Part shown: positions 1-64,000 of the stretch, one piece after another
Layout: every line of letters starts with the position of its first letter
Numbering within the stretch: position 1 is the stretch's first letter
Assembly: GCA_034520965.1 (NCBI GenBank)
Contig: JAXHMY010000007.1
Span: forward strand, 128,001-192,000
DNA: 64,000 bases
Direction of reading: 5' to 3'
Source: Spirochaetia bacterium
Lineage (GTDB): Bacteria > Spirochaetota > Spirochaetia > DSM-16054 > Sediminispirochaetaceae
The notes under the pieces: model-generated
What the model saw: the letters and a program-made list of their open reading frames with translations, nothing else
Databases searched by the model: none
Told to the model about the DNA's origin: nothing
Position numbers and translations under genes: made by a program

Positions 1-1427
1 GCACAGATGAAAGATCCTTCCCTCATCCCAGACAGCATTCAGCGAAAAGCTTCCGCAACGTGGGACTGTGGGACATCGAATTCACTCGAACCTTTTCCGC
101 GAAATTACCTGGAAAAACGGACCGACCCACCATGGCGGCACCTATAAAGGCGTAAACTGACATTGAACTGCCCCGTGTGATCACCGGCAAGGAGGGCCCG
201 CATTCTGGCCCTGGTTGGAAAGTGGTTTCCCACCGGCGCTCATAAAGTAGGAGCCACTGCAGGGCGTCTGGCCCCCGGCCCTGACCACCTGGCAAACTTC
301 GACTCCAGCCGTCAGAGAAGCCGTTTGGCCGTCTACCGGTCACTACTGCGCGGCGGTGCGTACACCATTCAGTACCTGCCGGCCTGTGATCCAAATCGCC
401 ATTCTGCCCGCAAGAGATGAGTGAAGAGCGGTTCAACTGGCTCAAGAAGGTCGCCGGCGAGGTTATCGCCACCCCCGGTTGCGAGAGCAACGTAAAAGAG
501 ATCTTTGACAAGTGTAACGAACGGAACGCCGAGCGCAGGCGACGATATTGTAATCTTCAACCAGTTTGACCAGTTCGGAAATTACCTGTGGCACTACGAG
601 GGTAACCCGCCGAGGCGATTGAAGAGATGAGATCAAAAAAGAGGTTCCCAACGCCGAGAACTTCAAGGGTTACCTGACCACCACCGGATCCGGCAGTACA
701 CCTGGCAGCCGGAGAGTACCTGAAAACAGAAGTACCCCCACCTGAAGCTGGCCGCCGGAGAGGCGCTGCAGTGCCCCACTCTGCTGGACAACGGCTTCGG
801 AGGACACCGCATCGAGGGAATCGGGGACAAGCACGTGCCCTGGATCCACAATGTGCGGAACACCGATATGGTGATTGCGGTTGACGATAACGATGCGATG
901 AATGTCAGATGCGCCTGTTCAAGATGAGCCCGCCGGTCAGGAGTACCTGAAGCAGCAGGGCGTCTCCCAGGAGTTTCTCGACAACGCAGACCTGCTGGGC
1001 ATCTCGGGTATTCCGCAAATGTAATTGGCGCGATTAAAACGGCCAAGTACTACGAGATGGATGAGGATGATGTGATTGTGACCGTGCTGACCGACTGGGC
1101 GATGGAGCATGTACGGAATCACGGGTGACCCGAAATGAAAAGGAACCACGGCGAGTTTACCGCCACCGACGCGGCCAAGGTGCACTTCCAGGCCCTCGAG
1201 AAGCAGGGGCACCGATAACCTGCTTGAGCTGCGCTACCGAGGACCGGCAGCGGGATGCAGCGCGGCCTGAAATACTACACCTGGATCGAACGAGCAGGGT
1301 GAAGAGCTCGAAGAGCTGAACGCCCAGTGGTACGACAAGGAGTACTGGACGAACATCCAGAAAGAGACCGGAGAGATTGATAAATTGAATCGAGCAGTTT
1401 AACCGTGAAGTCGGTCTGCTGGATTAA
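1..1427 (+). CDS. PLP-dependent enzyme (fold type II, beta-subunit family), 5' partial, multiply frameshifted
   Basis: Hand translation across frames gives pieces such as LALVGKWFPTGAHKVGA, EVIATP/CESNVKEIFDKC, CPTLLDNGFGGHRIEGIGDKHVPWIHNVRNTD; ends GLLD-TAA at 1427. Confidence 0.75.
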
Positions 1428-1457
1428 ATCCAGCTTGTTAAGACAAGAGGGCAAGGG

Positions 1458-2631
1458 CTACTTCCCGATAGATGTCTTTGCCTTCACGATATCATCGATG
1501 TAGATATGCTCATCGACCACGTGGGCCATATTTGATGGGGCCGGTCCAATGCCGATAGTCGGGAATACCCGTCTGCCCGGCGCTTTCGCTGCCGTCGGTG
1601 CAGAAGGGGTAGTAGTGGGGACCTGGGTTTCATAACCCAAATTACTGCAGGCTCGAAGCGCTACTTGTACCTGTGGCGCGGTTTCGGGATAATGCAGCCC
1701 GGAAAAAAGCGCTTTCTCCGGCAGGTTGCGCCGGTGTAGGTGCGTTCGGTGGCATGTTTTATGGCAGCACTTGCCTTAAATTGGGGGTTGCGGGACTCGA
1801 ACTGGCTAATCACTTCGGTAATAGGGGTGAGTACATCCTCTTCAGTTTCATTGCTGACTAACCGTCGGTCATAGGTGGCGCGACGATGGGTTTAGGAACT
1901 AACCGAAGATCCGGGATAAGGAGAGGAGATAATGTCGGTCAGCTCCAATATACCCCTGCCGAGGAACTCACACTGCTGCATTTCAATCTTATCTATCTTC
2001 GGTAAGAGAGAAATCATGTGGCTGGCCGCATTGATACCTCGATCGGGAGTAGCCGAATGGGCGTTCTCTCCGTCAGTTTCGATTACAATTTACGAGCCCG
2101 TCCCTTCTGGCCTATGCACAATTTGAAATCGCTGGGTTCTCCCAACACCACACAATCCACGGAAAGATGATCTAAAACCTTTCCTAGTCGCGAGTCCCCT
2201 TCAAGGGTTTCCTCATAATTACCGCAGCGCAACGTAGCACATCGCCTGCCAGAGCGGCTTTGTTCAACAGCAGTTCGGCTATTCCATAGATCATAGCTGC
2301 AAGGGCACATTTCATATCGGCGGTACCCCGGCCGTAAAGTATGTCGTCTTTAATAATTCCGGAGAAGGGAGAATCACCCCAACGCTCCGGTGAGGGAACT
2401 CCCACAGTATCCATATGTCCGTCAAATAGAATGCTTCTTGGGTTTCGGCCCGTTCCCGAGGTCCCTTGAATACGGCCGACAACGTTCCCATATGCATCCA
2501 CCCACACTTGGTCGTACCCGAGGTTCTCCATCTCCGCTTTCACCAGTAGCGGCCATCTGCTCTTCTTTTCCCGACAGGCTTTCGGTTTGAATAATCCTTT
2601 GGCAAAAATCTATGAGCTGTTCAGAGTGCAT
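1458..2631 (-). CDS. M20/YgeY-like metallo-hydrolase (deacylase), frameshifted
   Basis: ESLSGKEE, DAYGNVVGRI, ILFDGHMDTV, LYGRGTADMK, IGIGP motifs spread over several frames. Confidence 0.75.
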
Positions 2632-2656
2632 AGTATGTCTCCCGTTTGTTGTCAGT

Positions 2657-3954
2657 CTAAATCCAGAGCTTTCTGCTTGTGCTGAGGGTTCGACAGCCTT
2701 CTTTTGTTATGAGCACGTTTTGTTCATAAGTGACGGTTCCCACACCTGGACTGTAAAGGGCCTTTTCCACGGCCATGTACATGCCCTCTTGCAGCACCGC
2801 CTTTTCATTTTCTACTATCCAGGGCTGCTCCCAGGTAAGGCCTAATCCATGGCCCCAGTGCGGGGGAAAGGCAGCATAAATAGTGCCGGTTTCATCCTGC
2901 ACCGAATCGAGTGATATGTCATGGGCTTCCAGATACTCATTTCCCCGATGAAATAATTCATTTACTTTTATCCCGGGGCGGATAATAGAAATAATATCCT
3001 CGCAGGCCGAGGTAACTGTCTCTATCATCTTTCGTTGAAGGGGGGAAGGACCGGCCTCTGCTTGTGCTTGGACTCCAGCTGTGGCTTTTGTTTTGGCCTC
3101 GGGCTCAACTGTTGACCCCGCTGCAGCCCTTGGGGCCGTAGCGCCGACCACGGTGGTGCGGCCAAAATCGGAGATGTACCCTTCGTAGCTGATAATTAAA
3201 TCAACCTTAAATAGTTCTCCCGCTTCAAGCTTCCTGATAGAATCGTAGCCCGGAAAATCTATGCTGTGTACCGCATCGCTGTAAGGGCCGGAGCTGGTAA
3301 CCACAAAGTAAAGCGCGGCACCCTGTTCGATGCAATAGGCGATGGCCGGAGCAATTACCTCACTTTCAGTTTTGCCGGGCTGTACTCCGTTCATAATCAT
3401 CTCTAAGGCTGCACTGCCTATCCACGACGCCGACTCTATCGACTCAATCTCACGTGGAGATTTTATAGAACGCATTTCTTCGAATAGATGCTCACAGGGA
3501 ATCAGCTCTAAACGGGGAAGTCCTTCTTGCATGCGCCGGTACATACTCACCGGAAGCACATCCTCGCCAATAATTCCGATACGTCCGGCGTCCATCTCCT
3601 TCTCTTGGGCCGTACGTGCAAATAGCTCGTAGAAGTCATCCCCGTATCGCACATCTTTGAGCGAGATAAGGTCTTGCCGAAACTCTAGGGTGCTTGCCAG
3701 TAAAACCGGCTCGCCGGAGGAGGGAATGAGGAGAAGTGAGTGGGATCGGCCGCTCCAGAGGGGCAAATTGTCAGGTAGATAACAGCGCTGTTGGTAATGA
3801 TTGGCAAAATAAGCCCCGCCGGCATAGCGGTCAAAGGTTCCTCCGCCTCTGGAGCATATCAGAATGCCTTCAAACCCAAGCTTGTGTGCAGAACTTTGCA
3901 GCTGTTTGTCTTCTGCGGAGGAACTCACTATGTGGAACATTCGTCATAAACATA
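2657..3954 (-). CDS. M24 family peptidase/hydrolase (Xaa-Pro/creatinase-like)
   Basis: RSIKSPREI, D...YEGYISDFGRT, HWGHGLGL, YEQNVLIT; true start probably near 3954 with a frameshift into ORF 2657-3940. Confidence 0.85.
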
Positions 3955-3974
3955 AAACCCTGCCCTCTCTAATA

Positions 3975-4008
3975 AGCCCCGGAGCTCCTGTATTCAGGAA
4001 CTCCGGGA
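3975..4008 (-). terminator. Intergenic stem-loop after dctP
   Basis: CCCGGAGCTCCTG-TATT-CAGGAACTCCGGG inverted repeat. Confidence 0.45.
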
Positions 4009-4027
4009 TAAGTGTGTATACTAATGA

Positions 4028-5056
4028 TTATCTGTATTCCTGCAGTTCCTCAACCAGAAGTTCCATTATTTCTTTGCCCTTTGGACCAACACTGTTGATA
4101 TAATACTCGCGAACCGGTAGGGCTGCTTCTCTGAAGTCGGCCACCTGAGCATCGGTAAGCTCTACTATCTCGATGTCGTCTTTAATTTTATCTTCAGCCC
4201 GCTTATTGTTTGCCAGTTGCAGGTCGTAAGCAACTGAATGCATCTCTTGGGATACCTCTTTAATTGCGGTTTGAATATCTCTGGGAAGAGCTTGGTAGAT
4301 GTCGTTGTTGAGAATAGTGGAGAGCATATATGGGAAATGGTTTGATTTGATGATATAATCCTGTACCTCGTAGAATTTCATCTCTTCAATAGGACCTATC
4401 GGGTTTTCATGGCCGTCGGCCATATTTAGTTGCAGTGCACTGTACACTTCGGTGTAGGGAATGGGAGTGGGGTTTGCACCGTAGGCTTTATAATTCTCTA
4501 ATATCAGCGGAGCCTGCATGGTTCTTATTTTCTGTCCCTCAAAATCTGCCGGAGAGAGAATTTTTTTGTTGGCCGTCCACTGCATCATACCCTGGGACCA
4601 CCAATCAATTACGTACATGTTTTTATCCAGGTACAACTCATTAAGGTTCTTATTAAGGGCGACACTGTTCTCCATAAATTCGAAACTTTTCTCTATATTC
4701 GCGGGAAGCAGAAAATGAAGCAGAAACAACTGTGCCTCGGGAACCAGAGTTCCCGTATTACCGGGGTTCATGACCACCATATCGATGCCACCAGTAAGTA
4801 GTTGCTCTACAAGCTCTACCCCAACTCCAAGCTGTCCGACTGGGTATACCTCGACTTTGACTCGTCCTCCGGTGCGTTCTTCAAGACGCCGGCCGAACTC
4901 TTTGCAGTAATTGTCCGGTACTGTATCGGCAATATCCTCATGGGCCATCCTAAACACAATCGGCTCATCGGAGTTCTCCTCCGCTTGTCCACCGGCCATT
5001 AGGGGGATAGTACTCACCAACACGAGAAGAGTAAAGAGAAACAATTTTTTTAACAT
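4028..5056 (-). CDS. dctP: TRAP transporter substrate-binding protein (DctP/TeaA-like)
   Basis: Signal peptide, VEVYPVGQLG, FEGQKIRTM, EVYSALQLNMADGHENP; GGAGG RBS before ATG 5056. Confidence 0.92.
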   Translation of the reverse strand: MLKKLFLFTLLVLVSTIPLMAGGQAEENSDEPIVFRMAHEDIADTVPDNYCKEFGRRLEERTGGRVKVEVYPVGQLGVGVELVEQLLTGGIDMVVMNPGNTGTLVPEAQLFLLHFLLPANIEKSFEFMENSVALNKNLNELYLDKNMYVIDWWSQGMMQWTANKKILSPADFEGQKIRTMQAPLILENYKAYGANPTPIPYTEVYSALQLNMADGHENPIGPIEEMKFYEVQDYIIKSNHFPYMLSTILNNDIYQALPRDIQTAIKEVSQEMHSVAYDLQLANNKRAEDKIKDDIEIVELTDAQVADFREAALPVREYYINSVGPKGKEIMELLVEELQEYR

Positions 5057-5129
5057 ATTGACCTCCAATTTGTAAAGCATTGCAAAATGCTTTTATAGGG
5101 TTACATAATGTACGGGCGGCGCCGATACA

Positions 5130-6396
5130 TTATCCGACAAAAAACAGGGAAACCGTGGGAAACAGGGTAATAATTATCGCCGACAGAAGCAGTAAGATAA
5201 AGAAAGGCGGTGTTCGACGAATTACATCCAGATAAGGTTTATCAAAAATTGCACAGGCCGTAAAAATATCATACCCAAAGGGCGGCGTTGCGGAGCCGAT
5301 GGCAACCTGCAAAGTAATGATAATTCCCAGATGTACCGGATCGATACCGGCGGCTATGGCGGAGGGGTAGAATATTGGAGTGAGAATGATGATAACAACA
5401 AGGGGGTCTACTAGCATACAGCCCAGGAAGAAGGCAACATTAACTGTAAGCAGTACTTTCAGGGTTGATGGATCGACACCAAGTACGGCCGAGGTAATTG
5501 TCTGGGGTATCCGTGCGTAGGAGTACCCAGGCAAAGGCGGTTCCGGTACCGACCAGCACGAATACCACTGTGGTGACAATACCAGTAGAGACGGCTATTT
5601 TAGATAAATCCGACAGCTTAACCGATTTGAAAATGAATACTTCAAGCACAATAGCGTACAGCACAGAGAACGCCGCCGCTTCTGTAGGGCTGAAGAAGCC
5701 GGAATAAATACCGCCGATGATTATCACCGGAAATCCGAAGGTGAGAAAGCTGTTTTTGGTAGCCTGCACACGCTCCCTCCAACTGGCCTTAGGAAGGAGA
5801 GGGATGTTCTTTGCCTTTGCGTAGAAGATACTGAAAAGAGAGAAAAGCACCAGGACCAAAATACCTGGTACAATTCCTGCAATAAACAGGTCTCCGATCG
5901 AAGTACCGCTGATAACCCCGTACATTATCATGCCGATGCTTGGCGGGATAAGATAGGCCAGGTCGCTAGAATTGATTATCAGGGCCATAATATCGCTGTC
6001 GTGGTAGCCTCGTGCCAGCAACTTCTCGCGCATTGGCCGGCCAATAGCTACCACCGTAGCCTGTGTTGAGCCGGATATAGAGCCAAACAGAGTACAGGTG
6101 GTGGCGGTGGTTACTGCTAAACCTCCCCACAAATGTCCTACAAAGCTTTCGACAAAATCCAGCAGCTTATGCGCAGTCCTGCCGGCGACCATAATATCGG
6201 CGGCAAACATAAACATTGGTACGGAGAGCAGTACAAAACCCTGGACACCAAGCATCATCTGCTGAACGATAACAATCGGCTGAATATTCGGGAGAAACAC
6301 CATTACCGTAACTATAGTGGCCGCCAGCATGGTTATCATCATGGGAAAACCCAGTATCAAGAGACCTACCATAATTAGTAACATTGTTGTCAGCAT
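5130..6396 (-). CDS. dctM: TRAP transporter large permease (DctM/TeaC-like), one frameshift near 5520
   Basis: LFGSISGSTQATVVAIG, LIPPSIGMIMYG, FSPTEAAA, then IDPVHLG and IGSATPPFG in a second frame. Confidence 0.9.
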
Positions 6397-6408
6397 GAAA
6401 TTATCACC

Positions 6409-6990
6409 TCAGTCTTTGGATTTTTTAGTTTCTTCGGATACCTCACCCATGTGTAATGGAAGTTCTTCAATTATACCGGTCTTGGCTTCGGATACAGTTT
6501 TTTCAGTACCAATGAAGATTTCTGTACTGCCTAGGTTCATAATAATATTCAGCAGATACTGCACTCCGCCGAGGAAAAAGCCTATTGAAAGGGGGATGGC
6601 AAAATACCACGCGGGCAGCCTTAAGGCGGGGGTTACTTTACCCAGCATGTGAATATATTGTGTGTACTTTACACTGTAGTAAGCCATATAAAAGAGGATA
6701 AGCATGGTAACCAGGGATATAAAAATAATGGTGATCTTCTGTAGTTTCGGGGGAAACACATCGAAGAAGGCGGACATTCTAATGTGCCGTGCCTTTTTGG
6801 CCGCATAGCCGATTCCAAGAAAGGTACAGATTACCAGCAGTGCCGCACCCACCTCCTCTGCAAAGGAGAGGCTGTGGCCGATCTTGCGGGCGATTACATT
6901 TGCAATCAGAATAAGGGCCATCAGGATAATGCTCATCCCGAGAATCTGCTCTTCGATTTTGGAAATTACATCGTTGATCTTTCTGATCAT
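6409..6990 (-). CDS. dctQ: TRAP transporter small permease (DctQ)
   Basis: Four hydrophobic segments, ANVIAR..SFAEE, ARHIRM; adjacent to dctM. Confidence 0.9.
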   Translation of the reverse strand: MIRKINDVISKIEEQILGMSIILMALILIANVIARKIGHSLSFAEEVGAALLVICTFLGIGYAAKKARHIRMSAFFDVFPPKLQKITIIFISLVTMLILFYMAYYSVKYTQYIHMLGKVTPALRLPAWYFAIPLSIGFFLGGVQYLLNIIMNLGSTEIFIGTEKTVSEAKTGIIEELPLHMGEVSEETKKSKD

Positions 6991-7212
6991 ATTAACACCC
7001 ACCTACTGGATTGATTTGAATACAACCAAGTTGATTATATAACAACTATATTAACCAGTCAAATTTTTTCTGCATTAATTTTTTTTTTGAAAAGCTTCCT
7101 GCCGGCGTTAGGCGGCCTGTCAATTGAAGGTGATGAGATAGGCGCAACTGCCCTGTTCCTGAACCTCTCCTCAAAGTAGTGGCGCTAAGAGCCGCGGTAA
7201 AGTAATGCAGTC

Positions 7213-9765
7213 TTATCTGCCGCCCCTGGGTTTACTGCGGTCGGTGGGTTCGGCGGACAGGGGGTCTTCCGGCCAATAGTGCTTGGGGTAGCGGCCGCGC
7301 AGCTCCTTCCGTACCTCCGGGTAGGTCTGCCGCCAGAAGGAGTGGAGGTCGCGGGTTACCTGCACGGGCCGCCCGGCGGGGGAGAGGAGCTCGATTTCTA
7401 CCGGCACCCCGGCCACTCGGGGGGTAACCGGAAGCCCGAAGAGCTGCTGAATGCGGGCGGCCAGGATACAGCGGCCCCCCTCGTAGCGCAGCCGCCGGGA
7501 TGTTCCTGAAGGCAGGGTCAGCTGCTCCGGGGCCAGCTGATCAATTTTGCGTTGCAGCTGCCAGGGCAGCAGCGAGCGCAGTGCCTGGGCCAGGGGCAGC
7601 TCTTTCAGGGAGTTCTGCTTCAGCCTGCGCGGCAGGAAAGGCTCCAGCCACTCCTCAAGCCCGTCCCCCAGGGCCTCGTCGCCGACATCCGGCCACAGCT
7701 CTCCCTGTACCTCCCGCAGAAAGGCAATCCGCCGGCGCAGCTCCTGGGCCCCGCGGCTCCAGGGCAGGCGGCTAAGCCCTTCTTTGTTCAGTATTTCCTG
7801 TTTCAACAGCTCTAAGAAGGCCTCCCGGGGAGAGGACAAGTCCGCAGGCGCAATTGGGGTAGAGGAGACTTGCAGGCCTCCTGCTGGTTCTGTGCCTTCC
7901 CCCAGGATTTTGAGCCGTCGGGCTCTGAGCAAGCCATTTTCATCGATACTCAACTGCTCCTGCTCTCGGGCGTGTTCGGTAATAAAGGCCTGTACTTCCG
8001 CCTGAGACAGGGCCGCAGCAAGGTAAATGAGCCCCTCCCGCTGGCCGCGGTGCAGGGCTCCGGCCACAATCCACTCCGGTGCGAACCCCCGCTTCCCCTC
8101 GATAAGGCGCGCCTCCGGCCCGCTTGCCAGACGGTATCGGCCTTGCTCGGTACGCCGGGCAATCCGGTCAGGATACGCCCCCAGCAGCAGCCATCCGGGA
8201 CTGTTTGCTGGGCCTTTGGTGTCAGCAGCCCCTGAGTTGCGCGCGTGGCCGGCGGCCAGGTACTCGAGTCGCTCCGCCTCCTGTAAAACTCGCTCTGCCG
8301 GCCTGCGGGAAAGTTCTGGCGGAAGAGCACCGCGAGCCTGCTCAAGCAGCTCTACCCTCAGAGCCAGGTCGGCCCCAAAGGTATCACGCAGCTCCGGCCG
8401 CAGGGGATCGCCGTGCTCCAGAATCGCTGCTGTGAGGGCTGCGGTCTGGACGGAGGAATATGTGGGGCTCCCGCTGCTGTGGCTTGCTGCGGCCGCTTCG
8501 GTCAGCATGGAGGCCAAACGCGGTGCTACCGGCATGCGGGCCATGGCCGCCCCCTTGGCTGTGGGAACTCCCTTCTCATCGATGGCAGCGAGCTCCCGCA
8601 GCAGCTCCAGCGCCTCTGTGCGACGTTCTGCCTCCGGCGGGTCCGGCCAGGGGCAGGAACTGCCCTGGGTGTCTCCCCACACTGCCAGGGTCAAGAACAG
8701 TCCGGAGAGGTCGGCCTGTTTAATTTCCGGCGGGTCGAACTCATCCAGACGCTCGTAGCTTTCCCACAGACGTATCACCGTTCCAGGGCCCAGTCGGCCG
8801 GCCCGTCCTGCCCGCTGGGTGGCGGAGGCGGCGCTGATGCGTACTGTCTGCAGACGGGAGAGTCCGGTATCCGGGTTCCAGCTGCTGCGGCGGCGCAGGC
8901 CGGAGTCTATCACACAGCGGATACCCTCGATGGTCAGGCTTGTCTCGGCAATATTGGTGGCAATCACAATTTTGCGTCGCCCCGCCTTGGGAGGAGCAAT
9001 GGCCTGGGATTGTTCCTGTGGGCTCAGACGCCCGTAGAGGGGATGCACTTCTACCTCCTCGGGGAGCTGGGAGGCACGCAGGGCCTCGGCCGCCCGGCGA
9101 ATCTCCGCCTCTCCGGGTAAAAAGAACAGAATGCTTCCCTGGTTTTCGCTTATCCAGCGGCGGCACTCCTCGGCCCCATGCTGTTCGGGGTGGTAGTGAA
9201 CCGTGAGCGGGTGGAGGCTTCCTTCGGCCTGCAGCACGGTAAAGGGGTCGGCGGAGAACTGTTTCGTATTCAGGGTGGCCGACATTACCAGCAGTCGCAG
9301 GTCGGGGCGAAACAGGTCGCGGCACTGCCGGGCAAGAACATAGGCCAGGTCGGTGGCCAGGGAGCGTTCGTGAAACTCGTCCAGAATAACCGCCGCCGTA
9401 TCTTGCGCCTCGGGGTCTTCTAACAGCCGCCGGGTGAAAATACCCTCGGTCATTACGATGATATCCGAATTTTTGGGCACCGAGCGCTCGTAGCGGGTAA
9501 CGTAGCCTATACGGGTCTGCCCGCCGCCGAGTTCATTGAGCCGGGCCGCCAGGGCACGGACCGCCGGGCGCCGGGGCTGCAGCAGCAGGATCGTTCGTCC
9601 CTGCCGCCACTCCGCATCCAGCAGAAAAAAGGGAACCAGTGTCGATTTGCCGCTGCCCGGCGGGGCCTCGATTACCGGAATGCGCTGTGCCTTAAGCTCT
9701 TGCTGAATGGCCGGCCGCAGAGAGAGCACCGGATAGGAGGGCAGTTGTACTTCCTTGTTGTGCAT
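7213..9765 (-). CDS. hrpB: ATP-dependent RNA helicase HrpB
   Basis: APPGSGKST, DEFHERS, MSATL, ATNIAETSLTI, QRAGRAGR, C-terminal ELRGRYPKHYWPEDP. Confidence 0.95.
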   Translation of the reverse strand: MHNKEVQLPSYPVLSLRPAIQQELKAQRIPVIEAPPGSGKSTLVPFFLLDAEWRQGRTILLLQPRRPAVRALAARLNELGGGQTRIGYVTRYERSVPKNSDIIVMTEGIFTRRLLEDPEAQDTAAVILDEFHERSLATDLAYVLARQCRDLFRPDLRLLVMSATLNTKQFSADPFTVLQAEGSLHPLTVHYHPEQHGAEECRRWISENQGSILFFLPGEAEIRRAAEALRASQLPEEVEVHPLYGRLSPQEQSQAIAPPKAGRRKIVIATNIAETSLTIEGIRCVIDSGLRRRSSWNPDTGLSRLQTVRISAASATQRAGRAGRLGPGTVIRLWESYERLDEFDPPEIKQADLSGLFLTLAVWGDTQGSSCPWPDPPEAERRTEALELLRELAAIDEKGVPTAKGAAMARMPVAPRLASMLTEAAAASHSSGSPTYSSVQTAALTAAILEHGDPLRPELRDTFGADLALRVELLEQARGALPPELSRRPAERVLQEAERLEYLAAGHARNSGAADTKGPANSPGWLLLGAYPDRIARRTEQGRYRLASGPEARLIEGKRGFAPEWIVAGALHRGQREGLIYLAAALSQAEVQAFITEHAREQEQLSIDENGLLRARRLKILGEGTEPAGGLQVSSTPIAPADLSSPREAFLELLKQEILNKEGLSRLPWSRGAQELRRRIAFLREVQGELWPDVGDEALGDGLEEWLEPFLPRRLKQNSLKELPLAQALRSLLPWQLQRKIDQLAPEQLTLPSGTSRRLRYEGGRCILAARIQQLFGLPVTPRVAGVPVEIELLSPAGRPVQVTRDLHSFWRQTYPEVRKELRGRYPKHYWPEDPLSAEPTDRSKPRGGR

Positions 9766-9922
9766 ATCACTCTAGTGTACCCTACAATCCCTTAGAGTTT
9801 GAACCACTAGGGTCGGCTGTTTGTTTTGAACTGTGGGGCGACAGCCGGCCAAGAAAACTTTTTGGAATTATCGTGGATTGACGGCTATAACAGAGTTACA
9901 TTCTACTTATAAGGAGCACGCA

Positions 9923-10504
9923 ATGCACAAAACACATATCTACTGGCTGGTGATGCTGTCCGTTTTTCTGCTGGGTCCCGTATTTCACGGAGCTGCCTTG
10001 GGCGGACGTGAGGCTGAAGAGGAGAGCCCGGTTCTTACAGAAGAGGAATCACGGGAGATAGAACTGTATATGATTCATCCGGCACCGGGAACATCCGCTG
10101 TCGCCGCAGTACCGCGGCCGACGGGGCAGGCCGCCTGGTATCTGTTCCAGAAAGTAGAGACCTCCGGAGGAAGGGTCCGTGTGACGGGAAACAGACAGCT
10201 CTCCGGCCCGATTCTATCACGGGAGATGAGCGGTCTTACCGGTCAGCTGCGGCTCAGCCGCTTCAGAATGTCCCTGGAGCCCCAGGCTACACTATCCTAC
10301 CGCAATCCCCGGGAAGTGCAAGTGAGCTTTGATCTGGATGATATGCTTAATGGGAGCAGGGTGGATCTGCAGCCGGCCCAGCAGGCGGTGGTCCAGGCTG
10401 CCCGCTCGGAGGACACCGGCACTTTCCTTATGCGGGTGAAGTCGATGTCGGTTGATGGCCGTAGGTGGACTGCGGTGGTAGAGGTGGCCGACCCGGTTCA
10501 GTAA
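9923..10504 (+). CDS. Exported hypothetical protein
   Basis: AAGGAG RBS, N-terminal signal peptide, no recognised domain. Confidence 0.65.
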   Translation: MHKTHIYWLVMLSVFLLGPVFHGAALGGREAEEESPVLTEEESREIELYMIHPAPGTSAVAAVPRPTGQAAWYLFQKVETSGGRVRVTGNRQLSGPILSREMSGLTGQLRLSRFRMSLEPQATLSYRNPREVQVSFDLDDMLNGSRVDLQPAQQAVVQAARSEDTGTFLMRVKSMSVDGRRWTAVVEVADPVQ

Positions 10505-10708
10505 AGCCTGCCGGAAAAGTGGAGAAAACTGGTGCAGTAGGGTACCCAATGCCTGTGCCTCGATGCCGTTAGTCAATGTTTTCAGGCGCCAAATTTGATT
10601 GACTAACCGTATCGGGCTCAAGCTGTTTTGGTTGCCTTCTCCCACCACCTTTTCCCGCCACCTTATCCCAGCAAAATGACCGTCCGGCGGCCCACAATCA
10701 CTATATCA

Positions 10709-11473
10709 CTATATTGGAATTACCGTTGGGTGACCGCCGGCCTCCACCACTTGCGCATCCATAGCGTATACCTCTCGTATGGCAGGGGGGCTTATTATTT
10801 CTCTGCCCCCGGCAGCGTAGATTCGGCCATCCTTGAGCAGGAGAAACTTGTCGGAATAACGCAGCGCGAGGTTGATGTCATGCATGCTCATTACCGCAGC
10901 CCGGGGGGCGGCGTGAATAAGGGATTGGATCTTTCCCATAAGACGGTGCTGGTTGCTTATGTCCAGGCTGCTGGTGGGCTCGTCGAACAGGATTGCCCGG
11001 GGCTCCTGTGCCATGGCCCGGGCAATTTGGACCATCTGGAACTCTCCGCCGCTTATTTCGTCGGCATAGCGCAGGGAAAGATGTTCCAGCCCCATCATCC
11101 GGATTGCCTCCATCGCCTGCCGATGGTCCTCCTTGCCGGGGCTCCACTTGAAATGGGGTTTGCGGCCCAGCAGTATCAGGTCGTACACCTTCATGCTGGA
11201 GACCTCGCCCCGCTGGGGTACCCAGCCCATCTTTCCGGCGATCTTCCTGCGGCTCATTTCCCGGGTATCTTGGCCGTCGATAAGCACCGTTCCGCCCCGG
11301 GGCCCTTTCCGGGGAGAAAGGACCCGGTTGAGGCACTTGAGCAGAGTGGTTTTGCCCGCTCCGTTCGGGCCGAGAATGGAAAGTATCTCTCCCTCATGAA
11401 CGGACAAAGCTACGTCCCGGATGACTGGAACGCTGTTATAGCGGAAGTTCAGTCCGTCGACCTGTAGAATCAT
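10709..11473 (-). CDS. ABC transporter ATP-binding protein (FepC/BtuD-like)
   Basis: GPNGAGKTT, ISGGEFQ, LFDEPTS, MHDINLA. Confidence 0.92.
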   Translation of the reverse strand: MILQVDGLNFRYNSVPVIRDVALSVHEGEILSILGPNGAGKTTLLKCLNRVLSPRKGPRGGTVLIDGQDTREMSRRKIAGKMGWVPQRGEVSSMKVYDLILLGRKPHFKWSPGKEDHRQAMEAIRMMGLEHLSLRYADEISGGEFQMVQIARAMAQEPRAILFDEPTSSLDISNQHRLMGKIQSLIHAAPRAAVMSMHDINLALRYSDKFLLLKDGRIYAAGGREIISPPAIREVYAMDAQVVEAGGHPTVIPI

Positions 11474-12531
11474 CTCTTCCCCCTGGCGACCAGCAGATAT
11501 ATGAACAGGGGGCCTCCTAAAAGTGAGGTGAGTATTCCCACCGGCAGGACCATCGGGGACAGCACCGTCCTGGCCGCTGTATCAGCTGCAAGCAGGACGA
11601 TTGCCCCTATCAGGGGCGAGGCGATGAGCAGAAAGCGGTGATCTCCTCCCAGAATCCGTTTTGCTATATGCGGGGCGAGCAGACCGATAAAGGCTATAAT
11701 TCCGAAAAAAGATACAATGACTGCGGATAGAAGGGATGCGGCGGTCATACCGGCAACCCTGACGGCTCCTGTTTTCACGCCGAGGCCCTTGGCCGTCTCT
11801 TCCCCCGTATCCAGCACATTGAAGTCCCAGCGGTAATAGAGAAACAGCAGACTGACAGGGAGCAAGGTCAGCGCGGTAATCGTGAGCACGTGCCAATCGG
11901 CCCTGCCCAGATCGCCGAAGCTCCAGGATACTATGCTTGCCAGCTGTATGCTGTCGGCCAGGTATTGCATAAGCGTGAGGCCGGCGGAGAAGAGCGAACC
12001 TATGGCAATGCCTGCCAGGACAATACTCTCGGCGGAGATTTTGGTTAACACCGCCAGCAGGAGAATAGCCACGGTGGAGAGAATGCAGAAGAAGAAGGCG
12101 GATAAAGCGACCGCGAAGCTGTTGCTAATAAGAACGGTAGAAGTAGTACCGGTTCCCGCCCCGAAAAAAACGATTGCAAAGGAGGCGCCGAAGGCTGCCG
12201 CGCTGGAAAGACCCAGGGTGTAGGGTGAGGCCAGGGGATTGCGGAGGACAGACTGCATCACCGTACCCGACAGGGAGAGTCCTGCCCCCGCCAGCAGGGC
12301 CGCAATTATCCGCGGCATCCTTACTTCCCAGACGATCCTACCCGGTCCGGTGGCGTCCAGCCGCAGGAGCAACGACAGCACCTCTTTCAGGGGTATCCGG
12401 ATAGTTCCTGCGGCGGCAGAGATAAGCAGCAGCAGCACAAGTATGAATCCGACAGCAGCCAGGAAAAGAATCTTGCCTTTAATGTAGCCCCTGTAAAGGT
12501 TCTGTACTGAGTCCGATGTGCTGCGCATCAT
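11470..12531 (-). CDS. FecCD-family ABC permease
   Basis: RMPRI, LRNPLASPYTLG, GEETAKGLG, IAFIGLLAPHIA. Confidence 0.93.
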   Translation of the reverse strand: MMRSTSDSVQNLYRGYIKGKILFLAAVGFILVLLLLISAAAGTIRIPLKEVLSLLLRLDATGPGRIVWEVRMPRIIAALLAGAGLSLSGTVMQSVLRNPLASPYTLGLSSAAAFGASFAIVFFGAGTGTTSTVLISNSFAVALSAFFFCILSTVAILLLAVLTKISAESIVLAGIAIGSLFSAGLTLMQYLADSIQLASIVSWSFGDLGRADWHVLTITALTLLPVSLLFLYYRWDFNVLDTGEETAKGLGVKTGAVRVAGMTAASLLSAVIVSFFGIIAFIGLLAPHIAKRILGGDHRFLLIASPLIGAIVLLAADTAARTVLSPMVLPVGILTSLLGGPLFIYLLVARGKR

Positions 12532-12535
12532 GCTC

Positions 12536-13657
12536 TTAATTAAACCAATCTACCCTGCCGAGTCCGGCTTTCTGATGGGAGATAACCGAATTGTAGTCCA
12601 AATGTACATTGAAAAAGAGTTTCCACATCTCCTCCGCCTTTTTCTTTATATCTACATCACTGTACAGCTGCGGATAGAGGACTTTTCCGATATAGTAGAC
12701 ATTGATCAGCTGATTTTCCCAGTTGGTTCCGTAGTATTTGTACACCAGGGTGGTGTACACCTGCCGGTTGCCGAAAGCCGGGACCTGTTCTTCCAACACC
12801 TTTTGGTGCTGCATAAATCCGGATTTGGACAAGTTCACATTGGCCGCGTCGATAAACGCGTAGTCCGGGGCGGCGGCAATGAGATCCTCCAGAGAAGTCA
12901 TGTAGGGCTGGCGGTTATTGGCAGGATTACTGGGCATGACGTTATCAGTACCGGTAAGGTCAAAGGGGAGGTAATCGCCGGTGGTACGGAGAAGATCGGC
13001 GGGGCCGTAAAACATCATTCCCCCGGCATAGGCCCGCTTGGGGGACTCAAGCCGGGCAGCCCGGCTCTCAATATCTGTAAGAGCTGCGCTGATACCCTCA
13101 ATCAGCTTTTCGGCCCGGTTCGATTTGTCCAGCACTTTGCCTAGGCTTCTGAGCTGATGATAAAACTGTTCCGGGTCATACAGCTCGACATCGGCATTGA
13201 CGGCGAAGACCGGTATTCCCAAGACTGACTGCAGCTGATCCAACTCGCCGACATCTACAGTGGAGGAGATGATAATATCCGGGTCTGCCGCGATTATCCC
13301 TTCATGGTTCTCCGCGCTTCCTATGCTCGGCAGGTCTCTGAGCCCGGGATAGGCCAGGCGGTAGGTGGCTAAAGAAAAGAAATTATTTTCTGTTTTTTCA
13401 CGGCCATGGCCCTGATCTTCCACGGCAATAACTTTATCCACCGCATCTAAATAGCTTATCAGTCGCAAAGCGCCCGCTTCGAGGGCAACTATACTGTCTA
13501 TTTTTTCAGGGACTGAGACTGTGCGTCCCCGCATGTCGGTACTTTCAAAGGCTCCTCCGCTTTCAGGCACTTCCTGCTCCGCCATTGCAAACAGCCCGGC
13601 ATTGATGCAGATGAACAGAAGGACAATAAGTTTTTTACCGATAGATCTGTATTCCAT
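12536..13657 (-). CDS. Metal-chelate ABC substrate-binding protein (class III)
   Basis: Signal peptide, TDMRGRTVSVP, PDIII; operon with FecCD permease. Confidence 0.88.
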   Translation of the reverse strand: MEYRSIGKKLIVLLFICINAGLFAMAEQEVPESGGAFESTDMRGRTVSVPEKIDSIVALEAGALRLISYLDAVDKVIAVEDQGHGREKTENNFFSLATYRLAYPGLRDLPSIGSAENHEGIIAADPDIIISSTVDVGELDQLQSVLGIPVFAVNADVELYDPEQFYHQLRSLGKVLDKSNRAEKLIEGISAALTDIESRAARLESPKRAYAGGMMFYGPADLLRTTGDYLPFDLTGTDNVMPSNPANNRQPYMTSLEDLIAAAPDYAFIDAANVNLSKSGFMQHQKVLEEQVPAFGNRQVYTTLVYKYYGTNWENQLINVYYIGKVLYPQLYSDVDIKKKAEEMWKLFFNVHLDYNSVISHQKAGLGRVDWFN

Positions 13658-13680
13658 TGTAAAACCTCCGATGAGTTGGT

Positions 13681-13710
13681 AGTAACACGAATAGTCTAAT
13701 GCGTGCTACT
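13681..13710. promoter_or_regulatory. Putative NikR operator
   Basis: AGTAACAC-N14-GTGCTACT imperfect inverted repeat 24 bp upstream of the ABC operon start, next to nikR. Confidence 0.65.
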
Positions 13711-13775
13711 CACAGAGAGGCTACAGGGTATCTTTTTCTCTGTCAATGCGGTGCTCGCCTGCACGCGGTAGGCGG

Positions 13776-14202
13776 CTATTTTTGTTTTGTGAGTACTTTC
13801 TGCAGTTCATCGGTGGCGGCGATAGTCAGGTCTCCGATTACTTTTCGACTGGAAAGCAGTTTCTCCGCCCAGGCATGCACTTCCTTGCCTTTGCCCTGCA
13901 CAATGAGAACCTTCACACACACCTCTTTGTCTGCATGCAGCTGGAGGTTGGCGGTAATTCTCACGGAAGGAAAGGGCTCTACCGATACCCGGGGCAGGCC
14001 GCTTTCGTAGTGGTACAGCAGCGTCAATGTCCCGAGTACCTGGTGCTCTTCATCTCCGGCGTAGGTGTTGATCGAGTTCCTGCCTGACCAGCCCCCGTAA
14101 GGTTTCCGAGCGGTTCGGATGGCCCTTTTCACGGGTCATCTTATCCAGCAGGTCCACCAGATCGCTGTCCATAGATACCCCGAAGCGAATAGTCTCTCCC
14201 AT
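13776..14202 (-). CDS. nikR: Nickel-responsive regulator NikR, one frameshift near 14070
   Basis: N-terminus MGETIRFGVSMDSDLVDLLD...NRSETLRGLVR (RHH); C-terminus GTLTLLYHY, LQLHADKEVC..VLIVQG. Confidence 0.8.
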
Positions 14203-14273
14203 ACATCCTCCTGGACCAATACTACCACGGATGGGGAGGTTATATAAACTACGGATATCTGGGGTTTTTTTAT

Positions 14274-14301
14274 TGACTAGTCAGACTAGTTAGTTTATAC
14301 T
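14274..14301 (+). promoter_or_regulatory. Promoter/operator of phd-vapC
   Basis: TTGACT (-35) inside palindrome TGACTAGTCA followed by GACTAGTT, TATACT (-10). Confidence 0.55.
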
Positions 14302-14320
14302 AATACTAAGGGAGGAATGT

Positions 14321-14563
14321 ATGCGTATATGGTCGCTACAGGATGCAAAGGCTCGTTTCAGTGAACTGGTGAATGTGTGCCTGGAGAGCGGGGCTCAGGT
14401 GATAACCCGGCATGGCCGGGAGGCGGTGGTGGTGTTGCCCGCCGATGAATACAGGCGGATCACGGCTCCGAAGCAGAGTTTAAAAGAGTTTTTTGTCGCG
14501 GCGCCGCGGGTTGAGTTACAGATCGATCGCTCCGGGGATACTGGACGGGAGGTGGAGCTGTGA
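14321..14563 (+). CDS. Phd/YefM family antitoxin
   Basis: WSLQDAKARFSELV, QVITRHGREAVVV. Confidence 0.92.
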   Translation: MRIWSLQDAKARFSELVNVCLESGAQVITRHGREAVVVLPADEYRRITAPKQSLKEFFVAAPRVELQIDRSGDTGREVEL

Positions 14564-14979
14564 TTTTGCTCGATACCTGTGTGATTTCCGAAGTTTTGCG
14601 TCCGGATCCTTCGGCGGAGGTTGTTGAGTGGCTGGACAGCTTGCCGGAAGAGCAGGTGTATCTGCCGGCCTTGGTACTGGGGGAGCTGGAGAAGGGGGTC
14701 GAGCTGCTGCCGGAGGGGTCCAAGCAAACCGCCCTAAGGGTGTGGCTGGAGCAGCTGCGCCGGCGTTTTAGCGGGCGGATTTTGAGTTTTGACGAGGAGA
14801 CGGCGGTACGCTGGGGCGATCTAAGTGCCCGCTGTCAGGGTACCGGCCGGCGCCTGCCGGTGGTGGACGGGATGCTGGCGGCCACGGCTTTGCAGTATGC
14901 AGCCTTGCTGGCAACCCGCAATGTGGAGGGTTTTCGCGAGACCGGGGTAACGCTTATCAACCCCTGGGAGGCGGGATAA
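14560..14979 (+). CDS. vapC: VapC PIN-domain toxin
   Basis: LLDTCVISE, DGMLAATA, ATRNV; overlaps antitoxin stop. Confidence 0.92.
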   Translation: MILLDTCVISEVLRPDPSAEVVEWLDSLPEEQVYLPALVLGELEKGVELLPEGSKQTALRVWLEQLRRRFSGRILSFDEETAVRWGDLSARCQGTGRRLPVVDGMLAATALQYAALLATRNVEGFRETGVTLINPWEAG

Positions 14980-15183
14980 GTAAACTAAGGATATAGTAAG
15001 TGTGTACAGACTGACACACAAGCTCACTCGGGCCGGCTACCGGCGATGGCCGGCGGGCTTCGGGCGGGCGGCAGCCGTCGCGCAGCGCGATAGCCATCCG
15101 CCCGGGCGGCCCCGGCCGTCTATGGAATTGCATTTTTAGAAAAAAGTTAAAGAGAGATACTGTACTCTCCAGCTTCCTTGTTG

Positions 15184-16518
15184 TCACCGGAATACGAAGG
15201 CCTGGGCATTTTCACTTGCTAAAAAGGTGTTGCCTTCAATTGCGAGAGCATCACCAAAAAAGAGATCGTCTTCGGGCGGGACAGGTGCGTAGAGTTTTGC
15301 CGTCAGCCCGTAGCTGCCGTTCTGATCATCAAAGACGAATACCGCCCCGGTGTTCCAATAGTCGGTGAAATCGACGTTGTTGTTTTCGTAGGGGGCCGCA
15401 ATCAGCACCCGGTTGCCCGAAATGGCTACGTTGTCGCCGAGCCGGCTGTGCTGATGCAGATCAAGCTGGATTTCATCCGTTGTATCGAGGTCGTCTCTTC
15501 CAAGTATGTAGGTATCGAGTGCCCAGCTGTTGCCGTCGTGAAGGTAAATATACCCCTTGCCGGTCCAGCCTCCGGTACTCTTGTCCAGATGGGATGCGCC
15601 GATAACCGCCGTATCCCCATCCAAATCGACACTTCGCCCGAAATTGTCCTTTGGGCTGCGGCTGTCAGTGGGGGGGACAAACTGGTCGGTCCGGCTCCAG
15701 GAGCCGTTGCTGTATTCGAAGGAGGCCACCGATCCGGAATTCGTGCCGTAGGTATCGTCGCCGGGCATACCGACCAGTGCCCGATTGCCTGAAATAGCTA
15801 CCTCCCAGCCAAAATTATCATTGTCGTTTTCCGTGGCCGGCTGCAGCTGTGTAGGTTCCCACACATCGGCACTGTTGAGGTCGAAAATATAGGCCTCTCC
15901 GCGGGTGGTAGATGTGGTATCTGTATTGCTGTTGTAGTGATCAGCCACCGGGGCCGATGCAATGATGCTGCTTCCATCCATATCCAGCATCCAGCCGAAC
16001 TTTTCCCCTCCCTCAGGGGTTTCTGCCCAGAGGCTGGTCATGTAGTCCCAGTTGTCGGTGGACGAGTTATATTCGAAAACCTGCACATTCCCAAGCCCGG
16101 TAGTATTACCTTCTTTGTAGTACGGGGTTCCAACCACCAGGTACTCATCCGTCATTGAGACGGCGGTGCCGAAGTAATAAAAGGTATGGCTCGGCCAGCC
16201 CTGCTCGGAGACCGGCTCTACAGTACCCTTATGGCTCCATGGCGAAGTGCTGCGATCGTAGATATGCACGACTCCCCGTCCGTTGGTGGGGCTCGTGTCA
16301 CCAGTATCACTAATTGCGGCAAAGCTCGGCGACATCGCCAGGCCCTGTCCAAAGCCGCTGCTGACTCCGTCGTCTATGGTATCCAAATGTTGCAGCTCGG
16401 CCGGCGGTTCGGGAGGGGATGCGGTCTCTCCCCCGCCGTTGTTCCCGTTATTACCGAGGGGCTGGTTACAACCCAAGACTATGAGTCCGGTAGCTAAAAG
16501 TAGAAGTACGTGTTTCAT
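15184..16518 (-). CDS. FG-GAP repeat beta-propeller lipoprotein
   Basis: Lipobox VLGC; repeated FG..V.(I/L)SG...(V/I)GAP units. Confidence 0.85.
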   Translation of the reverse strand: MKHVLLLLATGLIVLGCNQPLGNNGNNGGGETASPPEPPAELQHLDTIDDGVSSGFGQGLAMSPSFAAISDTGDTSPTNGRGVVHIYDRSTSPWSHKGTVEPVSEQGWPSHTFYYFGTAVSMTDEYLVVGTPYYKEGNTTGLGNVQVFEYNSSTDNWDYMTSLWAETPEGGEKFGWMLDMDGSSIIASAPVADHYNSNTDTTSTTRGEAYIFDLNSADVWEPTQLQPATENDNDNFGWEVAISGNRALVGMPGDDTYGTNSGSVASFEYSNGSWSRTDQFVPPTDSRSPKDNFGRSVDLDGDTAVIGASHLDKSTGGWTGKGYIYLHDGNSWALDTYILGRDDLDTTDEIQLDLHQHSRLGDNVAISGNRVLIAAPYENNNVDFTDYWNTGAVFVFDDQNGSYGLTAKLYAPVPPEDDLFFGDALAIEGNTFLASENAQAFVFR

Positions 16519-16532
16519 GGGTGGTATCCTTT

Positions 16533-17789
16533 TTATTTAGGTGATTGGTAGACGAAGAGCTCATCCCCGATGCTGCCGTTGTCGGCATTGAAATAGAGCC
16601 GGCCGTCGATCGCGGTCATACCGTAGGGGTAACTGCTGCCGGATCCCGGGTTGATGTCCCACACCAGCTCGGCGTTTTGTCCGTTATAGCGCCAAAGCTC
16701 ACGTCCGTGGCTGCCGTCGTCGGCTGAGAAGTAGAGCTGTCCGTCGTAGACTTCCAGGCTTCCGGGATAGTAGGGGGTATGTCCACCGGCGATATCATCG
16801 TGCCGGGTTACCGTATTCCCATCGTAGGAGTAGATGTACTCGCGCACGCCGTTGTTCGCGGTAAAGTAGAGCTTTGTACCGTATACCGTGACATCGCCGA
16901 TTTGCGCGTTGCCGCCGCTGCGAATAGTGGTTATTTGTTCATAGATTTCATTGTTTCCATCGGAATCGCCCTGATCGTACATGTACAGCTCGCGTCCATC
17001 TCCGTTGCCGCTGTCGGCCTCGAAGTAGAGATTTCCGTCGTAGACGAGCAATTCCGCGGGCATTGAACCGGTGGCACTGGGATTCACTTCTTCAAGGGCC
17101 GGCAGTTTCATGCTATTGGAAGCGCTGTCGTAGTAGTAGAGCTCCGAGTCGGAGTTGGTTTCGGCATTGAAATAGAGGGTATTGTTGTAGACAGTAATGT
17201 AGGCCGGCCATGAGGAGTACGTTCCGCTGAGGCCGGTGCGGAACTCTACCGTCGAGCCGTCGTAGCGGTAGAGGTTTTTCCCGTTACTGCCGTCATTGCC
17301 CTGAAAATAAATGTAGCCGTCATGGACGACCGCATGGCCCCAATGGCCGTCGCCGGCGCCGCTGTTGATATCTGCGGCCAGCGATGCACTGTCGCTGCCA
17401 GAGTTCACTTTCCACAGTTCCATCCCGCTGGCACTGTTTTCGGCCTGGAAATAGAGTGTGCCGTCGAACACGACAAAGGAATCAGGGTCGGAATCGTCAC
17501 TGCCGGAGTAGATGTCCTCTACCAAAGTGGCACTTGTCCCGTCGTATTTCCACAGTTCTACGCCATGGCTGCTGTCCTCGGCAGCGAAGTAGACTGCACC
17601 GGCATGGCCGATGAAATACTCCGGATCTGAGCTGCCGGAGCCTGCAACAATATCGGCGGCCAGCTCTTTGATTTCCGGTCGCGCATTGGTACCTCCGGCA
17701 CCGGTGCTCTCACAGCTCATAAGAATACTCAATGCCCCAATAAGGGTCACGGCCATTATAGCTGTCGTCATAATCTTGTTTGTTTTCAT
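16533..17789 (-). CDS. ELWxxDGT-repeat lipoprotein
   Basis: Lipobox LMSC; repeated LYF.A..G..G.ELW.YDG. Confidence 0.85.
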   Translation of the reverse strand: MKTNKIMTTAIMAVTLIGALSILMSCESTGAGGTNARPEIKELAADIVAGSGSSDPEYFIGHAGAVYFAAEDSSHGVELWKYDGTSATLVEDIYSGSDDSDPDSFVVFDGTLYFQAENSASGMELWKVNSGSDSASLAADINSGAGDGHWGHAVVHDGYIYFQGNDGSNGKNLYRYDGSTVEFRTGLSGTYSSWPAYITVYNNTLYFNAETNSDSELYYYDSASNSMKLPALEEVNPSATGSMPAELLVYDGNLYFEADSGNGDGRELYMYDQGDSDGNNEIYEQITTIRSGGNAQIGDVTVYGTKLYFTANNGVREYIYSYDGNTVTRHDDIAGGHTPYYPGSLEVYDGQLYFSADDGSHGRELWRYNGQNAELVWDINPGSGSSYPYGMTAIDGRLYFNADNGSIGDELFVYQSPK

Positions 17790-18198
17790 TTAACCTTACC
17801 TCCTAACTCAAGAATACTGCGCTTCCGGAGGATTACACATAGTCAATTTGTCCAGGGGGTAAAGGCCTGGAGTTAGGATAAAAGGCTGTAACAATAGTTG
17901 GTTGGAAGAGGGAGGGCCGGTGCGGCTTACTTTTTGTCGTGTGTTTCGGTTGCGCCCTGCAGTCGCCCGCGGAGCCAGACCAGCTCGGTTCGTGATCCGA
18001 GACCAAGTTTGACAAGTGCATTCGAAAGATGGCTGTCCAACCTAATCACAAGTGCGTGAAAACCCGGGGTATCGAGCTCCAATAGGGATAATGGCGTCGA
18101 TATTTGCTCTCTGCTTATAAAGGGTTTCTCTGCCATACATTATAGTAATAGTAATGTATGGCAGGAAAATCAAATTCTCACTCTATTTCCCTTTAAAC

Positions 18199-18685
18199 CT
18201 ACTCTCCAACCACGATCGTGAGCGCGCCGCTTGATGGCAGAGTCTCACCGTCGGGATAAGTCCCATTGAAACTGACCGAATCGGCGAGGTTTCCATCCAC
18301 ATAGATGCTCAAGGTAACGTTGGTAAGGGTAACCCCATCGTCTTCGCCGTCCGAGTCCAGCATGGTGATGTTGATACTTGCACCCGTGCAACCGGGAAGG
18401 GTCTCGGTAAGGAGCGTACCATCATCCGGATCAATGGAGGCGTACTTGGGATCCGATGGGTCGGAGAAATCTCCCGAGGGTTTCACCCAGGTGGTCGCTA
18501 CACTTACGCTGTCGGTGTAGCTTCCACTGAACCTCCACTCGACTGTGTGGGTGGTAGTATCATCGCAGGTGCTGCTGCTCCCTCCATCCATCTGCACCGG
18601 CACTCTCACAACCGATGAGCAGTACGATCAGGCTTACCAGAATCAAAGTTCCGAATAGTGCTGTTTTTATGTATTTGTTACTCAT
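18199..18685 (-). CDS. Acidic lipoprotein, frameshift near 18590
   Basis: GGAGG RBS, MSNKYIKTALFGTLILVSLIVLLIGC-ES, continuing into ORF 18199-18609. Confidence 0.6.
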
Positions 18686-19116
18686 ATTTTCCTCCTTTTA
18701 TAGTAACTAATATGGGGCGGAAAAACGGGAATCTCTGTAGTCAATTTGTCGAGGTGGTTTCGGTTTCGCCGGGAGGTATGGAAGAAACACTAAGATGCAG
18801 GTAAAAGAAATTCTAAACAGGGCTGTTAAGCTATATATTAAGGCCGCTGTGGCTGTCTTCATCCGGATGGGGAGGTTATGTAAACTACGGATATATCGGG
18901 TAGGGCAAGGTGGGCAACACGGATGGGCACAGATGGTGTTGGCAGGTTAACCGGCTCCTAACTGTGTTTATCAGTGGTTGCGGAAATATTTTTAAAATAA
19001 CTGAAAAGTGAACAACAGAAGGTTTCTTCCGAGACCATCTACAATTATATTGACTAATGCTGGAATGGAGTTAGGCTTGAATTGTTGCAGCTGGGACACA
19101 TTTAAGACCTGACCTT

Positions 19117-21999
19117 TTACTCCACAACTGGCTCAGGTTTTTCAACTGGGAATTTGATGGTAAATTTTGGAGAGGGGCTCTTTTCTAATTCCAGGGTTCC
19201 CTCTAACTGCTTTATGAGGATAGATATTAGCTTTAAGCCTGAGGTTTCCGTATTCTCTATATCAATATCATCGGGAAATGGATTTCCGCTATTCGAAAGG
19301 CTAAAGCGATAGAGCTTGCTGTCTTTATCTTCTACGAAGCTCACGGTAAATATAGCTCCATCTTTTGGAGGTAAAGCCGTATTTAATAGCGTTTGTGGCT
19401 ATCTCGTTTGCGATTAAACCCAGGGAGATCGTAGTCTTGGTGGAAATGCTCAGCTCTTCAATTTCATTGATTATTCGTACATTCCTGTCGGCGGTGGAAG
19501 AGAATATTGTTTTCAAAAGTTCCTGGAAGTATTCTCTTACCTCAATTCTGTCTAATTCAGTGTAATGCTGGAGCTTCTCATGCACCAATTGAATTGCATC
19601 TATTCTATGTTTCAGGTCGGATAGATCAGCTTCAGACTCTGAGTCTTTTAAGCTGATAAGAGAGGATACCATGGAGAGGTTGTTTTTTACCCTGTGGTTG
19701 AGCTCTTTCATCAGGAAGTCCTTTTCTATGAGAGCTTTTCTGAGGGCTTTTTCATTGTTCTTGCGCTCGGTAATATCGCGAATGCTCGATACCACGAACT
19801 TCTTTTTTCCTTCGGTGTAGAGGTAGGCACTGGCACTTCTATCGGAATAACGCAACACCGTCTTTTCTTATATTCTCGGTTTCGAAGGTAAGATGTTGTT
19901 TACGCTTTAGTTCTTGGGCATACTGATGCATTGCAGATACGCTGTTCTCCGGTATTACACTTTTAGCAGACATATTCAGGAGCTTTCCCTGCCGTACTGC
20001 AATAAAATACTGGCCTGTTCATTTACCGCGATATTCTGGCTCGGCAGATCATCCTCGTCTATCCCATGGACGAAGATGGCGTCGTTTGAGTAATTAAAGA
20101 GCAAGCGGTATTTTTCTTCACTCTCTTTCAAGGCTTTCTCTTTTTCTCTTCTTTCTGTGAGGTTCCGGGAAACCCCGAAGTGATACTTCTCCTCCGTCGA
20201 GCATGAAAAAGATGCCATTCACTTCGACGGGTATCTCCTTTCCGCTTTTGTGTCTATGGATAGTCTCAAACAATACAGTGGTCCCCTCCGGTTGGTCCTT
20301 CCAGAATTCGATAAAACGCGCAGATGGAAAGTTTAGGTCGACATCGTCGATTGTTAATTGCAGCAGCTCTTCCTTTGAATAGCCGAGCATTTTACAGGCA
20401 GTATAATTGGCCTGGAAAATTTTGCCCGTTTCGTTTAGTAAATACACCGCATCGATACTGTTTTCCATCAAATTGCGGTACAGAGCCTCCTTTGCGCGAA
20501 GCTCCTTTTCCGCCTGTTTTTGCTCGGTAATGTCCATTACGGTAAAGGTAACCCCCTGGGAGATGTCGGCCGGATGGATGGGGGATGAGGCAAGAAGAAC
20601 TTCCATGATCGTCCCGTCTTTTTTTTGCCAGCGGGTTTCAACCCTTCCGCTGCCCTGTGTATCTATCTGACGGTACTTCTCTGAGCCGACGTACTCAAAA
20701 TCCTCTTGAGACGCATAGAAAATCCGGGCGGGCTTACCGATAAGCTCATCACGGCAGTAGCCGTCATAAAACAGAGTTTTTCGTTTGCTTCTACTATTGT
20801 CCGTTTTTTTCTGCCTTGAACGACCCCGATGCCCGTGGGAGCCGCCTTCAAGATGCTCGTGATTTTGTCGCTGCTCTCCTTCAATTCCGCCTCCACCTGT
20901 TTTTGGGCTGTCAAGTCATGGCCAATAATGAGGGCTGCGGGTGAAGAGTTGAAGGTTATCGGTATCGAGGTGGATTCGCAGCAGCGGGTTTTTCCGTCCC
21001 GGCGAAGGATAATAATTTCCTCGGCAGGATTTTTACGGCCGGCTTCGAGTTTTTCCATTCGTTCTTTGACTCTTTTGAGCGAGTCCGCGGAAACAGTCGG
21101 CCCCACGGGTGTACCTATGAGCTCTTGGGCAGAGGCATACCCCCACATTTCCGCCGCACTGGGGTTGCTGTAGACATATTTCCCATCTTGAACTACGAGT
21201 ATAGGAGTAGGTGCGGAACGCAGCAAAAGATCGTACTGTTCCCGCTGCCTGTCGAGTTCCTCCTGCATGAGCTTGGATTCGGTTATATCCTGGACGTGGG
21301 TTACGAAGTGGAGGGGTTTTCCCTCTGAATCACGCAGAAGCATGCTGTTGACATCGGCCCATACTACCGTGCCGTTTTTGCGGATATAGCGTTTGATGAA
21401 CTGTCTGCTATCGGTCTTCCCATCGAGCATTGATTTCATTTGATCGACACTCATTTCGACATCTTCCGGGTGGGTCAGTTTCGTAAAATTAACCGAGAAA
21501 ATTTCCGTCGGTGAATAACCGAGCATAGAGGCAAAGGCCTCGTTTACCCGCAGGAGTTCTCCGGTGGGGGAGGTGAGGACCATTCCAACGGAGGTATACT
21601 CAAAGGCTTTGCGGAACTTATCCTCGCTCTCCCAGAGGCGAAAGGCCATCCTGATAGAGGCAAGCAGTACCGTCTCGCCAGAGTTTTTAACGATGTAGCC
21701 GTAGGAGGTAATGCCCTCGGTCTTTTCCACTACCGCCGGCTCAGTATGGGAGGAGAGAAATACAACCGGCAGGTCGCGGGTCTCGAGTATTTTTTCGGCA
21801 GCTTCGGTTCCGTCCATTCCAACGCCCAGATCGATGTCCATGAGTATAAGGGAAATGTCGGGATCCCAGGCAGCCTCTTCGACGGCTTTCCGGCCGCTGT
21901 AGACGGTGCTTACCTCAAAGCCGGTGCTTTTTCAGCATCCGGGCTTCGGACATTGCGATAATTGCCTCATCTTCGACTCAAGAGGATCTTTCTGGACAC
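19117..21999 (-). CDS. Hybrid REC-multiPAS histidine kinase (HisKA_2/HWE type), several frameshifts
   Basis: Receiver (VEDEA, MDIDLG..MDG, YGYIVK), several PAS/PAC repeats, ELNHRVKNNL, NEIATNAIKY, GLKLI. Confidence 0.85.
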
Positions 22000-22168
22000 T
22001 AGACACCTTCTTCGGTTGCTTCTTCAGCTCCTTCTTCGGAGGAACTCTCAGGCTATACCTGATTCGTAAGCCATAGCCATATCGACTATCAAGTTAAATA
22101 AAGTGCTTGATTAAATTGGGACCATACTTGAAGTGGGTCTGGAGCGATCTCTATGTCGCATTACTAAA

Positions 22169-22276
22169 AGCTCGCTGTTGGCTTCCGGCTCCGCTGGTAT
22201 CTCCTGCACCGGCGCTCTCGCAACCGGTAAGCAATACCATAAGGCTTGCCAGAATCAAAGTGCCGAATAGGGCTGT
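22169..22276 (-). pseudogene. Remnant of a lipoprotein signal region paralogous to the gene at 18685
   Basis: Translates TALFGTLILASLMVLLTGCESAGAG, no start codon; nucleotide similarity to 18595-18665. Confidence 0.65.
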
Positions 22277-22443
22277 TAAGCTATTTATTAAGGCCGCTGT
22301 GGCTGTATTCATCCGGATGTTATATAAACTAGGGATATATTGCCCTGGTGGCGTGCTTTACGCGTATACTCGTCGCGCATACTCGTAGTTATTTAACTTG
22401 TCTCTGCTGCACAAGACGTGTATGATCTAGTTCAGTTAACATC

Positions 22444-23646
22444 ATGTTGTATTTAAGCTTGCAGTTGTGGAACCTGGTCTCGGTATTTCTCTGGTACCGG
22501 TTCCTGTCGGACAAATTACACTACGTTATTGACAAGAACAGCGTGCACGGACTCTGGGGTTTCTTTTTTGCGGGAGTGGTCAGCACGTTCACTATTGAGA
22601 CCCTACATGCCATTTATCCCCTCTCGATTTTTGTACAGTCGATTTACGAGAGCGATTTTCTCTACAGTGTTCTGGTCACCGGGGTAATCGAGGAGTTTGC
22701 CAAGTGGACGGCCTTTATCCTGATTGCCCACTATGTGGGCACGGTGAAGGAGCCCCAGGACGGGGTGCTGCAGGGAGCCGCGGTGGGCCTCGGGTTCGGC
22801 TTTATCGAGAACATCATGTATATAGACAGATACACCGAGCTATTTATAGGCGTGCGCCCGATTCTCAGTACCGGCGGGCACATGCTCTACGGTGCGGTGT
22901 GGGGCGGACTGTATTCGGCGGCCCGATGGAGCAACGTGAGTTCGCGCGACCCCGGGGCTTACCGGGTAGCGTTTTTGGGGCTGTTTTTGATGGCCTGCGT
23001 GCACGGGCTGTACAATTCAGTGGTGGTGTATGGCTTACTTTTTGGCGTACTGGTAGATTCAGTTGTCTTGCATTCTTCGTTTGTTCTTTTCATGCATCTG
23101 ACGAAGCACTCGCCCTACCGGAACTTTCCGCTTAGTAAGGCCAAAACGGCTATTCCGGGGATCAGGCGCGGGCTGTTTTTTAACCCCAAGAGCCCCATTC
23201 TCAACGACCGGATGGCCACCTACCTGATGCACTTAGGTGAGCACAGGCGGGCCATTCAGTATTTTTATGACGCCCTTCCCCGGGCTGCGCAGAAAGATAG
23301 AATTAGGTTTCTAGCGGCGGTCTGCGAGTTTGCCTTTCTGAAGAATGAGAAGGGGCGGCAGCGGATTATCAAAACTTGGGGCCGCCTTTCGGACAGCGAC
23401 CGCAAGAAGGCCCGCAGCCAGCTTGAAAGGATTTTGGCGCGGAACAACACCCTGCTGCACAATGTGGAACAGGTGATCGACTCGCCCTTCAGCGTGCGTC
23501 GCGGAAAACAGGGCTATGTACTGGCCAAGGATTTGAAGGCCCGCAGAATCAACCGCAAGTACCGGCGCAGCAAAGCAATCGATGCGGTGGTGAAGACGTT
23601 GTCGGAAGAGGAGAAGCTTAAGCTGCGGCGGAAGCTGGGGCTGTGA
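22444..23646 (+). CDS. PrsW-family intramembrane metalloprotease with C-terminal TPR-like/basic domain
   Basis: IEEFAK, FGFIEN, GHMLY, HGLYN motifs. Confidence 0.85.
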   Translation: MLYLSLQLWNLVSVFLWYRFLSDKLHYVIDKNSVHGLWGFFFAGVVSTFTIETLHAIYPLSIFVQSIYESDFLYSVLVTGVIEEFAKWTAFILIAHYVGTVKEPQDGVLQGAAVGLGFGFIENIMYIDRYTELFIGVRPILSTGGHMLYGAVWGGLYSAARWSNVSSRDPGAYRVAFLGLFLMACVHGLYNSVVVYGLLFGVLVDSVVLHSSFVLFMHLTKHSPYRNFPLSKAKTAIPGIRRGLFFNPKSPILNDRMATYLMHLGEHRRAIQYFYDALPRAAQKDRIRFLAAVCEFAFLKNEKGRQRIIKTWGRLSDSDRKKARSQLERILARNNTLLHNVEQVIDSPFSVRRGKQGYVLAKDLKARRINRKYRRSKAIDAVVKTLSEEEKLKLRRKLGL

Positions 23647-23757
23647 GGTTTCTATGAAGCGGCATGGCAAATTCCGGTTTTACTCAATTTGCTGGGTCGC
23701 CGATAAGTAGACAATAAGATAAATTTCAAAAAAGAATGTTATAAAAAGGAGTCAAAA

Positions 23758-25296
23758 ATGAGTATCAGTAAAAAGGTATGTATATTATTCGTACTTATTA
23801 CCATTCTGGCTGGTTGTGCTACTTCTCAGTCGACCAGTGCAGAGAAAAAGGATGATTATTATAAAAGCTGGAGTATAGATTACGGCCGGCCTAAAGAGTA
23901 TGTAGAGCAGGGGCCCTACACTCAGATTGATCCGCAGTACCTCGCCGAGCTGGATATGATCGGTGAGATTTCTACTACTGATGATTTGCATAAAATCTAC
24001 CGTTATGTGTTTGATGAATACGCCCATCCTTCGGAAGTCGGGTATGAAGAGGACCCACTGCAGCGGGTTGAACAAATCAAGACAAATACGATACTCGAAC
24101 TGAAAATCCTGAGCGGTGAATTGTCTTACGCAACCTTGATGGCAAGTGTACTCCGGTATAAAGGTATACCGGCGCTCGTTGCACACGGAATGGCAATTGG
24201 CGGTGTACTGAATACTAATTCCGATTCAGATTATACCTTTGTTGAAGCGTATGTTGACGGCCGCTGGGTTCTATTGGATCCCACCAACCGAGATAAGCCA
24301 GCCCGCATAGGAGAGAGCTATGATCCTGCAAAGCCTGTAATCGATTTCGATGAGATCGATCTTGTTTCCCGACGAGGAGAGCAGATTGGCTATTACATTG
24401 TTGCGAAAGGATTAGATATGGCAGAAAGCGGATACCCCTCTCAGAAATCGCTGGAAAAAATCAAAGAAATTCATGAGGATTATATTAGAGAATATTTTTC
24501 AACCGAATCTTTCGAAAACACTTCTGGTGAAACAGAGAGCGCAGAGAAGGGCAAACCTCAAAATTCAGAGGAACCTGAGCTGAAAACAGTTTCCCTCACA
24601 AAGGAAGATGTGCAGAAGAAAATTCAAAACAGGTGGGGCATTGATTACAGCCGGCCCTCTCAATATCTGAAGCAAGGTCCGCAAACTCGAATACCACAAG
24701 AGTATCGGGAAGAGATTGATAATATTCTGGGGCCGGTAGAAAAAATCGGGTCAATTAATACAGGTATACGACTACATCCACGGTAATTATCGCACCGAAC
24801 CCGCCGGGGGGCGCTATATCGGAACAATGACTGTTGAAAAAATTTTGAGAGAAAGATTCTTACCGGCTGTCATGATCATGGCTTGTTTGTTGCTGCAATA
24901 CTAAGGCATAACGGAGTCCCGGCGATTCTTGTGGATGGTGTCGACTTGAATTTTGTTGAAAAGTATCCGAATCATGACGGGTACGGCGGCCATGTGTACG
25001 TAGAGGCGTATGTTGCTGGCAGTTGGGTTTTACTTGATTCAACGAACAGCCGCTATGTTGTCGACTACGATTATACCGACCCGGTGATAAATGAATTTGA
25101 GAACGAAAATGATCTTGAGCACCTCGGCAAATATGTGATGTTCAAAGGTCTCGACAGCAACTCTTACGGGATTGAAAAGCATGAAGATTTGATCAGTTAT
25201 TTGATAGCATATGCTGAATACCTGAATGATGAATATCAAGTTGAACCGTATTTTGAGAGATATCCGCGGCCGGAGAGCCGGCACATTCAGGATTAG
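23758..25296 (+). CDS. Lipoprotein with two transglutaminase-like domains, frameshift near 24760
   Basis: Lipobox LAGC; duplicated WxIDYxRP..Y..QGP and VEAYV.G.WVLLD; second copy has TGCHDHG and GHVYVE. Confidence 0.8.
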
Positions 25297-25470
25297 GACT
25301 AAAGATAAGTGTAATTTGGCGGATCCCTCCCATCTATTCGAGCGGTAGTTTTCTTCAGGCGGGTGCATCAGACTGAATACCTCGGTCTGTTCGTAGTGGC
25401 TGATTGTTAGAATAGATGTTGTGGCCGGCGAAAGCCGGCCCTTCATCCTTTCTTTATCCGCGGTTATACT

Positions 25471-25815
25471 TCACACATCACTGCTTACCGAGAGAACTCC
25501 GTACATTTGTGTAATGACGTGTCGAAGCTGTTCTGCTGTTATCTCTTCAATAAAACCTATTCGGTTTCCGATTCTCTGTTTTGAGATGGTCCGAATCTGG
25601 TCGACCGCAATTTCCGAGGCTTTGTCGGTAACCGAAGTTTGAACCCGGCTAGGCCAGGACGGGTGAACCTGGGAGGTTATCGGGCAGACGACGATTGTGT
25701 GAAGATAACGGTTCATAAGTTGATCGCTTACGACAACCGCCGGCCTGGTTTTGATCATTTCACTTCCGGTACCTGGATCAAGGTGTACCCAGTATACCCC
25801 GTAGCGCTCAATCAT
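25471..25815 (-). CDS. PemK/MazF family toxin
   Basis: VYWVHLDP..GSE..KTRPAVVVS, DQIRTISKQR. Confidence 0.92.
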   Translation of the reverse strand: MIERYGVYWVHLDPGTGSEMIKTRPAVVVSDQLMNRYLHTIVVCPITSQVHPSWPSRVQTSVTDKASEIAVDQIRTISKQRIGNRIGFIEEITAEQLRHVITQMYGVLSVSSDV

Positions 25816-26062
25816 CGATTCCGTCCTCATCGGTCGTTTGCCATGCTTCCCACTCCATCGAATCCTCCCGTTCGGCCGCCATTTGCTGATACGCCGCTTC
25901 CCATGAAAGGGTATATTCCTGCTGTATGGGCCTGAGAAATAGACCGTTACGGTTTTGCTCTATTTCCATGTCGGAGCCTTCTTTCAGGCCGTACAAGTTA
26001 AGAAGCTTTTTGGGAAGGCGAATTCCGCGGGAGTTTCCGATCTTGATTATCTTTGCTTTCAT
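25808..26062 (-). CDS. AbrB/MazE family antitoxin
   Basis: KIIKIGNSRGIRLPK. Confidence 0.92.
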   Translation of the reverse strand: MKAKIIKIGNSRGIRLPKKLLNLYGLKEGSDMEIEQNRNGLFLRPIQQEYTLSWEAAYQQMAAEREDSMEWEAWQTTDEDGIDD

Positions 26063-26157
26063 GTAATTACAGTAATAACATTTTTAGTGCATGTCAAACC
26101 ATTGCGGATGGGTGGGAGTAGTTTTATTTTCTTTTCCAATGGATAACACTGAAGCGT

Positions 26158-26540
26158 TTATACCTGCATGACCATATACGCTTCGCGAAAAGCCGCTCCT
26201 GCCAGAATCAGTACCGATAGCGTCACCGCTAACCACTGTTCGGTTTTCAATGAACTACGGTCCTGTCTTGGAACCGGTTTTGAGGGGGTTCGAAATGTCT
26301 CTGAGTGATTGGCCGAAATGGAATTGGTGGCGACGGCCAACAAAACTGCCGCTGCCATTTCATAAAGGCCGGTGCGTCCGAACACCGGCCATCTGTGAAA
26401 GCGGCGACAGCCCACGAATGAGGCCTTCCGGCAAAAAGAGGTAGCTAAGGGTCCAGCTGGCAAAAAACAGCGCCAATCCCAGTAGGTACAGGCTGATAAA
26501 GCGTACCACGACATGTTCGTGTTCCAAGTAGCGAAGCATC
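26158..26540 (-). pseudogene. Fragmented membrane protein
   Basis: Hydrophobic segments in two frames (FISLYLLGLALFFASW; WLAVTLSVLILAGAAF). Confidence 0.35.
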
Positions 26541-26769
26541 GCGTTTCTTCCTTGGTGGTTTTTGTATCGATGGGTAGAGTGTAGCAAAGCAAGCAGTATT
26601 AATCGAGCAATTTAGATAGGGAGGTTATATAAACTAGGGATATATGGTTCTGACCGCACGCTTTGCGTGATTGGCATGTGACCACTGGAGGGCAGTTGTT
26701 GCCGGTTTCATCTATTTTCTACTTGAGCTTTTAGTTTACCATTTTACCCTGAATCCCTATACTGTGACC

Positions 26770-28134
26770 ATGAAGTTGATCATAAAAGTATTTATCAGCC
26801 TGGCAACTATGCTTTGTTTTTCGCCTTCCCTCTTCGGATTGGAATGGGAGTTGCGACTGCAGAACGACGCGCTGGCCTGGGCTCACTCCACGGAGTGGGA
26901 TGATTTTCGCACTGCCGGAGGCAGCCTGCTGCTAACTGAGGGGCAGATGGAATTCCAAACAGGATACTACGTCCTCACCCGCCGGTCACCAGACGGCATT
27001 GAGCCTACGGAACGCATCGACGAGATACTCCTGGGGGCGGCGCGCCGCTTTACCCTACTGCAGAGTAAGCAGCTTGAACACCATACAGAGGAGGGGGTCT
27101 TTCTCCGCCCCGGGCTTATGTTGAGGCTTTTCGGAAACTTCGGCGGCTTGGCAATGCAGAAAGGGTTTCACAGCGGCATAGAGGCAAAACGAGCCATCCC
27201 GGAGAACTACAGCAACCCGGACTGGGAGATGGGTATCAACGCCGATATCTCTGCCCGTTACGAGATTATTCCCGCTACCGGCTTTTTTTGGACAGCAGAA
27301 GCTACTGCCGAGGTGCGCAGCTCTCGCTCGATGTCGGTGAGCATTGAAAACGGTCTGAATCTGCCCGCCTCGGACTTCGACAGCCGCCTGGATGCGGGAT
27401 GGAAGTATAGGTTTGGAGAAAGCCCAATCGCTTCGCTTGAGGCACTTCGGGCTCAGACTGATGGACCCTACCTCCGGCTGCGCTATGGCACCCCGCCTTT
27501 GCTCATATCCCGCACCGCCTATCTTTTTACAGGCTGGGGTGAAGGCCGGGTTGAAGTTTCGTTTCCGGTGGTGCGCAGCGAAGAAGGGCGTTCCGGTAAA
27601 ACTGGAAATGAGCAGATACGAGAGATTCGCAACCTCACGGAGTTTGGGGCACATACTGACCGGGGTACCCTATTCCAAAATACCCTCATCTATCCCGTTG
27701 CCATACCGGTATCAGAGAAGGCTCGGTTTCTATTGGGCACCGGAGCCGGGTGGAATATCGGCTTTGTCGACATCATAGAAGGGACAGACATAGAACGAAG
27801 CAACGGATTTCGGCTTTTGCTGGAGGCGTCTGTAAATTGGCGAGTCGGTGGGTGTGAGAGCTGGCCTTATCTATTTGCCTCACCTGGTGTGGAATGGTTT
27901 CGTTTGGTGATAGATTCAGGCAACAGAGCAGAAGTGCTTGATGAGGATCTGATCCTCTCTCTTAAGGCCGGAAGCGGCATCCGTATTGGAGTCCGAAGCG
28001 GAGAGCGTGGAAGTGCAGGGATAGAGCTCTCATGGTGGTGGAATTTACGTGCTGGACGTAACGGAACCGGCGAATACAAGGGCCCCGGAAGCAGGGCCGG
28101 CACAAGTCTCTCTTTCTATGTTGCCCGGCTTTAA
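26770..28134 (+). CDS. Outer-membrane beta-barrel protein, possibly LpxR-like at the N-terminus
   Basis: Signal peptide, LQNDA..DDFRT and G..MQKGFH resemble LpxR motifs; alternating beta pattern. Confidence 0.5.
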   Translation: MKLIIKVFISLATMLCFSPSLFGLEWELRLQNDALAWAHSTEWDDFRTAGGSLLLTEGQMEFQTGYYVLTRRSPDGIEPTERIDEILLGAARRFTLLQSKQLEHHTEEGVFLRPGLMLRLFGNFGGLAMQKGFHSGIEAKRAIPENYSNPDWEMGINADISARYEIIPATGFFWTAEATAEVRSSRSMSVSIENGLNLPASDFDSRLDAGWKYRFGESPIASLEALRAQTDGPYLRLRYGTPPLLISRTAYLFTGWGEGRVEVSFPVVRSEEGRSGKTGNEQIREIRNLTEFGAHTDRGTLFQNTLIYPVAIPVSEKARFLLGTGAGWNIGFVDIIEGTDIERSNGFRLLLEASVNWRVGGCESWPYLFASPGVEWFRLVIDSGNRAEVLDEDLILSLKAGSGIRIGVRSGERGSAGIELSWWWNLRAGRNGTGEYKGPGSRAGTSLSFYVARL

Positions 28135-28261
28135 AGGACGGTGGCAAAGCCTTCAACCTGTCAGCAGCTCGACTATTTCGAATCTGTGCTCTCTGGCCAC
28201 TTGACCTATCGTGTTAGTGTGTATCTAATATTTAAAGATTAAAAATGTCCGGGGAGGATTT

Positions 28262-29746
28262 ATGAAGAATGTACGGGAAGTGAATTTTAGAAATCTGCTG
28301 GCTTATGGCTCGGGTGATATTTACGGCGGCGGATCTTTTCTGCTTATCAGTATGTTTTTTCTCTTTTATCTTACGAATGTGGTTGGCTTAAGCCCCGCAG
28401 TAAGCGGTATTATTATTGGGCTGGGAAGCATCTGGGACGGTCTTTCGGACCCTATGATGGGTTATATCTCGGATAATACCCGTACCCGTTTAGGCAGAAG
28501 GCGGGTTTTCTTTTTAATTGGAATTATTCCAATTGCGGTAAGCTTCATTTTGATGTGGCTTCCTATGCGCTTTGACAATTCTGCAATGACTGCTGTGTAC
28601 TTTGGTTTTGCATATATTCTTTTTAAAACTGTTTTTACCATGGTCATGGTTCCCTATGCTGCGTTAAATGCTGAGATGACTCCTGATTACAAAATCAGAA
28701 CCAGGCTTTCAGGTGCTAGGATCATTTTTTCTCAATTTTCCGCCCTGCTCGCGGCAACTATACCTGCTTTGATTATTAAGGCCTTTCAGCCCATTGAAAA
28801 AGGCTATGTTGTTATGGCGGTTATTTTTGGTATTTTTTATGCGGCCCCCTGGATTTTAGTTTTTCTCGGTACCTGGGAAGACTCAGACCTGAATGAGGCT
28901 AAAGACCCAAAGGCGATAAAACAGGTTTTTTCAGAATTTTTAACTTTAAGAAAAAATAAGACTTTTCTGTATCATATCTTGATGTATCTTTTCGCTTATA
29001 CCGCAATGGACGGACTGATGAACCTTTTCAAATTTTATCTTGAATTGAACCTGCAAAAGGGGCATCTTTTTTCGTTAGCTATGGGTTCTTTGATGGGTAC
29101 ACAAATTCTTATGATGAGTGTGTATGTGTATATTTCCAATAAGAAGGGCAAGGGTTTTTCGTACAGGATGGGTTTTATCCTCTGGGCAATTGGTATGGGT
29201 GCGGCCTTTTTTCTGACAGAGGATTCTTCTACCCTGCTGCTTGTGCTCACTTCAATTCTGCTCGGTACTGGTGTCAGCGCCGCAATTATGATTCCCTGGG
29301 CGATTTTACCATCTGTCATTGATGTTGATGAGCTTATTACCACTAAACAAAGGGCAGGGACCTATTCCGGTTCTATGACACTGGTGAGGAAAATTGCTCA
29401 AGGTATAACTATCGCCGGTATTGGAGCTATGTTGTCGCTTATTGGTTTTGTTTCACCCGAGATTGTAGTAGTGAATGGAATACCAAAGGCTGTTGCCCAG
29501 GTGCAGAGCCCTGAAACCCTTGCCAATTTAAAGCTTCTCTTCTTTGCCACACCTGTGGTTTTTTTAATTACGGGTTTTCTTGTTTCATTGAAGTTTAAAA
29601 TTACTCCGGAGACTCATAAAATTCTTACCGATGAAATAGCCCGTCTTAAAGCCGGTGGAAGCAAGGCGGATGTGAGCCCTGAAACAAAGGCCGTGTGTGA
29701 AGAACTCACAGGCAGTAAATATGAAAAGCTTTATAAAAAACAGTAG
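28262..29746 (+). CDS. GPH-family MFS sugar:cation symporter (TogT/MelB-like)
   Basis: YGSGD, WDGLSDPMMGYISD.TRTRLGRRR, VPYAAL. Confidence 0.92.
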   Translation: MKNVREVNFRNLLAYGSGDIYGGGSFLLISMFFLFYLTNVVGLSPAVSGIIIGLGSIWDGLSDPMMGYISDNTRTRLGRRRVFFLIGIIPIAVSFILMWLPMRFDNSAMTAVYFGFAYILFKTVFTMVMVPYAALNAEMTPDYKIRTRLSGARIIFSQFSALLAATIPALIIKAFQPIEKGYVVMAVIFGIFYAAPWILVFLGTWEDSDLNEAKDPKAIKQVFSEFLTLRKNKTFLYHILMYLFAYTAMDGLMNLFKFYLELNLQKGHLFSLAMGSLMGTQILMMSVYVYISNKKGKGFSYRMGFILWAIGMGAAFFLTEDSSTLLLVLTSILLGTGVSAAIMIPWAILPSVIDVDELITTKQRAGTYSGSMTLVRKIAQGITIAGIGAMLSLIGFVSPEIVVVNGIPKAVAQVQSPETLANLKLLFFATPVVFLITGFLVSLKFKITPETHKILTDEIARLKAGGSKADVSPETKAVCEELTGSKYEKLYKKQ

Positions 29747-29803
29747 AAGCGTAAGACCCTCGGCTGCGCTTACTGCGGCCTGGTTTTGTAACCTGAGGTT
29801 TGG

Positions 29804-29877
29804 GTTGTATCCTGGGGTCTATGTTGTATCCTGGGGTCTATGTTGTATCCTGGGGTCTATGTTGTATCCTGGGGTCT
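29804..29877 (+). repeat. 19-bp tandem repeat, about 3.9 copies
   Basis: GTTGTATCCTGGGGTCTAT x3 plus partial copy, no spacers. Confidence 0.95.
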
Positions 29878-30202
29878 GGGCGGGGGGCCGGCCCGCGGAT
29901 GGGGAGGTTATATAAACTACGGATATATCGGGCTGCACACGGGGCCCTTCGGCGGGCCTATCAGGGGGGCAACACGGATGGGCGCGGATGGGGATGAGTA
30001 TAAAAATTTAGGGTTTATAAATATATCTGTGTATATCCGTGAAAATCCGTAGTTAAATTCTTTTCTTTTCTTTTTTGAAGCAGCAGGCTGTTTTGAGGCC
30101 CCGTAGAGTTAACCTGAATAATTCGGGTGGGCAGCTTTGTTATTCCTCAGTATATCCTGCATATCTTAAATCTGGTACTCTTTAAGATATTTAAACATGG
30201 GG

Positions 30203-30640
30203 TTACCCGAATTTCTTGTGCATGAACCTTCGGTAGGCTTTGCCGAATTTGGGAATATTATCAAAAATATCCCCCCACAGGTCATAGTAGTCTCTCTGTT
30301 CGATGATCATAGAATTTTCATCAAGGGTCAGCTTTGAGCAGCCATAAAGGGTCGAGCTGGGAAACTTTTTAAACATCATTGTCATCTCCCATTGCATAAA
30401 GATTACCTGCTCATTCTGTGCCATGGAAACAATCTTGAAATTCAGCTCTTTGCAGCGACCTGCCAGGCGGTTGCAGAGGGCCTCAAAGTTCTGTTTCCCC
30501 TCAACCCTTTGAATGGAATCCTGGAAAATGATGTTCTCGTGATAATAAGGAAACAGATGGGACCAGTCGGGCTTGCCGCTGGTGTTATATGTGTTAGACC
30601 ACAGCTCCCTTATTGTTTCAAGGCTCAGTTTTTTTTCCAT
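30203..30640 (-). CDS. NTF2-like/SnoaL family protein
   Basis: YHENIIFQD, IIEQRDYYD. Confidence 0.8.
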   Translation of the reverse strand: MEKKLSLETIRELWSNTYNTSGKPDWSHLFPYYHENIIFQDSIQRVEGKQNFEALCNRLAGRCKELNFKIVSMAQNEQVIFMQWEMTMMFKKFPSSTLYGCSKLTLDENSMIIEQRDYYDLWGDIFDNIPKFGKAYRRFMHKKFG

Positions 30641-30660
30641 ATACGTCCTTCATTTTTTCT

Positions 30661-31107
30661 TTAGGCAGTATGAAAATTTATCAGATAGATAATAAGTGCA
30701 ACGGTGAAGGTAGCGATAAACCCGATAATCATTATGCCGAGTGTTTTGGAATATCCCCTGGGAGAAATCTGGCCGGCCCTGTCCATCTGTTTAATGGCCG
30801 GATACAGCCGTGAGAAGAAGGTCGATATCGAGAATATGAGTGCGATAATAGTGAATACCTTTGTAGTACTGTTTCCGGTTATTATGATGCCTATCAGCAG
30901 GACAATAAATATCAATTTTGTCCCGGCTAGCCAATCTATTAGATAGGTTACCAGTGCGTGTACTTCAGGGTCGGTTTTTGATTTTTCATATGCCTTAAAA
31001 ACCCCCATGCCGTTTCCCCGGCGTGTTTCAGGAGTCAAATAGAGCATCAGCACATTCGAAAGTTCCAGAATACCAAAAACAATCAGGACAATAGATAGAA
31101 TGTCCAC
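30661..31107 (-). CDS. Hypothetical membrane protein (4 TM)
   Basis: Four hydrophobic segments, GGAG RBS. Confidence 0.7.
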   Translation of the reverse strand: MDILSIVLIVFGILELSNVLMLYLTPETRRGNGMGVFKAYEKSKTDPEVHALVTYLIDWLAGTKLIFIVLLIGIIITGNSTTKVFTIIALIFSISTFFSRLYPAIKQMDRAGQISPRGYSKTLGIMIIGFIATFTVALIIYLINFHTA

Positions 31108-31293
31108 AGCAATCTCCCCGATCAGACTGTTTCCTGCCTATAGTTCCGTTCCCCACCTGGTCACTCTTCATTTAATAATAGTTTGTAATGATGCCGGCAG
31201 CAAGGGGATGGGGAGGTTATATATACAACGATTGACCAGCAGTTTGAACAGTGCTACTTTAACTTACTATTGATAATCTGAAGAGAAGAGAGT

Positions 31294-31641
31294 ATGAAAA
31301 AAATAAGTGAGCGGGGTCGGTTTCTTTTCAAGCTTGTCGGTGTCAGTGCATTAGTGTTGTTTATGATCTCGGCAACATCCTGCGCCACAAGCGGCGTGCT
31401 CGGATTCGGCGATCCCCTGGCAACTGCAAGCTATGTAGACAGTGGAGATTCAAATGCATCGGAACGTATTTCTACATCCGAAGAGGAGATCGAAGCGTTA
31501 AAAGCCGAGATTGCCGTTCTGAAGAAGGAACTTGAGAGGGTCAGCAATATCAAGACCGACATTGATGAAATGCCGAAAGAGATGCTCCGTCAGCTGGTGG
31601 AAGCCCTGGAGTCCTATCTTGAGACATTCGAGGAAGAATAA
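31294..31641 (+). CDS. Coiled-coil lipoprotein
   Basis: Lipobox-like TSC, heptad IEALKAEIAVLKKEL. Confidence 0.7.
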   Translation: MKKISERGRFLFKLVGVSALVLFMISATSCATSGVLGFGDPLATASYVDSGDSNASERISTSEEEIEALKAEIAVLKKELERVSNIKTDIDEMPKEMLRQLVEALESYLETFEEE

Positions 31642-31664
31642 AGGAACCGTACACGAGGCCGCCC

Positions 31665-32471
31665 ATGGAAGAATCTTTTATCAGGTTCAGTATTTTCCTC
31701 GGATTATTGCTGCTGTTCTCGATTCTGGAGAGCCTCTTTCCCCGCCGGGGCCGTGTCTATCGGCGGAAATTCCGATGGCCGAATAACCTGGGGGTACTGG
31801 CTGCCGGATCGCTGGTGAGCCGGGTTGTACCCTCTCTGCTTCCCCTCAGCGCGGCCTTAATGGCTGCACAACAGGGGTTTGGTCTCTTTCATATCGCCAC
31901 AATCCCAGGCTGGGCGGCATTTGTACTGACCATCCTGCTCCTCGACCTGCTCATCTACTGGCAGCACCGCCTGCTGCACACCGTGCCCCTCCTGTCGCGT
32001 ATTCACCGGATGCATCATACCGACCGGGACATCGATGCGACGACCGCTCTCCGCTTCCATCCCCTGGAATTATTTCTGTCAATGATCATCAAGACCGCCG
32101 CGGTCTGGATCCTGGGCGCTCCCGCAACGGCGGTGCTCGTATTCGAAATTATCCTGAACGGGACTGCCATGTTCAATCACGCGAACCTTTTCATTCCGTA
32201 TCGGGCCGATTCTGTGCTCAGGAAAATACTTGTCACCCCGGACATGCACCGCATCCATCACTCTATCCGCAGAACAGAACGCAATTCCAACTACGGATTC
32301 GCCCTCTCATGGTGGGACCACCTCTTCGGTTCCTATACCGCCGAGCCGGCTGACGGCTATGAGGGCATGGGAATCGGCATCAAGGGATTAGAAGATTCCG
32401 CGCACCAGGTCATTATCTGGATGCTGGCCTCCCCATTTCTTTCCCAGGACCGTGCCTTTCAGGAGGATTAA
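31665..32471 (+). CDS. Sterol desaturase / fatty acid hydroxylase family protein
   Basis: His boxes HRLLH, HRMHH, HRIHH; FNHAN. Confidence 0.9.
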   Translation: MEESFIRFSIFLGLLLLFSILESLFPRRGRVYRRKFRWPNNLGVLAAGSLVSRVVPSLLPLSAALMAAQQGFGLFHIATIPGWAAFVLTILLLDLLIYWQHRLLHTVPLLSRIHRMHHTDRDIDATTALRFHPLELFLSMIIKTAAVWILGAPATAVLVFEIILNGTAMFNHANLFIPYRADSVLRKILVTPDMHRIHHSIRRTERNSNYGFALSWWDHLFGSYTAEPADGYEGMGIGIKGLEDSAHQVIIWMLASPFLSQDRAFQED

Positions 32472-32786
32472 TACTGGGCTGTGTCGTGCATATTCTGCCG
32501 GCACGGATGGGGAGGTTATATAAACTACGGATATATTGGGTGTTCGCAGGCGGGTAACACAGATGGGCACGGATGGGGAAGGGTAAAAATTAAAGAATGA
32601 AGATTTTGAGGCTAAGAGCCTGTTAATCCGAGCGGCGGCGGTTGGTCCACAAGCAGCGATCCTCTGTGGATATTCGTAGTTAATTTTATATTATCTGTGT
32701 ATACCCGTCGCAAAAATCTACCCGATTAAGCTATGCGAATTTAATTACTTCTTTTGCTATCCTTTTGAAGTATATATTGTTTGTAA

Positions 32787-33357
32787 TTAAAAAGACCTTA
32801 TTGGTCTCACATATTTAATATCACTTTTAGGTAAATTATACGGTTGGCCAGTGCTGAAACTGACTCTTGTAGCATTGGTATTGGAACTTGTCTGAAGATG
32901 ACCAGTATTCATCGTTTTCAAAATTACCTATTATGTCAATGGAAGCCATCAAATACATTAGTTCTAGTTCGTTTTGGGATGGAAGGAACCAATCTCCCTC
33001 GTCATCACTGCGATAATCTCTACATAGAGCCGCTGCACTTGTGGTATGTCCTTCTGCTGCAACTATAGCTTGAGAGTTCTCAAATCCTAAACCTATTTCT
33101 TTTCTTGGAGGTGTCATAATATAAGTGCTTTGTGTGTCTCCTCCTTCTACCCAAACTGAGGTAGGATCGGATGAACCATCATGCCAAGTATTAGGTGCTA
33201 CCTCTAAACCATGGAATCCACCATCAGTAACAAGAAACACTTTTCCAACACCACTTGGACCAATATCACCAACTTGGTATTTACCTAATTCAAGGTCACA
33301 TCCACTAAGTAGTAATCCAATTGCTAAAACAAAAATTAATAAAATTATTCTCTTCAT
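32787..33357 (-). CDS. DUF1566-like lipoprotein, AT-rich, frameshift near 32890
   Basis: Lipobox LSGC, YQVGDIGPSG, DWFLPSQNEL, YWSSS, ending VRPIRSF in a shifted frame. Confidence 0.75.
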
Positions 33358-33701
33358 TTATTTCTTATCCTCATTAACTAATTATATTTTTATAAACTTC
33401 TCAATTTTTTGACTATTCTTGTTTATAGCCTGTAATAAAAATAGAAATCGAGTTTTTCCAGAAAGAGAAAATGTATGTAATTAATAGTGTATAAGCTATA
33501 AGCAAGTAAGTAAACCATGATTTTACCTGCTAAGTTAATTTTTCGGATTCTGACTTAAGCCAACTTACAGTTACTATGTTCATCCGAAGTTAAATTTTTC
33601 TGAGTGTTTTTGAAGCACTCAGGCTTTATCTTACCTCTATTAATACAGAAAGGTTCGATGCTTTCTTGAGGAAGGTTTACACATTGTATATACTATGTGG
33701 T

Positions 33702-33938
33702 ATGGAAGCCAAGATACAAAAGTGGGGCAACAGCCTCGGGGTGCGGATTCCCGCTGCTATAGCAAAAGAGTTGTACTTGAAAAGCGGTACTCTGGTCGAG
33801 ATTGAGGTAGAGATGAACAAGATAGTAATTCGGCCTAAGGAAAAGTATGACCTTGATACCATGCTCAGAGGGATTACCGACAGCAATGTCCATGCAGAGT
33901 TCGATTTTGGTGCTGCTGAGGGGAAAGAGGCATGGTGA
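33702..33938 (+). CDS. mazE: MazE antitoxin
   Basis: IQKWGNSLGVRIP, GAAEGKEAW; upstream palindrome GTTTACACATTGTATATAC. Confidence 0.92.
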   Translation: MEAKIQKWGNSLGVRIPAAIAKELYLKSGTLVEIEVEMNKIVIRPKEKYDLDTMLRGITDSNVHAEFDFGAAEGKEAW

Positions 33939-34270
33939 GCTCGGCATATGTTCCGGAGCGGGGTGATTTGATCTGGTTGAACTTCAATCTGCGGACAGGT
34001 CATGAGCAGTCAGGGCAAAGACCGGCAATTGTACTTTCTCCGGGAAAGTACAACTATAAGACCGGGCTGTTGCTCGCATGCCCTATCACCAGCAAAGTGA
34101 AAGGATACCCTTTTGAAGTGGCGGTTAGGGCTGAAAAAATAGATGGGGTGGTTCTTTCGGATCAGGTAAGGTCCCTGGATTGGAAAAGCCGCCGTGCGAA
34201 CTTGATTGAAAAAGCTTCTGAAGAGACCTTGGCCACTGTGCAGGAGAAGCTGTTAGTACTGTTGCAATAA
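33932..34270 (+). CDS. mazF: MazF endoribonuclease toxin
   Basis: YVPERGD, GHEQSGQRPAIVLS, KGYPFEV, DQVRSLDW. Confidence 0.93.
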   Translation: MVSSAYVPERGDLIWLNFNLRTGHEQSGQRPAIVLSPGKYNYKTGLLLACPITSKVKGYPFEVAVRAEKIDGVVLSDQVRSLDWKSRRANLIEKASEETLATVQEKLLVLLQ

Positions 34271-34335
34271 TCCCCTGGAAGTGCGCGCTGGTAAAGTCAT
34301 GTTCCAGATTCCTCCCCTGGGGCTTTAGCTGTGAG

Positions 34336-34378
34336 AGAGGCGCAGATGCCAACACACTATGATGCTTTGTTCAGGCAA
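34336..34378 (+). pseudogene. 5' remnant of an Rpn gene
   Basis: GAGGCGCAGATGCCAACACACTATGATGCTTTGTTCAGGC (MPTHYDALFR) matches the starts of the three Rpn genes. Confidence 0.7.
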
Positions 34379-34698
34379 TCGTTTTAGAAACTGGGCGTAT
34401 AGGTTGGCTCAGATAGGGAAGTTATGTGAAAAATTGATTCTTTACTGATGAATAGGTTATTAGAGTATATTTTGTCGCACCGGTGCGACAAGATAGAAAC
34501 AATTCTTCACAGAACATCGATACCAGGCCTCGATAGGCTTTGCACAAATTGGCTCTCTGATCACCTGCTTCACAGCTGTTTCAGGTCATCAATTTCAAAT
34601 ACTCGCGAAACGTTATATAAACTACGGATATATTGGGCATAGTCTGGGGTAAACCGCGGATGGGAGCGGATGGGAGAGAAAAATAATTTAATCAGTAG

Positions 34699-35094
34699 TT
34701 ATTTATCGATGTTATTCTTTGCTTGTTCGATTGTTGCTTCTATCTCATCAATAAATTTCCTGATTGTTGCTTCAGATGGAATTCCGTTTGGCATCAAACC
34801 AAGATCTGGAGGGTATCTTGTCTCGATATACACATCATTAATTTCAGCCAATATGTTTTCGTCTATTTTTATTTGGAATCCAATCTCTAATATAATTCCG
34901 TATAGTTTCTCGAGGTCGTGTATACGGGGAGTATTACTTCTACAGCTCTCAATTACAGCTTTAAGTATTTTTTCTAATGCTTGCTGGCAATGAAATGCTG
35001 CATTTTGATTAAGGCTTGGATCTTCTGATAGTTTCTTTGCAGAGTTTAGATCTTTTATTGCAAAATTGACCCATTCTTCAACTCGCTTTTTCAT
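34699..35094 (-). CDS. HEPN domain protein (toxin)
   Basis: FHCQQALEK, RIHDL, ETRYP. Confidence 0.9.
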   Translation of the reverse strand: MKKRVEEWVNFAIKDLNSAKKLSEDPSLNQNAAFHCQQALEKILKAVIESCRSNTPRIHDLEKLYGIILEIGFQIKIDENILAEINDVYIETRYPPDLGLMPNGIPSEATIRKFIDEIEATIEQAKNNIDK

Positions 35095-35428
35095 ACAATC
35101 TTCTTCCGTTTTTGATTATATCTTGAAAGAAATTATTCCCGTGTTGTTTTAACATTTCATATTCCTTTTTTGTATATACGAGCAGGTCAATGGCAATTTT
35201 TCTATTTATTCTTCTGATTGCCTTTCTTATTTCTAGCTTCATTTTCATCTTTTCTTCGTACGACTGTGGTATCGTATCAATATCCAGTATAACTAGCAGA
35301 TCGATATCGCTTTCATCATCATAGTGACCATCGTTAATTGATCCAAATAATATTATCTCTTTTACATCTAAATTCTTTAATGAATCTACAATAGCTTCAA
35401 GATAGTTATCTATTTCGGTTGTATTCAT
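35078..35428 (-). CDS. Minimal nucleotidyltransferase (MNT) antitoxin
   Basis: ILFGS...SDIDLLVI, IDLLVY. Confidence 0.9.
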   Translation of the reverse strand: MNTTEIDNYLEAIVDSLKNLDVKEIILFGSINDGHYDDESDIDLLVILDIDTIPQSYEEKMKMKLEIRKAIRRINRKIAIDLLVYTKKEYEMLKQHGNNFFQDIIKNGRRLYEKAS

Positions 35429-35607
35429 AATGTCCTATTGTAATATATTTTGGCTGCATTCTAAACTACTATTCATTATAAACGAGGTGAACCGAGACAA
35501 AATTGGGCGCGGATGGGAGAGGAATAGGTTATTTTTCTGAAGAAGGCGGCGCCCAGCCACTATCGCCGTTCATCCGCATAGATCAGTAGTTAGCTATTTC
35601 GCTTGCG

Positions 35608-38499
35608 CTATGAAAACAGGTACTCCAGGTCTTCTCTGTTCAGGGACTTTACAAACGAGCTTTCTTCCGCGACGATTTCCTCGGCCAAGGCGGTTTTGTG
35701 TTTTTGTAGTGTGAGGATTTTCTCTTCCACGGTAGTTTTGACGATATAGCGGTAGGCGATGACCTTGGAATTGCGACCGATGCGGTGAACCCGGTCTATC
35801 GCCTGGCGTTCAACCGCGGGGTTCCACCACGGATCGAAGAGGAATACGTAATCGGCAGCGGTCAGGTTAATTCCCAGACCGCCGGCTTTCAAGCTCAGCA
35901 GAAACAGCCGGATATTAGGGTCGTTCTGAAATAAGTCGATCTGTTCACGGCGGTCTTTAGTAGAACCGTCAAGGTAGGCGTACCCGTAACCGGCCTTGGC
36001 CGCGAGGGCTTCGATTCGCTTGAGGCTGCCGATAAATTGGGAAAATACGACCGCTTTATACCCTTCGGCGGTAATATCCTCCAGGGCTTCCCGGAGAAGC
36101 TCGAACTTGCACGAAGAAATATTCCGGTACTCATCGCTCACCAGGGATGGAAAGATGGCCGCTTGTCTCAACCGTAAAAGAGCCTCAAGGATAGTGACGG
36201 TTGATTTTTTGATTCCCTCGCGTTCGACATGGCTGTGTACTTTTTCACGGTAGTGTTCGCGTAGATTGTGATAGAATTCTGCCTGGTCAGTCTGCATTTC
36301 CGCGTACAGCAGGATTTCCTCTTTTTCAGGCAAATCCGGAGCTACCGTCTGTTTTGTCCTGCGCAGCACAAAGGGGTGAATCATAGAGCGGAGTAGGGCT
36401 GTTTTCTCATCCGTGGCGGAGGTCTCCCCGTGGAAGTGTTCCTGCTCTATATCTTTGACAAAACGCTCATAAAACCTTTTTCGGGTATCCAAGAGCCCCG
36501 GGAGGAGAAAGTCAAACTGGGCCCACAGTTCCATCAGGCTGTTTTCGAGAGGTGTGCCGCTGAGTGCCAGCCGGTGGGAAGCGGAGAGCATCTTGACGGC
36601 TTTAAAAGTTTGTGAAGCAGCATTTTTTATAGCCTGGGCCTCGTCCAGAATGAGATAGCTGATATCTTCCTTCAAAAAAAACTCGATATCGTTGCGCAGA
36701 GTAGCATAGCTGGTCAGCACAATATCATGCTGTCTGATTTTTCCTGTATCTCTCTGCTGTCCATGATAACGGTACACCGATAGCTGCGGGGTAAAGCGTT
36801 CGATCTCATTCTGCCAGTTAGGGAGGGTGCTCACCGGGGCGACCACCAGCGCCCTTGTCAGCACAGCTTCATTCTTGCTCTGCTGCAGCAGCGCAAGGGT
36901 TTGTATCGTTTTTCCCAGTCCCATATCATCGGCCAAAACTCCTCCCAAGTGGTAATCGCGTAGAAACAGGAGCCACGAGAGCCCGGCCTTCTGATACTTT
37001 CGAAGCGTTCCCTGAAAGCCCTCTGGTTCTTCAAGCTTCATGAGCCCGGTAAAATTCTCGAGAGAAGCTAGTGATTCGCGAATGCGTACCAGCTCCACGG
37101 AATCATCACTGCGTATATCCCCCGCAAACTCCTTCCAAAAGGCGGGGTTGTAGGTTGGAATTGTTACCCGCCCACGCGTGTCCAGTCCGAATAGGCGTAA
37201 TTTTCGCAGTTTCTCGATGGTGCTTTTATCGACTATAAGAAACTCGCCCTTTGTGGAAATTATCCCAGACTCTATGGCGGCCGGATCGAAATCGAAGCGC
37301 TGCAGCCCTGCTTCGGTCCACTCTCCGGCTTCGACTTCGAGCCAGTTGTTTCTTACTGACACCCGCAGGCCGAAACTCCCGCTGTTCTTTCTGCGCAGAG
37401 GAGTCCCCTGTGTGCGGATCTCGAAGCCCGCCTCAATAAGCGCAGCCGCATGGCTGAGGATAAAGTCTGCGGAGCTTAGCTTGGCGGTAAAATGGTAGCG
37501 TGAACCGGAAGGCTCTTCTCGGATTACCGTTTTGCCCAATTTTTCACGCACCTGTTCAAACCACCCGGAGCTTTGATTCGGTGGAACAAAATTTAATTCG
37601 AGTTTTCCCCCTGCTGTTTCGCGTGCGTAAAAACTGCGGTGTAGATCGAAGTCGTAGAGCGTTGCGTCTATTCTGTAGGTGAGTTTGAGCGTTATTCCTT
37701 CCCGATACTCGGTTATATCTATCACCGGCAATGCCGTTTTGCTGCTCAGCAGATAGTCGGAATAGGTAAAATCGAGGCTCACCCCCGCAGCTGCCTTCAG
37801 CTGTGTGCGCAGGGTATGGATTTCGGACATGCGCAGTGCGCTCGTCTTAAGCAAGTCTTCAGTCGGCGTGTCGATTTTGCTGCTTTCCCACAAGATCTTA
37901 CGGGAGTGGCAGCACAGGAGACAGTTACCGGTTTTTTTGGTTCTCTCAATCGAAATGTCCCGATATTCTCGTGAAGCCGGTGAGGGTGCAGAGAAGCGAT
38001 AGACCGGTCGAAATAAAACGGAATTGCCGTGCAGCTCCGCTGCTTCAAAATCGATTTGAATGTTGGGATCGGTAATACGCGTGTACTCGATAAACTTTGC
38101 TGAGACGCTGCGGCCCACCGGAGAGGCGGCCCGCTTTTCGCTACCGTCTCGAGCTTGACTAGGCCCGATAGTGGCTGGATATTTATCTTCTCCGATATAT
38201 TCAAGCAGTAGTGCGCCGATGTGAGAGCAGGGAGGCTCTTCTGCACAACTGCAGGTGCTGTTGAGCACAAACCCGTTGGAGAGCAGAGTTATCCGTACCC
38301 GCTGCCCGTCTTCCGATTGGCTGCCAATCTCTCCTTCTATATCGGTCAACACTTCGGAACTCTTTTCGTAGACCACCGTTTCATAGCTAATCCGCAGCCC
38401 GCTGTCGAGCAACTGGGCGGCCTGTCGGTATACCGAGTTTCCGAGGAATCCTTTTATCCGTTTTTTGGAAGGTTTCGTTCGTCTTTGTTTGTGTGCCAT
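35608..38499 (-). CDS. SWIM-SNF2 family DNA-dependent ATPase
   Basis: CSC..CSH SWIM; LADDMGLGKT, DEAQ, SGTP.EN, QAIDRVHRIG. Confidence 0.93.
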   Translation of the reverse strand: MAHKQRRTKPSKKRIKGFLGNSVYRQAAQLLDSGLRISYETVVYEKSSEVLTDIEGEIGSQSEDGQRVRITLLSNGFVLNSTCSCAEEPPCSHIGALLLEYIGEDKYPATIGPSQARDGSEKRAASPVGRSVSAKFIEYTRITDPNIQIDFEAAELHGNSVLFRPVYRFSAPSPASREYRDISIERTKKTGNCLLCCHSRKILWESSKIDTPTEDLLKTSALRMSEIHTLRTQLKAAAGVSLDFTYSDYLLSSKTALPVIDITEYREGITLKLTYRIDATLYDFDLHRSFYARETAGGKLELNFVPPNQSSGWFEQVREKLGKTVIREEPSGSRYHFTAKLSSADFILSHAAALIEAGFEIRTQGTPLRRKNSGSFGLRVSVRNNWLEVEAGEWTEAGLQRFDFDPAAIESGIISTKGEFLIVDKSTIEKLRKLRLFGLDTRGRVTIPTYNPAFWKEFAGDIRSDDSVELVRIRESLASLENFTGLMKLEEPEGFQGTLRKYQKAGLSWLLFLRDYHLGGVLADDMGLGKTIQTLALLQQSKNEAVLTRALVVAPVSTLPNWQNEIERFTPQLSVYRYHGQQRDTGKIRQHDIVLTSYATLRNDIEFFLKEDISYLILDEAQAIKNAASQTFKAVKMLSASHRLALSGTPLENSLMELWAQFDFLLPGLLDTRKRFYERFVKDIEQEHFHGETSATDEKTALLRSMIHPFVLRRTKQTVAPDLPEKEEILLYAEMQTDQAEFYHNLREHYREKVHSHVEREGIKKSTVTILEALLRLRQAAIFPSLVSDEYRNISSCKFELLREALEDITAEGYKAVVFSQFIGSLKRIEALAAKAGYGYAYLDGSTKDRREQIDLFQNDPNIRLFLLSLKAGGLGINLTAADYVFLFDPWWNPAVERQAIDRVHRIGRNSKVIAYRYIVKTTVEEKILTLQKHKTALAEEIVAEESSFVKSLNREDLEYLFS

Positions 38500-38866
38500 A
38501 CTACCGCTTTGTTCAAGTTTTAGTAGTAGATGCTACCGAAAAATATACTTTCCGGCAAGCGATTACTCCGTCGCGCAGCGCGGATGGGGAGGTTATATAA
38601 ACTACGGATATATAAGGTTTACGCACGTGGGTAACCACGGATGTGCACGGATGGGAGGGGGGAGGTTTTTGAGGGGTAAGAATTTTAGGCTACTATCCTG
38701 GGAGAGCGGCTGGCGATGGTTGACTGCCGCCGTCCCGATATCAGTATTCATTCGTGAACATCCGCGGTTTAATTTATCTTCTTCCATCCGCGCATATCCG
38801 TAGTTAATTTCTTTATTCCTGAAGCAATAGAGTGTTTTGTGCCTCTTTTACTATAGGGAGGCACGT

Positions 38867-39544
38867 ATGCCATCACACTATGATGCTTTGTTCAGGCGGC
38901 TGTTTGAGAACCCGGAGGTCAGTGCAGATTTTGCCCGTAACTACCTGCCGGTGGATTATAAAGGAAAAATCGACTTCGAGAGTGCTGCTATTGATCGGGA
39001 TCCACTGCAGTGTGCCGATTTAGTTGATGCTCTTAGCAGAGCACATGTACCGCACTTTGAACCGCTTTTGTTCGACTTGAACCGAATTGACGATAAGCGA
39101 CTGCGCGGATCTGTACAAACGGTGGTGGGCTTGCTATCTTTGAAGTATATTAAGCACCGCTTTACCGAGGGCCTGGTTGCTTACCTGCTGCAAGAGCTGC
39201 ATCGGCTACCACGTGAGAGCAACTTTTTGCATGAGTTCTATATGACTTTGATTAAGTTCAAAGCAGAGGAGGATCTGCAGAGGTTTCTGCAGATGGCCAG
39301 AGAGATGAATTACCGGGATATGGAGGAAGATATGATGACCTACGGACAGAGATTGTTAAAAGAGGGACGGGTCGAAGGTCTGCAAGACTCGTTGAAAAGA
39401 CAACTAAAGAAAAAATTCGGCCTGGAAACAGAGGAATCGGTGAAGATAAACCAGATTAAGGATTCCAACAAGCTGGAGGCTGCTCTTGATGAGATTTTAA
39501 GCGCAGAGACAAAGCAGCAGGTGCTGGAGAAGCTGGGGCTGTAG
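38867..39544 (+). CDS. Rpn family nuclease paralogue 1, catalytic core deleted in frame
   Basis: HYDALFRRLF start and KLGL end as in the 49722 copy but lacks 85 aa including TDLLY and YDHKS. Confidence 0.85.
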   Translation: MPSHYDALFRRLFENPEVSADFARNYLPVDYKGKIDFESAAIDRDPLQCADLVDALSRAHVPHFEPLLFDLNRIDDKRLRGSVQTVVGLLSLKYIKHRFTEGLVAYLLQELHRLPRESNFLHEFYMTLIKFKAEEDLQRFLQMAREMNYRDMEEDMMTYGQRLLKEGRVEGLQDSLKRQLKKKFGLETEESVKINQIKDSNKLEAALDEILSAETKQQVLEKLGL

Positions 39545-39735
39545 TGCCGGCACGGATGGGGAGGTTATATAAACTACGGATATATGCTCGGGCTTGCAGC
39601 TCTGTGGGCGGGGCAGGCGGGTAACCACGGATGGGCGCGGATGGGAAAAATAATTATTGAGATTTTGAAAGCGGGCGGTGCCAGGCAGAGACTGCGCCCG
39701 GCTCAAAATCAGTGTTCATCCGCGAACATCCGCGG

Positions 39736-41346
39736 TTAATTGTTGTTTCCTATAGGTATCAGCATATGCTGAATTAGGAAATTCAGGTTATTGCATATGT
39801 ACTTTAATAGTGGGTTCAGTCTTTTTTCATTGGCATCTATACTAAGCAATGAGAGAAACCTTAGATAAATGGTGTCATCGAGAATATTCGTCAGGATAAA
39901 ATCCCAGGTTTCTTTCCTTATCAGAAAATATTTATTGTGCCGTAAGAGGGCCTTAATTCGTGCGTTCTCATTTTTTTCGCCGAATTCACGCTGCAACTCT
40001 TCAATATTACTGTCTGAAAAATCGAGCACCCTCTGAATCTTTTTTGCCAGATCGGGGTGCAGGGAATCCCCATCTTTCCAATGCATTATCTCTTCAGATT
40101 CTTCAATATCATATTGTACCAGGTCCTTAGAGGGCGTACCTTCCGAAACTCGGGAAAGGAATTTTTCTGTGAACTCTTTGAGAATATTTCCGGAATCTTG
40201 GGGCTTACCCTGTGGTTTATATTCCTCAAACACTTCATCAACCAACCGTTTGTCCTGAAAGACAGAATAGAATATGTGCTTTAGCTGTGGCTCGTCCATA
40301 TACTGTGTTGTTGAATCCCGAAATCCAGCCATAGCCAAATAGCTTTTCCCGAAAAGAGATGGGATCGTTTCCGGTTCCGGGTCGCTCTGATTGTTCGGAG
40401 TGAGCCGGCTTTCCGGCTGCTGCTCCATTATCCCGGAGTCCAAGATTTCACGAATGCATTCTCTTGGGGTCATGCCGGTTGTGCTGTCCTCCGACACCAA
40501 AATGGTACACAGATCCTCGATAGGAAAGTGCATATCAAGGTAGCTTTCTACCACTTCGTGTATGCCAAGGGTGTTCGGCCGCACATTTTTAAAATAGTTC
40601 TTCCAATAGTCACGAATAATCTCCCGGGAAAAGTTTTTCCGAATAAAGGTACCCAGTTCGTTATTTTCTGGATAAAGCAGCAAAAAGAAAAGCATTTCGA
40701 TTTGCACTGATGCGTGTGGTACCCATCGTTTTATGCGCTCAAGCAAACGGGAACAATTGCATCTGTCAGGTAATGAAATCGGTTTTTCGAGATACTGATT
40801 CACCCAATCCACGCTCTCCTGAATCTGAGCCCGAGTGATATCTCCGCTCACTACTGCGTGGGGTGTGAGTCTGTCTTCGATAAGGGTTGCAATCCCAAGC
40901 AGATATTTGTGGGAATCATATCCTTGGGTCTTTCCATCGAACACATGATACCCGTCGGTAGAAAGTGCCCTTATTTCCGGCATAGGGGTTCCATGGTGGT
41001 CTAGGAGGGAAAAATAGATGTCGCCATCTCTTTGAGTAGTATCAATATCTTTGTAGTAGTTAATGTCTCTGAACATCAGGAAGGTCTCAGTGTGCTCAAA
41101 ACTTGCTAAATCCCCGATGGTAAACCACCCAAGTTTGTCCGGATACCAGGGGCTCAGATATCTCTCCTTTGTGCGGTCCGCATAGATCATGGTTTCGTCA
41201 TAGCTATCCCTATCAACTATTTTTTCCATAAAGGGGTACTGTTCTATCAGCTGCAGCGTTTCCTCATAAACCGCTGTCCACTGGTCCTGTGTTATCCAGC
41301 TAAAATCAACAGAAAGTTCAATAACTATTCCCATTTTGCACCTCAC
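39736..41346 (-). CDS. Hypothetical protein (536 aa)
   Basis: Long ORF, no recognised motif. Confidence 0.75.
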   Translation of the reverse strand: MRCKMGIVIELSVDFSWITQDQWTAVYEETLQLIEQYPFMEKIVDRDSYDETMIYADRTKERYLSPWYPDKLGWFTIGDLASFEHTETFLMFRDINYYKDIDTTQRDGDIYFSLLDHHGTPMPEIRALSTDGYHVFDGKTQGYDSHKYLLGIATLIEDRLTPHAVVSGDITRAQIQESVDWVNQYLEKPISLPDRCNCSRLLERIKRWVPHASVQIEMLFFLLLYPENNELGTFIRKNFSREIIRDYWKNYFKNVRPNTLGIHEVVESYLDMHFPIEDLCTILVSEDSTTGMTPRECIREILDSGIMEQQPESRLTPNNQSDPEPETIPSLFGKSYLAMAGFRDSTTQYMDEPQLKHIFYSVFQDKRLVDEVFEEYKPQGKPQDSGNILKEFTEKFLSRVSEGTPSKDLVQYDIEESEEIMHWKDGDSLHPDLAKKIQRVLDFSDSNIEELQREFGEKNENARIKALLRHNKYFLIRKETWDFILTNILDDTIYLRFLSLLSIDANEKRLNPLLKYICNNLNFLIQHMLIPIGNNN

Positions 41347-41715
41347 ACTTCACGTAGTGCTGTACGCATAGCTCCATTATACTCCTCTGTTACTCCTTTT
41401 CAAAGCAGGCGACACGACAGATATAAAAGATATTTAAGCCGCGGATGGGGAGGTTATATAAACTACGGATATATTGGGCTGCGCACGGGGGTAAACCACG
41501 GATGGGCGCGGATGGGAGGGGATGGGAGGAGAACTATTTTGGGGAGTTATTAGTTGTTCATCACAGTGTTGGCTGCGATATGTGTATATTGCCGACGGCG
41601 GGCGGTGAATACAGCCAGCCCAATATCAGTGTGCATCTGTGAAAATCCGTAGTTATTTTCTTGTTTCCTGAAGCAGCAGGCGGTTTTGTGCCTCTTTAAT
41701 TATAGGGAGGCGCGT

Positions 41716-42650
41716 ATGCCATCACACTATGATGCCTTGTTCAGGCGACTGTTTGAGAATCCGCAGGTCAGTGCAGATTTTGCTAGTAATTACCTGCCGG
41801 CGGAGTATCAGGAGAAAATCGATTTCAAGAGCGCTTCTATTGACCGGGATATCTATATCGATGAGGTTATAAGGCGAAATTACACCGATCTGCTGTACAG
41901 GTTTGATAAGAAAGAAGGTAGAGGACAGCTGTATTTGTACCTGCTGTACGATCACAAATCTTCACCGGACAAATGGGTGTCCATCCAGCTCCTGCGGTAT
42001 ATCATGCTCATCTACGCAAGTGAACTGAATGAGAACCCAGAAGGTGAATATACTGCCAGAGATTTTTCCGGTGGTCTTTTATCATGGGACTGAAGAGTGG
42101 AAGCCTTCTCTGCAATCTGCCGATTGTATTGATGCTATTAGTAAAGATCATGTCCCGCATTTTAAGCCGCTTCTGTTCGATTTGAACCGCATTGACGATA
42201 AACAGCTACTCGGATCTGTACAAACGGTGGTGGGCTTGCTATCTTTAAAGTATATCAAGCACCGCTTTACCGAGAGCCTGGTTGCTTATTTGCTGCAGGA
42301 GCTGCATAGGCTTCCGCGTGAGAGCAACTTTTTGCATGAGTTCTATATGACTCTGCTTAAGTTCAAAGCCGAGAAGGAGCTGCAGACCTTTCTGCAGATA
42401 GCCAGAGAGATGAATTACCCGGGACATGGAGGAAGATATAATGACACGCGAACAGAGACTTCTAAAAGATGGACGAATTGAAGCTTTACAGGATTCACTT
42501 AAGAGGCTTATAAAGAAGAAGTTCGGTTTGGAAACAGAGGAATCGGTGAAGATAAACCAGATCAAAGACCCCGCAAAGCTGGAGGCCGCTCTCGATGAGA
42601 TCCTAAGCGCAGAGACTAAGCAGCAGGTGCTGGAGAAGCTGGGGCTTTAG
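41716..42650 (+). CDS. Rpn family nuclease paralogue 2, two frameshifts (near 42035 and 42420)
   Basis: Three overlapping ORFs rebuild a full Rpn/YhgA-like protein. Confidence 0.85.
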
Positions 42651-42958
42651 AGCCGGCACGGATGGGGAGGTTATAGAAACTACGGATATATGTGGTGTAT
42701 GCAGGTGGGTCACACAGCTGTGCGCGGATGGGATAATAATTATTATTAAAATTTTAAAGGGAGGCGGCTGTAGAGAGCGGCGCCGCCCGCCAATATATTC
42801 TTTCATCCGTGCATATCCGTAGTTAGTTCCATATCAGTGGTCATCCGCGAATATCTGCGGTTAAATTATATTTCTTATCTTCTTCCATCCGTGTTCATCC
42901 GTAGTTAATTAATTATCTTCCTCATCCGCGGTTGTCGCAGTCGGTTGCATCGTCGTAG

Positions 42959-43588
42959 TTATTTTTCTACCACACAGGTAAGCCAGGTGATAGCCTCGCG
43001 GCCCAGTCCGTCGCCGGTGGTGGCGCTGCTTATGCTGTGAAAGCCGGCGGATTTGGCCTGGTCGATCCACTCATCGGATGCGAGGAGCAGGTAGTATCGG
43101 CCTTTTTCGTCGTAGCCGCTTTCATCGAGGCCGGGGCGGCTTAAGGGTACGGAGAAGAGGAGTTTTCCGGCTTGCGTTAGCAGCTGGTGGAGGTGTTCGA
43201 AGGTAGGGTGCAGCTGCTCTTGCAAGAGGTGCATGAGGGAGGCGACCGCGTAGATGCCGTTGTAGTGCTCGTGCTCTAAGAGGGCAGCGGGCAGCTCATC
43301 GGGTAGGGCGCCTTGAAAGAGGCGTCCTTCGAGTTGGGGATGGAGGCAAAGGGCTCTGTCGATCATCGCGGGAGCGGGGTCGATGCCCTGGACTTCGTAT
43401 CCCTGCCCACACAGATAGGCTGCTTCCCGGCCGGAGCCGCATCCGATTTCGAGTAGTTGTGCGCCGGGGCTGAAAGTGTCGAGCAGCCGCCGGTGCAGAT
43501 CCGCTACTTCGGCGCGTTCGTAGCGTTGTGATAGTTTTTCTGCGTGCTGTTGGTAGTAGCGGATGGTCGAGTTCTTTTCGTGCTTCAT
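42959..43588 (-). CDS. Class I SAM-dependent methyltransferase
   Basis: LLEIGCGSG, GIYAVASLMH. Confidence 0.9.
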   Translation of the reverse strand: MKHEKNSTIRYYQQHAEKLSQRYERAEVADLHRRLLDTFSPGAQLLEIGCGSGREAAYLCGQGYEVQGIDPAPAMIDRALCLHPQLEGRLFQGALPDELPAALLEHEHYNGIYAVASLMHLLQEQLHPTFEHLHQLLTQAGKLLFSVPLSRPGLDESGYDEKGRYYLLLASDEWIDQAKSAGFHSISSATTGDGLGREAITWLTCVVEK

Positions 43589-43907
43589 CTTCCGATTCCC
43601 TTACATTATATGGATAGTATAGTTCATTTGCATTATCCGGTGAATCGGCACGAGCGGGGTCTGATTCACTACACATTTGTTTAGTGGAACTTGCGACGTC
43701 GCAAGCTTTTGCCGCGGTGTGGCTTTGTATTTGGGCTGTAATGAGCTAGAATTTCCAAAAAGGAAGTGTATTTGATGTCGATCTGCTCGCTGGCGGCACG
43801 GATGGGGAGGTTATATAAACTACGGATATATTGGGTGTGCGCACGGGGGTAACACGGATGTGCACGGATGGGAAATGGTTGGGAATTGAAGGGATAAAGT
43901 AAATGGC

Positions 43908-45536
43908 CTATCTATCTCTTTTTATTGTGTATAACCCTAGTATTGGTTTATTCCACACCATATTTTTTAGCCAGTTGCTGAGGGTCTGGTAGTTGGGCAG
44001 GCCGAGTAGTTTGGCGGCCTGACGTTTGTTGCCGCCGGCCTGCTGTAGGGCCCGGGGCAGGTAGTGCTGCATTAGTTCAGTCACCACATTATCAATATTG
44101 AAGTCTTGGTTCAGGGGGCGGTTCAAAAAATGTGGGACGGCTGCGGGAGAATCGGGGGCCGGGTCGGGGCGCACCAGTGATTCTTCGAGGAGGCTGCGGT
44201 TTATTTCGACAGCCGGGCTCCAAAGACAGGCGCGAGTGAGGGTGTTGATCAACTCGCGCACATTCCCGGGCCAGCTGTATTCGCGGATCAGACGCCGGGC
44301 GTCGATTGAAAGCTGCTTGTCTTGCCAGCCTTCAACGCCGGCAAAGCGGGAGTTGAGCTGGCCCAGAAAGTGGTCGGTCAGGGCTTCGATGTCCCGTTTG
44401 CGGCTGTGCAGCGGGGGCAGCTTTAGCACGCCCACGGCTATCCGGTGGAACAGGTCGTTGCGGAAGCTGCCGTCGGCCGACTCGCGGGCCAGGTCGCGGT
44501 TTGTAGCGCTTATTATGCGAAAATCGGAGTGACGGCGGAGGGTGCTGCCGACCCGCTGGAAGGATTGGTCTTGCAGGACCCTCAGCAGAAGGACCTGCAC
44601 ATGCATCGGCAGCTCGCCGATTTCATCCAGAAACAGAGTTCCGCTGTGGGCTTCTTCGATATAGCCGGTTTTATCACTGGCAGCCCCGGTAAAGGCGCCT
44701 TTTACATATCCGAAGAGCTCGGATTCTACCAGGCCCTGGGGCAGGGCGCCGCAGTTGACCGATATAAAGGGGCCGTCCGCCCGGCCGGAGGCGTTGTGGA
44801 TGGCCTTGGCAAACAGCTCCTTGCCGGTGCCGGATTCACCGAGCAGCAGTACGGGCACGTCGAACAGGGCGATGCGACGGGCCCGGTTGACCGTTCTTTG
44901 CATGATTTTGGAGTGATGGATGATTTCGTCAAAGGCCGGGGTGGCCGGGAGCATTTCATCGGGTAAGGCCAGAAGTTTTTCGTCGACCGGGGAGGTGGTA
45001 GTGCTGCGGGGATGATACTCTGCCAAGATATCGAAGGGCAGGATGACCGTCCGCACTCCCTGCTCTTGGCTGGTTTCGATTAAGCGGGCTGGGTAAATGC
45101 TGCTGGCGATCAGGATCCAGGTGGCAGCCATGGCCGGGGTGCCAGGGCTCAGATGAAAGGTGAGGGCCGGAGCCGAATACAAGGGTTTCCCTTCGGCAGC
45201 CGAGCCTGTCTGTGCGGCGGTGCTGTGGCCTCTCTTATGCGGCTTAATTCCATTTAACACCTTAACGGCGTGCTCGTAGATTTCGGCAAACTCGGTGGGC
45301 GAGCTGAGCTCCACCAGGTGTGTCGAGATTTCGAGGTCCGAATGGCGCTGCTGCAGCCAGGCGACATAGGCGGTGGTCTCGGCCTGCGAATAATTGGAAA
45401 GCAGAGTGAGGGATTCGTAGGGCTCGGAGGCGAGGGCCTGGGCGATGGGGCCGGCGCCGACCCCGGGTTCGTGCTGGGAGGCACGGATATCAGTGCCTCC
45501 AAGCCATGCGCATAATCGCGGCGGTTGCAAGCTCAT
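43908..45536 (-). CDS. Sigma54-dependent activator with RtcR/CARF-like N-terminal domain
   Basis: [25 protein letters not shown], intact [22 protein letters not shown]-terminal HTH; real stop may be near 43948 if one A is missing. Confidence 0.88.
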
Positions 45537-45658
45537 AGGGTAATAGTATAACAAATCTTGTAGGGGCACAAGAAAATTTATTATGCTATTGGTAGGTAGG
45601 GGCCGGCGGCTGGCCGCGGGACGTAGCAGCCGGGTTGGGTGGCTGCGTGAAGCCTCGC

Positions 45659-46858
45659 TCACATTATCGCTCCGTAGAGCTCCACCGGATCGCTCAGGTC
45701 CCACAGGGTCCAGTTGCTGCTCATGGCATCGGAGAAACGGCCGATGGAGTCGTAGTCGATGGGGATCCAGTAGCCGGGACGCAGGTAGGCGGTGGTGTAG
45801 GCGACCTCAGTAAGGCTTCCGTTCTGGTCTGCTTCGCCACTGACGTGTATGTAGCCGTAGCCGTTGATCGGGCGGGCCGACCAGACCATGGCAAGGGCGT
45901 GTCCGCTGCCGCCGCCGGGCGGGTAGAAGCTGGCCACCTTGCTGTTCCAGCCCCAGAACTCCAGCAGGCCGCAGGTGTACAGGGCGAAGTCTTCGCAGTC
46001 GCCGCCCTGTTGGGCCAAAAACTCATCCGGGGGCAGGGCGCGGTGGTTCGCTCGGTAGGTAAACAGCCGGTAGGTCTGCCGCTGAAAGGCCTCTACCTCC
46101 CGCCAGCTGAGGTGTCCGTTGCGGTCGGTGTCGGCTCCCATGTAGCGGGCCAGGAGTTGGCCATTGGTCAGGCCGGTACGCTGATAAAAAAGGTGGGAGT
46201 TGATCCAGTAATGGGCCTGCCGCCCGCTGTTGAAGCTGCGGCCTAGCTGGGCAGCCGTTATCCGGCCACTGGAGCTGCGGGAGAGGCGGTAGCCGCGGTA
46301 GGTCCAGCTGGCCGGCGGAGTGGGGGCAGTGCTTCTCTCAGCTCGCCCGCCATCAGACCCGTGAGCCCTGTCGGCCTGGTAAGATTCGGATTCATCGGCC
46401 CTCGAACCGCCGGCGCCGTCGCTAAGGTACTCTGTCAGGACTCCGGAGCTAAGCAGTGCCCATAGGATTACTGCCAGCCCTGCGATAGTGAAGCTGAGCC
46501 GGAAGAACTCGGCCAAGCCGCTCGAACCGGTGTTTTTGGCCGCGGCGGTGGTGTTTTTCTCGACCGGCCGCGGAGGGGCTGCCCTCGGACTCGGGGTTGG
46601 GTTCCGGGTTTCGGGCGGGGCCGCCAAAATGTGGGCCTGCCCTTCGACGATTTGCAGCCTCCGCAGGGCAAATGTGCGCCGTTCATGGCGCAGGTAACAG
46701 TAGGTCCGCACGTAATTATTTCCCCAGCGCTCGTAAAACTCCAGCGGCACGATGATACGCTGCGATACCTCGCCTTCGCCGTTTTCATACTGTATTCGGA
46801 CCGATTGATGTCCGTTCTGCAGCGCCTCTAAGGCGCGGCGTGTCCGTAACTCTTCCAT
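45659..46858 (-). CDS. WYL domain - TM helix - transglutaminase-like cysteine protease fusion
   Basis: [67 protein letters not shown]-hand-like loop; [20 protein letters not shown]. Confidence 0.75.
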
Positions 46859-46869
46859 ACCAACCTATA

Positions 46870-46885
46870 TGCAATTTTCGTACCA
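46870..46885 (-). promoter_or_regulatory. Sigma54 promoter toward the WYL-transglutaminase gene
   Basis: Minus strand TGGTAC-GAAAA-TTGCA. Confidence 0.6.
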
Positions 46886-46892
46886 ATTCTCT

Positions 46893-46908
46893 TGGCATGG
46901 AAATTGCA
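46893..46908 (+). promoter_or_regulatory. Sigma54 promoter toward the outer-membrane protein gene
   Basis: TGGCAT-GGAAA-TTGCA. Confidence 0.7.
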
Positions 46909-47030
46909 TTTTATGTTTTTGGGATGCATGTCCTGTAGTCGATTTCCGGCCGTCGGAAAGCCGCAGGGCCAGAGCCAGTAGCCGGCTGCAGCGTGCAGCC
47001 TGACAAGTAAACCAGCGATGGAGGAAGTGT

Positions 47031-47612
47031 ATGCGCACTTTGTTGACGATTGTGTTGTTGTTTGGGTTTGCCGGGGGAGGTCTTTTTGCCCAGGCGGACG
47101 CACAGGGGCGGGGATTTATGTTTCAGATAGGTTTGGGAGCCGCTGAGATAGAGTGGCCCCAGGGGTTGAAAGAGCTGATGGACTATGCCGAAGGCCAGCC
47201 GGATATAGACCGGGTGAAGGTGCATCTGAACCTGGGCCTGGGGGCGGCAGTGAGCGAAAATCTGTACCTGTTGGGCAGTCTGCAGGGCTACGGCGACCGC
47301 CTGGAGGACAGCTATGGTGACTATGTCCAGATAAATGCGTATCTGTTTGGCCTGGGGCTGCGCTGGTATCCCTTTGTAGCCGGACTGGTGCTGGGCGGCG
47401 ACATCGGGGCCGCCCGCCTGGTGGCTATGGGCTCGGGGGTAGAGAGCAATGCCTCCGAATGGGGCAACGGCTTGGGCTTTACGGCCGGCTACGATTTCGG
47501 CGGCCGCCCGACCGGCGTGTCCCTGATTCTGGGGCTGCGGTTCGACGGCATGAGCGTCGAGGGCGAGTCGGTGGGCACCGCGGCCCTGTTTCTGAACCTG
47601 GCTTTTAAGTAA
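47031..47612 (+). CDS. Small outer-membrane beta-barrel protein
   Basis: GGAGG RBS, signal peptide, Gly/aromatic beta strands, LFLNLAFK end. Confidence 0.75.
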   Translation: MRTLLTIVLLFGFAGGGLFAQADAQGRGFMFQIGLGAAEIEWPQGLKELMDYAEGQPDIDRVKVHLNLGLGAAVSENLYLLGSLQGYGDRLEDSYGDYVQINAYLFGLGLRWYPFVAGLVLGGDIGAARLVAMGSGVESNASEWGNGLGFTAGYDFGGRPTGVSLILGLRFDGMSVEGESVGTAALFLNLAFK

Positions 47613-47704
47613 GTGAAAATAAAATATTTTGTTGCCGGTACAAATTATTTTATAGAAAGGGGCTGAGAAAGTCCGGCTCGCCCCGTTGCGGGGCAATTCT
47701 TTCC

Positions 47705-47720
47705 TGGCACGCTTCTTGCA
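47705..47720 (+). promoter_or_regulatory. Sigma54 promoter upstream of the second prsW-like gene
   Basis: TGGCAC-GCTTC-TTGCA, full consensus. Confidence 0.75.
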
Positions 47721-47954
47721 TAAAGTAGGGACCGGGCCTCAAGACCGGCGAGCCTGAGAGGGTCAGGTAAAGAGTGCATCTTATGTAAAAATGATATTTA
47801 AAAAACAGATGTAAAAAAGTGGCTTTTTTTGTCGCAGATGGGGAGGTTATATAAACTACGGATATATGGGGTTTCAGCAGGGCGGGCAACACGGATGGGG
47901 ATGGTTGGGAAAGACCGTGATTGACGGATGTGTTATAGTTGAGAAAAAGGGATT

Positions 47955-49481
47955 GTGAAAATGGTGTTGATTATTTCGGTGGCAACCAGTCTTATCTGGA
48001 TAAAAATTCTGAAAACCTTTGATGATGCCCAGGGGCTGAAGAGCAAGCGGACGGCGGTGAGCGGGTTTTTTCTGTACGGGCTGCTGAGCGTGCCGCTGGT
48101 GCTGCTGCTGTACGCATTGGCCGGACCGCTGGTGTATCCGATTACCCGCGATTCGGCGGTGCTGGAGAACCTGTTTTTGGTGGGGCCGGTGGAAGAGCTG
48201 GGCAAGTTCCTGGTTTTCTATCTGGTGGCTGTGGGCAGCGGGTCGATCCAGGAGCCCCGCGACGGGGTGCTGCACGCCGCTTCGGTGGGGCTGGCCTTTG
48301 CGGTGGTGGAGAACGTGTTTTACTCGGTATACGGCCTGGAATTGCTGCTGTACCGCTCTATGCTGACCACCGCCGGCCACATGAGTTATGCGGCCATCTG
48401 GGGTTTTGCGGCGGGGGTGTATTTGTACACACGGCCGGCGTTTATGCGGGCTGCGGCAGCGACTGCGGCTTCCCGGGGCTCAGCTGCCGGAGGGGCTGTG
48501 CCGCTTAAGCCTGGTGAATCGGAGAGCTTTGCCGACGGAGCGGCCTACGGGCCATCACTGGTGGTGAGTGCAGTGGCTTCGGCGGCCCTGCTGCACGGTC
48601 TGTACAACAGCTTTCTCGACCTGGGGGCCCTTGGTGCGGCCCTGCTGCTGGATGCCGGGACTGTTCTGCTGGCACTGGTCGGCCTGTCGCACCTGAAGAA
48701 ACTCTCCCCCTTCGCAGAGTTTCCGTTCTCGCAGTACCGCTTGGCTATTCCCCAGTTGAAGGAGGCCCTGCGGCACAATCCGGATAACTTCGTACTGCAC
48801 AAGCGCCTGGGGCTGCACTACATCCGCAGCCGGGACACCGCCAAGGGACGGCGCCACTTGCGACGGGCCTCCCACATCAGGCCGCGCGAGCTGTCCAGCC
48901 GCTTTTATCTGGCGCTGCTGGACTACCTGTTGGCGGGCCCGGGCAGACGAAGCCAAAGACAGCGGGCGAGGGGTGTGGTACCGGTGCTCTGGTCGCAGAG
49001 CAGGCTGATCGGCGGGGCTACACTGCGGCTTGGCAATAAAGCTGCAAACGATCCTGCAGCTGCTCCCGCCGATGAGGCCCGCCAGGCCCTGCACCGCCTG
49101 GCTGTGCGGATACCCCTGAAAAGCCTGAGACAGCTGCGCCGCCAGGTGAAACAGGTTTTTGCGGTACATCCGCGCCGCCGCGAGCTGTTTGAAATATGCG
49201 AGGAACTGGTTGCCGGTAAACGCGGTAAGAGCAGCAGCCCCCTGGACCGTGACGGGGTACTGCACCGCGGCCGGGAATATCCTGCGCACGAGGAGAGGCT
49301 TCGCGGGAAGGCGGCTCAAGAGGGATTGGCTCGCGAGTGTCCGGCCCTCGCGTCCGACACGAAGTCGGGGAGAATTTACTTTCCCGAGCCTCCCCTGGCG
49401 GCGGTGAATCCGCAGCTGGCCGCTAGGAAGATTCGTGCGACCGGCAGGATCATCGAACAGAAACGGCGGGAGATCGGCTGA
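47955..49481 (+). CDS. PrsW-family intramembrane metalloprotease with TPR-like C-terminus
   Basis: VEELGK, FAVVEN, GHMSY, HGLYN; paralogue of the 22444 gene. Confidence 0.85.
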   Translation: MKMVLIISVATSLIWIKILKTFDDAQGLKSKRTAVSGFFLYGLLSVPLVLLLYALAGPLVYPITRDSAVLENLFLVGPVEELGKFLVFYLVAVGSGSIQEPRDGVLHAASVGLAFAVVENVFYSVYGLELLLYRSMLTTAGHMSYAAIWGFAAGVYLYTRPAFMRAAAATAASRGSAAGGAVPLKPGESESFADGAAYGPSLVVSAVASAALLHGLYNSFLDLGALGAALLLDAGTVLLALVGLSHLKKLSPFAEFPFSQYRLAIPQLKEALRHNPDNFVLHKRLGLHYIRSRDTAKGRRHLRRASHIRPRELSSRFYLALLDYLLAGPGRRSQRQRARGVVPVLWSQSRLIGGATLRLGNKAANDPAAAPADEARQALHRLAVRIPLKSLRQLRRQVKQVFAVHPRRRELFEICEELVAGKRGKSSSPLDRDGVLHRGREYPAHEERLRGKAAQEGLARECPALASDTKSGRIYFPEPPLAAVNPQLAARKIRATGRIIEQKRREIG

Positions 49482-49721
49482 ATAGCAGAACAGGCAAGCG
49501 ACAGTGAACCAGACCTCCGGTAACAGCCGCACTTGTGGTCGACGCTGTGCCGGCACGGATGGGCGCGGATGGAAGGGGGAACAATTCTAAATATCTTGAA
49601 GGCAGGTGCCTCCCGACCTAATATCTGTGTTCATCCGTGTAAATCCTTAGTTAAATTTTTTTCCTGGTTTTTTTGAAGCAGAAGGCGCCTTTTGTGCCTC
49701 TTTTACTATAGGGAGGCGCGT

Positions 49722-50726
49722 ATGCCAGCACACTATGACGCTTTGTTCAGGCGGCTGTTTGAAAAGCCGGAGGTCAGCGCAGATTTTATTCGTAATTATC
49801 TGCCGGCGGGCTATCAGGGGAAAATAGATTTCGAAAGTGCTACTATTGATCCGGACACCTATATCGATGAGGTTCTCCGACGGAATTACACTGATCTGCT
49901 GTACAGGTTTGATAAAAGAGAAGGCGGCGGACCGCTGTATGTGTACCTGCTGTACGACCACAAATCATCACCGGACAAATGGGTGTCCATTCAGCTGCTG
50001 CGTTATATCATGCTCATCTACAGGAAGGAGCTGGAGAAGAAACATCCGCCGACGATACTACCGGAGGTGTTTCCGGTGGTCTTCTATCATGGGACTGAAG
50101 AGTGGACCCATTCACTGCAATGCGCCGATACTATTGATGCGCAGCGCAGAGAACATCTGCCGCATTTTAAGCCGTTTCTGTTTGATTTGAACCGTATTGA
50201 TGATAAACAGCTGCGCGGATCTGTACAAACGGTGGTGGGCTTGCTATCTTTAAAGTATATCAAGCAGCGCTTCACCGAGAGCATAGTTGCTTACCTGCTG
50301 CAAGAGCTGCATCGGCTACCGCGTGAGAGTAGTTTTTTGCATGAGTTCTATATGACTCTGATTAAGTTCAAAGCAGAGGAGGAGCTGCAGAGGTTTCTGC
50401 AGAAGGCCAGAGAGATGAATTACCGGGATATGGAGGAAGATATAATGACGCGCGAACAGAGATTGTTAAAAGAGGGTCGGGCCGAAGGGCTTGAAAAAGG
50501 ACTTCAAGAGGGCCGTGTCGAAGGACTTCAAGAAGGACGAGGTGAGGGCCGTGTCGAAGGCCTGCAAGACTCGTTGAAACGACAACTGAAGAAGAAGTTC
50601 GGTCTGAAAACGGAAGAATCGGTGAAGATAAACCAGATTAAAGAGCCAGCTAAATTAGAATCGGCCCTGGATGAGATAATAACCGCAGAGACCAAGCAGC
50701 AGGTGCTAGACAAGCTGGGCCTGTAG
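49722..50726 (+). CDS. Rpn family recombination-promoting nuclease (intact paralogue 3)
   Basis: HYDALFR, TDLLY, YLLYDHKS, PVVFYHG..W, EG-repeat linker, DUF4351-like C-terminus. Confidence 0.9.
   Translation: MPAHYDALFRRLFEKPEVSADFIRNYLPAGYQGKIDFESATIDPDTYIDEVLRRNYTDLLYRFDKREGGGPLYVYLLYDHKSSPDKWVSIQLLRYIMLIYRKELEKKHPPTILPEVFPVVFYHGTEEWTHSLQCADTIDAQRREHLPHFKPFLFDLNRIDDKQLRGSVQTVVGLLSLKYIKQRFTESIVAYLLQELHRLPRESSFLHEFYMTLIKFKAEEELQRFLQKAREMNYRDMEEDIMTREQRLLKEGRAEGLEKGLQEGRVEGLQEGRGEGRVEGLQDSLKRQLKKKFGLKTEESVKINQIKEPAKLESALDEIITAETKQQVLDKLGL
50445..50726 (+). CDS. Putative intragenic small protein RpnS (antitoxin)
   Basis: GGAGG at 50432 then in-frame ATG at 50445; equivalents at 39335 and 42441. 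Confidence 0.65.
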   Translation: MTREQRLLKEGRAEGLEKGLQEGRVEGLQEGRGEGRVEGLQDSLKRQLKKKFGLKTEESVKINQIKEPAKLESALDEIITAETKQQVLDKLGL

Positions 50727-51208
50727 TGCCCCCGCGGATGGGGAGGGGATGAGTGAATTGCGGAGCTAATTCTATTCATTGTAAATAAGTATTAGTGATT
50801 GAGTAGCAGGCTTTTATATTCTTATTAGCCGCTGACTGTTAATAATAGTAAGTTTTAGAAACAGAATTATCTTCTGAATTGATTTTTAATTTCCTCACAA
50901 TTTATTATCTGTGTACATCCGCGTTCATCCGTAGTTTATTAATAATCTTCCCCATCCGCGGTCCGTTCGCCTGCTTTTTAGTGCACAATGCCCTCGGCCG
51001 GCAGGTGGTGTATCAGGTGTATTACAAAGGTCATATGGCCGGTGACTACGTGGCCTATACTGTCAATAATGGACAATAATTTTTAGTTGTTATTTAATGT
51101 AGCATAAAATTTTTTATTTCTATTACAAGTTATTTTATCTATAGGAAAAATCCATCTTGATTTAGCTCACTTACTGTTTCTTATTACCCCAAATTCAACC
51201 CTTATTTT

Positions 51209-51224
51209 TGGCATGCTTATTGCT
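51209..51224 (+). promoter_or_regulatory. Sigma54 promoter upstream of the lipoprotein pair
   Basis: TGGCAT-GCTTA-TTGCT. Confidence 0.7.
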
Positions 51225-51303
51225 AACATAACTGCAGGATTATTTATTAGCCACTGCATTGTTGAATGACTTTCTTAGGTGGCCATCAAAAGGAGCAGTA
51301 AGT

Positions 51304-52038
51304 ATGCAAAAGATTTTATTAGTTCTTGCCTTCGCATCAGTAGTATTGAGCTCATGTGTCTCCTACCGACTCGATCCGGTACCGAACCAGAATATCGAGG
51401 TTCGACATGAGCGGGGCGCAACATATCCCATCTACGAAAGTTCAAAGATAGGAATGGTTGTAGCACCAGAGTTTAGAGAATCGGAGCTGATGGTAAAGGT
51501 GACTGTGAAGAATAACAGCGGCAAAGAGATGTTTATCAGCGATACGGATTTTATAGTCGAAGTGAGCGAGGACAGGCAGAACTGGAACCCGCTTAAAGTG
51601 TATGCATCGGATGAGTACTACGCTAAGGAAAAGCGCGCGTATACCGTTGGGGCGGTGTTGATGGTTATCTCGGCCACCGCCGATACCGCTTCCGCCGGCT
51701 ATGGCAGCAGTACTACCAGCGGAAATGTGTACGGTTCGGGTACCTACGGTTCCTATTCCGGAAGCTACAGCGGCACCACCACTTACTACGATCCGACTGC
51801 AGCTGAATTGGCGGCTCAACGCAATTCCCAGATGGTTTCGCAGTATGCCCAGGAAGGGCAGGGCTGGCTGCAGCTGCTCGAGGACAATCTATTTTATTCG
51901 AAGGACCTACGGCCAAACGAGACCTATTTCGGTTTAGTGTTTGCAGAGAAAGGCTATGGAGATTACTACCGCATCACCTGTACTAATCCTGATTTTGAGA
52001 TTGTACGGATTGAGTATGTAAAGCGGGAGGATAGATAA
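51304..52038 (+). CDS. Hypothetical lipoprotein with Gly/Ser/Tyr-rich segment
   Basis: AGGAG RBS, lipobox LSSC. Confidence 0.75.
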   Translation: MQKILLVLAFASVVLSSCVSYRLDPVPNQNIEVRHERGATYPIYESSKIGMVVAPEFRESELMVKVTVKNNSGKEMFISDTDFIVEVSEDRQNWNPLKVYASDEYYAKEKRAYTVGAVLMVISATADTASAGYGSSTTSGNVYGSGTYGSYSGSYSGTTTYYDPTAAELAAQRNSQMVSQYAQEGQGWLQLLEDNLFYSKDLRPNETYFGLVFAEKGYGDYYRITCTNPDFEIVRIEYVKREDR

Positions 52039-52114
52039 GTTGCGGGCACTATTTTATAAAAACCTAATGTTGCTGAATCGATTTCAGGAGCATACAATGT
52101 GAAAGGAAGTAAAA

Positions 52115-53152
52115 ATGAAAGTGAAGATATTGAAACATGTAGTATTGCCAATTTTTATTAGCGTTATGTTCATATCATGTACATCAATGGTTGAAAACGG
52201 AACTATGAGTCGTACTCAATCGACACCGGCGTCGACGCCATCAGCTAAGAATAATGCAGTCAGTGAAAAAGATGAGGGCAGCGAAGAACTTCAATCAGCC
52301 CAAGAGCGTATTGCCGAACTCGAGGCAGAGAACAAACAGCTAAAGGAAGAAATAGAGTCGCTCAATCAATCTCCGGAGGTGATGTTTCGAAAAGCGGTAT
52401 CACTTAAGGAGGATGACCCGCAGCAGGCGATGAGGCTGCTAAAGGAAATAACTGTCAAGTTCCCACTTAGTGAGTACAGTGAACCTGCGCAGGAAGAGTT
52501 AGCAGCGTTGGTCAAAACTACTGAAGAAGAACTAAAGCGAGTACTTTCGGAGAAAGAGATTCCTGCCGAAGCAAGGTTACAGACTATTCAAATTACTTTA
52601 GACAGTTATGGAAGCTATCTGAGTGATGAGCTTGTGAGCCGAGCTGAGCAAGAAATAGAGGAGTTGCAAACGGAGATCAAGCGAACTAAATATATCCGTT
52701 CGCGTTATGATGAGATGCAGGAGGTTACTTTTCACTCATCCCGCAGAGATACTTCAACAAGAACTAATCGGGGATACTTTTCAATCGATTTCTATATAGT
52801 CGAGTCGGATAAAACCGACAGTACCTATTTTAGATTCCGTGCGAATTACCGGGGAGAAAGTTGGATTTTTTATAAGAAAATTACTCTGCTGGGGAGTAAC
52901 GGAGTAAAGCTTGAAATCGAGCCCGATGAGTACCGGGAAAAAGAAACCGAGGTTGAGACGGGAGGTGTGCGGGAGTGGTCCGACAGCTACCTTTCCGATT
53001 CCTACAATGACAAAATTCTCGAACTGGCCGAGGCGGAGACTGTTAAGGTGCGATTTGACGGAAAGTATCGCATTGATTTTGAGATGACCGAGAAACAGCG
53101 TGCGGCGCTGAAGGAGATAGTCTCGCTGTATGAACACCTTTCTAAGGGATAG
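52115..53152 (+). CDS. Hypothetical lipoprotein (coiled coil, TPR-like helix, C-terminal beta domain)
   Basis: Lipobox ISC, IAELEAENKQLKEEI, KFPLSEY. Confidence 0.75.
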   Translation: MKVKILKHVVLPIFISVMFISCTSMVENGTMSRTQSTPASTPSAKNNAVSEKDEGSEELQSAQERIAELEAENKQLKEEIESLNQSPEVMFRKAVSLKEDDPQQAMRLLKEITVKFPLSEYSEPAQEELAALVKTTEEELKRVLSEKEIPAEARLQTIQITLDSYGSYLSDELVSRAEQEIEELQTEIKRTKYIRSRYDEMQEVTFHSSRRDTSTRTNRGYFSIDFYIVESDKTDSTYFRFRANYRGESWIFYKKITLLGSNGVKLEIEPDEYREKETEVETGGVREWSDSYLSDSYNDKILELAEAETVKVRFDGKYRIDFEMTEKQRAALKEIVSLYEHLSKG

Positions 53153-53249
53153 ATCAGGATTGAATAGGGCTGATCTTCAAAGAAACAGTTGTTGAAGCGA
53201 CAAATAGATACTAAAATGGAGAAAATCTTGTCGGTATTGAGAATGGCCA

Positions 53250-53840
53250 ATGGACACTTACAATCTTTCATTTACTTTCGGTGGTTTACTGCTTGCCGAA
53301 TCGACGGAAATTGCGCATGCATTCGTACAGACTGAGGACTGGGCAGTGGTGCGACAGAGGGTGATGAATGAAAACATACTACAAAAAACACGAATGCGGA
53401 GCAGAAAACGTTATTACGAAGGCTTATCGAAGAGATTCAAGGCGGCGTACCAATGGGAATTAGAGTATATAGCCAATGCCGAGTTAGAAACGAAAAAAGT
53501 TGTTCTGTTTTTGATTGCGTGTCGTAATTATGAGTTCATTCGTAATTTCTACATTGAGGTGGTGCGAAAAAAGCTGCAGGAGAATGATTTCACCCTGCTT
53601 GAATATGAGTATCATGCTTTTTTTGAGCATAAGCTTGAAGAACACCCGGAACTTAATGCATTGTCCGACAGCAGCAGAAAAAAGATAAGAGAAATTGTGC
53701 TGAAGGTGCATCGAGAGGCCGGAATTATGGATAAAGCAAAAGGCAAAACAAAGCTCCTGTTTCCGCTTGTTCCGCAGGAAATGAGGGAGTTGTATAAAAG
53801 GAACGGCGCGGAGGATGAGTTAGAGATTCTGTTGTTCTAA
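53250..53840 (+). CDS. brxA: BREX protein BrxA (DUF1819)
   Basis: YNLSFTFGGLLLAES, ENILQ; directly upstream of brxB-brxC. Confidence 0.88.
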   Translation: MDTYNLSFTFGGLLLAESTEIAHAFVQTEDWAVVRQRVMNENILQKTRMRSRKRYYEGLSKRFKAAYQWELEYIANAELETKKVVLFLIACRNYEFIRNFYIEVVRKKLQENDFTLLEYEYHAFFEHKLEEHPELNALSDSSRKKIREIVLKVHREAGIMDKAKGKTKLLFPLVPQEMRELYKRNGAEDELEILLF

Positions 53841-53879
53841 GTGTGAACGTATAACTGAAGGTAAAAAAGAGGGGCTGAA

Positions 53880-54494
53880 GTGACGTCTTACAATATTAAT
53901 TTCGAAAACATCTACCACATAGTCAGCAACGAGAAGTTTCTGCGAATGGAAGGTCTGGGGAATGAGGTTCCGTTTTTTATTCAGACCTACGATATAAAGC
54001 TGCAAGACAAGGTCTATTCCGAGATACATACGCTGAGTAAGCGCCTCGAGACACACGGAATCTCGGTCCTAACTGTAGGTATATATGATGTTGCCATAGA
54101 TTACCTGCAGGAAAGTGGAAAGCTTGAGAAACTGTTTAAGGCGGAGCAAAGAACAGATAAAGCGAAATTCGAGCGTGAGCTTGGGAATAAAATTCTCAAT
54201 CCGCAGAAAATTATAGTACCGCGGATGATGGACATGCGGAGAGAGGCGGAAGCTCAATTGATACTGCTCCATCAGGTGGGCGAGGTTTTTCCGTATATCC
54301 GCACACATACATTGCTGCAGCAACTGCAGAATCATTTTAGCGATATTCCTTTGGTACTTTTTTACCCGGGGGAATATGTGACCTCATATCAGGAGGGTTT
54401 TTACCTGTCACTGTTCGGCGATCCGAACTTCAAAGGTGATTACTACCGTGCATTCAAATTAGAAGATTACAAAATTCGTGGGAGGATAGAATAG
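53880..54494 (+). CDS. brxB: BREX protein BrxB (DUF1788)
   Basis: FLRMEGLGNEVPFFI, VFPYIRTH, LVLFYPGEY, YYRAF. Confidence 0.92.
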   Translation: MTSYNINFENIYHIVSNEKFLRMEGLGNEVPFFIQTYDIKLQDKVYSEIHTLSKRLETHGISVLTVGIYDVAIDYLQESGKLEKLFKAEQRTDKAKFERELGNKILNPQKIIVPRMMDMRREAEAQLILLHQVGEVFPYIRTHTLLQQLQNHFSDIPLVLFYPGEYVTSYQEGFYLSLFGDPNFKGDYYRAFKLEDYKIRGRIE

Positions 54495-57400
54495 ATGGCG
54501 AGGCTTGGCGATATTCTGGTTCGCGATATACACCGTACAATTGACGGGGTTATCAAGGCTGATGATAAAACGCATATTTTACAAGAGGTTGATGAGTATG
54601 TGCTGACCAATGAGATACAGAAGTATCTCGATAAGGTGATGCGAGGGTACCGGGATTCGATTGAGAGAAGCCAAACCAACTCTCCATATCCCTGGAACGG
54701 AGTATGGATCAGCGGGTATTTTGGATCCGGTAAATCCCATCTTCTCAAGATTCTCTCCTATATTTTAGACAATCAAACAGTGGACGGAGAGTCGCTGTTG
54801 AAAAAGTTTCTCCCCAAAGTGCGTGATGACATAGTACGGGGAGATTTCGAGCAGGCGGCCAGGATCCCCTCGGTGAGCATCCTGTTCAATATTGACCAAC
54901 AGGCGGATGCGGCTAAATCGAAGGATGAAAATGCCCTGTTGTTTATCTTTGAGAAGGTATTCAACCGCATGCGGGGTTTTTTAGAGGATGATCCGGTCAT
55001 TGCCAATTTTGAGGAAGACCTTTCAAAAAAGGAGCGTTACGAGGAGTTCAAAGCATTCTACCAGCAGCGAAATGGGGTGAGCTGGGTTGAGGATCGCAGC
55101 GACGTGATGCTTTTAGAGCAAGACCGCTTTGCCGAAACATGGATGGAGTTTGATGGGTGTAGCCGCGAAGAGGCCGGTCGCTTGCTGGAGCGTTACGAAA
55201 ACTCATATTCGCTTTCCGTAGAGGGGTTTGCAAAACGGGTAAAAAGCTGGCTGGATGCCCAGGATGATTCTCGTTTTCGGCTCAATTTTTTTATTGATGA
55301 GGTGGGGCAGTTTATAACCGGATATCCCCGGCTTACTCTGAACTTACAGACGATTGCCGAATCTCTGGGAACTATTTGTCAGGGCCGGGTATGGATATTC
55401 GTCACCAGCCAGGAGAGTCTGAATACTGTGGTGGGGGACAGTAACACCGAGCAGTCATACGACTTTTCAAAAATACGCGATCGGTTTCATTTTCGAATTC
55501 CTCTCAGTTCTGCCGACGTAAAAGAGGTCATTCAGCGGAGGCTTCTGGAGAAAAACGAAGAGGGGCGTGAGAAGCTTGGCGAGCTGTTTATGCATGAGCG
55601 AGAGAGTTTTAAAACCCTGTTCAGCTTTCAGCAGGGGGTAAAGGAGCTGCATTTCAAGGGTAAGGAAGATTTTATTCTCTCGTATCCCTTTCAGGCTTAC
55701 CAGTATCATTTGCTGCAGCAGGCCTTAAAAGGACTTTCGGAGCACAATGCGTTTATGGGCCGGCATGTCTCGCGGGGTGAGCGTTCGATGTTGGAGATAT
55801 TTCAAGATGTCGGCCGTGATATAGAGAGTAAAGAGCTGTTTACCTGGGCGGCCTTTGACCAGATGTTTGCGGGGATTCGAAATACCTTACAGAGTTCGCT
55901 GCTCAATGCGATAAACCTGGCCGAGCGCAATATTGACAAGCAAATGGCGGTGCGGCTGCTAAAAATCCTGCTCCTAGTAAAATACATAAAGGATTTTACC
56001 GCGACCGTAGACCACCTTTCTGTACTGCTACTTTCTAATATGGATCAGGATTTAGCAAAACTGAAAGAGGAGGTGCGCGAAGCACTAAACCTGCTCGAGC
56101 GTCAAAGCTATATCGAGCGCCATGGTGAGGAGTATGAATACCTTACCAACGAAGAGAAGGACGTAGAGGAGGAGATTAAAAACGCCCATGTGGATATCGA
56201 TGAGATGCGCAAATTCTTTGACGATGTTATTTTTGGCAGTGTTATCAAGGGCAGCAAGATTCGCTACGGTGAAAATGGTCAGGACTATCCCTTTCGTAAA
56301 TTGATCGACGGAGAGTCGATGAAGTCCGGTACGCATGCCGATATCTCAATCAATATTATCAGCCCCTTTCATCCGAACACCGGTGATAAAAACACTATTC
56401 TCCAGCAGTCTGTCGGTAAAAAAGAGATGCTGGTGTTTCTTGTTACCGAGCCGCGCTTTGCCGGGGACCTTACCCTGTACTTCAAAACCCAAAATTACAT
56501 TCAAAAAAAGCAGGGTCATGTGAGCAACGCCACCCGTAAGCGCATCATTTCGGATAAACAAAACCGAAATTATGAGCGGCGTGATCAGTTGACCCGTGAG
56601 ATGAGAGATGCCCTGGAAACTGCCGAGATATACGCCTTCGACAGTAAGCTGGATATAGGAAAAAAGAGTCCCAAGGACAGAATTGAAGAGGCCTTTCAGC
56701 TGTTTATACAGACTGCTTATCCGTATCTGGGTATGCTGAAAAATACCTACTCGGAAGATCAGTTGTCCAAAATTCTTTTTCCCAGCGATGCCGATGCCCT
56801 GGACGGATCCGGCGGATTAGCTATGCAGGAGGATGAAAAGGAGCTGTACAACTATATTGTGAGAGTTGATGCGGGAAATGAGAAGGTGGTGCTGAGCAGC
56901 CTGATGTATGAGTTTCAGGGTGGTCAGCATGGGTGGTACCCGTTTGCCATTCTCTGCCTGGTGGCCAAGCTCTACATGCGGGATGCAATTGAGATTTTCA
57001 TCGGAACCAAGCCACAGGATACTGCACGGGTATACGATATTCTGCGGAAAAATCGTGATCTCGAGCAGGTGGTAATCAAGCCGGCGGCTCAGTTTCGGGA
57101 TGAAGAGGTAGAGGCATTAAAACGTTTCTATAAAGAGTTTTTTCTGTTCAACAGCACCAAGGAGAAGGGGAAGGAAGTTGCGATTGAATTCAAAAAATCG
57201 CTCAATAATGAGCTTGAGAATGTGCAGACTTATTTAGCCCAGAAAGTTCAGTACCCTTTCTTAGAAAAATTAGAGCCCTATTACTCTCAATTGAACGAAC
57301 TTGTTCATAAAAATGAGTACAGTTATTTCTTGAAAAATAGAGAGGAGTTTGAAGAAGATCTTCTGTTTGGAAAAGAGGAGATCTATAATCCGATAGAGAA

Positions 57401-58007
57401 GTTTTTTAAGGCACAGCAGAATGAGCTGTGGAAGAACCTACGTGATTATCTCAAGACCCATGAGCCGAATCTTTCCGAACTCAATATGCAGAGCGAGGTT
57501 CAGAAGGCCTGGGACTTGCTTGATTCTGAGGAGCCCTATAAACAGAGCCGAGTAAAAAAGGCGAAGGATATTGTCGAGGCAATAAAAGAAAAAGAGAATG
57601 AGCAATTGCCTATAGTTATTAAGAAGGCGAAGGCTACAGTAGATAAGTATCTTGCTGATCTAAAGGAGATCGAAGAGTTCGACAAATTGTCTCAAGGGGA
57701 CAAGCAGGAGATTATCAAACCGTTTGAGCTGTTACGCGATAACGAGATCGAGCAGCATAGTATTTTTCCGGTGATTCGGGACAAGGCAGTTGAGAAGGGT
57801 GAACGTCTATTCGAAGAGGCCCGTGATCGAATACACACGAAGACGAACCCAGAGAAAAAGATCCTCTACGCCTCTGCCTCCGAGAAAAAGGTCAATTTTT
57901 CTAAGCCGGAGCTGGTGAGTGAAGAGGATGTAAATGCATACGCAGAACAGTTGCGAAAGCAGTATAAGAATTTGATCAAGGCAGGAAAGAGGATTGGATT
58001 GTCATAG
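54495..58007 (+). CDS. brxC: BREX P-loop ATPase BrxC
   Basis: IDGVIKADD, GVWISGYFGSGKSH, IDEVGQF, VTSQE, FSKIRDRF. Confidence 0.95.
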   Translation: MARLGDILVRDIHRTIDGVIKADDKTHILQEVDEYVLTNEIQKYLDKVMRGYRDSIERSQTNSPYPWNGVWISGYFGSGKSHLLKILSYILDNQTVDGESLLKKFLPKVRDDIVRGDFEQAARIPSVSILFNIDQQADAAKSKDENALLFIFEKVFNRMRGFLEDDPVIANFEEDLSKKERYEEFKAFYQQRNGVSWVEDRSDVMLLEQDRFAETWMEFDGCSREEAGRLLERYENSYSLSVEGFAKRVKSWLDAQDDSRFRLNFFIDEVGQFITGYPRLTLNLQTIAESLGTICQGRVWIFVTSQESLNTVVGDSNTEQSYDFSKIRDRFHFRIPLSSADVKEVIQRRLLEKNEEGREKLGELFMHERESFKTLFSFQQGVKELHFKGKEDFILSYPFQAYQYHLLQQALKGLSEHNAFMGRHVSRGERSMLEIFQDVGRDIESKELFTWAAFDQMFAGIRNTLQSSLLNAINLAERNIDKQMAVRLLKILLLVKYIKDFTATVDHLSVLLLSNMDQDLAKLKEEVREALNLLERQSYIERHGEEYEYLTNEEKDVEEEIKNAHVDIDEMRKFFDDVIFGSVIKGSKIRYGENGQDYPFRKLIDGESMKSGTHADISINIISPFHPNTGDKNTILQQSVGKKEMLVFLVTEPRFAGDLTLYFKTQNYIQKKQGHVSNATRKRIISDKQNRNYERRDQLTREMRDALETAEIYAFDSKLDIGKKSPKDRIEEAFQLFIQTAYPYLGMLKNTYSEDQLSKILFPSDADALDGSGGLAMQEDEKELYNYIVRVDAGNEKVVLSSLMYEFQGGQHGWYPFAILCLVAKLYMRDAIEIFIGTKPQDTARVYDILRKNRDLEQVVIKPAAQFRDEEVEALKRFYKEFFLFNSTKEKGKEVAIEFKKSLNNELENVQTYLAQKVQYPFLEKLEPYYSQLNELVHKNEYSYFLKNREEFEEDLLFGKEEIYNPIEKFFKAQQNELWKNLRDYLKTHEPNLSELNMQSEVQKAWDLLDSEEPYKQSRVKKAKDIVEAIKEKENEQLPIVIKKAKATVDKYLADLKEIEEFDKLSQGDKQEIIKPFELLRDNEIEQHSIFPVIRDKAVEKGERLFEEARDRIHTKTNPEKKILYASASEKKVNFSKPELVSEEDVNAYAEQLRKQYKNLIKAGKRIGLS

Positions 58008-58209
58008 AGATATTTAGATGGTGTTCATTGAGAAGAACCGAGTAGAACGTCAATTCAAGAATATAACACTGATGTTATATAGTCTCAAGGAATGTTATTA
58101 CTATTAAGATTCCAGGTATAGGATTTACCGGTAGCATGGTGACGTTATATTTAGATACCATGGTAATTACATCTATTTTAGAGGCGATGTTAAAAAAGGG
58201 AGGTTGCAG

Positions 58210-59049
58210 ATGGAAACAAACCAGCTCGAAAGCTGGACAAACAGAGGCGCAATTCAATCGTCGATAAACTCACATGAGGCCATTCGCTCTGCATTATCTT
58301 CAAGTACCGGACTATCCAATAGTAATTACGAAGTATACCTCCAGGGATCCTGATAAGAATAGTACAAATATCCGGGGAATAGCGATGTCGATGTGGTAGT
58401 ACAATTAAATAGCTGTTTCTACTCTAATCTCTCCGATTCTGAAAAATCTCAATTAGGATTAATACCAGCATCATACGGTTTAAGCGACTTTCGCCACAAT
58501 GTAATGGACGCATTGGTCAATCGATTTGGTTCAGCGAACGTTGTGCAAGGAAACAAATCAGTTAAGATACAATTTAATTCTACCGGTGTCGTGCCTGCAG
58601 ACGTCGTTGTGTGTATTGAATACCGACACTATTCAGCACTCAGGGTTTTATATACTGGAATGGGATTCCTAACCAACGCAGGACAAGAACTCATTATTAA
58701 CTATCCAAAGCTTCATTATGAAAACGGTACAAAAAAATCAGACCGAACCAGTGGGGCATATAAGAAAACCGTACGTATGTTCAAGAATGCAAACCGATAT
58801 TTTAGAGAGCGGTACCAAGCACGAACTGTTCCTTCGTATCTTATAGAATGTTCACTTTATAATATAAAAGATTCGCTGTTTAGTTTTCAGTTGAGGGATA
58901 GGTTCTACAAGATAGCGTCACTACTTGCAGAAGATGATGTGAGTAATTTTGTTTCTCAGAATGGGATAGGTACACTTTGGGGGAATCGTCCCGATCAGTT
59001 TGAAGCGAGTTTACTTCGAAAGTTCGCTTGCAATATGCAGAAACTTTAG
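58210..59049 (+). CDS. CBASS CD-NTase (CdnE-like), interrupted by a compensating indel pair at 58352-58378
   Basis: GGAGG RBS; YEVYLQGS[YKNSTNIRG]NSDVDVV, GNKSVK, ADVV, INYPKLHYENG..K, YKKTVRMFKN, SYLIE..LYN. Confidence 0.85.
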
Positions 59050-59055
59050 GGGGGG

Positions 59056-59622
59056 ATGATGCACGGATATACATATAAGACCAAAAATCGGGGCCAAACC
59101 TATTTCATTATGGTGTTTATTTCAATTGTTGCGTTTGATTTACTCAGTACCGGATTGGACAGAGCTCAGCTCGAATTCCCTTGGTACCTCTCCATACCTT
59201 CGGCTTCTGCATTATTCGGTGCAATCTACTACATGTACTCACAGTGTTTATGGAAAATGTCTATACTGGATTATCCACCATTAATAGCTGGAAGATGGAA
59301 GGGACAAGTTAATTCCTCCTGGTCAGATCACCCTACAGAGGCAACGCTTACGCTTAAACAGACTTGGAATAAGATTTCGGTACGACTGGAAACGGAATAT
59401 TCAGATTCGTATAGCCTCGGAGCTTTTTTTGCATCCGAAGGAGATACACACTTGCATTATGAGTACTTGAACACCCCAAGAAACAACTCACCGTCTACGC
59501 AGAACACTCACCACGGGACTGCAAAGATTATCCAAAAGAGCAGAACTAAGCTCATCTGCCAGTATTATAGTGACCGAGATCGTAGTAATATTGGAACTAT
59601 ATATCTTCAGAAAACTAATTAA
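59056..59622 (+). CDS. cap15: CBASS Cap15-type effector (2TM + beta-barrel)
   Basis: Two TM helices, GRWKG, QTW.KISVRLET..S.S.S, YEYLNTP, HHGT; directly after the CD-NTase. Confidence 0.85.
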   Translation: MMHGYTYKTKNRGQTYFIMVFISIVAFDLLSTGLDRAQLEFPWYLSIPSASALFGAIYYMYSQCLWKMSILDYPPLIAGRWKGQVNSSWSDHPTEATLTLKQTWNKISVRLETEYSDSYSLGAFFASEGDTHLHYEYLNTPRNNSPSTQNTHHGTAKIIQKSRTKLICQYYSDRDRSNIGTIYLQKTN

Positions 59623-59850
59623 GCGCATTTTTTAATGATGAATAACTGCGATTTGCCGGTGTTTTTGACTTTTACTTTCATTTGCCAGGTTTTCTGTATA
59701 CCAAACGGTTGGTGTTGATCTGGTATTGAATATGGCAAAAAGATTTTTAAATTGGAGAACCGAAATTAAACTGATTAAAGAATTTCTAAAAAGATCATTA
59801 AAATTAATGGGGTAAGCCAGCAGGTAAGCGATGACTAAAGAAAATGGAAT

Positions 59851-60000
59851 ATGAAATTAAATAATAAAGAAGAGTATCGTAAAGCTAACAGCATGGTTAA
59901 TTGTCTATTTGAAGTTCAGTCAGACTCAAATGATGGGATTACATAAAATAAACTCGTAGATCTTATAGCCGAATATGAGGAAGAGAATGTTCCTTTTGGG
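59851..60000 (+). pseudogene. Degenerate HigA-like N-terminal fragment
   Basis: MKLNNKEEYRKA...*NKLVDLIAEYEEENVP, similar to the 62860 ORF. Confidence 0.45.
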
Positions 60001-60062
60001 AAATATGGTTTTGATAAAAAGGTTAAACATCATATGAGTAAACAATTAAGAGGTATAAGTAT

Positions 60063-61898
60063 ATGGATTTAAACAAATTAAAAAAATTCTCCCGCAACAT
60101 GCGCGTGAAACTGATAGAACAGATTGAACAGCGTCTTAATTATGTGGTTGGGGTGGAAGATGAATATACCCGGGCGCATGCTGGTGAGATTAAGATAATT
60201 AATAAGCTCATTAATAAAGAAGGGAAGGAACAGTTTCTCGAAGAGGTTGCGTACACCTGGTTCAACAGACTTGCCGCACTTCGATATATGGATGTAAAAG
60301 GCTACAACAAGACGAAGATTGTATCGCCTTCTGAGGGAGAATCACAATCGCAGCTCCTTGCCGTGATAAAACAGGGAAAGCTGCCGGAGGAAATCAAGCG
60401 GGTATCTGATCAGGTATTCGGATATCTCGATGGCAAAATAAAGGCACAACAACCGGACCGGGAAGCATACCGCACGGCTCTGCTTGCGATGTGTAATGAT
60501 CTGGGGCGTATTCTTCCTTTTCTCTTCAAGCAGGTTGACGACTGGGCTGCTCTGCTGTTACCGACGGACCTTTTGTCTCCCCAATCTATTATTGCAGAAT
60601 TCCGTGAAGGCATGGGTGATGAGGAGTGCAGTGATGTAGAGATTATCGGCTGGCTCTATCAGTTCTATATTGCGGAGAAAAAGAACAAGGTTATCGGTGA
60701 TCTCAAGAAAAATAAAAAGATAGAAAAAGAAAATATTCCTGCTGCTACCCAGCTCTTTACTCCACATTGGATTGTCCGGTATATGACTGAAAACTCCCTT
60801 GGGCGTCTATGGATGTTGAATCGTCCAGAGTCGAAGATCATTGAAGGGATGGAATATTACATTCCATCGGAGGATATCGAGGACGATTTTCTTATAATAA
60901 GAGGCCCTGAAGAAATCAAAATCTGCGATCCTGCATGTGGAAGTGGCCATATGCTTACCTACGCGTTTGATCTTCTCTACCGAATGTATGAGGAGGATGG
61001 TTATTCGTCAGGAGAAATTCCAGAGCTTATTATCAGAAATAACCTTTATGGGCTCGAGATTGACGAGAGAGCGGGGGAGTTAGCGGCGTTTGCCCTTACG
61101 ATGAAGGCCCGCGAGAGGGATCGGTATTTTTTTAGACGTGGTTTATATCCGATGATACGGGTGCTTCATCCGGTGGATCTAAGCGATTTCTCAGAGCTGA
61201 AGGAACTTGTGAATTTCCTTTCCGGAGATGACATTGACCGCGATACGGTTCTCCATGATCTCAGGCTTTTCAAAGCGGCGGATAATTTCGGGTCACTACT
61301 AAGGCCAAGTTTAACTGAATTGGAATGTGAGAAGGCACTGAAAAGACTTGATGAGTATGAAGCAGGGTTAGCGAATCCTTCTCTGGAGGAAATGGAACTC
61401 GTAACCCGCTGCAGAAACGCTTTAGGCCATGCACGCATGCTCTCCCGGAAGTATCATGTGGTCATAGCCAATCCGCCGTATATGGGGAACAAAGGCTTAA
61501 ATAATAATCTGAAAAGTTTACTGCAGGATGAGTATTTAGATGTAAAGTCGGATCTTTTTTCAGCATTTATAGTAAGAAATACCGAACTTACATTACCACA
61601 AGGACAACTTGGTTTTATGACACCTTTTGTTTGGATGTTCATATCTTCCTATGAAAAACTACGATTATTCATGATTGATAATAAAACGATTACCTCTCTT
61701 GTTCAGTTAGAGTATTCGGGTTTTGAAGGAGCTACTGTTCCTGTATGTACCTTTACATTAGAGAATGCCCATAAACCTAAATTCCGAGGTGGGTATGTTC
61801 GATTGGCTGATTTTAAGGGAGCAGCTAAGCAGGGTCCTAAGGCATTAGAGATTATTCAGTCATATCGTGATTCAAGGAGATCAAATGATATTCACTAA
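60063..61898 (+). CDS. pglX: BREX adenine methyltransferase PglX, N-terminal half only
   Basis: EVAYTWFNR, IIGWLYQFY, IPAATQLFTPHWIV, DPACGSG, NPPY; 611 aa versus roughly 1150-1200 aa for typical PglX. Confidence 0.92.
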   Translation: MDLNKLKKFSRNMRVKLIEQIEQRLNYVVGVEDEYTRAHAGEIKIINKLINKEGKEQFLEEVAYTWFNRLAALRYMDVKGYNKTKIVSPSEGESQSQLLAVIKQGKLPEEIKRVSDQVFGYLDGKIKAQQPDREAYRTALLAMCNDLGRILPFLFKQVDDWAALLLPTDLLSPQSIIAEFREGMGDEECSDVEIIGWLYQFYIAEKKNKVIGDLKKNKKIEKENIPAATQLFTPHWIVRYMTENSLGRLWMLNRPESKIIEGMEYYIPSEDIEDDFLIIRGPEEIKICDPACGSGHMLTYAFDLLYRMYEEDGYSSGEIPELIIRNNLYGLEIDERAGELAAFALTMKARERDRYFFRRGLYPMIRVLHPVDLSDFSELKELVNFLSGDDIDRDTVLHDLRLFKAADNFGSLLRPSLTELECEKALKRLDEYEAGLANPSLEEMELVTRCRNALGHARMLSRKYHVVIANPPYMGNKGLNNNLKSLLQDEYLDVKSDLFSAFIVRNTELTLPQGQLGFMTPFVWMFISSYEKLRLFMIDNKTITSLVQLEYSGFEGATVPVCTFTLENAHKPKFRGGYVRLADFKGAAKQGPKALEIIQSYRDSRRSNDIH

Positions 61899-62820
61899 TA
61901 ACGGCGTCGTGTATTCGCGGATCGAGTTCAGGAGCGAGGAAGAAGTAGAGAATGTGGTCATCGATAACTTTAAACTTCTGTTCGGCGATTATTCCATCCT
62001 CCTGCCAAAACGGCTGATTGCAACTTCGGGTGGGAAGGGAACCATACCCGACGGTATTATCATCAATTTCGAGGAAGATCTGTGGTATATCCTTGAGGTT
62101 GAACGCGGGATCCACGGTACCTGGGAGCATATTGCGCCGCAGGTGGTAAAGCAGATAACTGCTATGCAGAACGGGGAAACCAAGAACAAGATTGTCGATA
62201 ACTGTATCAGAGAGATCGGAAAGAAAAGTGGTTTTACCGATCTGCTGGCTGAGATCGATATTCAAGAAATAGGTATTCATGGACGCTTGAATAGGATTCT
62301 CAAAAAAGAACCGATAGTGGCCTTGCCGATTGACATGATTCCCAATGATCTCGAAGAGTGGGCAAAAAGCTTGCGTGTACCGGTAAAAATTTGGCTTGTA
62401 GAAAAGTATTCCGACCTGCAGGGAAATATTCTCTACCACATACCCGATATCGAGGAGCACCTTGCGCAAGCAGAGAATGGGCTGAGTTATACTGAAGAGG
62501 AGCTTCGCAGCGGGAACCTGCTTGAGAAGGTGGTAAAGGCAGGTTTTCTCCATGATGGACAACGAGTATATATGGACTACGGGAAAAAGGGGCAGCCGAA
62601 GACCCACTTCGATGGGATAATACGAGTAGATGGCATAGATGTAGACGGTACTGTTTCTTCTCCCAGTATATCTTCACTGCGCTGTATACAATCGGTTAAT
62701 CCTGAACGGACCACTTCAAACGGCTGGGTTACCTGGAAGACAGAAGACGGCAAACTCATCGATGATGCGTATCAACGGTTTAAGGAGAGTATTCGAGAAA
62801 GTGAGAATACGGTACAATAA
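61885..62820 (+). CDS. PD-(D/E)XK-like nuclease fused to a RAMA-like domain
   Basis: SEEEVE..TIPDG..YILEVE; C-terminal LVKAGFL..G..SPS..NGWVTWK pattern; AAGGAG RBS inside the pglX 3' end. Confidence 0.65.
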   Translation: MIFTNNGVVYSRIEFRSEEEVENVVIDNFKLLFGDYSILLPKRLIATSGGKGTIPDGIIINFEEDLWYILEVERGIHGTWEHIAPQVVKQITAMQNGETKNKIVDNCIREIGKKSGFTDLLAEIDIQEIGIHGRLNRILKKEPIVALPIDMIPNDLEEWAKSLRVPVKIWLVEKYSDLQGNILYHIPDIEEHLAQAENGLSYTEEELRSGNLLEKVVKAGFLHDGQRVYMDYGKKGQPKTHFDGIIRVDGIDVDGTVSSPSISSLRCIQSVNPERTTSNGWVTWKTEDGKLIDDAYQRFKESIRESENTVQ

Positions 62821-62859
62821 GGTTTCCATGAAGGCAAAAGTTATCCTCTGGGGGTACAT

Positions 62860-63054
62860 ATGAAGCTGATAAAGAACGAGAAGGACTACGAGCAAGCACT
62901 GTCGCGAGTTGAAGAGCTCATAGACATCGAACCGCTTGAAGGGAGCGATGAGGCGGAAGAGCTTGAACTACTTGCTCTTTTAATCAACACCTATGAAGAT
63001 AAAGTTTATCCGATTAAAATACCGGATGGAACAGCAGGGTTTGACCCGCAATAG
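62860..63054 (+). pseudogene. HigA-like antitoxin N-terminal fragment lacking the HTH
   Basis: IKNEKDYEQAL..ELELLALLINTYE...YPI. Confidence 0.65.
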
Positions 63055-63122
63055 TATATGAACCAAAGTGTACTAAATTGCCGGGTGTCAATATATCTGA
63101 GAAGATGTAGGCGGTATAGCAA

Positions 63123-64000
63123 ATGAAGATAAAGCGTTTAATACTTAAAAATTGGAAAAATTTTACGGATGTAGATGTCGGCCTTGCTTCCCGCTCTTTC
63201 ATCGTTGGGCCAAACGCATCGGGAAAGTCGAATCTCCTCGACAGTCTCCGTTTTTTGCATGATATCAGCCGACCGGGAAGGGGTCTTGCAAAGGCCCTTT
63301 CCGACAGAGGCGGGCTTAAGAAAATACGCTCCCTTTCGGCAAGAAAAGAACCACAGGTAGAAATAAAAATCGAACTGGAAGAGGCGGATAAAACAAAGTC
63401 TACTACATGGACATATCATCTAAGTCTTATCAATGAAGTACGTGGAACGCATCGTACGCTCATAGAAAAAGAACGGGTAACGAAGGATGGTGAGATACTC
63501 CTTAACCGCCCCGATAAAGACGATGAAAGTGATTCTCTCCGTCTAACTCAAACCAGCTTGGAACAAATAAATGTAAACAGCGCATTCAGGGAATTGTATA
63601 CGTTCTTTCAAGATATTGGTTACATCCATCTGATCCCGCAGATTATACGACAGCCGGAACTCTTTTTTAATACAAACATAAAAATAGACGATGATTCGTA
63701 CGGATTTCATTTTCTCGAAAGTATCGTGAATGCCTCCCCGCAGAAAAAGAGATCTCGATTAAAAAAAATTGAACAGGCCTTAAAAATTGCGGTTCCACAG
63801 CTTACCGACCTTAGAGAATCAAGAGATGAGAAGGGGGTGCCGCATCTCGAGGCTACGTACGAGCATTGGCGGCCGAATGCGGGGAAGCAGCAGGAAAGAG
63901 AGTTTTCGGACGGAACTATACGGCTTATTGGCCTATTGTGGTCTATTCTCGAAGGTAAATCAGTTATCCTATTAGAGGAACCGGAATTGTCGCTTCACCC
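63123..64000 (+). CDS. AAA_21/SMC-like ATPase, 3' partial
   Basis: Hand translation: MKIKRLILKNWKNF, IVGPNASGKSNLLD, FSDGTIR, ILLEEPELSLH; open to the window end. Confidence 0.88.
   Translation, partial: MKIKRLILKNWKNFTDVDVGLASRSFIVGPNASGKSNLLDSLRFLHDISRPGRGLAKALSDRGGLKKIRSLSARKEPQVEIKIELEEADKTKSTTWTYHLSLINEVRGTHRTLIEKERVTKDGEILLNRPDKDDESDSLRLTQTSLEQINVNSAFRELYTFFQDIGYIHLIPQIIRQPELFFNTNIKIDDDSYGFHFLESIVNASPQKKRSRLKKIEQALKIAVPQLTDLRESRDEKGVPHLEATYEHWRPNAGKQQEREFSDGTIRLIGLLWSILEGKSVILLEEPELSLH

Follow-up and report, generated by a model that had tools for sequence, protein, structure and literature searches.

Layout of the array

The window, that is, the whole stretch of 64,000 nucleotides analysed here, contains 17 units of a composite repeat between positions 14226 and 50962, every one on the + strand and intergenic. 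The units separate blocks of unrelated genes: Phd/PIN, two MazEF pairs, HEPN/NTase, MFS, SNF2, methyltransferase, Rpn and lipoprotein genes. Block lengths run from 1 to 4.6 kb. Blocks are often multi-gene, the range being one to six genes of accessory or defence function, and the genes face both ways (~15 on the + strand, ~20 on the - strand); the G+C content of the blocks varies from 0.41 to 0.62, and one Phd/PIN operon carries its own promoter. PF04754, the Rpn family, is the sole integrase or transposase family found in the 49 window ORFs. An earlier note on this DNA had described about 16 co-oriented + strand repeats between genes, 9-mer boxes and complementary arms following them, unrelated blocks of differing G+C, and no integrase or transposase besides Rpn. 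That description holds, with a count of 17.

The element is 80 to 280 bp long and has a modular build. Module A is a near-invariant 33-bp head, CRCGGATGGGGAGGTTATATAAACTACGGATATAT, which includes an inner 22-mer, GTTATATAAACTACGGATATAT. Module B is a semi-conserved 21-nt linker, module C consists of two direct CRCGGATGG boxes, module D is a variable middle in which a GC-rich stem is often present, and module E consists of one to four inverted box copies with a sharp end at ATCCGYRGTT.

Not all units are complete. Unit 1 (14226..14260) is a head alone; it starts 25 nt upstream of the start codon of nikR, and the Phd/PIN promoter comes after it. Unit 2 (18861..18985) has A (18864-18896), B and the C boxes (18918-18938), and closes with a weak resemblance to E. 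Unit 3 (22305..22394) is a short form, in which the left half of the head is replaced and the 22-mer, with one mismatch, is followed by a small insert and the arm CATACTCGTAGTT. Unit 4 (26610..26661) is A (22-mer with one mismatch) plus a small insert, lacking C and E. Unit 5 (29893..30056) is a full A-B-C-D-E element, after which comes a remnant of the region upstream of Rpn, unit 6 (31204..31230) a degenerate head alone, and unit 7 (32501..32683) again full. What remains of the 5' end of an Rpn gene (34334..34600, + strand) lies immediately upstream of unit 8 (34598..34702), which has an intact 22-mer, no left half of the head, C boxes and a degenerate E (CAGTAGTT). A headless unit (35498..35593) consists of C-D-E only, with homology to genome G004 and to contigs of the X4/X6 metagenome runs from 35504.

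The right part of the array is rich in Rpn genes, all on the + strand. Unit 9 (38578..38807; A-B-C-D and two E copies) precedes Rpn gene 1 (38837..39544; PF04754), a copy with an internal deletion, and the full unit 10 (39550..39739) follows it. Unit 11 (41439..41656) is complete, with a decayed second head ahead of it at 41413-41436. Rpn gene 2 (41686..42650) spans three frames and is either a frameshifted copy or an assembly error. In unit 12 (42656..42932), A-B-C-D is followed by E in three copies and by a tail in which the entire head is repeated in inverted form. Units 13 (43796..43877) and 14 (47832..47914) are A-B-C without E; the orthologous unit of 13 in genome G002 has D-E. In unit 15 (49554..49654) a deletion between two CGGATGG boxes removed the head and left C-D-E. 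Rpn gene 3 (49692..50726) is intact (344 aa; PF04754 E = 1.5e-45; TIGR01784 63.5 bits). The array ends on the right with unit 16 (50735..50962), in which the remnant of a head runs directly into a C box and is followed by D and a full inverted head copy.

Conservation and distribution of the repeat

With up to three mismatches the 33-mer has 10 matches in the window (14228 to 47867, + strand only), where chance predicts none (0 matches in 100 shuffles). The 22-mer occurs 13 times in the window with at most one mismatch; one degenerate head (31206) and three headless or fused units (35498, 49554, 50735) complete the 17. In the whole genome (3.35 Mb), the 22-mer with up to three mismatches has 17 matches, 13 in the window, two on the - strand at the start of contig C3, two on the + strand of contig C5, and none elsewhere; the four extra copies thus occupy two loci outside the window.

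Among 90 distinct copies, the share of the commonest base is 0.73-1.0 from -10 to +21 and 0.3-0.5 on either side, and the conservation of module E stops abruptly at GTT. The motif AAWTT follows this GTT in 73-86% of copies (the alignment was anchored on GTT, which is hence invariant). The 88 distinct heads analysed stand in 46 different upstream contexts, and the 22-mer is identical letter for letter across 46 contexts and at least six genomes of species rank, while the spacers next to it drift. In G009, a genome without arrays, the head beside nikR has decayed, so the constraint on the head is not regulation of nikR.

The repeat was found in five of nine congeners and about 30 metagenome contigs, and in none of 31 genomes of other genera; it is a genus-specific intergenic element. 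All copies point the same way within any one of 47 stretches, which lie on 45 contigs of six genomes and the metagenomes. In sister genera, diverged relatives of the unit stand singly beside ordinary or housekeeping genes.

Reassortment of blocks at the repeat

The 46 complete units have 30 left-flank families and 22 right-flank families, and only 8 of 34 pairs of units that share a left block also have the right block in common. For example, the block of a 536-aa gene stands behind Rpn, SNF2, a fatty-acid hydroxylase gene or a triple-E unit, and in all four contexts the shared sequence begins 2-4 nt past GTT. Shared sequence starts just past GTT in the methyltransferase block as well, and the four largest right-flank families have the same sharp start; other breakpoints are located inside A-C. 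In G004 the Rpn block is missing between SNF2 and the 536-aa gene. Two other metagenome runs have different cassette orders, with joints at C|D, just beyond the end of A and at the GTT of E. Three variable loci of the genome have exchangeable blocks whose joints are marked by the element. In the run that covers this stretch best, the contigs show no alternative joints, which is weak evidence because contigs drop rare variants.

Module D is linked to neither neighbour, which calls for two or more points of exchange, or for gene conversion in addition. Types of B and D reassort without regard to the flanks. Breakpoints at the edges of conserved blocks are also left by homologous recombination or gene conversion, so that site-specificity does not follow from them.

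In the main rival explanation, the repeat would be a passive mosaic of the BIME/NIME type whose primary role is a different one (such as terminator, insulator or cluster of regulator-binding sites). It would shape the island only through the homology that repeated sequence offers to RecA-dependent exchange and gene conversion after horizontal transfer. We regard this as a real possibility, though a rather unlikely one. Conserved blocks with variable spacers, the independent reassortment of B and D, the small deletions seen between direct CGGATGG boxes and the diverged single copies by housekeeping genes in sister genera all agree with it, as does a scan of 212 ORFs within or near arrays, in which no recombinase was found. 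Spirochaetes, Sediminispirochaeta among them, are also reported to have genomes rich in MITE-like repeats (PMC11602168). Against it, the copies number just 17, at three loci and co-oriented, whereas REP/BIME elements are dispersed in both orientations; homology alone needs no exact identity of the 22-mer across species and contexts, and the cut-off at GTT is sharp. A scan of the array for terminators and promoters remained at shuffle level (22 vs 21.6 and 27 vs 21.9).

The ends of the element suggest another alternative, namely that the array consists of tandem non-autonomous cargo transposons (mobile insertion cassettes), with E as left end, A-B-C as right end, and a transposase acting in trans or lost. 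E plus its tail is an inverted copy of the head, which gives terminal inverted repeats, and each end has several boxes, which run in the same direction within one end and in opposite directions in the two ends. The ends of Tn7 and Mu likewise carry several transposase-binding boxes each. The head, moreover, keeps with the upstream block in the four contexts of the 536-aa gene. We nevertheless consider this reading very unlikely: E shows no linkage with the block that follows it, the array starts on the left with a head and not with E, and no target duplications were seen by eye at the two fullest inverted-repeat pairs (42656/42932 and 50735/50962). The transposase genes of the genome, four small rve-type and one Y1, lie away from any array, and the flanks of the sole PF01797 (Y1) gene, at the end of contig C1, lack the boxes.

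Hairpin structure and the resident integron

Modules C-D-E can be drawn as a hairpin bounded by TAAC...GTTA. Two units were folded as single-stranded DNA, and their stability is only modestly above that of shuffled sequences (z = -2.41, with 4 of 200 shuffles equally good, and z = -1.51, with 11 of 200). The predicted stems are symmetric (8-bp box, 2-nt internal loop, second 8-bp box), with no recurrent bulged (extrahelical) bases. The inner arm pair is G/T in 25 of 44 units, G/C in 9, A/T in 5, A/C in 4 and G/G in 1, and no compensatory variation was found among the 44 arm pairs. D modules gave 238 same-strand matches and 0 opposite-strand matches; D is never inverted. Because the arms show no compensatory pattern and D is never inverted, selection appears to act on the sequence of the element, not on its pairing.

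The same genome has an ordinary integron, on another contig than the array, with 24 attC sites and a frameshifted IntI gene (contig C3, ~79.7-81.0 kb). A profile built from nine resident attC sites has 31 matches in the genome, 24 of them beside IntI and none within the window at 14-51 kb. The resident attC family is unrelated in sequence to the repeat units and, read by eye, shows one-sided extra bases. The array is independent of this integron.

It could still be asked whether the units are a second attC family, the C-D-E hairpin being recombined at GTT by IntI or another tyrosine recombinase in trans, and the array a CALIN. The TAAC...GTTA bounds, the A/T-rich AAWTT past GTT, the block boundary at GTT as in cassettes, and the shared orientation speak for this, as do toxin-antitoxin blocks of the kind found in chromosomal integrons, the IntI gene of this genome and IntI scores that pass the curated cut-off in 8 of the 17 genomes from this family. 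On the whole, we find it unlikely. None of 11 IntI-gene loci in eight genomes carries the repeat, and the two do not co-occur: G002 and G004 have arrays and no IntI was found in them, whereas G001, G006 and G009 have IntI and no repeat. The outer boxes of attC sites are of the types RYYYAAC and GTTRRRY, with 7-nt complementarity. The units fit this in part: with GGGTAAC or TATAAAC on the left, pairing is limited to TAAC/GTTA, and the outer boxes are complementary at 4 of 7 positions only. In attC sites the folded strand also has extrahelical bases and an unpaired spacer at its centre, with compensatory changes preserving the structure as the sequence varies. The unrelated resident sites, the symmetric stems without recurrent bulges, the lack of compensatory variation, the two directions of the block genes, the block lengths of up to 4.6 kb and the middle part unlinked to the upstream block also argue against it.

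The integron-like capture platform proposed in the earlier note is borne out in part, and the note's alternative, a non-autonomous hairpin element, may also apply. The repeats are joints of gained, lost and reordered blocks; an integron-like nature in the strict sense is not supported, given the unrelated attC, an IntI that does not track the repeat, the lack of compensatory arm variation, and blocks that are often multi-gene with genes in both directions. The note had set against its own reading copies scattered in both orientations like REP elements, with conserved gene order in relatives. Genome-wide mapping and comparison with relatives gave the opposite: copies are clustered and co-oriented, gene order is not conserved, and blocks reassort with breakpoints at the repeat.

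Candidate recombination proteins

Host recombinases could act on the array if the head and E were XerC/D sites, as in the Xer-dependent modules of plasmids. Oppositely oriented sites do flank the blocks (E left, head right), the cargo includes toxin-antitoxin genes, no recombinase is encoded in cis, and part of the head has what we take to be a resemblance to the XerD-arm motif. By eye, however, the 11-6-11 dyad layout of the 28-bp dif-type site is absent from both head and E. The sole genomic match to a degenerate dif consensus, with up to three mismatches, is at C2:178561, where the GC skew switches sign; it is unlike head or E, and the array does not lie at a skew switch. An Xer-dependent array is highly improbable.

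Rpn nuclease genes are the most frequent cargo; an Rpn gene or a remnant of one adjoins 31 of 98 units, and the genes have a fixed arm on their upstream side and a fixed head downstream. Family membership is supported by 155.8 bits against PF04754 (cut-off 21) and 63.5 bits against TIGR01784 (cut-off 52.1). Rpn copies of at least 75% identity are confined to genomes bearing the repeat, and an Rpn gene of another genus, 49% identical, has a diverged A-B-C module ~115 nt downstream. In the portion of Kingston et al. 2017 consulted, Rpn proteins are proposed to help in acquiring genes, and specific sites may exist for them in vivo (PMC5350276).

A model for block exchange

We tentatively favour, with somewhat less than even confidence, a model in which the repeats are directional recombination joints of a variable island and their boxes are bound or cleaved by a protein, with Rpn as the best candidate. 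The conserved boxes are probably protein-bound; a protein encoded either off the array or as cargo would bind or cut the DNA there. Recombination between co-oriented elements would insert, delete and reorder blocks, and the joining may be site-specific or proceed via short homology. Rpn, a PD-(D/E)XK nuclease and the commonest cargo, is the suspect for binding the boxes and would be the best candidate to start the exchange. Several observations count against the directional-joint model. No enzyme is linked to the element, and Rpn adjoins only about one-third of the units. In E. coli, Rpn has little sequence specificity according to the same part of that study (PMC5350276). Rpn was not found in G007, an 88% complete genome that has arrays. 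The single diverged relatives in sister genera resemble a plain intergenic repeat, and the two folded hairpins are only modestly more stable than shuffles. Breakpoints of the kind that ordinary homologous exchange would leave too, a module D unlinked to its neighbours and, weakly, the lack of alternative joints in the run that covers this stretch best also count against it.

Comparison with known systems

Mobile insertion cassettes and MITEs have inverted repeats and passenger genes and lack a transposase. The present array is similar in its inverted repeats around passenger genes and absent transposase; it differs in being an ordered tandem array, with no target duplications or matching transposase found. 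BIME/REP elements of enterobacteria and the intergenic mosaic elements of Neisseria combine short palindromic motifs with variable linkers and serve as substrates of recombination and gene conversion. The present element is likewise an intergenic mosaic of conserved motifs and variable linkers, and such a substrate. In contrast to the hundreds of dispersed BIME/REP copies, its ~17 copies occupy three loci in uniform orientation, have no associated RAYT-type gene and are tied to the joints of variable blocks.

The dif modules of Acinetobacter plasmids (PMC10132070) and IMEX elements are small, often toxin-antitoxin modules with oppositely oriented short sites and no recombinase inside. The array resembles them in these respects, although its sites are not 11-6-11 Xer sites, its setting is chromosomal and its joints are much longer and composite. 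The cargo includes members of the YhgA-like, PF04754 family of recombination-promoting nucleases; the consulted portion of the Kingston et al. 2017 account describes no defined site or flanking repeat for them (PMC5350276).

Integron arrays, attC sites and CALINs (Cury et al. 2016, PMC4889954) are similar in having co-oriented imperfect palindromes between unrelated accessory genes, a block boundary at GTT, toxin-antitoxin cargo and a neighbouring integrase that can be absent. The present element differs from attC in its 33-bp invariant head outside the palindrome, in its several boxes per arm, and in belonging to a family unrelated to the resident attC, without bulged bases or compensatory variation; its middle is exchanged independently of the flanks, and its occurrence does not correlate with IntI. 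An integron cassette is mostly one ORF that lacks a promoter and points the same way as its site, whereas the blocks here are often multi-gene, have promoters of their own and run in either direction. A genus-specific composite repeat marks the joints of swappable accessory and defence blocks separately from the ordinary integron of the same genome.

Anatomy of the composite repeat

The 33-nt core that the earlier note described as recurring on the + strand only has ten matches in the window at up to three mismatches, all of them indeed on the + strand between 14228 and 47867; by chance, no match is expected. Further copies, with an altered left half, came from repeat finding and pattern scans. 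The inner 22-mer GTTATATAAACTACGGATATAT occurs 13 times in the window at up to one mismatch. Together with one degenerate head at 31206 and three units in which the head is lost or fused (35498, 49554, and 50735), this gives 17 units between 14226 and 50962, where about 16 had been counted. At 49554 and 50735, small deletions between direct boxes have removed the head. In the 3.35-Mb assembly (nine contigs), the 22-mer has 17 matches at up to three mismatches: 13 in the window and two each at the start of contig C3 and on contig C5. A few 10–11-mers elsewhere in the genome are chance matches within genes.

Each unit is a composite of parts A to E. Part A is the head, CRCGGATGGGGAGGTTATATAAACTACGGATATAT. 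Part B is a linker of about 21 nt that comes in a few sequence types and at times carries a 40-nt insert. Part C consists of two direct boxes, CRCGGATGG, and part D is a variable stretch of 20–200 nt, often AT-rich around a GC-rich stem. Part E is an inverted box pair, present in one to four copies and terminating in ATCCGYRGTT. Of its two forms, one is complementary to the box in the head, and the other to C's first box. E is followed in two units by a tail that repeats the entire head in inverted orientation. When copies from all sources are pooled, C is present in 78 of 97 distinct copies and at least one E lies within 330 nt in 53, some of the copies without C or E being cut by contig ends. 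Among 90 distinct copies, the share of the commonest base is 0.73–1.0 from −10 to +21 and 0.3–0.5 outside, and the conservation of E ends at GTT. The 88 distinct heads analysed are preceded by 46 different upstream sequences.

Two other repeats lie near the units. A 19-nt sequence (TTGTATCCTGGGGTCTATG) is repeated four to five times in tandem at 29786–29880, immediately upstream of unit 5. A 74-nt stretch precedes unit 2 by about 200 nt (18592–18665) and recurs about 30 nt before unit 3 (22204–22277; 86% identical), which suggests a duplicated block end.

Folding and transcription signals

The repeats had also been described as long hairpins. Long imperfect hairpins do form when units are folded as single-stranded DNA, but their stability is only modestly above that of shuffled sequences (z = −2.41 and −1.51). 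Among 44 units, variation at the varying arm positions is not compensatory, and therefore the sequence of the boxes, rather than their pairing, seems to be under selection. A search for inverted D modules between inverted boxes gave no opposite-strand match versus 238 same-strand matches. Between 29000 and 48500, predicted promoters (27 vs 21.9±4.7) and terminators (22 vs 21.6±5.1) are at shuffle level, and the entire window has no Rfam match at the gathering threshold. Two features picked out by eye in the head were dropped: a sigma-54 promoter, owing to a misfit of its −12 element, and a small ORF, owing to the absence of a start codon.

Distribution and orientation

The 22-mer is found, at up to two mismatches, in five of nine other species-level genomes of the genus and in none of 31 genomes that represent other genera in the family and class; such counts, based on metagenome-assembled genomes (MAGs), are lower bounds. 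A one-genome-per-species collection (185,579 species) has it in just five spirochaete MAGs, several of them titled Sediminispirochaeta, apart from an isolated AT-rich chance match in a single Lachnospiraceae MAG. Viral contigs scanned with an 18-mer gave two matches, both by chance in unrelated coding sequence. A further 32 metagenome loci carry the 22-mer. Two sister genera, and one further contig of the congener G007, have diverged versions, in which the head box and C boxes are kept and the centre is altered; these stand alone, next to ordinary genes. No description of the element was found in a literature search from which the coverage of subscription journals was mostly missing. As a simple marker, the 22-mer can point to variable islands of accessory and defence genes, both in this spirochaete genus and in metagenomes.

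Within every one of 47 stretches (45 contigs), all copies have the same orientation. In this genome, the G-rich, presumably leading, strand carries the head at all three loci (contigs C7, C5, and C3), as it does on three further congener contigs, the skew of G007:C42 being unusable; diverged units have this orientation on only one of four contigs. Since some of the compared loci are orthologous, no rule of orientation relative to replication can be claimed.

Gene blocks and the nikR edge

The first head, which starts 25 nt upstream of the nikR start codon, precedes the Phd/PIN promoter. This edge is common to congener G002 and four metagenome contigs. In G009, a congener that has no arrays, a decayed head is present at nikR and a single E about 4.8 kb away, and in G005 only the first 9 nt of the head are left at this edge; thus, the head is dispensable for nikR.

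From nikR towards the BREX genes, which begin at 53250, the units separate blocks whose genes are oriented both ways and whose G+C content ranges from 0.41 to 0.62. The blocks encode Phd/PIN, FG-GAP and ELWxxDGT-repeat surface proteins, PrsW proteases with transglutaminase-like proteins, two MazEF pairs, an MFS transporter, a fatty-acid hydroxylase, a HEPN/nucleotidyltransferase, a SNF2 helicase (DpdE/ZorD-like), a methyltransferase, and three Rpn genes (one intact, 49692–50726) with one Rpn remnant. A PAS/HisKA_2 response-regulator histidine kinase at 19117–21841 (−) is broken into three ORFs; the same kinase is intact (952 aa) on metagenome contigs L107 and L114. An RtcR-like CARF-AAA-HTH sigma-54 activator (PADLOC E = 1e-174) and the adjacent WYL/transglutaminase-like protein (43908–46858, −) may form a signalling defence pair. 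The 536-aa protein encoded at 39736–41346 (−), between units 10 and 11, has no Pfam, NCBIfam, or PADLOC match, and its block is the second most frequent in these arrays (five contexts, 90–94% nucleotide identity).

Joints between reassorting blocks

Comparison with relatives bears out the view of the array as a set of movable blocks: the blocks of the window recur there in different orders. In the 46 complete units compared, 34 pairs have a left block in common, and only 8 of these pairs also agree in the right block. The 536-aa block is found behind four different neighbours, and every time the shared sequence begins 2–4 nt past GTT and the preceding E and D differ; the block keeps its own variant head in four contexts. 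The methyltransferase block has the same left boundary, and in the four largest right-flank families it likewise lies at GTT. In the Rpn right-flank family, homology starts about 10–25 nt past GTT, after an AT-rich stretch. On contigs from two microbial-mat sequencing runs, the 536-aa block lies between unit 8 and the HEPN block, with joints at the C|D border and at GTTATTT, and the block at 31.2–31.8 kb is joined via a unit to the SNF2 block. Contigs of X1, the run that best holds the stretch, have no alternative joints, such contigs dropping rare variants. Among the runs listed for the stretch, none is of RNA. The repeat is real and specific to its lineage, and it is tied to the joints at which gene blocks reassort.

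D goes with neither of its neighbours, so that two exchange points are required, or else gene conversion in addition. A passive mosaic repeat whose copies are exchanged by homology is a possible, if not a likely, account of such joints. Our tentatively preferred reading is a protein-bound, directional recombination joint, for which Rpn is the suspected protein.

Candidate recombinases and the Rpn nucleases

As the earlier note held, the array lacks an integrase: no tyrosine, serine, or DDE recombinase family is found in 212 ORFs of the window, relatives, and metagenome loci. Links of the repeat to Y1 transposases/RAYT and to DDE (rve) transposases were rejected. Tandem accretion of integrase-bearing elements at an att site was rejected too, as no integrase is found in any array and the ancestral Phd/PIN operon directly follows the first head; tandem cargo transposons are, on the whole, very improbable. 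Xer modules are hardly credible, a link to Xer/dif having been rejected. The only dif-like 28-mer in the genome (C2:178561–178588; three mismatches to a dif consensus) likely marks the replication terminus, because GC skew flips from + to − there. Elsewhere, three tyrosine-recombinase genes stand side by side in a set that occurs twice (C3:385349–388663 and C8:11336–14073) and looks like a 'recombinase in trio' element.

Rpn genes or remnants (PF04754, PD-(D/E)XK nucleases) flank 31 of 98 units by a loose pattern that includes at least one false positive. Every Rpn gene has a head-complementary E upstream and a head 6–8 nt past its stop codon. Rpn copies at least 75% identical occur in G000, the genome studied here, and in G002, G004, and G005. 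G003 has a fragment, and G007 yielded none. The sole Rpn homologue found in repeat-free congeners is 52% identical (G001); in another genus, a diverged A-B-C module lies downstream of a homologue with 49% identity. Kingston et al. (PMC5350276) describe RecA-independent recombination promoted by RpnA, which cuts DNA with little specificity, and raise the question of specific Rpn sites in vivo (section 31); a preprint ties Rpn genes to possible guided mobility (10.1101/2021.08.16.456562). The array offers a concrete candidate DNA site for Rpn action in vivo.

Comparison with the resident integron

The same genome harbours a classical sedentary chromosomal integron at C3:39295–80998 (locus L085 covers 68000–87999), with cassettes on the − strand and 24 attC sites, all from a single 150-nt family, spread across 39 kb. 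Its IntI-like gene is divergent and has the integron-specific insertion; its score is split over two frames (185 and 174 bits), so the gene is frameshifted or misassembled. Assembly errors may account for the frameshifts in IntI, Rpn 2, and the kinase. Further small attC clusters lie at C8:1326–5193 and C2:425968. A decayed copy of the resident attC (59695–59781, −; nhmmer E = 1e-7) sits between BREX-region genes, far from the integron.

The integron-like platform that the earlier note had proposed as one alternative is not supported in the strict sense: several tested features fail, and the resident integron lies on another contig with an unrelated attC family, of which no copy occurs within 14–51 kb of the window. 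The repeat is absent from all 11 IntI loci examined in eight genomes. Nor does the presence of IntI track that of the repeat: among MAGs 80–97% complete, G002 and G004 have arrays and no IntI was found in them, and G001, G006, and G009 have IntI and the repeat was not found. An attC-like system is improbable.

A more specific reading, which we regard as doubtful, is a second, integrase-independent cassette platform beside the integron. The head, box arrays, and GTT end would then be composite sites for recognition and cutting, the cutter being array-borne Rpn-family nucleases or else an unlinked recombinase. Such a platform would allow multi-gene blocks of defence and accessory genes to be captured and shuffled in an ordered, orientation-keeping way, and would provide the first natural DNA site for Rpn nucleases.

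To our knowledge, chromosomal gene-cassette arrays are almost exclusively known from integrons. The repeat described here is clearly different from integron sites and organises swappable multi-gene blocks beside BREX, and since a classical integron resides in the same genome, both cassette designs can be compared in one host.

Follow-up and report, generated by a model that had tools for sequence, protein, structure and literature searches.

A predicted sigma54 regulon of envelope genes beside an RtcR_PspF2-family activator in a spirochaete genome

The 64-kb stretch of spirochaete DNA analysed here (the window, at its full length) contains a module in which a sigma54-type activator and a membrane-protein gene lie divergently from a series of envelope genes. 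Its features are as follows, with the evidence for assignments in brackets.

43908..45536, minus strand: RtcR_PspF2-family enhancer-binding protein, 542 aa (Pfam, translation, PADLOC, AF2 model with Foldseek)
45568..45581: lone copy of the candidate 14-mer enhancer site, between the stop of the WYL gene and the activator start
45659..46858, minus strand: WYL domain, single transmembrane (TM) helix, EF-hand-like loop and transglutaminase-like Cys/His/Asp domain, 399 aa (Pfam, alignment)
46870..46885, minus strand: predicted sigma54-type promoter P1, TGGTACGAAAATTGCA, 11 nt 5' of the ATG of the WYL gene
46893..46908, plus strand: predicted sigma54-type promoter P2, TGGCATGGAAATTGCA, facing the beta-barrel gene, back to back with P1
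47031..47612, plus strand: small outer-membrane beta-barrel protein, 193 aa, with signal peptide (Pfam matches of relatives)
47619..47653: candidate upstream activator sequence 1, two AT-rich palindrome-like 14-mers 21 nt apart
47680..47694, plus strand: terminator-like hairpin 3' of the barrel gene
47705..47720, plus strand: predicted sigma54-type promoter P3, TGGCACGCTTCTTGCA, 235 nt 5' of the PrsW start
47955..49481, plus strand: PrsW-family intramembrane protease, 508 aa, with a fused C-terminal region that contains TPRs (Pfam)
49692..50726, plus strand: Rpn/YhgA-like (Transposase_31) gene between PrsW and lp1 (Pfam)
51104..51138: candidate upstream activator sequence 2, two 14-mers spaced as in sequence 1 (21 nt apart), located 105 nt 5' of P4
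51209..51224, plus strand: predicted sigma54-type promoter P4, TGGCATGCTTATTGCT, for lp1-lp2 (strict pattern match)
51304..52038, plus strand: lipoprotein lp1, 244 aa, lipobox LSSC, Gly/Ser/Tyr-rich centre
52115..53152, plus strand: lipoprotein lp2, 345 aa, lipobox FISC, coiled coil and C-terminal domain

The activator start was placed at the ATG at 45536, and not at a GTG at 45704, because homologues start correspondingly. The protein consists of a CARF domain (about residues 1-200), a sigma54 AAA+ domain (E 8.4e-66 against Pfam Sigma54_activat; E 5e-50 against PspF structures) whose GAFTGA motif is intact in the translation, as an earlier sequence-only reading had stated, an AAA lid, and a C-terminal Fis-type HTH. 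The whole protein matches the PADLOC model PDLC01995 (RtcR_PspF2, CARF_AAA_HTH) at E 7.3e-175 and 580 bits over model positions 4-478 of 481, versus 193 bits with the PADLOC RtcR model, and RtcR_PspF2 was the best PADLOC model for all nine relatives tested. Against Pfam RtcR the N-terminus scores 13.1 bits, under the cut-off of 23.1 that the relatives P0061, P0011, and P0042 pass. The AF2 model of the CARF domain has a pLDDT of 82; the PDB matches listed by Foldseek for the N-terminus are all CARF proteins, with Csm6 (5fsh, E 6e-6) at the top. Moreover, 40 sequences all keep unchanged the CARF loops that follow strand 1 (WLGxTD) and strand 4 (HLSPGTPAM). Together, the model, the PADLOC match, and the Pfam RtcR matches of relatives bear out the earlier call of a CARF/RtcR-like N-terminus, which is a CARF fold as modelled. 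By its profile matches, the activator is a member of RtcR_PspF2 (CARF, NtrC-type AAA+, HTH), a family that is known but has yet to be characterised and whose members are described as RtcR-like and not Rtc-linked (Makarova et al., 2014, PMC4012209; Bell et al., 2024, PMC11090510).

The WYL gene and the activator form one co-directional operon with the WYL gene first, a point absent from the sequence-only reading. Pfam identifies WYL and Transglut_core domains in the product of 45659-46858 (minus strand). Its WYL domain has profile matches to the WYL domain of PafBC, and C288, H320, and D368 are invariant in the family alignment; a weak profile match to chain 4fgo ('Periplasmic protein', E 0.0049) is a lead only. 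The protein is predicted to place a ligand-binding WYL domain in the cytoplasm and the Cys/His/Asp domain in the periplasm. This arrangement recalls LapD/LapG inside-out signalling, where a cytoplasmic ligand-binding domain is coupled to a transglutaminase-like Cys/His/Asp enzyme that lies in the periplasm and has a calcium-type loop; here, however, both parts are predicted to share one polypeptide, and the sensor is a WYL and not a degenerate EAL domain.

A gene of this WYL-TM-transglutaminase-like type adjoins an RtcR-type activator in eight of ten loci (the window, L003, L004, which is the same as L019, L005, L007, L015, L016, and L017; unpaired in L014 and L018). The pairing spans two separated activator clades, with a gene order that differs among the loci, and PrsW, barrel, and lp2 recur in some of the compared loci. 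From this recurrence, the WYL-TM-transglutaminase-like protein is taken to be the conserved partner of the activator, and its role would be that of a second sensor or else of a co-regulator. The module has a GC content of 59-63% versus 48% for the genome, and the WYL protein was detected in two of the nine other genomes of the genus and, at full length, in 2 of 401 genomes of the phylum, that of the window included. GC content and this sparse distribution indicate that the module is accessory and horizontally acquired.

The sequence-only reading had placed four -24/-12 motifs here, and all are present. The strict pattern TGGYAYN5TTGCW occurs five times in the window versus 0.23 expected (none of 100 shuffles reached five); the fifth match, at 15915 (+), lies within a minus-strand ORF. 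Genome-wide there are 25 matches in 3.35 Mb, four of them inside one 4.4-kb part of the module. The promoters also recur in the loci of relatives, contrary to the possibility, raised beforehand, that they would not be conserved. The 11-nt spacing of P1 to the ATG is found again in L004, L007, and L014 and is kept in 4/4 close-clade loci; P2 lies 7 nt from P1, and the barrel homologue of L015 (40% identity) likewise has a -24/-12 motif upstream; a 16-mer identical to P4 stands 5' of the lp2 homologue in L007/L020. Within the 235-nt PrsW leader downstream of P3 lies a copy of a dispersed repeat (about 47837-47915), an element that could block or replace P3-driven expression. It should be noted that rpoN (Sigma54_DBD, Sigma54_CBD) was not found by domain search of the 86%-complete assembly, nor did an rpoN region from the same genus yield a tblastx match in it, an absence that had been named in advance as counting against a sigma54 regulon. 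However, this absence is read as an assembly gap because of the incompleteness of the assembly, the eight strong sigma54 activators that it encodes, and the presence of rpoN in 20/20 relatives.

Upstream of two of these promoters lie the only two tandem 14-mer pairs of their kind in the genome, 76% identical over 42 nt; the first site of the pair 5' of P3 is 86 nt from its -24 element. L020 carries equivalent 14-mers between divergent promoters, 5' of two more promoters (one of the sites 105 nt 5' of the promoter identical to P4), and immediately 5' of the activator start (10704-10717). At up to one mismatch, nine strand-hits were counted in the window versus 0.9 expected and nine in L020 versus 0.10 expected, an enrichment that is overstated because the pattern was composed after inspecting the window and L007 and the shuffles do not model locally AT-rich spacers. 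No such site at up to one mismatch was seen close to P1 or P2.

Gene annotation confirmed that the motifs face the WYL-transglutaminase fusion, the barrel, the PrsW protease, and the two lipoproteins. Pfam matches, the signal peptide, the lipoboxes, and barrel relatives support the view that the products are envelope proteins. The barrel protein has 155 relatives, and Pfam OMP_b-brl is matched by 18 of 46 aligned family members; the true start of lp1 is 51304, and its family comprises 19 clusters, none annotated. All module ORFs are intact. The Rpn/YhgA-like gene, which the sequence-only reading did not mention, is bracketed by 44-nt direct repeats (49609-49652 and 50893-50936) and has no counterpart in L020; it was rejected as a regulon member and regarded as an insertion.

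The best explanation, and one that we hold to be probable, is that the module is a sigma54 regulon specific to spirochaetes, acquired horizontally and controlled by an RtcR_PspF2-family activator. The CARF domain would restrain the ATPase until an intracellular signal binds; the analogy with RtcR suggests that this signal may be a ligand derived from nucleotides or RNA ends, or else a partner protein. The activator, presumably bound to the AT-rich tandem 14-mers about 100 nt upstream, would then remodel the sigma54 holoenzyme at the four promoters. One of these would drive the activator's own operon, the WYL-TM-transglutaminase-like gene followed by the activator, and thus positive autoregulation, from an mRNA that is probably leaderless or nearly so; the remaining three would drive the small outer-membrane barrel, the PrsW-TPR intramembrane protease, and the two lipoproteins.

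Alternatively, the signal could be periplasmic rather than a cytoplasmic nucleotide, and could be relayed by regulated proteolysis. The WYL-TM-transglutaminase-like protein would use its cytoplasmic WYL domain to keep the activator at the membrane in an inactive state. Upon envelope damage, PrsW-TPR would cleave that protein and so release the activator, and the CARF domain would be a protein-docking surface. The tight pairing of a single-pass WYL protein with the activator across two clades, PrsW adjoining the pair in three loci (window, L004, and L007), and outputs that are all envelope proteins are consistent with such a relay. There is also a precedent in Bacillus subtilis, where PrsW acts on the anti-sigma factor RsiW; as in PrsW-RsiW-SigW, a PrsW-family protease and a single-pass membrane protein are encoded alongside a transcription activator, but here a sigma54 activator takes the place of the ECF sigma factor, WYL and transglutaminase-like domains are found in the membrane protein, and its cleavage is hypothetical. 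Additionally, direct binding of RtcA/RtcB to the CARF domain of RtcR has been reported (PMC9650030). However, the CARF pocket loops are invariant even in family members that have no WYL partner, which argues for a conserved small ligand; PrsW lies behind a sigma54 promoter itself and therefore could set off the response only if some of it were also produced at a basal level; and PrsW was not seen beside the pair in L015-L017. We consider this relay unlikely.

The sequence-only reading had tied the module to defence, and a regulon in which infection or RNA damage is signalled to the CARF activator, which then induces BREX (and CBASS) along with the envelope genes through P4 and read-through, is rather doubtful. 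As had been observed, the two lipoproteins run into brxA on one strand: brxA begins 97 nt 3' of lp2, no terminator-like site was found in the gap, and every long ORF from 47031 to the window end is on the plus strand. Moreover, RtcR-like CARF-AAA+-HTH proteins often adjoin R-M systems (PMC4012209), and RtcR homologues are predicted to head defence superoperons, for CoCoNuT and R-M systems (PMC11090510). Defence-type genes also occur at three of five non-spirochaete homologue loci, with HsdR/HsdM directly downstream (L012), a HEPN gene and a restriction endonuclease-domain protein (L010), or UvrD and DprA/SLOG genes (L011), but no good -24/-12 motif was seen upstream of the R-M genes of L010-L012. 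Among the compared spirochaete loci, BREX stands next to the module in the window only: tblastn found no BrxA-like sequence in the first five, L003-L007 (E <= 1), or in L014-L019 (E <= 1e-3), and the Pfam-scanned ORFs of both sets contained no BREX family. In the relative G421, lp2 (83% nucleotide identity) is the last gene in common, homology breaks off exactly at its stop codon, and tblastn found no brxA. No sigma54-like motif was found upstream of brxA or in later spacers, and the frame of the local CD-NTase, the CBASS cyclase, has three in-frame stops (TGA, TAA, and TAG) within the catalytic motif. BREX thus looks like a neighbouring island, adjacent by chance, rather than a conserved member, and the link of the module to defence is weak, although read-through from P4 into BREX is possible. 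Of the earlier interpretation, the CARF/RtcR-like N-terminus, the recurring promoters, and the envelope products stand, whereas the BREX-CBASS link is unsupported or weakened. Finally, that the motifs are relics or chance matches in a module silent in this host, as the missing rpoN, foreign GC content, and inserted repeat and Rpn gene might suggest, is very improbable in view of the motif statistics, the conserved P1 spacing, the intact ORFs, the sigma54 activators of the genome, and the rpoN of its relatives.

Among known systems, RtcR, the sigma54 activator of the rtcBA RNA-repair operon, resembles the window activator in combining a divergent CARF domain with a GAFTGA-bearing NtrC-type AAA+ domain and an HTH, but the window activator has no adjacent rtcBA (RtcB is on another contig), falls below the Pfam RtcR cut-off with RtcR_PspF2 as its best PADLOC model, and has envelope genes as predicted targets. 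As in the phage-shock (Psp) response under PspF, a sigma54 activator is predicted to control a membrane or envelope response; PspF, however, lacks a sensor domain and is under the control of PspA, and the window module has no PspA-like gene. In CalpL-CalpT-CalpS, a type III CRISPR signal is reported to lead to a transcriptional response; a nucleotide-sensor domain would likewise couple to a change in transcription during infection, but that system employs a SAVED-Lon protease (CalpL) and an ECF sigma factor, and a search of the window's assembly for the Cas10 palm domain found none.

The activator matches the RtcR_PspF2 profile (PDLC01995) over its full length, but the published contexts of this family are R-M, CoCoNuT, and other defence operons. 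In the window and in seven further spirochaete loci, by contrast, the activator is consistently accompanied by a membrane protein of the WYL-TM-transglutaminase-like type, and the promoters here face envelope genes. Literature searches, whose coverage did not extend to a 2020 CARF classification paper, found no paper on an activator-WYL pairing with envelope promoters. What appears to be new is therefore a spirochaete variant of the family, in which the activator is paired with a WYL-TM-transglutaminase-like protein, predicted promoters face envelope genes, and candidate AT-rich tandem enhancer sites seem to recur 5' of those promoters.

The predicted CARF-type sigma54 activator lies behind a gene for a membrane WYL-transglutaminase-like protein, and the opposite strand carries putative envelope genes, in the following order:

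43908-45536, minus strand: sigma54 activator (542 aa), 122 nt downstream of the WYL gene
45659-46858, minus strand: WYL-TM-transglutaminase-like protein (399 aa), made up of a WYL domain at the N-terminus, a single hydrophobic helix and a transglutaminase-like domain at the C-terminus
46870-46885, minus strand: predicted promoter P1, of the WYL gene, back to back with P2
46893-46908, plus strand: predicted promoter P2, of the barrel gene, back to back with P1
47031-47612, plus strand: secreted protein (putative barrel, 193 aa)
47705-47720, plus strand: predicted promoter P3, of the PrsW gene, past a terminator-like hairpin that follows the barrel gene
47955-49481, plus strand: PrsW-family protease with TPR repeats
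49692-50726, plus strand: Rpn/YhgA-like gene
51209-51224, plus strand: predicted promoter P4, downstream of the Rpn gene and serving lp1-lp2
51304-52038, plus strand: lipobox protein lp1
52115-53152, plus strand: lipobox protein lp2
after lp2, plus strand: brxA, brxB and brxC

The activator frame is also readable from a GTG at 45704; the ATG at 45536 is taken as its start, in agreement with the homologues and with the copy of the protein in the collection. The GC content of the module is 59-63%, as against 48% for the genome. A class I SAM methyltransferase gene (42959-43588), with a GC content of 59% like that of the module, is located downstream of the activator between two copies of a dispersed repeat, and no counterpart of it was found in the related loci.

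The first 200 residues of the activator have 703 relatives. An AlphaFold (AF2) model of this N-terminus, built from 40 sequences (pLDDT 82.2, pTM 0.75), gave 65 Foldseek hits in the PDB at E <= 0.001 (best E 6e-6); among the matches listed, all are CARF proteins (Csm6, Cam1, Card1, Can2, Cad1 and ring nucleases), with query-normalised TM-scores of about 0.4-0.5. Further, the whole protein is matched by the PADLOC model RtcR_PspF2--CARF_AAA_HTH (PDLC01995) at 580.7 bits (E 7.3e-175), with lower scores for the sister models RtcR_PspF1 (239.6 bits) and RtcR (192.6 bits). RtcR_PspF2 was the best model for all nine activators tested across loci, and among the activators of the assembly only that of the module matches the CARF part of this model. 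By its predicted structure, the N-terminus is a Rossmann-like CARF fold; the sequence-only reading had called it CARF/RtcR-like, and the Foldseek and PADLOC results agree. Invariant W11, G13 and D16 follow model strand 7-11, and H128-M136 follows strand 125-128; the invariance of these strand-1 and strand-4 loops suggests a conserved pocket in the predicted fold. The remainder of the protein is that of a sigma54 activator: the AAA+ domain PF00158 was matched at E 8.4e-66 (221 bits) together with the lid domain, and GAFTGA reads in the translation and is nearly invariant across a 40-sequence alignment. A putative C-terminal HTH scores 21.3 bits with HTH_8, just under the cut-off of 22; the alignment columns at the C-terminus are conserved, and the PADLOC CARF_AAA_HTH alignment extends to residue 526 of 542. 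An assignment to RtcR proper was rejected, since the Pfam RtcR family scored 13.1 bits, under a cut-off of 23.1 that relatives pass, and rtcBA is not adjacent: no RtcA or RtcB family match was obtained among the window ORFs scanned, and the sole RtcB match lies at 781-782 kb of contig C1.

The strict sigma54 pattern TGGYAYN5TTGCW has five matches in the 64-kb window, compared with 0.23 expected, a number reached by none of 100 shuffles. Four of these are P1 to P4 beside the activator, and the fifth is located within a gene on the opposite strand; across the assembly (3.35 Mb) the pattern occurs 25 times, with four occurrences in the module region. Motifs of the -24/-12 type also recur in the loci of relatives. 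On this sequence evidence the four predicted promoters are real features, and the claim that four such motifs stand beside the activator held up. Stretches of 42 nt that lie 86 nt upstream of P3 and 105 nt upstream of P4 are 76% identical, and each carries two AT-rich 14-mers, 21 nt apart, that are candidate enhancer sites; pairs of this kind are found genome-wide at those two places only. With up to one mismatch, the 14-mer has 9 strand-hits in the window (one of them in the spacer that precedes the activator gene) against 0.9 expected, and 9 in L020, a spirochaete homologue locus of genome G421, against 0.10 expected, expectations that apply to a pattern defined after both loci had been seen and to shuffles that disregard local AT-richness. 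The L020 copies lie between the divergent promoters, ahead of two further ones, and before the start of the activator. No 14-mer site was found near P1 or P2.

Exactly 11 nt separate the end of the WYL gene promoter from the ATG in the window (46858-46885) and in the spirochaete loci L004 (4113-4142), L007 (4798-4827) and L014 (11145-11172); the identical spacing is found in L016 (about 8941-8968) ahead of the activator gene. From this spacing a leaderless or one-base-leader sigma54-dependent mRNA is predicted. The leaders in L015 and L017 are ordinary ones that contain a ribosome-binding site. An Rfam search of the whole window yielded no family at its gathering score.

A genome lacking rpoN had been named in the sequence-only reading as evidence against the regulon. 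Neither sigma54 domain family was found in the 86%-complete assembly, and the rpoN region of a same-genus genome gave no tblastx match and no clean syntenic counterpart in it; rpoN is, on the other hand, present in 20 of 20 relatives searched, including 9 of 9 within the same genus. Because the assembly is incomplete to this degree, the genome itself encodes eight strong sigma54 activators and all relatives searched are positive, the missing gene is read as an assembly gap, and it remains the main formal caveat on a sigma54 regulon.

In the WYL-TM-transglutaminase-like protein, the WYL domain (PF13280, E 2.6e-7) begins at residue 17, and the family profile matches the PafBC WYL domain at E 3e-13. 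The C-terminal part matches Transglut_core (E 1.3e-5) and has the Cys-His-Asp triad of the transglutaminase-like cysteine protease superfamily (C288, H320 and D368, unchanged across 44 sequences) as well as an EF-hand-like loop. No N-terminal HTH like that of HTH-WYL regulators (BrxR/CapW/PafBC type) was detected in the protein, in which the WYL domain is followed by the TM helix and then by the transglutaminase-like domain; a role as a BrxR-like BREX regulator was rejected on the lack of an HTH and on the membrane anchor. The family is small (65 clusters in 5.8 billion proteins), and its few named sources are Spirochaetota, Treponema and Alkalispirochaeta, with a single label of Bacillota. 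The module has a patchy distribution in relatives, the WYL protein being encoded by 2 of 9 other genomes of the genus. Neighbourhoods were examined for 20 loci out of the 703 homologues. The WYL gene adjoins an RtcR-type activator in 8 of the 10 loci with usable context, upstream and co-directional in the window, L003, L004, L005 and L007; in L015, L016 and L017 it is divergent or has another arrangement. No activator is found near it in L014, where it lies between AbiE modules, or in L018. Neighbourhood conservation, a check named in the sequence-only reading, is found for the WYL-activator pair in these loci and was not found for the linkage to BREX. In a quick tree of the activators, the clade of the window stands well apart from that of L015-L017, and the number of origins is not countable because of the long branches of the L015-L017 clade.

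The predicted products behind the promoters are envelope proteins, as had been proposed: a putative barrel, a PrsW protease and two lipobox proteins. The barrel assignment derives from an atlas lead and from relatives, of which there are 155, with Pfam OMP_b-brl matched by 18 of 46 aligned; a search of the barrel profile against solved structures returned nothing significant. A 40%-identical barrel protein lies downstream of a -24/-12 motif in L015. The PrsW (M82) domain PF13367 was matched at E 6.2e-20 (72 bits against a cut-off of 23.5), and PrsW adjoins the activator-WYL pair in the window, L004 and L007. In L004 (2925-3410) and L007 (4197-4814), the gene that directly follows the divergent sigma54 promoter encodes a small cytoplasmic protein of unassigned family and not an outer-membrane barrel; the two proteins are similar by eye in translation. 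From this difference in the first gene, regulon cargo varies between loci. In L007/L020, lp2 stands behind an identical 16-mer promoter, and the window (51208-53146) and G421 (L020 16225-17308) share 83-87% DNA identity across the promoter, the final 38 nt of lp1 and the entire lp2 gene, compared with only 38-60% protein identity over the remaining module. In G421, lp1 is a remnant and mostly missing. These identities suggest a recent transfer of the promoter-lp1-lp2 cassette between copies of the module. Elsewhere in the window, a second PrsW-family gene (22444-23646), 30% identical to that of the module (E 3e-31), has a transglutaminase-like gene (23758-24786) immediately after it. Their adjacency hints at PrsW and transglutaminase-like proteins acting as a pair. 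No sigma54 motif is found upstream of this second pair, and its transglutaminase-like protein has no detectable relationship to that of the module beyond the superfamily.

The surrounding island is rich in toxin-antitoxin genes and includes an SNF2 helicase, a BREX type 1 system (brxA, brxB, brxC and pglX) and a CBASS pair. The proposed coupling of the regulon to BREX and CBASS is not supported. BrxA-like sequence was not found by tblastn in L003-L007, L014-L019 and L020, and no BREX family occurs among the Pfam-scanned ORFs of the spirochaete loci L003-L007 and L014-L019; similarity between the window and G421 stops at the lp2 stop codon, and no sigma54-like motif lies ahead of brxA. Read-through from P4 into BREX is possible because the 97-nt gap between lp2 and brxA has no terminator-like site. 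From these comparisons, BREX appears to have landed beside the module and to be no conserved member of the regulon, which counsels caution in inferring function from adjacency within defence islands. The frame of the CBASS cyclase (58135-59049) contains TGA, TAA and TAG within 12 nt (58351-58362), between the GS and DVD of the catalytic motif, and its downstream part matches the PADLOC Cyclase model at E 6e-57. On its sequence the cyclase is probably a pseudogene, and with three stops in its catalytic motif it cannot easily supply a ligand to the activator. The 2TM/Cap15 effector that follows is intact, the pair being located between brxC and pglX. A Cas10 palm domain was not found in the assembly.

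Several other features of the island were observed. PglX is apparently split: the ORF at 60063-61898 (611 aa) covers about the first half of models of roughly 1200 aa, and the ORF at 61867-62820, which overlaps it, has only a weak RAMA domain match. A repeat of about 80 nt is dispersed in 12-13 copies of one orientation within 34 kb of the window (plus strand, at 14230, 18866, 22316 (partial), 26614, 29898, 32506, 34612, 38583, 39555, 41444, 42661, 43801 and 47837), with four more in the remaining assembly. Its copies flank the Rpn/YhgA-like genes and mark the limits of gene cassettes; the PrsW leader contains one copy, and another comes directly behind the stop codon of the activator. Recombination at these repeats may have assembled the island. 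Three Rpn/YhgA-like (Transposase_31) genes fall within 12 kb (38837-39544, partial; 41686-42481, broken into two ORFs; and 49692-50726). Additionally, a DctM transporter gene (5130-6396) is split into two overlapping ORFs and a PAS/HisKA_2 sensor kinase (19325-21841) into three, which are likely frameshifts or assembly errors.

Makarova et al. (2014; PMC4012209) describe proteins that are RtcR-like in CARF, AAA+ and HTH, are not Rtc-linked and often occur with R-M systems, and propose that they sense infection-derived ligands; in Bell et al. (2024; PMC11090510), RtcR homologues are predicted to drive CoCoNuT and other defence superoperons. The five non-spirochaete loci examined (L008-L012) agree in part with these published contexts, with HsdR/HsdM in L012, HEPN and restriction genes in L010, UvrD and DprA/SLOG in L011, and no clear context in L008 and L009; a convincing -24/-12 motif was not found ahead of the R-M genes of the few loci concerned (L010-L012). 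Whereas the published partners of the RtcR_PspF2 family are R-M and defence genes, the partners here are a membrane WYL-transglutaminase-like protein and envelope genes. The literature searched (the 2020 CARF classification being outside its scope) gave no account of a CARF-activator/WYL-transglutaminase/PrsW module. The activator family is known, and its association in spirochaetes with a membrane WYL-transglutaminase-like protein, PrsW and envelope genes appears to be undescribed in that literature.

Conceivably, and on our own estimate rather improbably, the module would bring about an inducible change of the cell surface after intracellular nucleic-acid damage or infection, through two cytoplasmic sensors. 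Of these, the CARF activator would induce new outer-membrane and lipoprotein components. A periplasmic transglutaminase-like enzyme of the calcium type, gated by the membrane-anchored WYL domain, would process or cross-link them, in an inside-out signal analogous to LapD/LapG but within one polypeptide. CARF domains are best known as nuclease switches in CRISPR type III immunity. To our knowledge, RtcR is the one studied case of a CARF domain driving sigma54 transcription, and for the wider RtcR-like family we know of control of restriction or other defence operons only as a prediction. The locus and its relatives offer a compact, testable case, with four predicted promoters, candidate enhancers, a putatively autoregulated operon and a fixed membrane partner with a second ligand-binding domain (WYL), which could reveal the signal detected by activators of this kind and whether inputs to a CARF domain can be relayed to the cell envelope. 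If the proposed change of the cell surface were true, the output of a CARF domain would be envelope remodelling instead of a nuclease, that is, receptor masking or the exclusion of further phage.

Follow-up and report, generated by a model that had tools for sequence, protein, structure and literature searches.

The P0001 gene lies within a 64,000-nucleotide stretch of a contig from a Spirochaetia bacterium (the whole stretch is called the window here). Its product consists of an N-terminal WYL domain, a proline-rich linker, a single predicted transmembrane helix, a second linker and a domain with the transglutaminase/cysteine-proteinase fold, which carries an EF-hand loop and a predicted Cys-His-Asp triad (Table 1). 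Pfam identified the WYL domain (PF13280, residues 17-70) with 31 bits against a cut-off of 21.8, and Transglut_core (PF01841, residues 259-339) with 25.9 bits against a cut-off of 23. No HTH or WCX domain was matched in the Pfam scan at E ≤ 0.1, and neither is present in the model. P0001 is thus not an HTH-WYL regulator, and it does not belong to the wHTH-WYL-WCX transcription factors. PADLOC returned WYL matches only. In the AlphaFold2 model (mean pLDDT 82.7), which had been proposed as a check, the WYL barrel and residues 183-399 are confident, and the helix is placed at residues 115-137, flanked by two disordered linkers of low confidence. The first-pass annotation had listed a WYL-like domain without an HTH, a Pro-rich linker, one helix, an EF-hand-like loop and a Cys-His-Asp set, and each of these could be located in P0001 by Pfam, the model or the alignment.

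Table 1. Features of the P0001 locus. Positions are those of the window.
Feature	Position	Strand	Remarks
P0001 gene	45659..46858	-	399-aa WYL-TM-cysteine protease-like ORF
WYL domain, residues 1-72 (Pfam 17-70)	46643..46858	-	Pfam, model, alignment
Pro/Ala-rich linker, residues 73-114	46517..46642	-	predicted cytoplasmic, disordered; pLDDT under 50
Single predicted transmembrane helix, residues about 115-141	46436..46516	-	predicted N-in/C-out
Second low-complexity linker, residues 142-182	46313..46435	-	predicted periplasmic
Transglutaminase/cysteine-proteinase-fold domain, residues 183-399	45662..46312	-	pLDDT 93 when folded alone; LapG Z 10.8
Single EF-hand loop, residues 243-254	46097..46132	-	between helices 233-241 and 252-265
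GDCED motif, predicted nucleophile C288 (45995-45997)	45989..46003	-	65/65 rows; 162/165 proteins
H320, predicted catalytic histidine	45899..45901	-	65/65 rows; aligns with BTLCP His
D368, predicted third triad residue	45755..45757	-	64/64 rows reaching D368; insertion before D368 relative to BTLCP
Sigma-54 -24/-12 motif of the P0001 gene	46870..46885	-	ATG begins 11 nt after motif
Back-to-back sigma-54 motif facing the divergent gene	46893..46908	+	motif scan
Perfect sigma-54 motif upstream of prsW	47705..47720	+	motif scan
Sigma-54 motif preceding two lipoprotein-like genes and BREX	51209..51224	+	motif scan
CARF-AAA+-HTH sigma-54 activator, RtcR_PspF2 type	43908..45536	-	directly downstream of P0001; PADLOC E 7e-175
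Divergent signal-peptide protein	47031..47612	+	recurs in 8/62 loci
PrsW-family intramembrane protease with TPR	47955..49481	+	recurs in 7/62 loci
BREX type 1 genes brxA, brxB, brxC, 611-aa pglX ORF	53250..61898	+	CBASS-like cyclase and Cap15 inserted

A protein search yielded 65 homologues of P0001, 55 of them with a precomputed PF13280 match; the named ones are mostly from Spirochaetota. The family was enlarged with a profile of the catalytic domain (best 120 of 145 matches), and its 165 proteins were assigned to architecture classes by simple hydropathy rules, without SignalP. By these rules, 79 have a WYL domain and a helix, and in 46 both are replaced by a signal-peptide-like start. The others are partial or unclassified (28), have a helix without WYL (11) or have WYL with a sub-threshold helix (1). 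The GDCED motif was found in 162 of the 165 proteins, and the WYL-helix-enzyme fusion is maintained among proteins that are only about 30% identical. Two separate metagenome contigs carry copies 93% identical to P0001, one full length (L049) and the other spanning residues 1-387 (L050). Two outcomes named beforehand as fatal to the fusion, an N-terminus that does not score as WYL and an assembly artefact, were not seen: PF13280 scores, and an artefact is ruled out by the WYL-bearing homologues, the two metagenome copies and the 79 fusions. In the ESM Atlas, an automatic WYL/transglutaminase name is attached to a cluster of 52 members, which may be P0001's own. No longer fusion (700-2000 residues) was found among 638 candidates, which is weak evidence. 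Phage copies were rejected as well: a viral scan gave seven loci with short weak matches, and none passes the family profile.

In four close pairs, dN/dS ranges from 0.07 to 0.32 for the WYL domain and from 0.11 to 0.23 for the catalytic domain, consistent with purifying selection on both. In at least 4 of 38 copies the two domains lie in different frames, and the L013, L030 and G439 copies are also interrupted or miss part of the core; such interrupted copies stem from decay or assembly error. Named hosts of the WYL-less forms are Bacteroidales and some spirochaetes. On an unrooted tree of 46 rows, nine of the secreted rows group in a single clade (100/99), and about three changes are required to explain the secreted label. 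Four secreted members (L025, L078, L082 and L084) have a repetitive Ile-Pro-rich stretch between the signal peptide and the catalytic domain. The spread of the family is patchy, with 9 carriers among 61 relative genomes. A phylum sample of 401 genomes contained 2 carriers and 13 activator holders; because only 4-8 candidates were scored per genome in that sample, we relied on the 61 relatives instead.

The WYL domain of the model has the Sm-like SH3 barrel fold. The closest structural matches are PafBC (Z 11.7, rmsd 2.6, 80 residues aligned) and CapW (Z 11.6), followed by BrxR (Z 10.8) and DriD (Z 9.0). Mutants of PafB, single or combined, implicate residues R181, Y196, R204, R208, R211 and R214 in ssDNA binding, and the WCX domain of PafBC serves dimerisation and lines the ssDNA tunnel (PMC11804915). 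These six positions were mapped onto P0001 through the PafC alignment, assuming a ten-residue offset between PafB and PafC (R211/R201), and five are kept. R34, R57 and R61 (PafB R181, R204 and R208) are arginine in 58/58, 57/57 and 58/58 rows, and R67 (R214) is arginine in 58 of 59. Y49 (Y196) is tyrosine in 46 and phenylalanine in 10 of 57 rows. The exception is the R211 position, which is A64 in P0001 and is occupied by arginine in 43 and alanine in 14 of 58 rows. The ssDNA groove thus appears largely intact, with one arginine missing from the subclade of P0001, and the WYL domain, predicted to be cytoplasmic, likely binds single-stranded DNA or RNA. The alanine at the R211 position and the absent WCX domain count against this.

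A hydropathy peak of at least 1.6 lies between the two domains in 55 of the 57 WYL-bearing homologues. The excess of lysine and arginine falls before the helix in 39 of the 57, after it in 2, and is tied in 16. The positive-inside rule orients membrane helices, and because of this charge bias and the signal-peptide-like starts of 46 relatives, we place the WYL domain inside and the enzyme outside. P0001 is predicted to be a single-pass protein of the inner membrane, in keeping with the single N-in/C-out helix noted earlier. It is not a lipoprotein, as there is no cysteine after the helix, and only 3 of the 57 homologues have one near it. If the hydrophobic stretch were not a true span, or were inverted, the enzyme would be cytoplasmic and could act, for example, on DNA-protein cross-links. 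The topology is derived from hydropathy and charge counts, the 16 tied homologues show no bias, and Rad4/XPC is among the distant fold relatives of the catalytic domain. We nevertheless regard a cytoplasmic enzyme as very improbable in view of the 39 to 2 bias and the exchange of the WYL domain and helix for export signals.

In the model of the catalytic domain, C288 opens helix 288-301, H320 opens strand 320-327, and D368 follows strand 362-367. A cysteine at the start of a helix with the histidine and aspartate on the following strands, as seen in the model and the alignment, is the layout of the transglutaminase superfamily. Transglut_core is matched by 34 of 46 members at E ≤ 0.01. The closest enzyme fold is LapG (Z 10.8, rmsd 3.4, 134 aligned), and a 16-residue stretch around GDCED matches LapG nearly letter for letter, with GGGDCEDFA common to both. 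When ten BTLCPs were combined into a profile, it aligned with the family over 76 columns, the cysteine and the histidine among them (hhalign, 98.5%), and this match stops before the aspartate. The Cys-His spacing (28-35 in 44 rows) agrees with BTLCPs, as does the GDCED motif; the His-Asp spacing does not, being 34-48 in the family against about 15 in BTLCPs (15 for H226-D241 of HvyA; PMC4241560). Peptidase_C93 (PF06035) has no match in P0001 and is matched by 1 of 46 members at E ≤ 0.01, whereas all ten true BTLCPs from the same scan pass. These two results exclude the family from the BTLCPs (Peptidase_C93). The first-pass assignment of GDCED to the LapG/BTLCP type thus holds for the motif and for the LapG fold, but not for membership in Peptidase_C93. 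By sequence, we consider the domain to be a separate LapG-like family with a single EF-hand added.

The consensus EF-hand is a 12-residue loop between two helices. The loop of P0001 has this form, is single and unpaired, and is a putative calcium site. D243 and G248 are each conserved in 64 of 65 rows and E254 in 63, and EF-hand_5 is matched by 18 of 46 members. The acids of the GDCED motif of LapG bind calcium; those of the family are invariant (65/65 rows). Calcium has been described near the active site of LapG (PMC4359373).

Protease, cross-linking and isopeptidase chemistry are indistinguishable from fold and sequence. The domain is likely a protease that cuts envelope proteins in the periplasm. 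Alternatively, it could be a cross-linking transglutaminase, a deamidase or an isopeptidase acting on the cell wall, and would then make the envelope harder or looser. CPR-C4 (Z 9.4), PeiW (9.3), TglA (9.1) and PeiP (9.0) come close behind LapG, 3isr and PeiP rank slightly above LapG by Foldseek E-value when the domain is searched alone, and the members match Transglut_core far more often than Peptidase_C93. We give these other chemistries a small chance, as the near identity to LapG around GDCED and the match to the BTLCP profile speak for a protease.

Sigma-54 promoters have a -24/-12 consensus, and the motif scan was based on it. The whole genome contains 34 sites with at most one mismatch, and four of these lie within 4.4 kb in the window, facing the P0001 gene, the divergent outer-membrane-like gene, prsW and the lipoprotein-BREX block. 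For the family, we took the 46 WYL-fusion loci whose upstream sequence spans 120 nt or more and dropped 8 near-duplicates, leaving 38; the window locus is among those dropped and is represented by L049. A motif is present within 130 nt upstream in 22 of the 38 loci, compared with 24 of 396 other ORFs of the same loci, 90 of 19000 shuffles and 20 of 2791 ORFs of the genome. The other 16 loci have none in the sequence covered, and many are on short contigs. Among the WYL-less signal-peptide forms scanned over the same stretch, none has the motif. In 12 of the 22 loci, the ATG begins 11-14 nt after the motif, an arrangement seen at one of the 34 genome sites, which is that of the P0001 gene. The ATG would therefore lie at or just after the expected transcript start, and genes of the P0001 type are predicted to often yield leaderless mRNA. 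Five loci fetched later showed the motif in four cases and the 11-nt spacing in three (one locus is 87% identical to an earlier one).

Further upstream, a dyad of the form AACY-NN-RGTT, often paired 20-22 nt apart, was seen in 7 of 23 cases, shuffles giving no more than 3. The dyad is present in 16 of the 38 loci and in 70 of 6628 control windows, counts in which the loci of discovery and of counting largely overlap, and the paired form is also present in one later-fetched locus. Paired dyads lie 120-300 nt upstream of the WYL domain in L008, L011, L014, L052, L053, L056, L066, L074, L077, L092 and L170. The dyad is absent from the window, where the activator belongs to a different subgroup. 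One subgroup of RtcR_PspF2 activators may use the paired dyad as an enhancer. Two more placements of the sigma-54 motif were noted. In L021 (5634-7172), a perfect motif with 11-nt spacing precedes a gene for a 227-aa lipoprotein-like protein, followed by a WYL-less helix-plus-catalytic form. In the source genome, motifs resembling the sigma-54 site precede two ORFs (G000:C2:522755 and C2:388362) with N-termini that look similar to sigma-70-type factors.

The gene directly downstream of P0001 encodes the activator. RtcR_PspF2 is the best full-length PADLOC model for it and for all eight activators of other loci, and the RtcR NCBIfam equivalog cut-off is not reached (326 against 650 bits). Its end, at 43908-43970, comes about 12 residues later than in the L051 relative, as if a small frameshift had occurred after the HTH. 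An activator gene is present in 21 of the 38 loci by a profile seeded from eight loci and in 24 of 62 by clustering; 17 of the 38 have none in the sequence covered, many being short contigs. Among the 61 relatives, which were picked by kinship alone, are not independent and include two carriers that supplied rows of the activator profile (G000 and G425), 8 of 9 carrier genomes have the activator within about 2 kb, and 11 of 52 non-carriers hold one anywhere.

The rpoN gene is present in 59 of the 61 genomes and in 16 of 16 family relatives. It was not found in the source assembly (G000) or in G425. Since the pyrG-, hpf- and hprK-like neighbours of rpoN are also missing from the source assembly, which is 86% complete, an assembly gap is the simplest reading, and we reject a true loss. 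With respect to a sigma-54 regulon, the -24/-12 motif and the bEBP are present, and the rpoN region is absent from the assembly. G425, which is 94% complete, also carries the fusion family and the activator. We infer that transcription depends on sigma-54, and the P0001 gene is likely switched on by the neighbouring CARF activator upon nucleic-acid damage. The sigma-54 motif, the predicted leaderless start and the linked activator had escaped the first-pass annotation, and they form the best-supported part of the mechanism.

The neighbourhood resembles a defence island, as had been suspected. The window contains BREX type 1 genes with a CBASS-like pair, but BrxC recurs in only 5 of 62 loci. 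Other recurring neighbours in the 62 loci are an outer-membrane-like protein (8), PrsW-TPR (7), a UvrD-like helicase (6) and a small lipoprotein (5). Toxin-antitoxin, HNH, AbiE and ADP-ribosylglycohydrolase genes, and also housekeeping genes, occur among the nearest three to five ORFs. This context is at most suggestive of a defence role. The divergent signal-peptide protein is likely a small outer-membrane beta-barrel: one member of its cluster matches PF13505, and the window copy has no Pfam match.

Several details of the island were recorded. The CBASS-like cyclase and a two-helix Cap15 effector (58000-59622) lie between brxC and pglX, and about 65 profile positions are missing at the N-terminus of the cyclase ORF, with stops in the upstream frame. 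At 60063-62820, a 317-aa ORF showing a RAMA-like match comes after the pglX ORF; because pglX has only 611 residues and the RAMA-like ORF is separate, the methyltransferase appears to be split or interrupted. An Rpn/YhgA-like transposase gene recurs at least three times around the island (38837-50726), as copies or fragments; the one at 49692-50726 looks whole. Secreted WYL-less members also occur near conflict genes (L088, L089, L091, L100, L085 and L027), which include downstream reverse transcriptase or conflict histidine kinase genes, adjacent TOTE genes and a downstream type III CRISPR operon.

A second PrsW-TPR gene in the window, followed by a lipoprotein-like Transglut_core gene, is found at 22444-24786. 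In L064, PrsW-TPR and lipoprotein-like Transglut_core genes lie just downstream of the WYL fusion. Such pairs suggest a module of envelope proteases. The substrates of PrsW share the topology predicted for P0001, and this, together with the recurrence of PrsW-TPR genes and the perfect sigma-54 motif of the window prsW itself, would fit signalling from outside to inside. Self-cleavage or cleavage by the co-regulated PrsW would free the WYL domain into the cytoplasm, where it could titrate ssDNA or modulate other WYL/CARF regulators in the style of an anti-sigma factor. We consider this improbable. PrsW was not seen in the sequence covered of 55 of the 62 loci, the residues around the helix are unconserved so that no shared cleavage site is visible, and a free WYL domain would have no output domain.

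The reading that we tentatively favour, with a good if not quite even chance of being right, is that P0001 is an envelope protease induced by damage or infection, with its WYL heads clustered by single-stranded nucleic acid. Two gates can be envisaged. At the first, the activator, by analogy with RtcR, would bind broken RNA or a nucleotide signal and fire the sigma-54 promoters of the island, often giving leaderless mRNA. The genes for the outer-membrane protein, PrsW, the lipoproteins and BREX would then be co-induced with the P0001 gene. At the second, one strand of nucleic acid would bind several WYL domains and cluster their helices, and the calcium-loaded catalytic domains brought together in this way would be activated or concentrated. 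An envelope protein co-induced with P0001, or a protein of the cell surface, for instance one that serves as receptor for phages or in conjugation, would be the likeliest substrate. These assignments of ligand, gating and substrate are speculative. The more specific scheme of a one-component transducer, in which single-stranded nucleic acid in the cytoplasm switches on the periplasmic protease across the membrane after arming by the CARF sigma-54 activator through leaderless transcripts, is possible and somewhat doubtful. The first-pass annotation had likewise inferred an inside-out transducer, from nucleic-acid sensing to periplasmic proteolysis or crosslinking.

The linkers bear on how the second gate could operate. 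The stretch from WYL to the helix varies from 27 to 135 residues and that from the helix to residue 219 from 57 to 102, and mean column conservation is 0.20-0.26 in the linkers (0.20 in the first) versus 0.52 and 0.60 in the domains. Because the linkers are long, variable, unconserved and of low confidence, a rigid mechanical relay or allostery is unlikely, and clustering or a tether would suit such linkers better than a rigid relay of the LapD kind. The WYL domain could therefore be a tether and not a switch. The exported, calcium-loaded enzyme would already be active, with induction as in the favoured reading, and WYL would merely anchor it near nucleic acid at the membrane, for example at a phage entry site, a mating pore or a damaged fork. 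The linkers allow this, the 46 secreted WYL-less relatives belong to a family with almost universal GDCED, and the roughly three changes on the tree make the head exchangeable. Since the catalytic motif persists in secreted forms that lack WYL, the domain may work without gating, and tight control of transcription could be enough. WYL has been described as an accessory ssDNA-binding module in Pif1 (10.1101/163188). A flexible tether would leave the same traces in sequence as activation by clustering, so the sequence data do not favour the tether. The fusion has been kept across highly diverged proteins, which counts against it. We consider a pure tether unlikely, though a serious contender.

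WYL domains have so far been known on cytoplasmic regulators and nucleic-acid enzymes, and P0001 is predicted to set one across the membrane from an enzyme. If clustering by nucleic acid does control the protease, a cell could alter its surface upon detecting foreign or damaged nucleic acid, and prokaryotic immunity would have an envelope-remodelling arm gated by nucleic acid twice, first at transcription and again after translation. Leaderless sigma-54 transcripts may, as a speculation, aid expression when translation is damaged. The ligand and regulon of the RtcR/PspF2 CARF activators were left open in the 2014 survey, and for these activators the locus offers concrete promoters and target genes as well as a dyad that may be an enhancer.

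The closest functional parallel is LapG/LapD, which shares the transglutaminase fold, the Cys-His-Asp triad, a nearby calcium and periplasmic action under a cytoplasmic signal (PMC4359373). LapG, however, is a soluble protease, and the c-di-GMP receptor that holds it is a protein of its own, whereas P0001 has sensor and enzyme in one chain. P0001 also differs from LapG and the BTLCPs in its WYL sensor, its EF-hand and its longer His-Asp spacing. No LapD or adhesin gene was found among the scanned neighbours. HvyA of Caulobacter is likewise an exported enzyme, a BTLCP with a triad that governs the cell surface and susceptibility to phage; it is a signal-peptide protein under cell-cycle control with no sensor domain, and it makes cells phage-sensitive (PMC4241560).

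On the sensor side, P0001 resembles PafBC, DriD, BrxR and CapW in the WYL fold (Z 9-11.7) and keeps most of the ssDNA-binding residues, and, as with regulators of the BrxR and CapW type, BREX and CBASS genes are nearby. Unlike these proteins, it has neither HTH nor WCX, its output is predicted to be an enzyme across the membrane, and its gene is itself a predicted sigma-54 target. For the activator, the nearest known systems are RtcR-rtcBA and the RtcR-like activators at the head of defence superoperons. It differs from RtcR in type and score, and its predicted targets are envelope proteins and BREX; neither rtcA nor rtcB was matched among the scanned neighbours. Fusions of WYL to a catalytic domain were listed by Makarova in 2014 (Pif1-type helicase, Cas3, HNH, Mrr, TerB), and the partners listed are nucleic-acid enzymes or binders (PMC4012209). 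Supplementary File 6 of the survey has 8 WYL+TM entries (HTH regulators, proteins of 132-239 aa and one three-helix protein) and contains no TGase, BTLCP, papain or protease term. WYL and transglutaminase are both mentioned in PMC7159879, where the mentions are unrelated. The first-pass annotation did not recall the WYL-TM-protease architecture as described, and we found no account of it in the literature searched, which omits most subscription journals. The component parts of P0001 are known from these systems; the predicted joining of a WYL domain across the membrane to an enzyme appears to be new.
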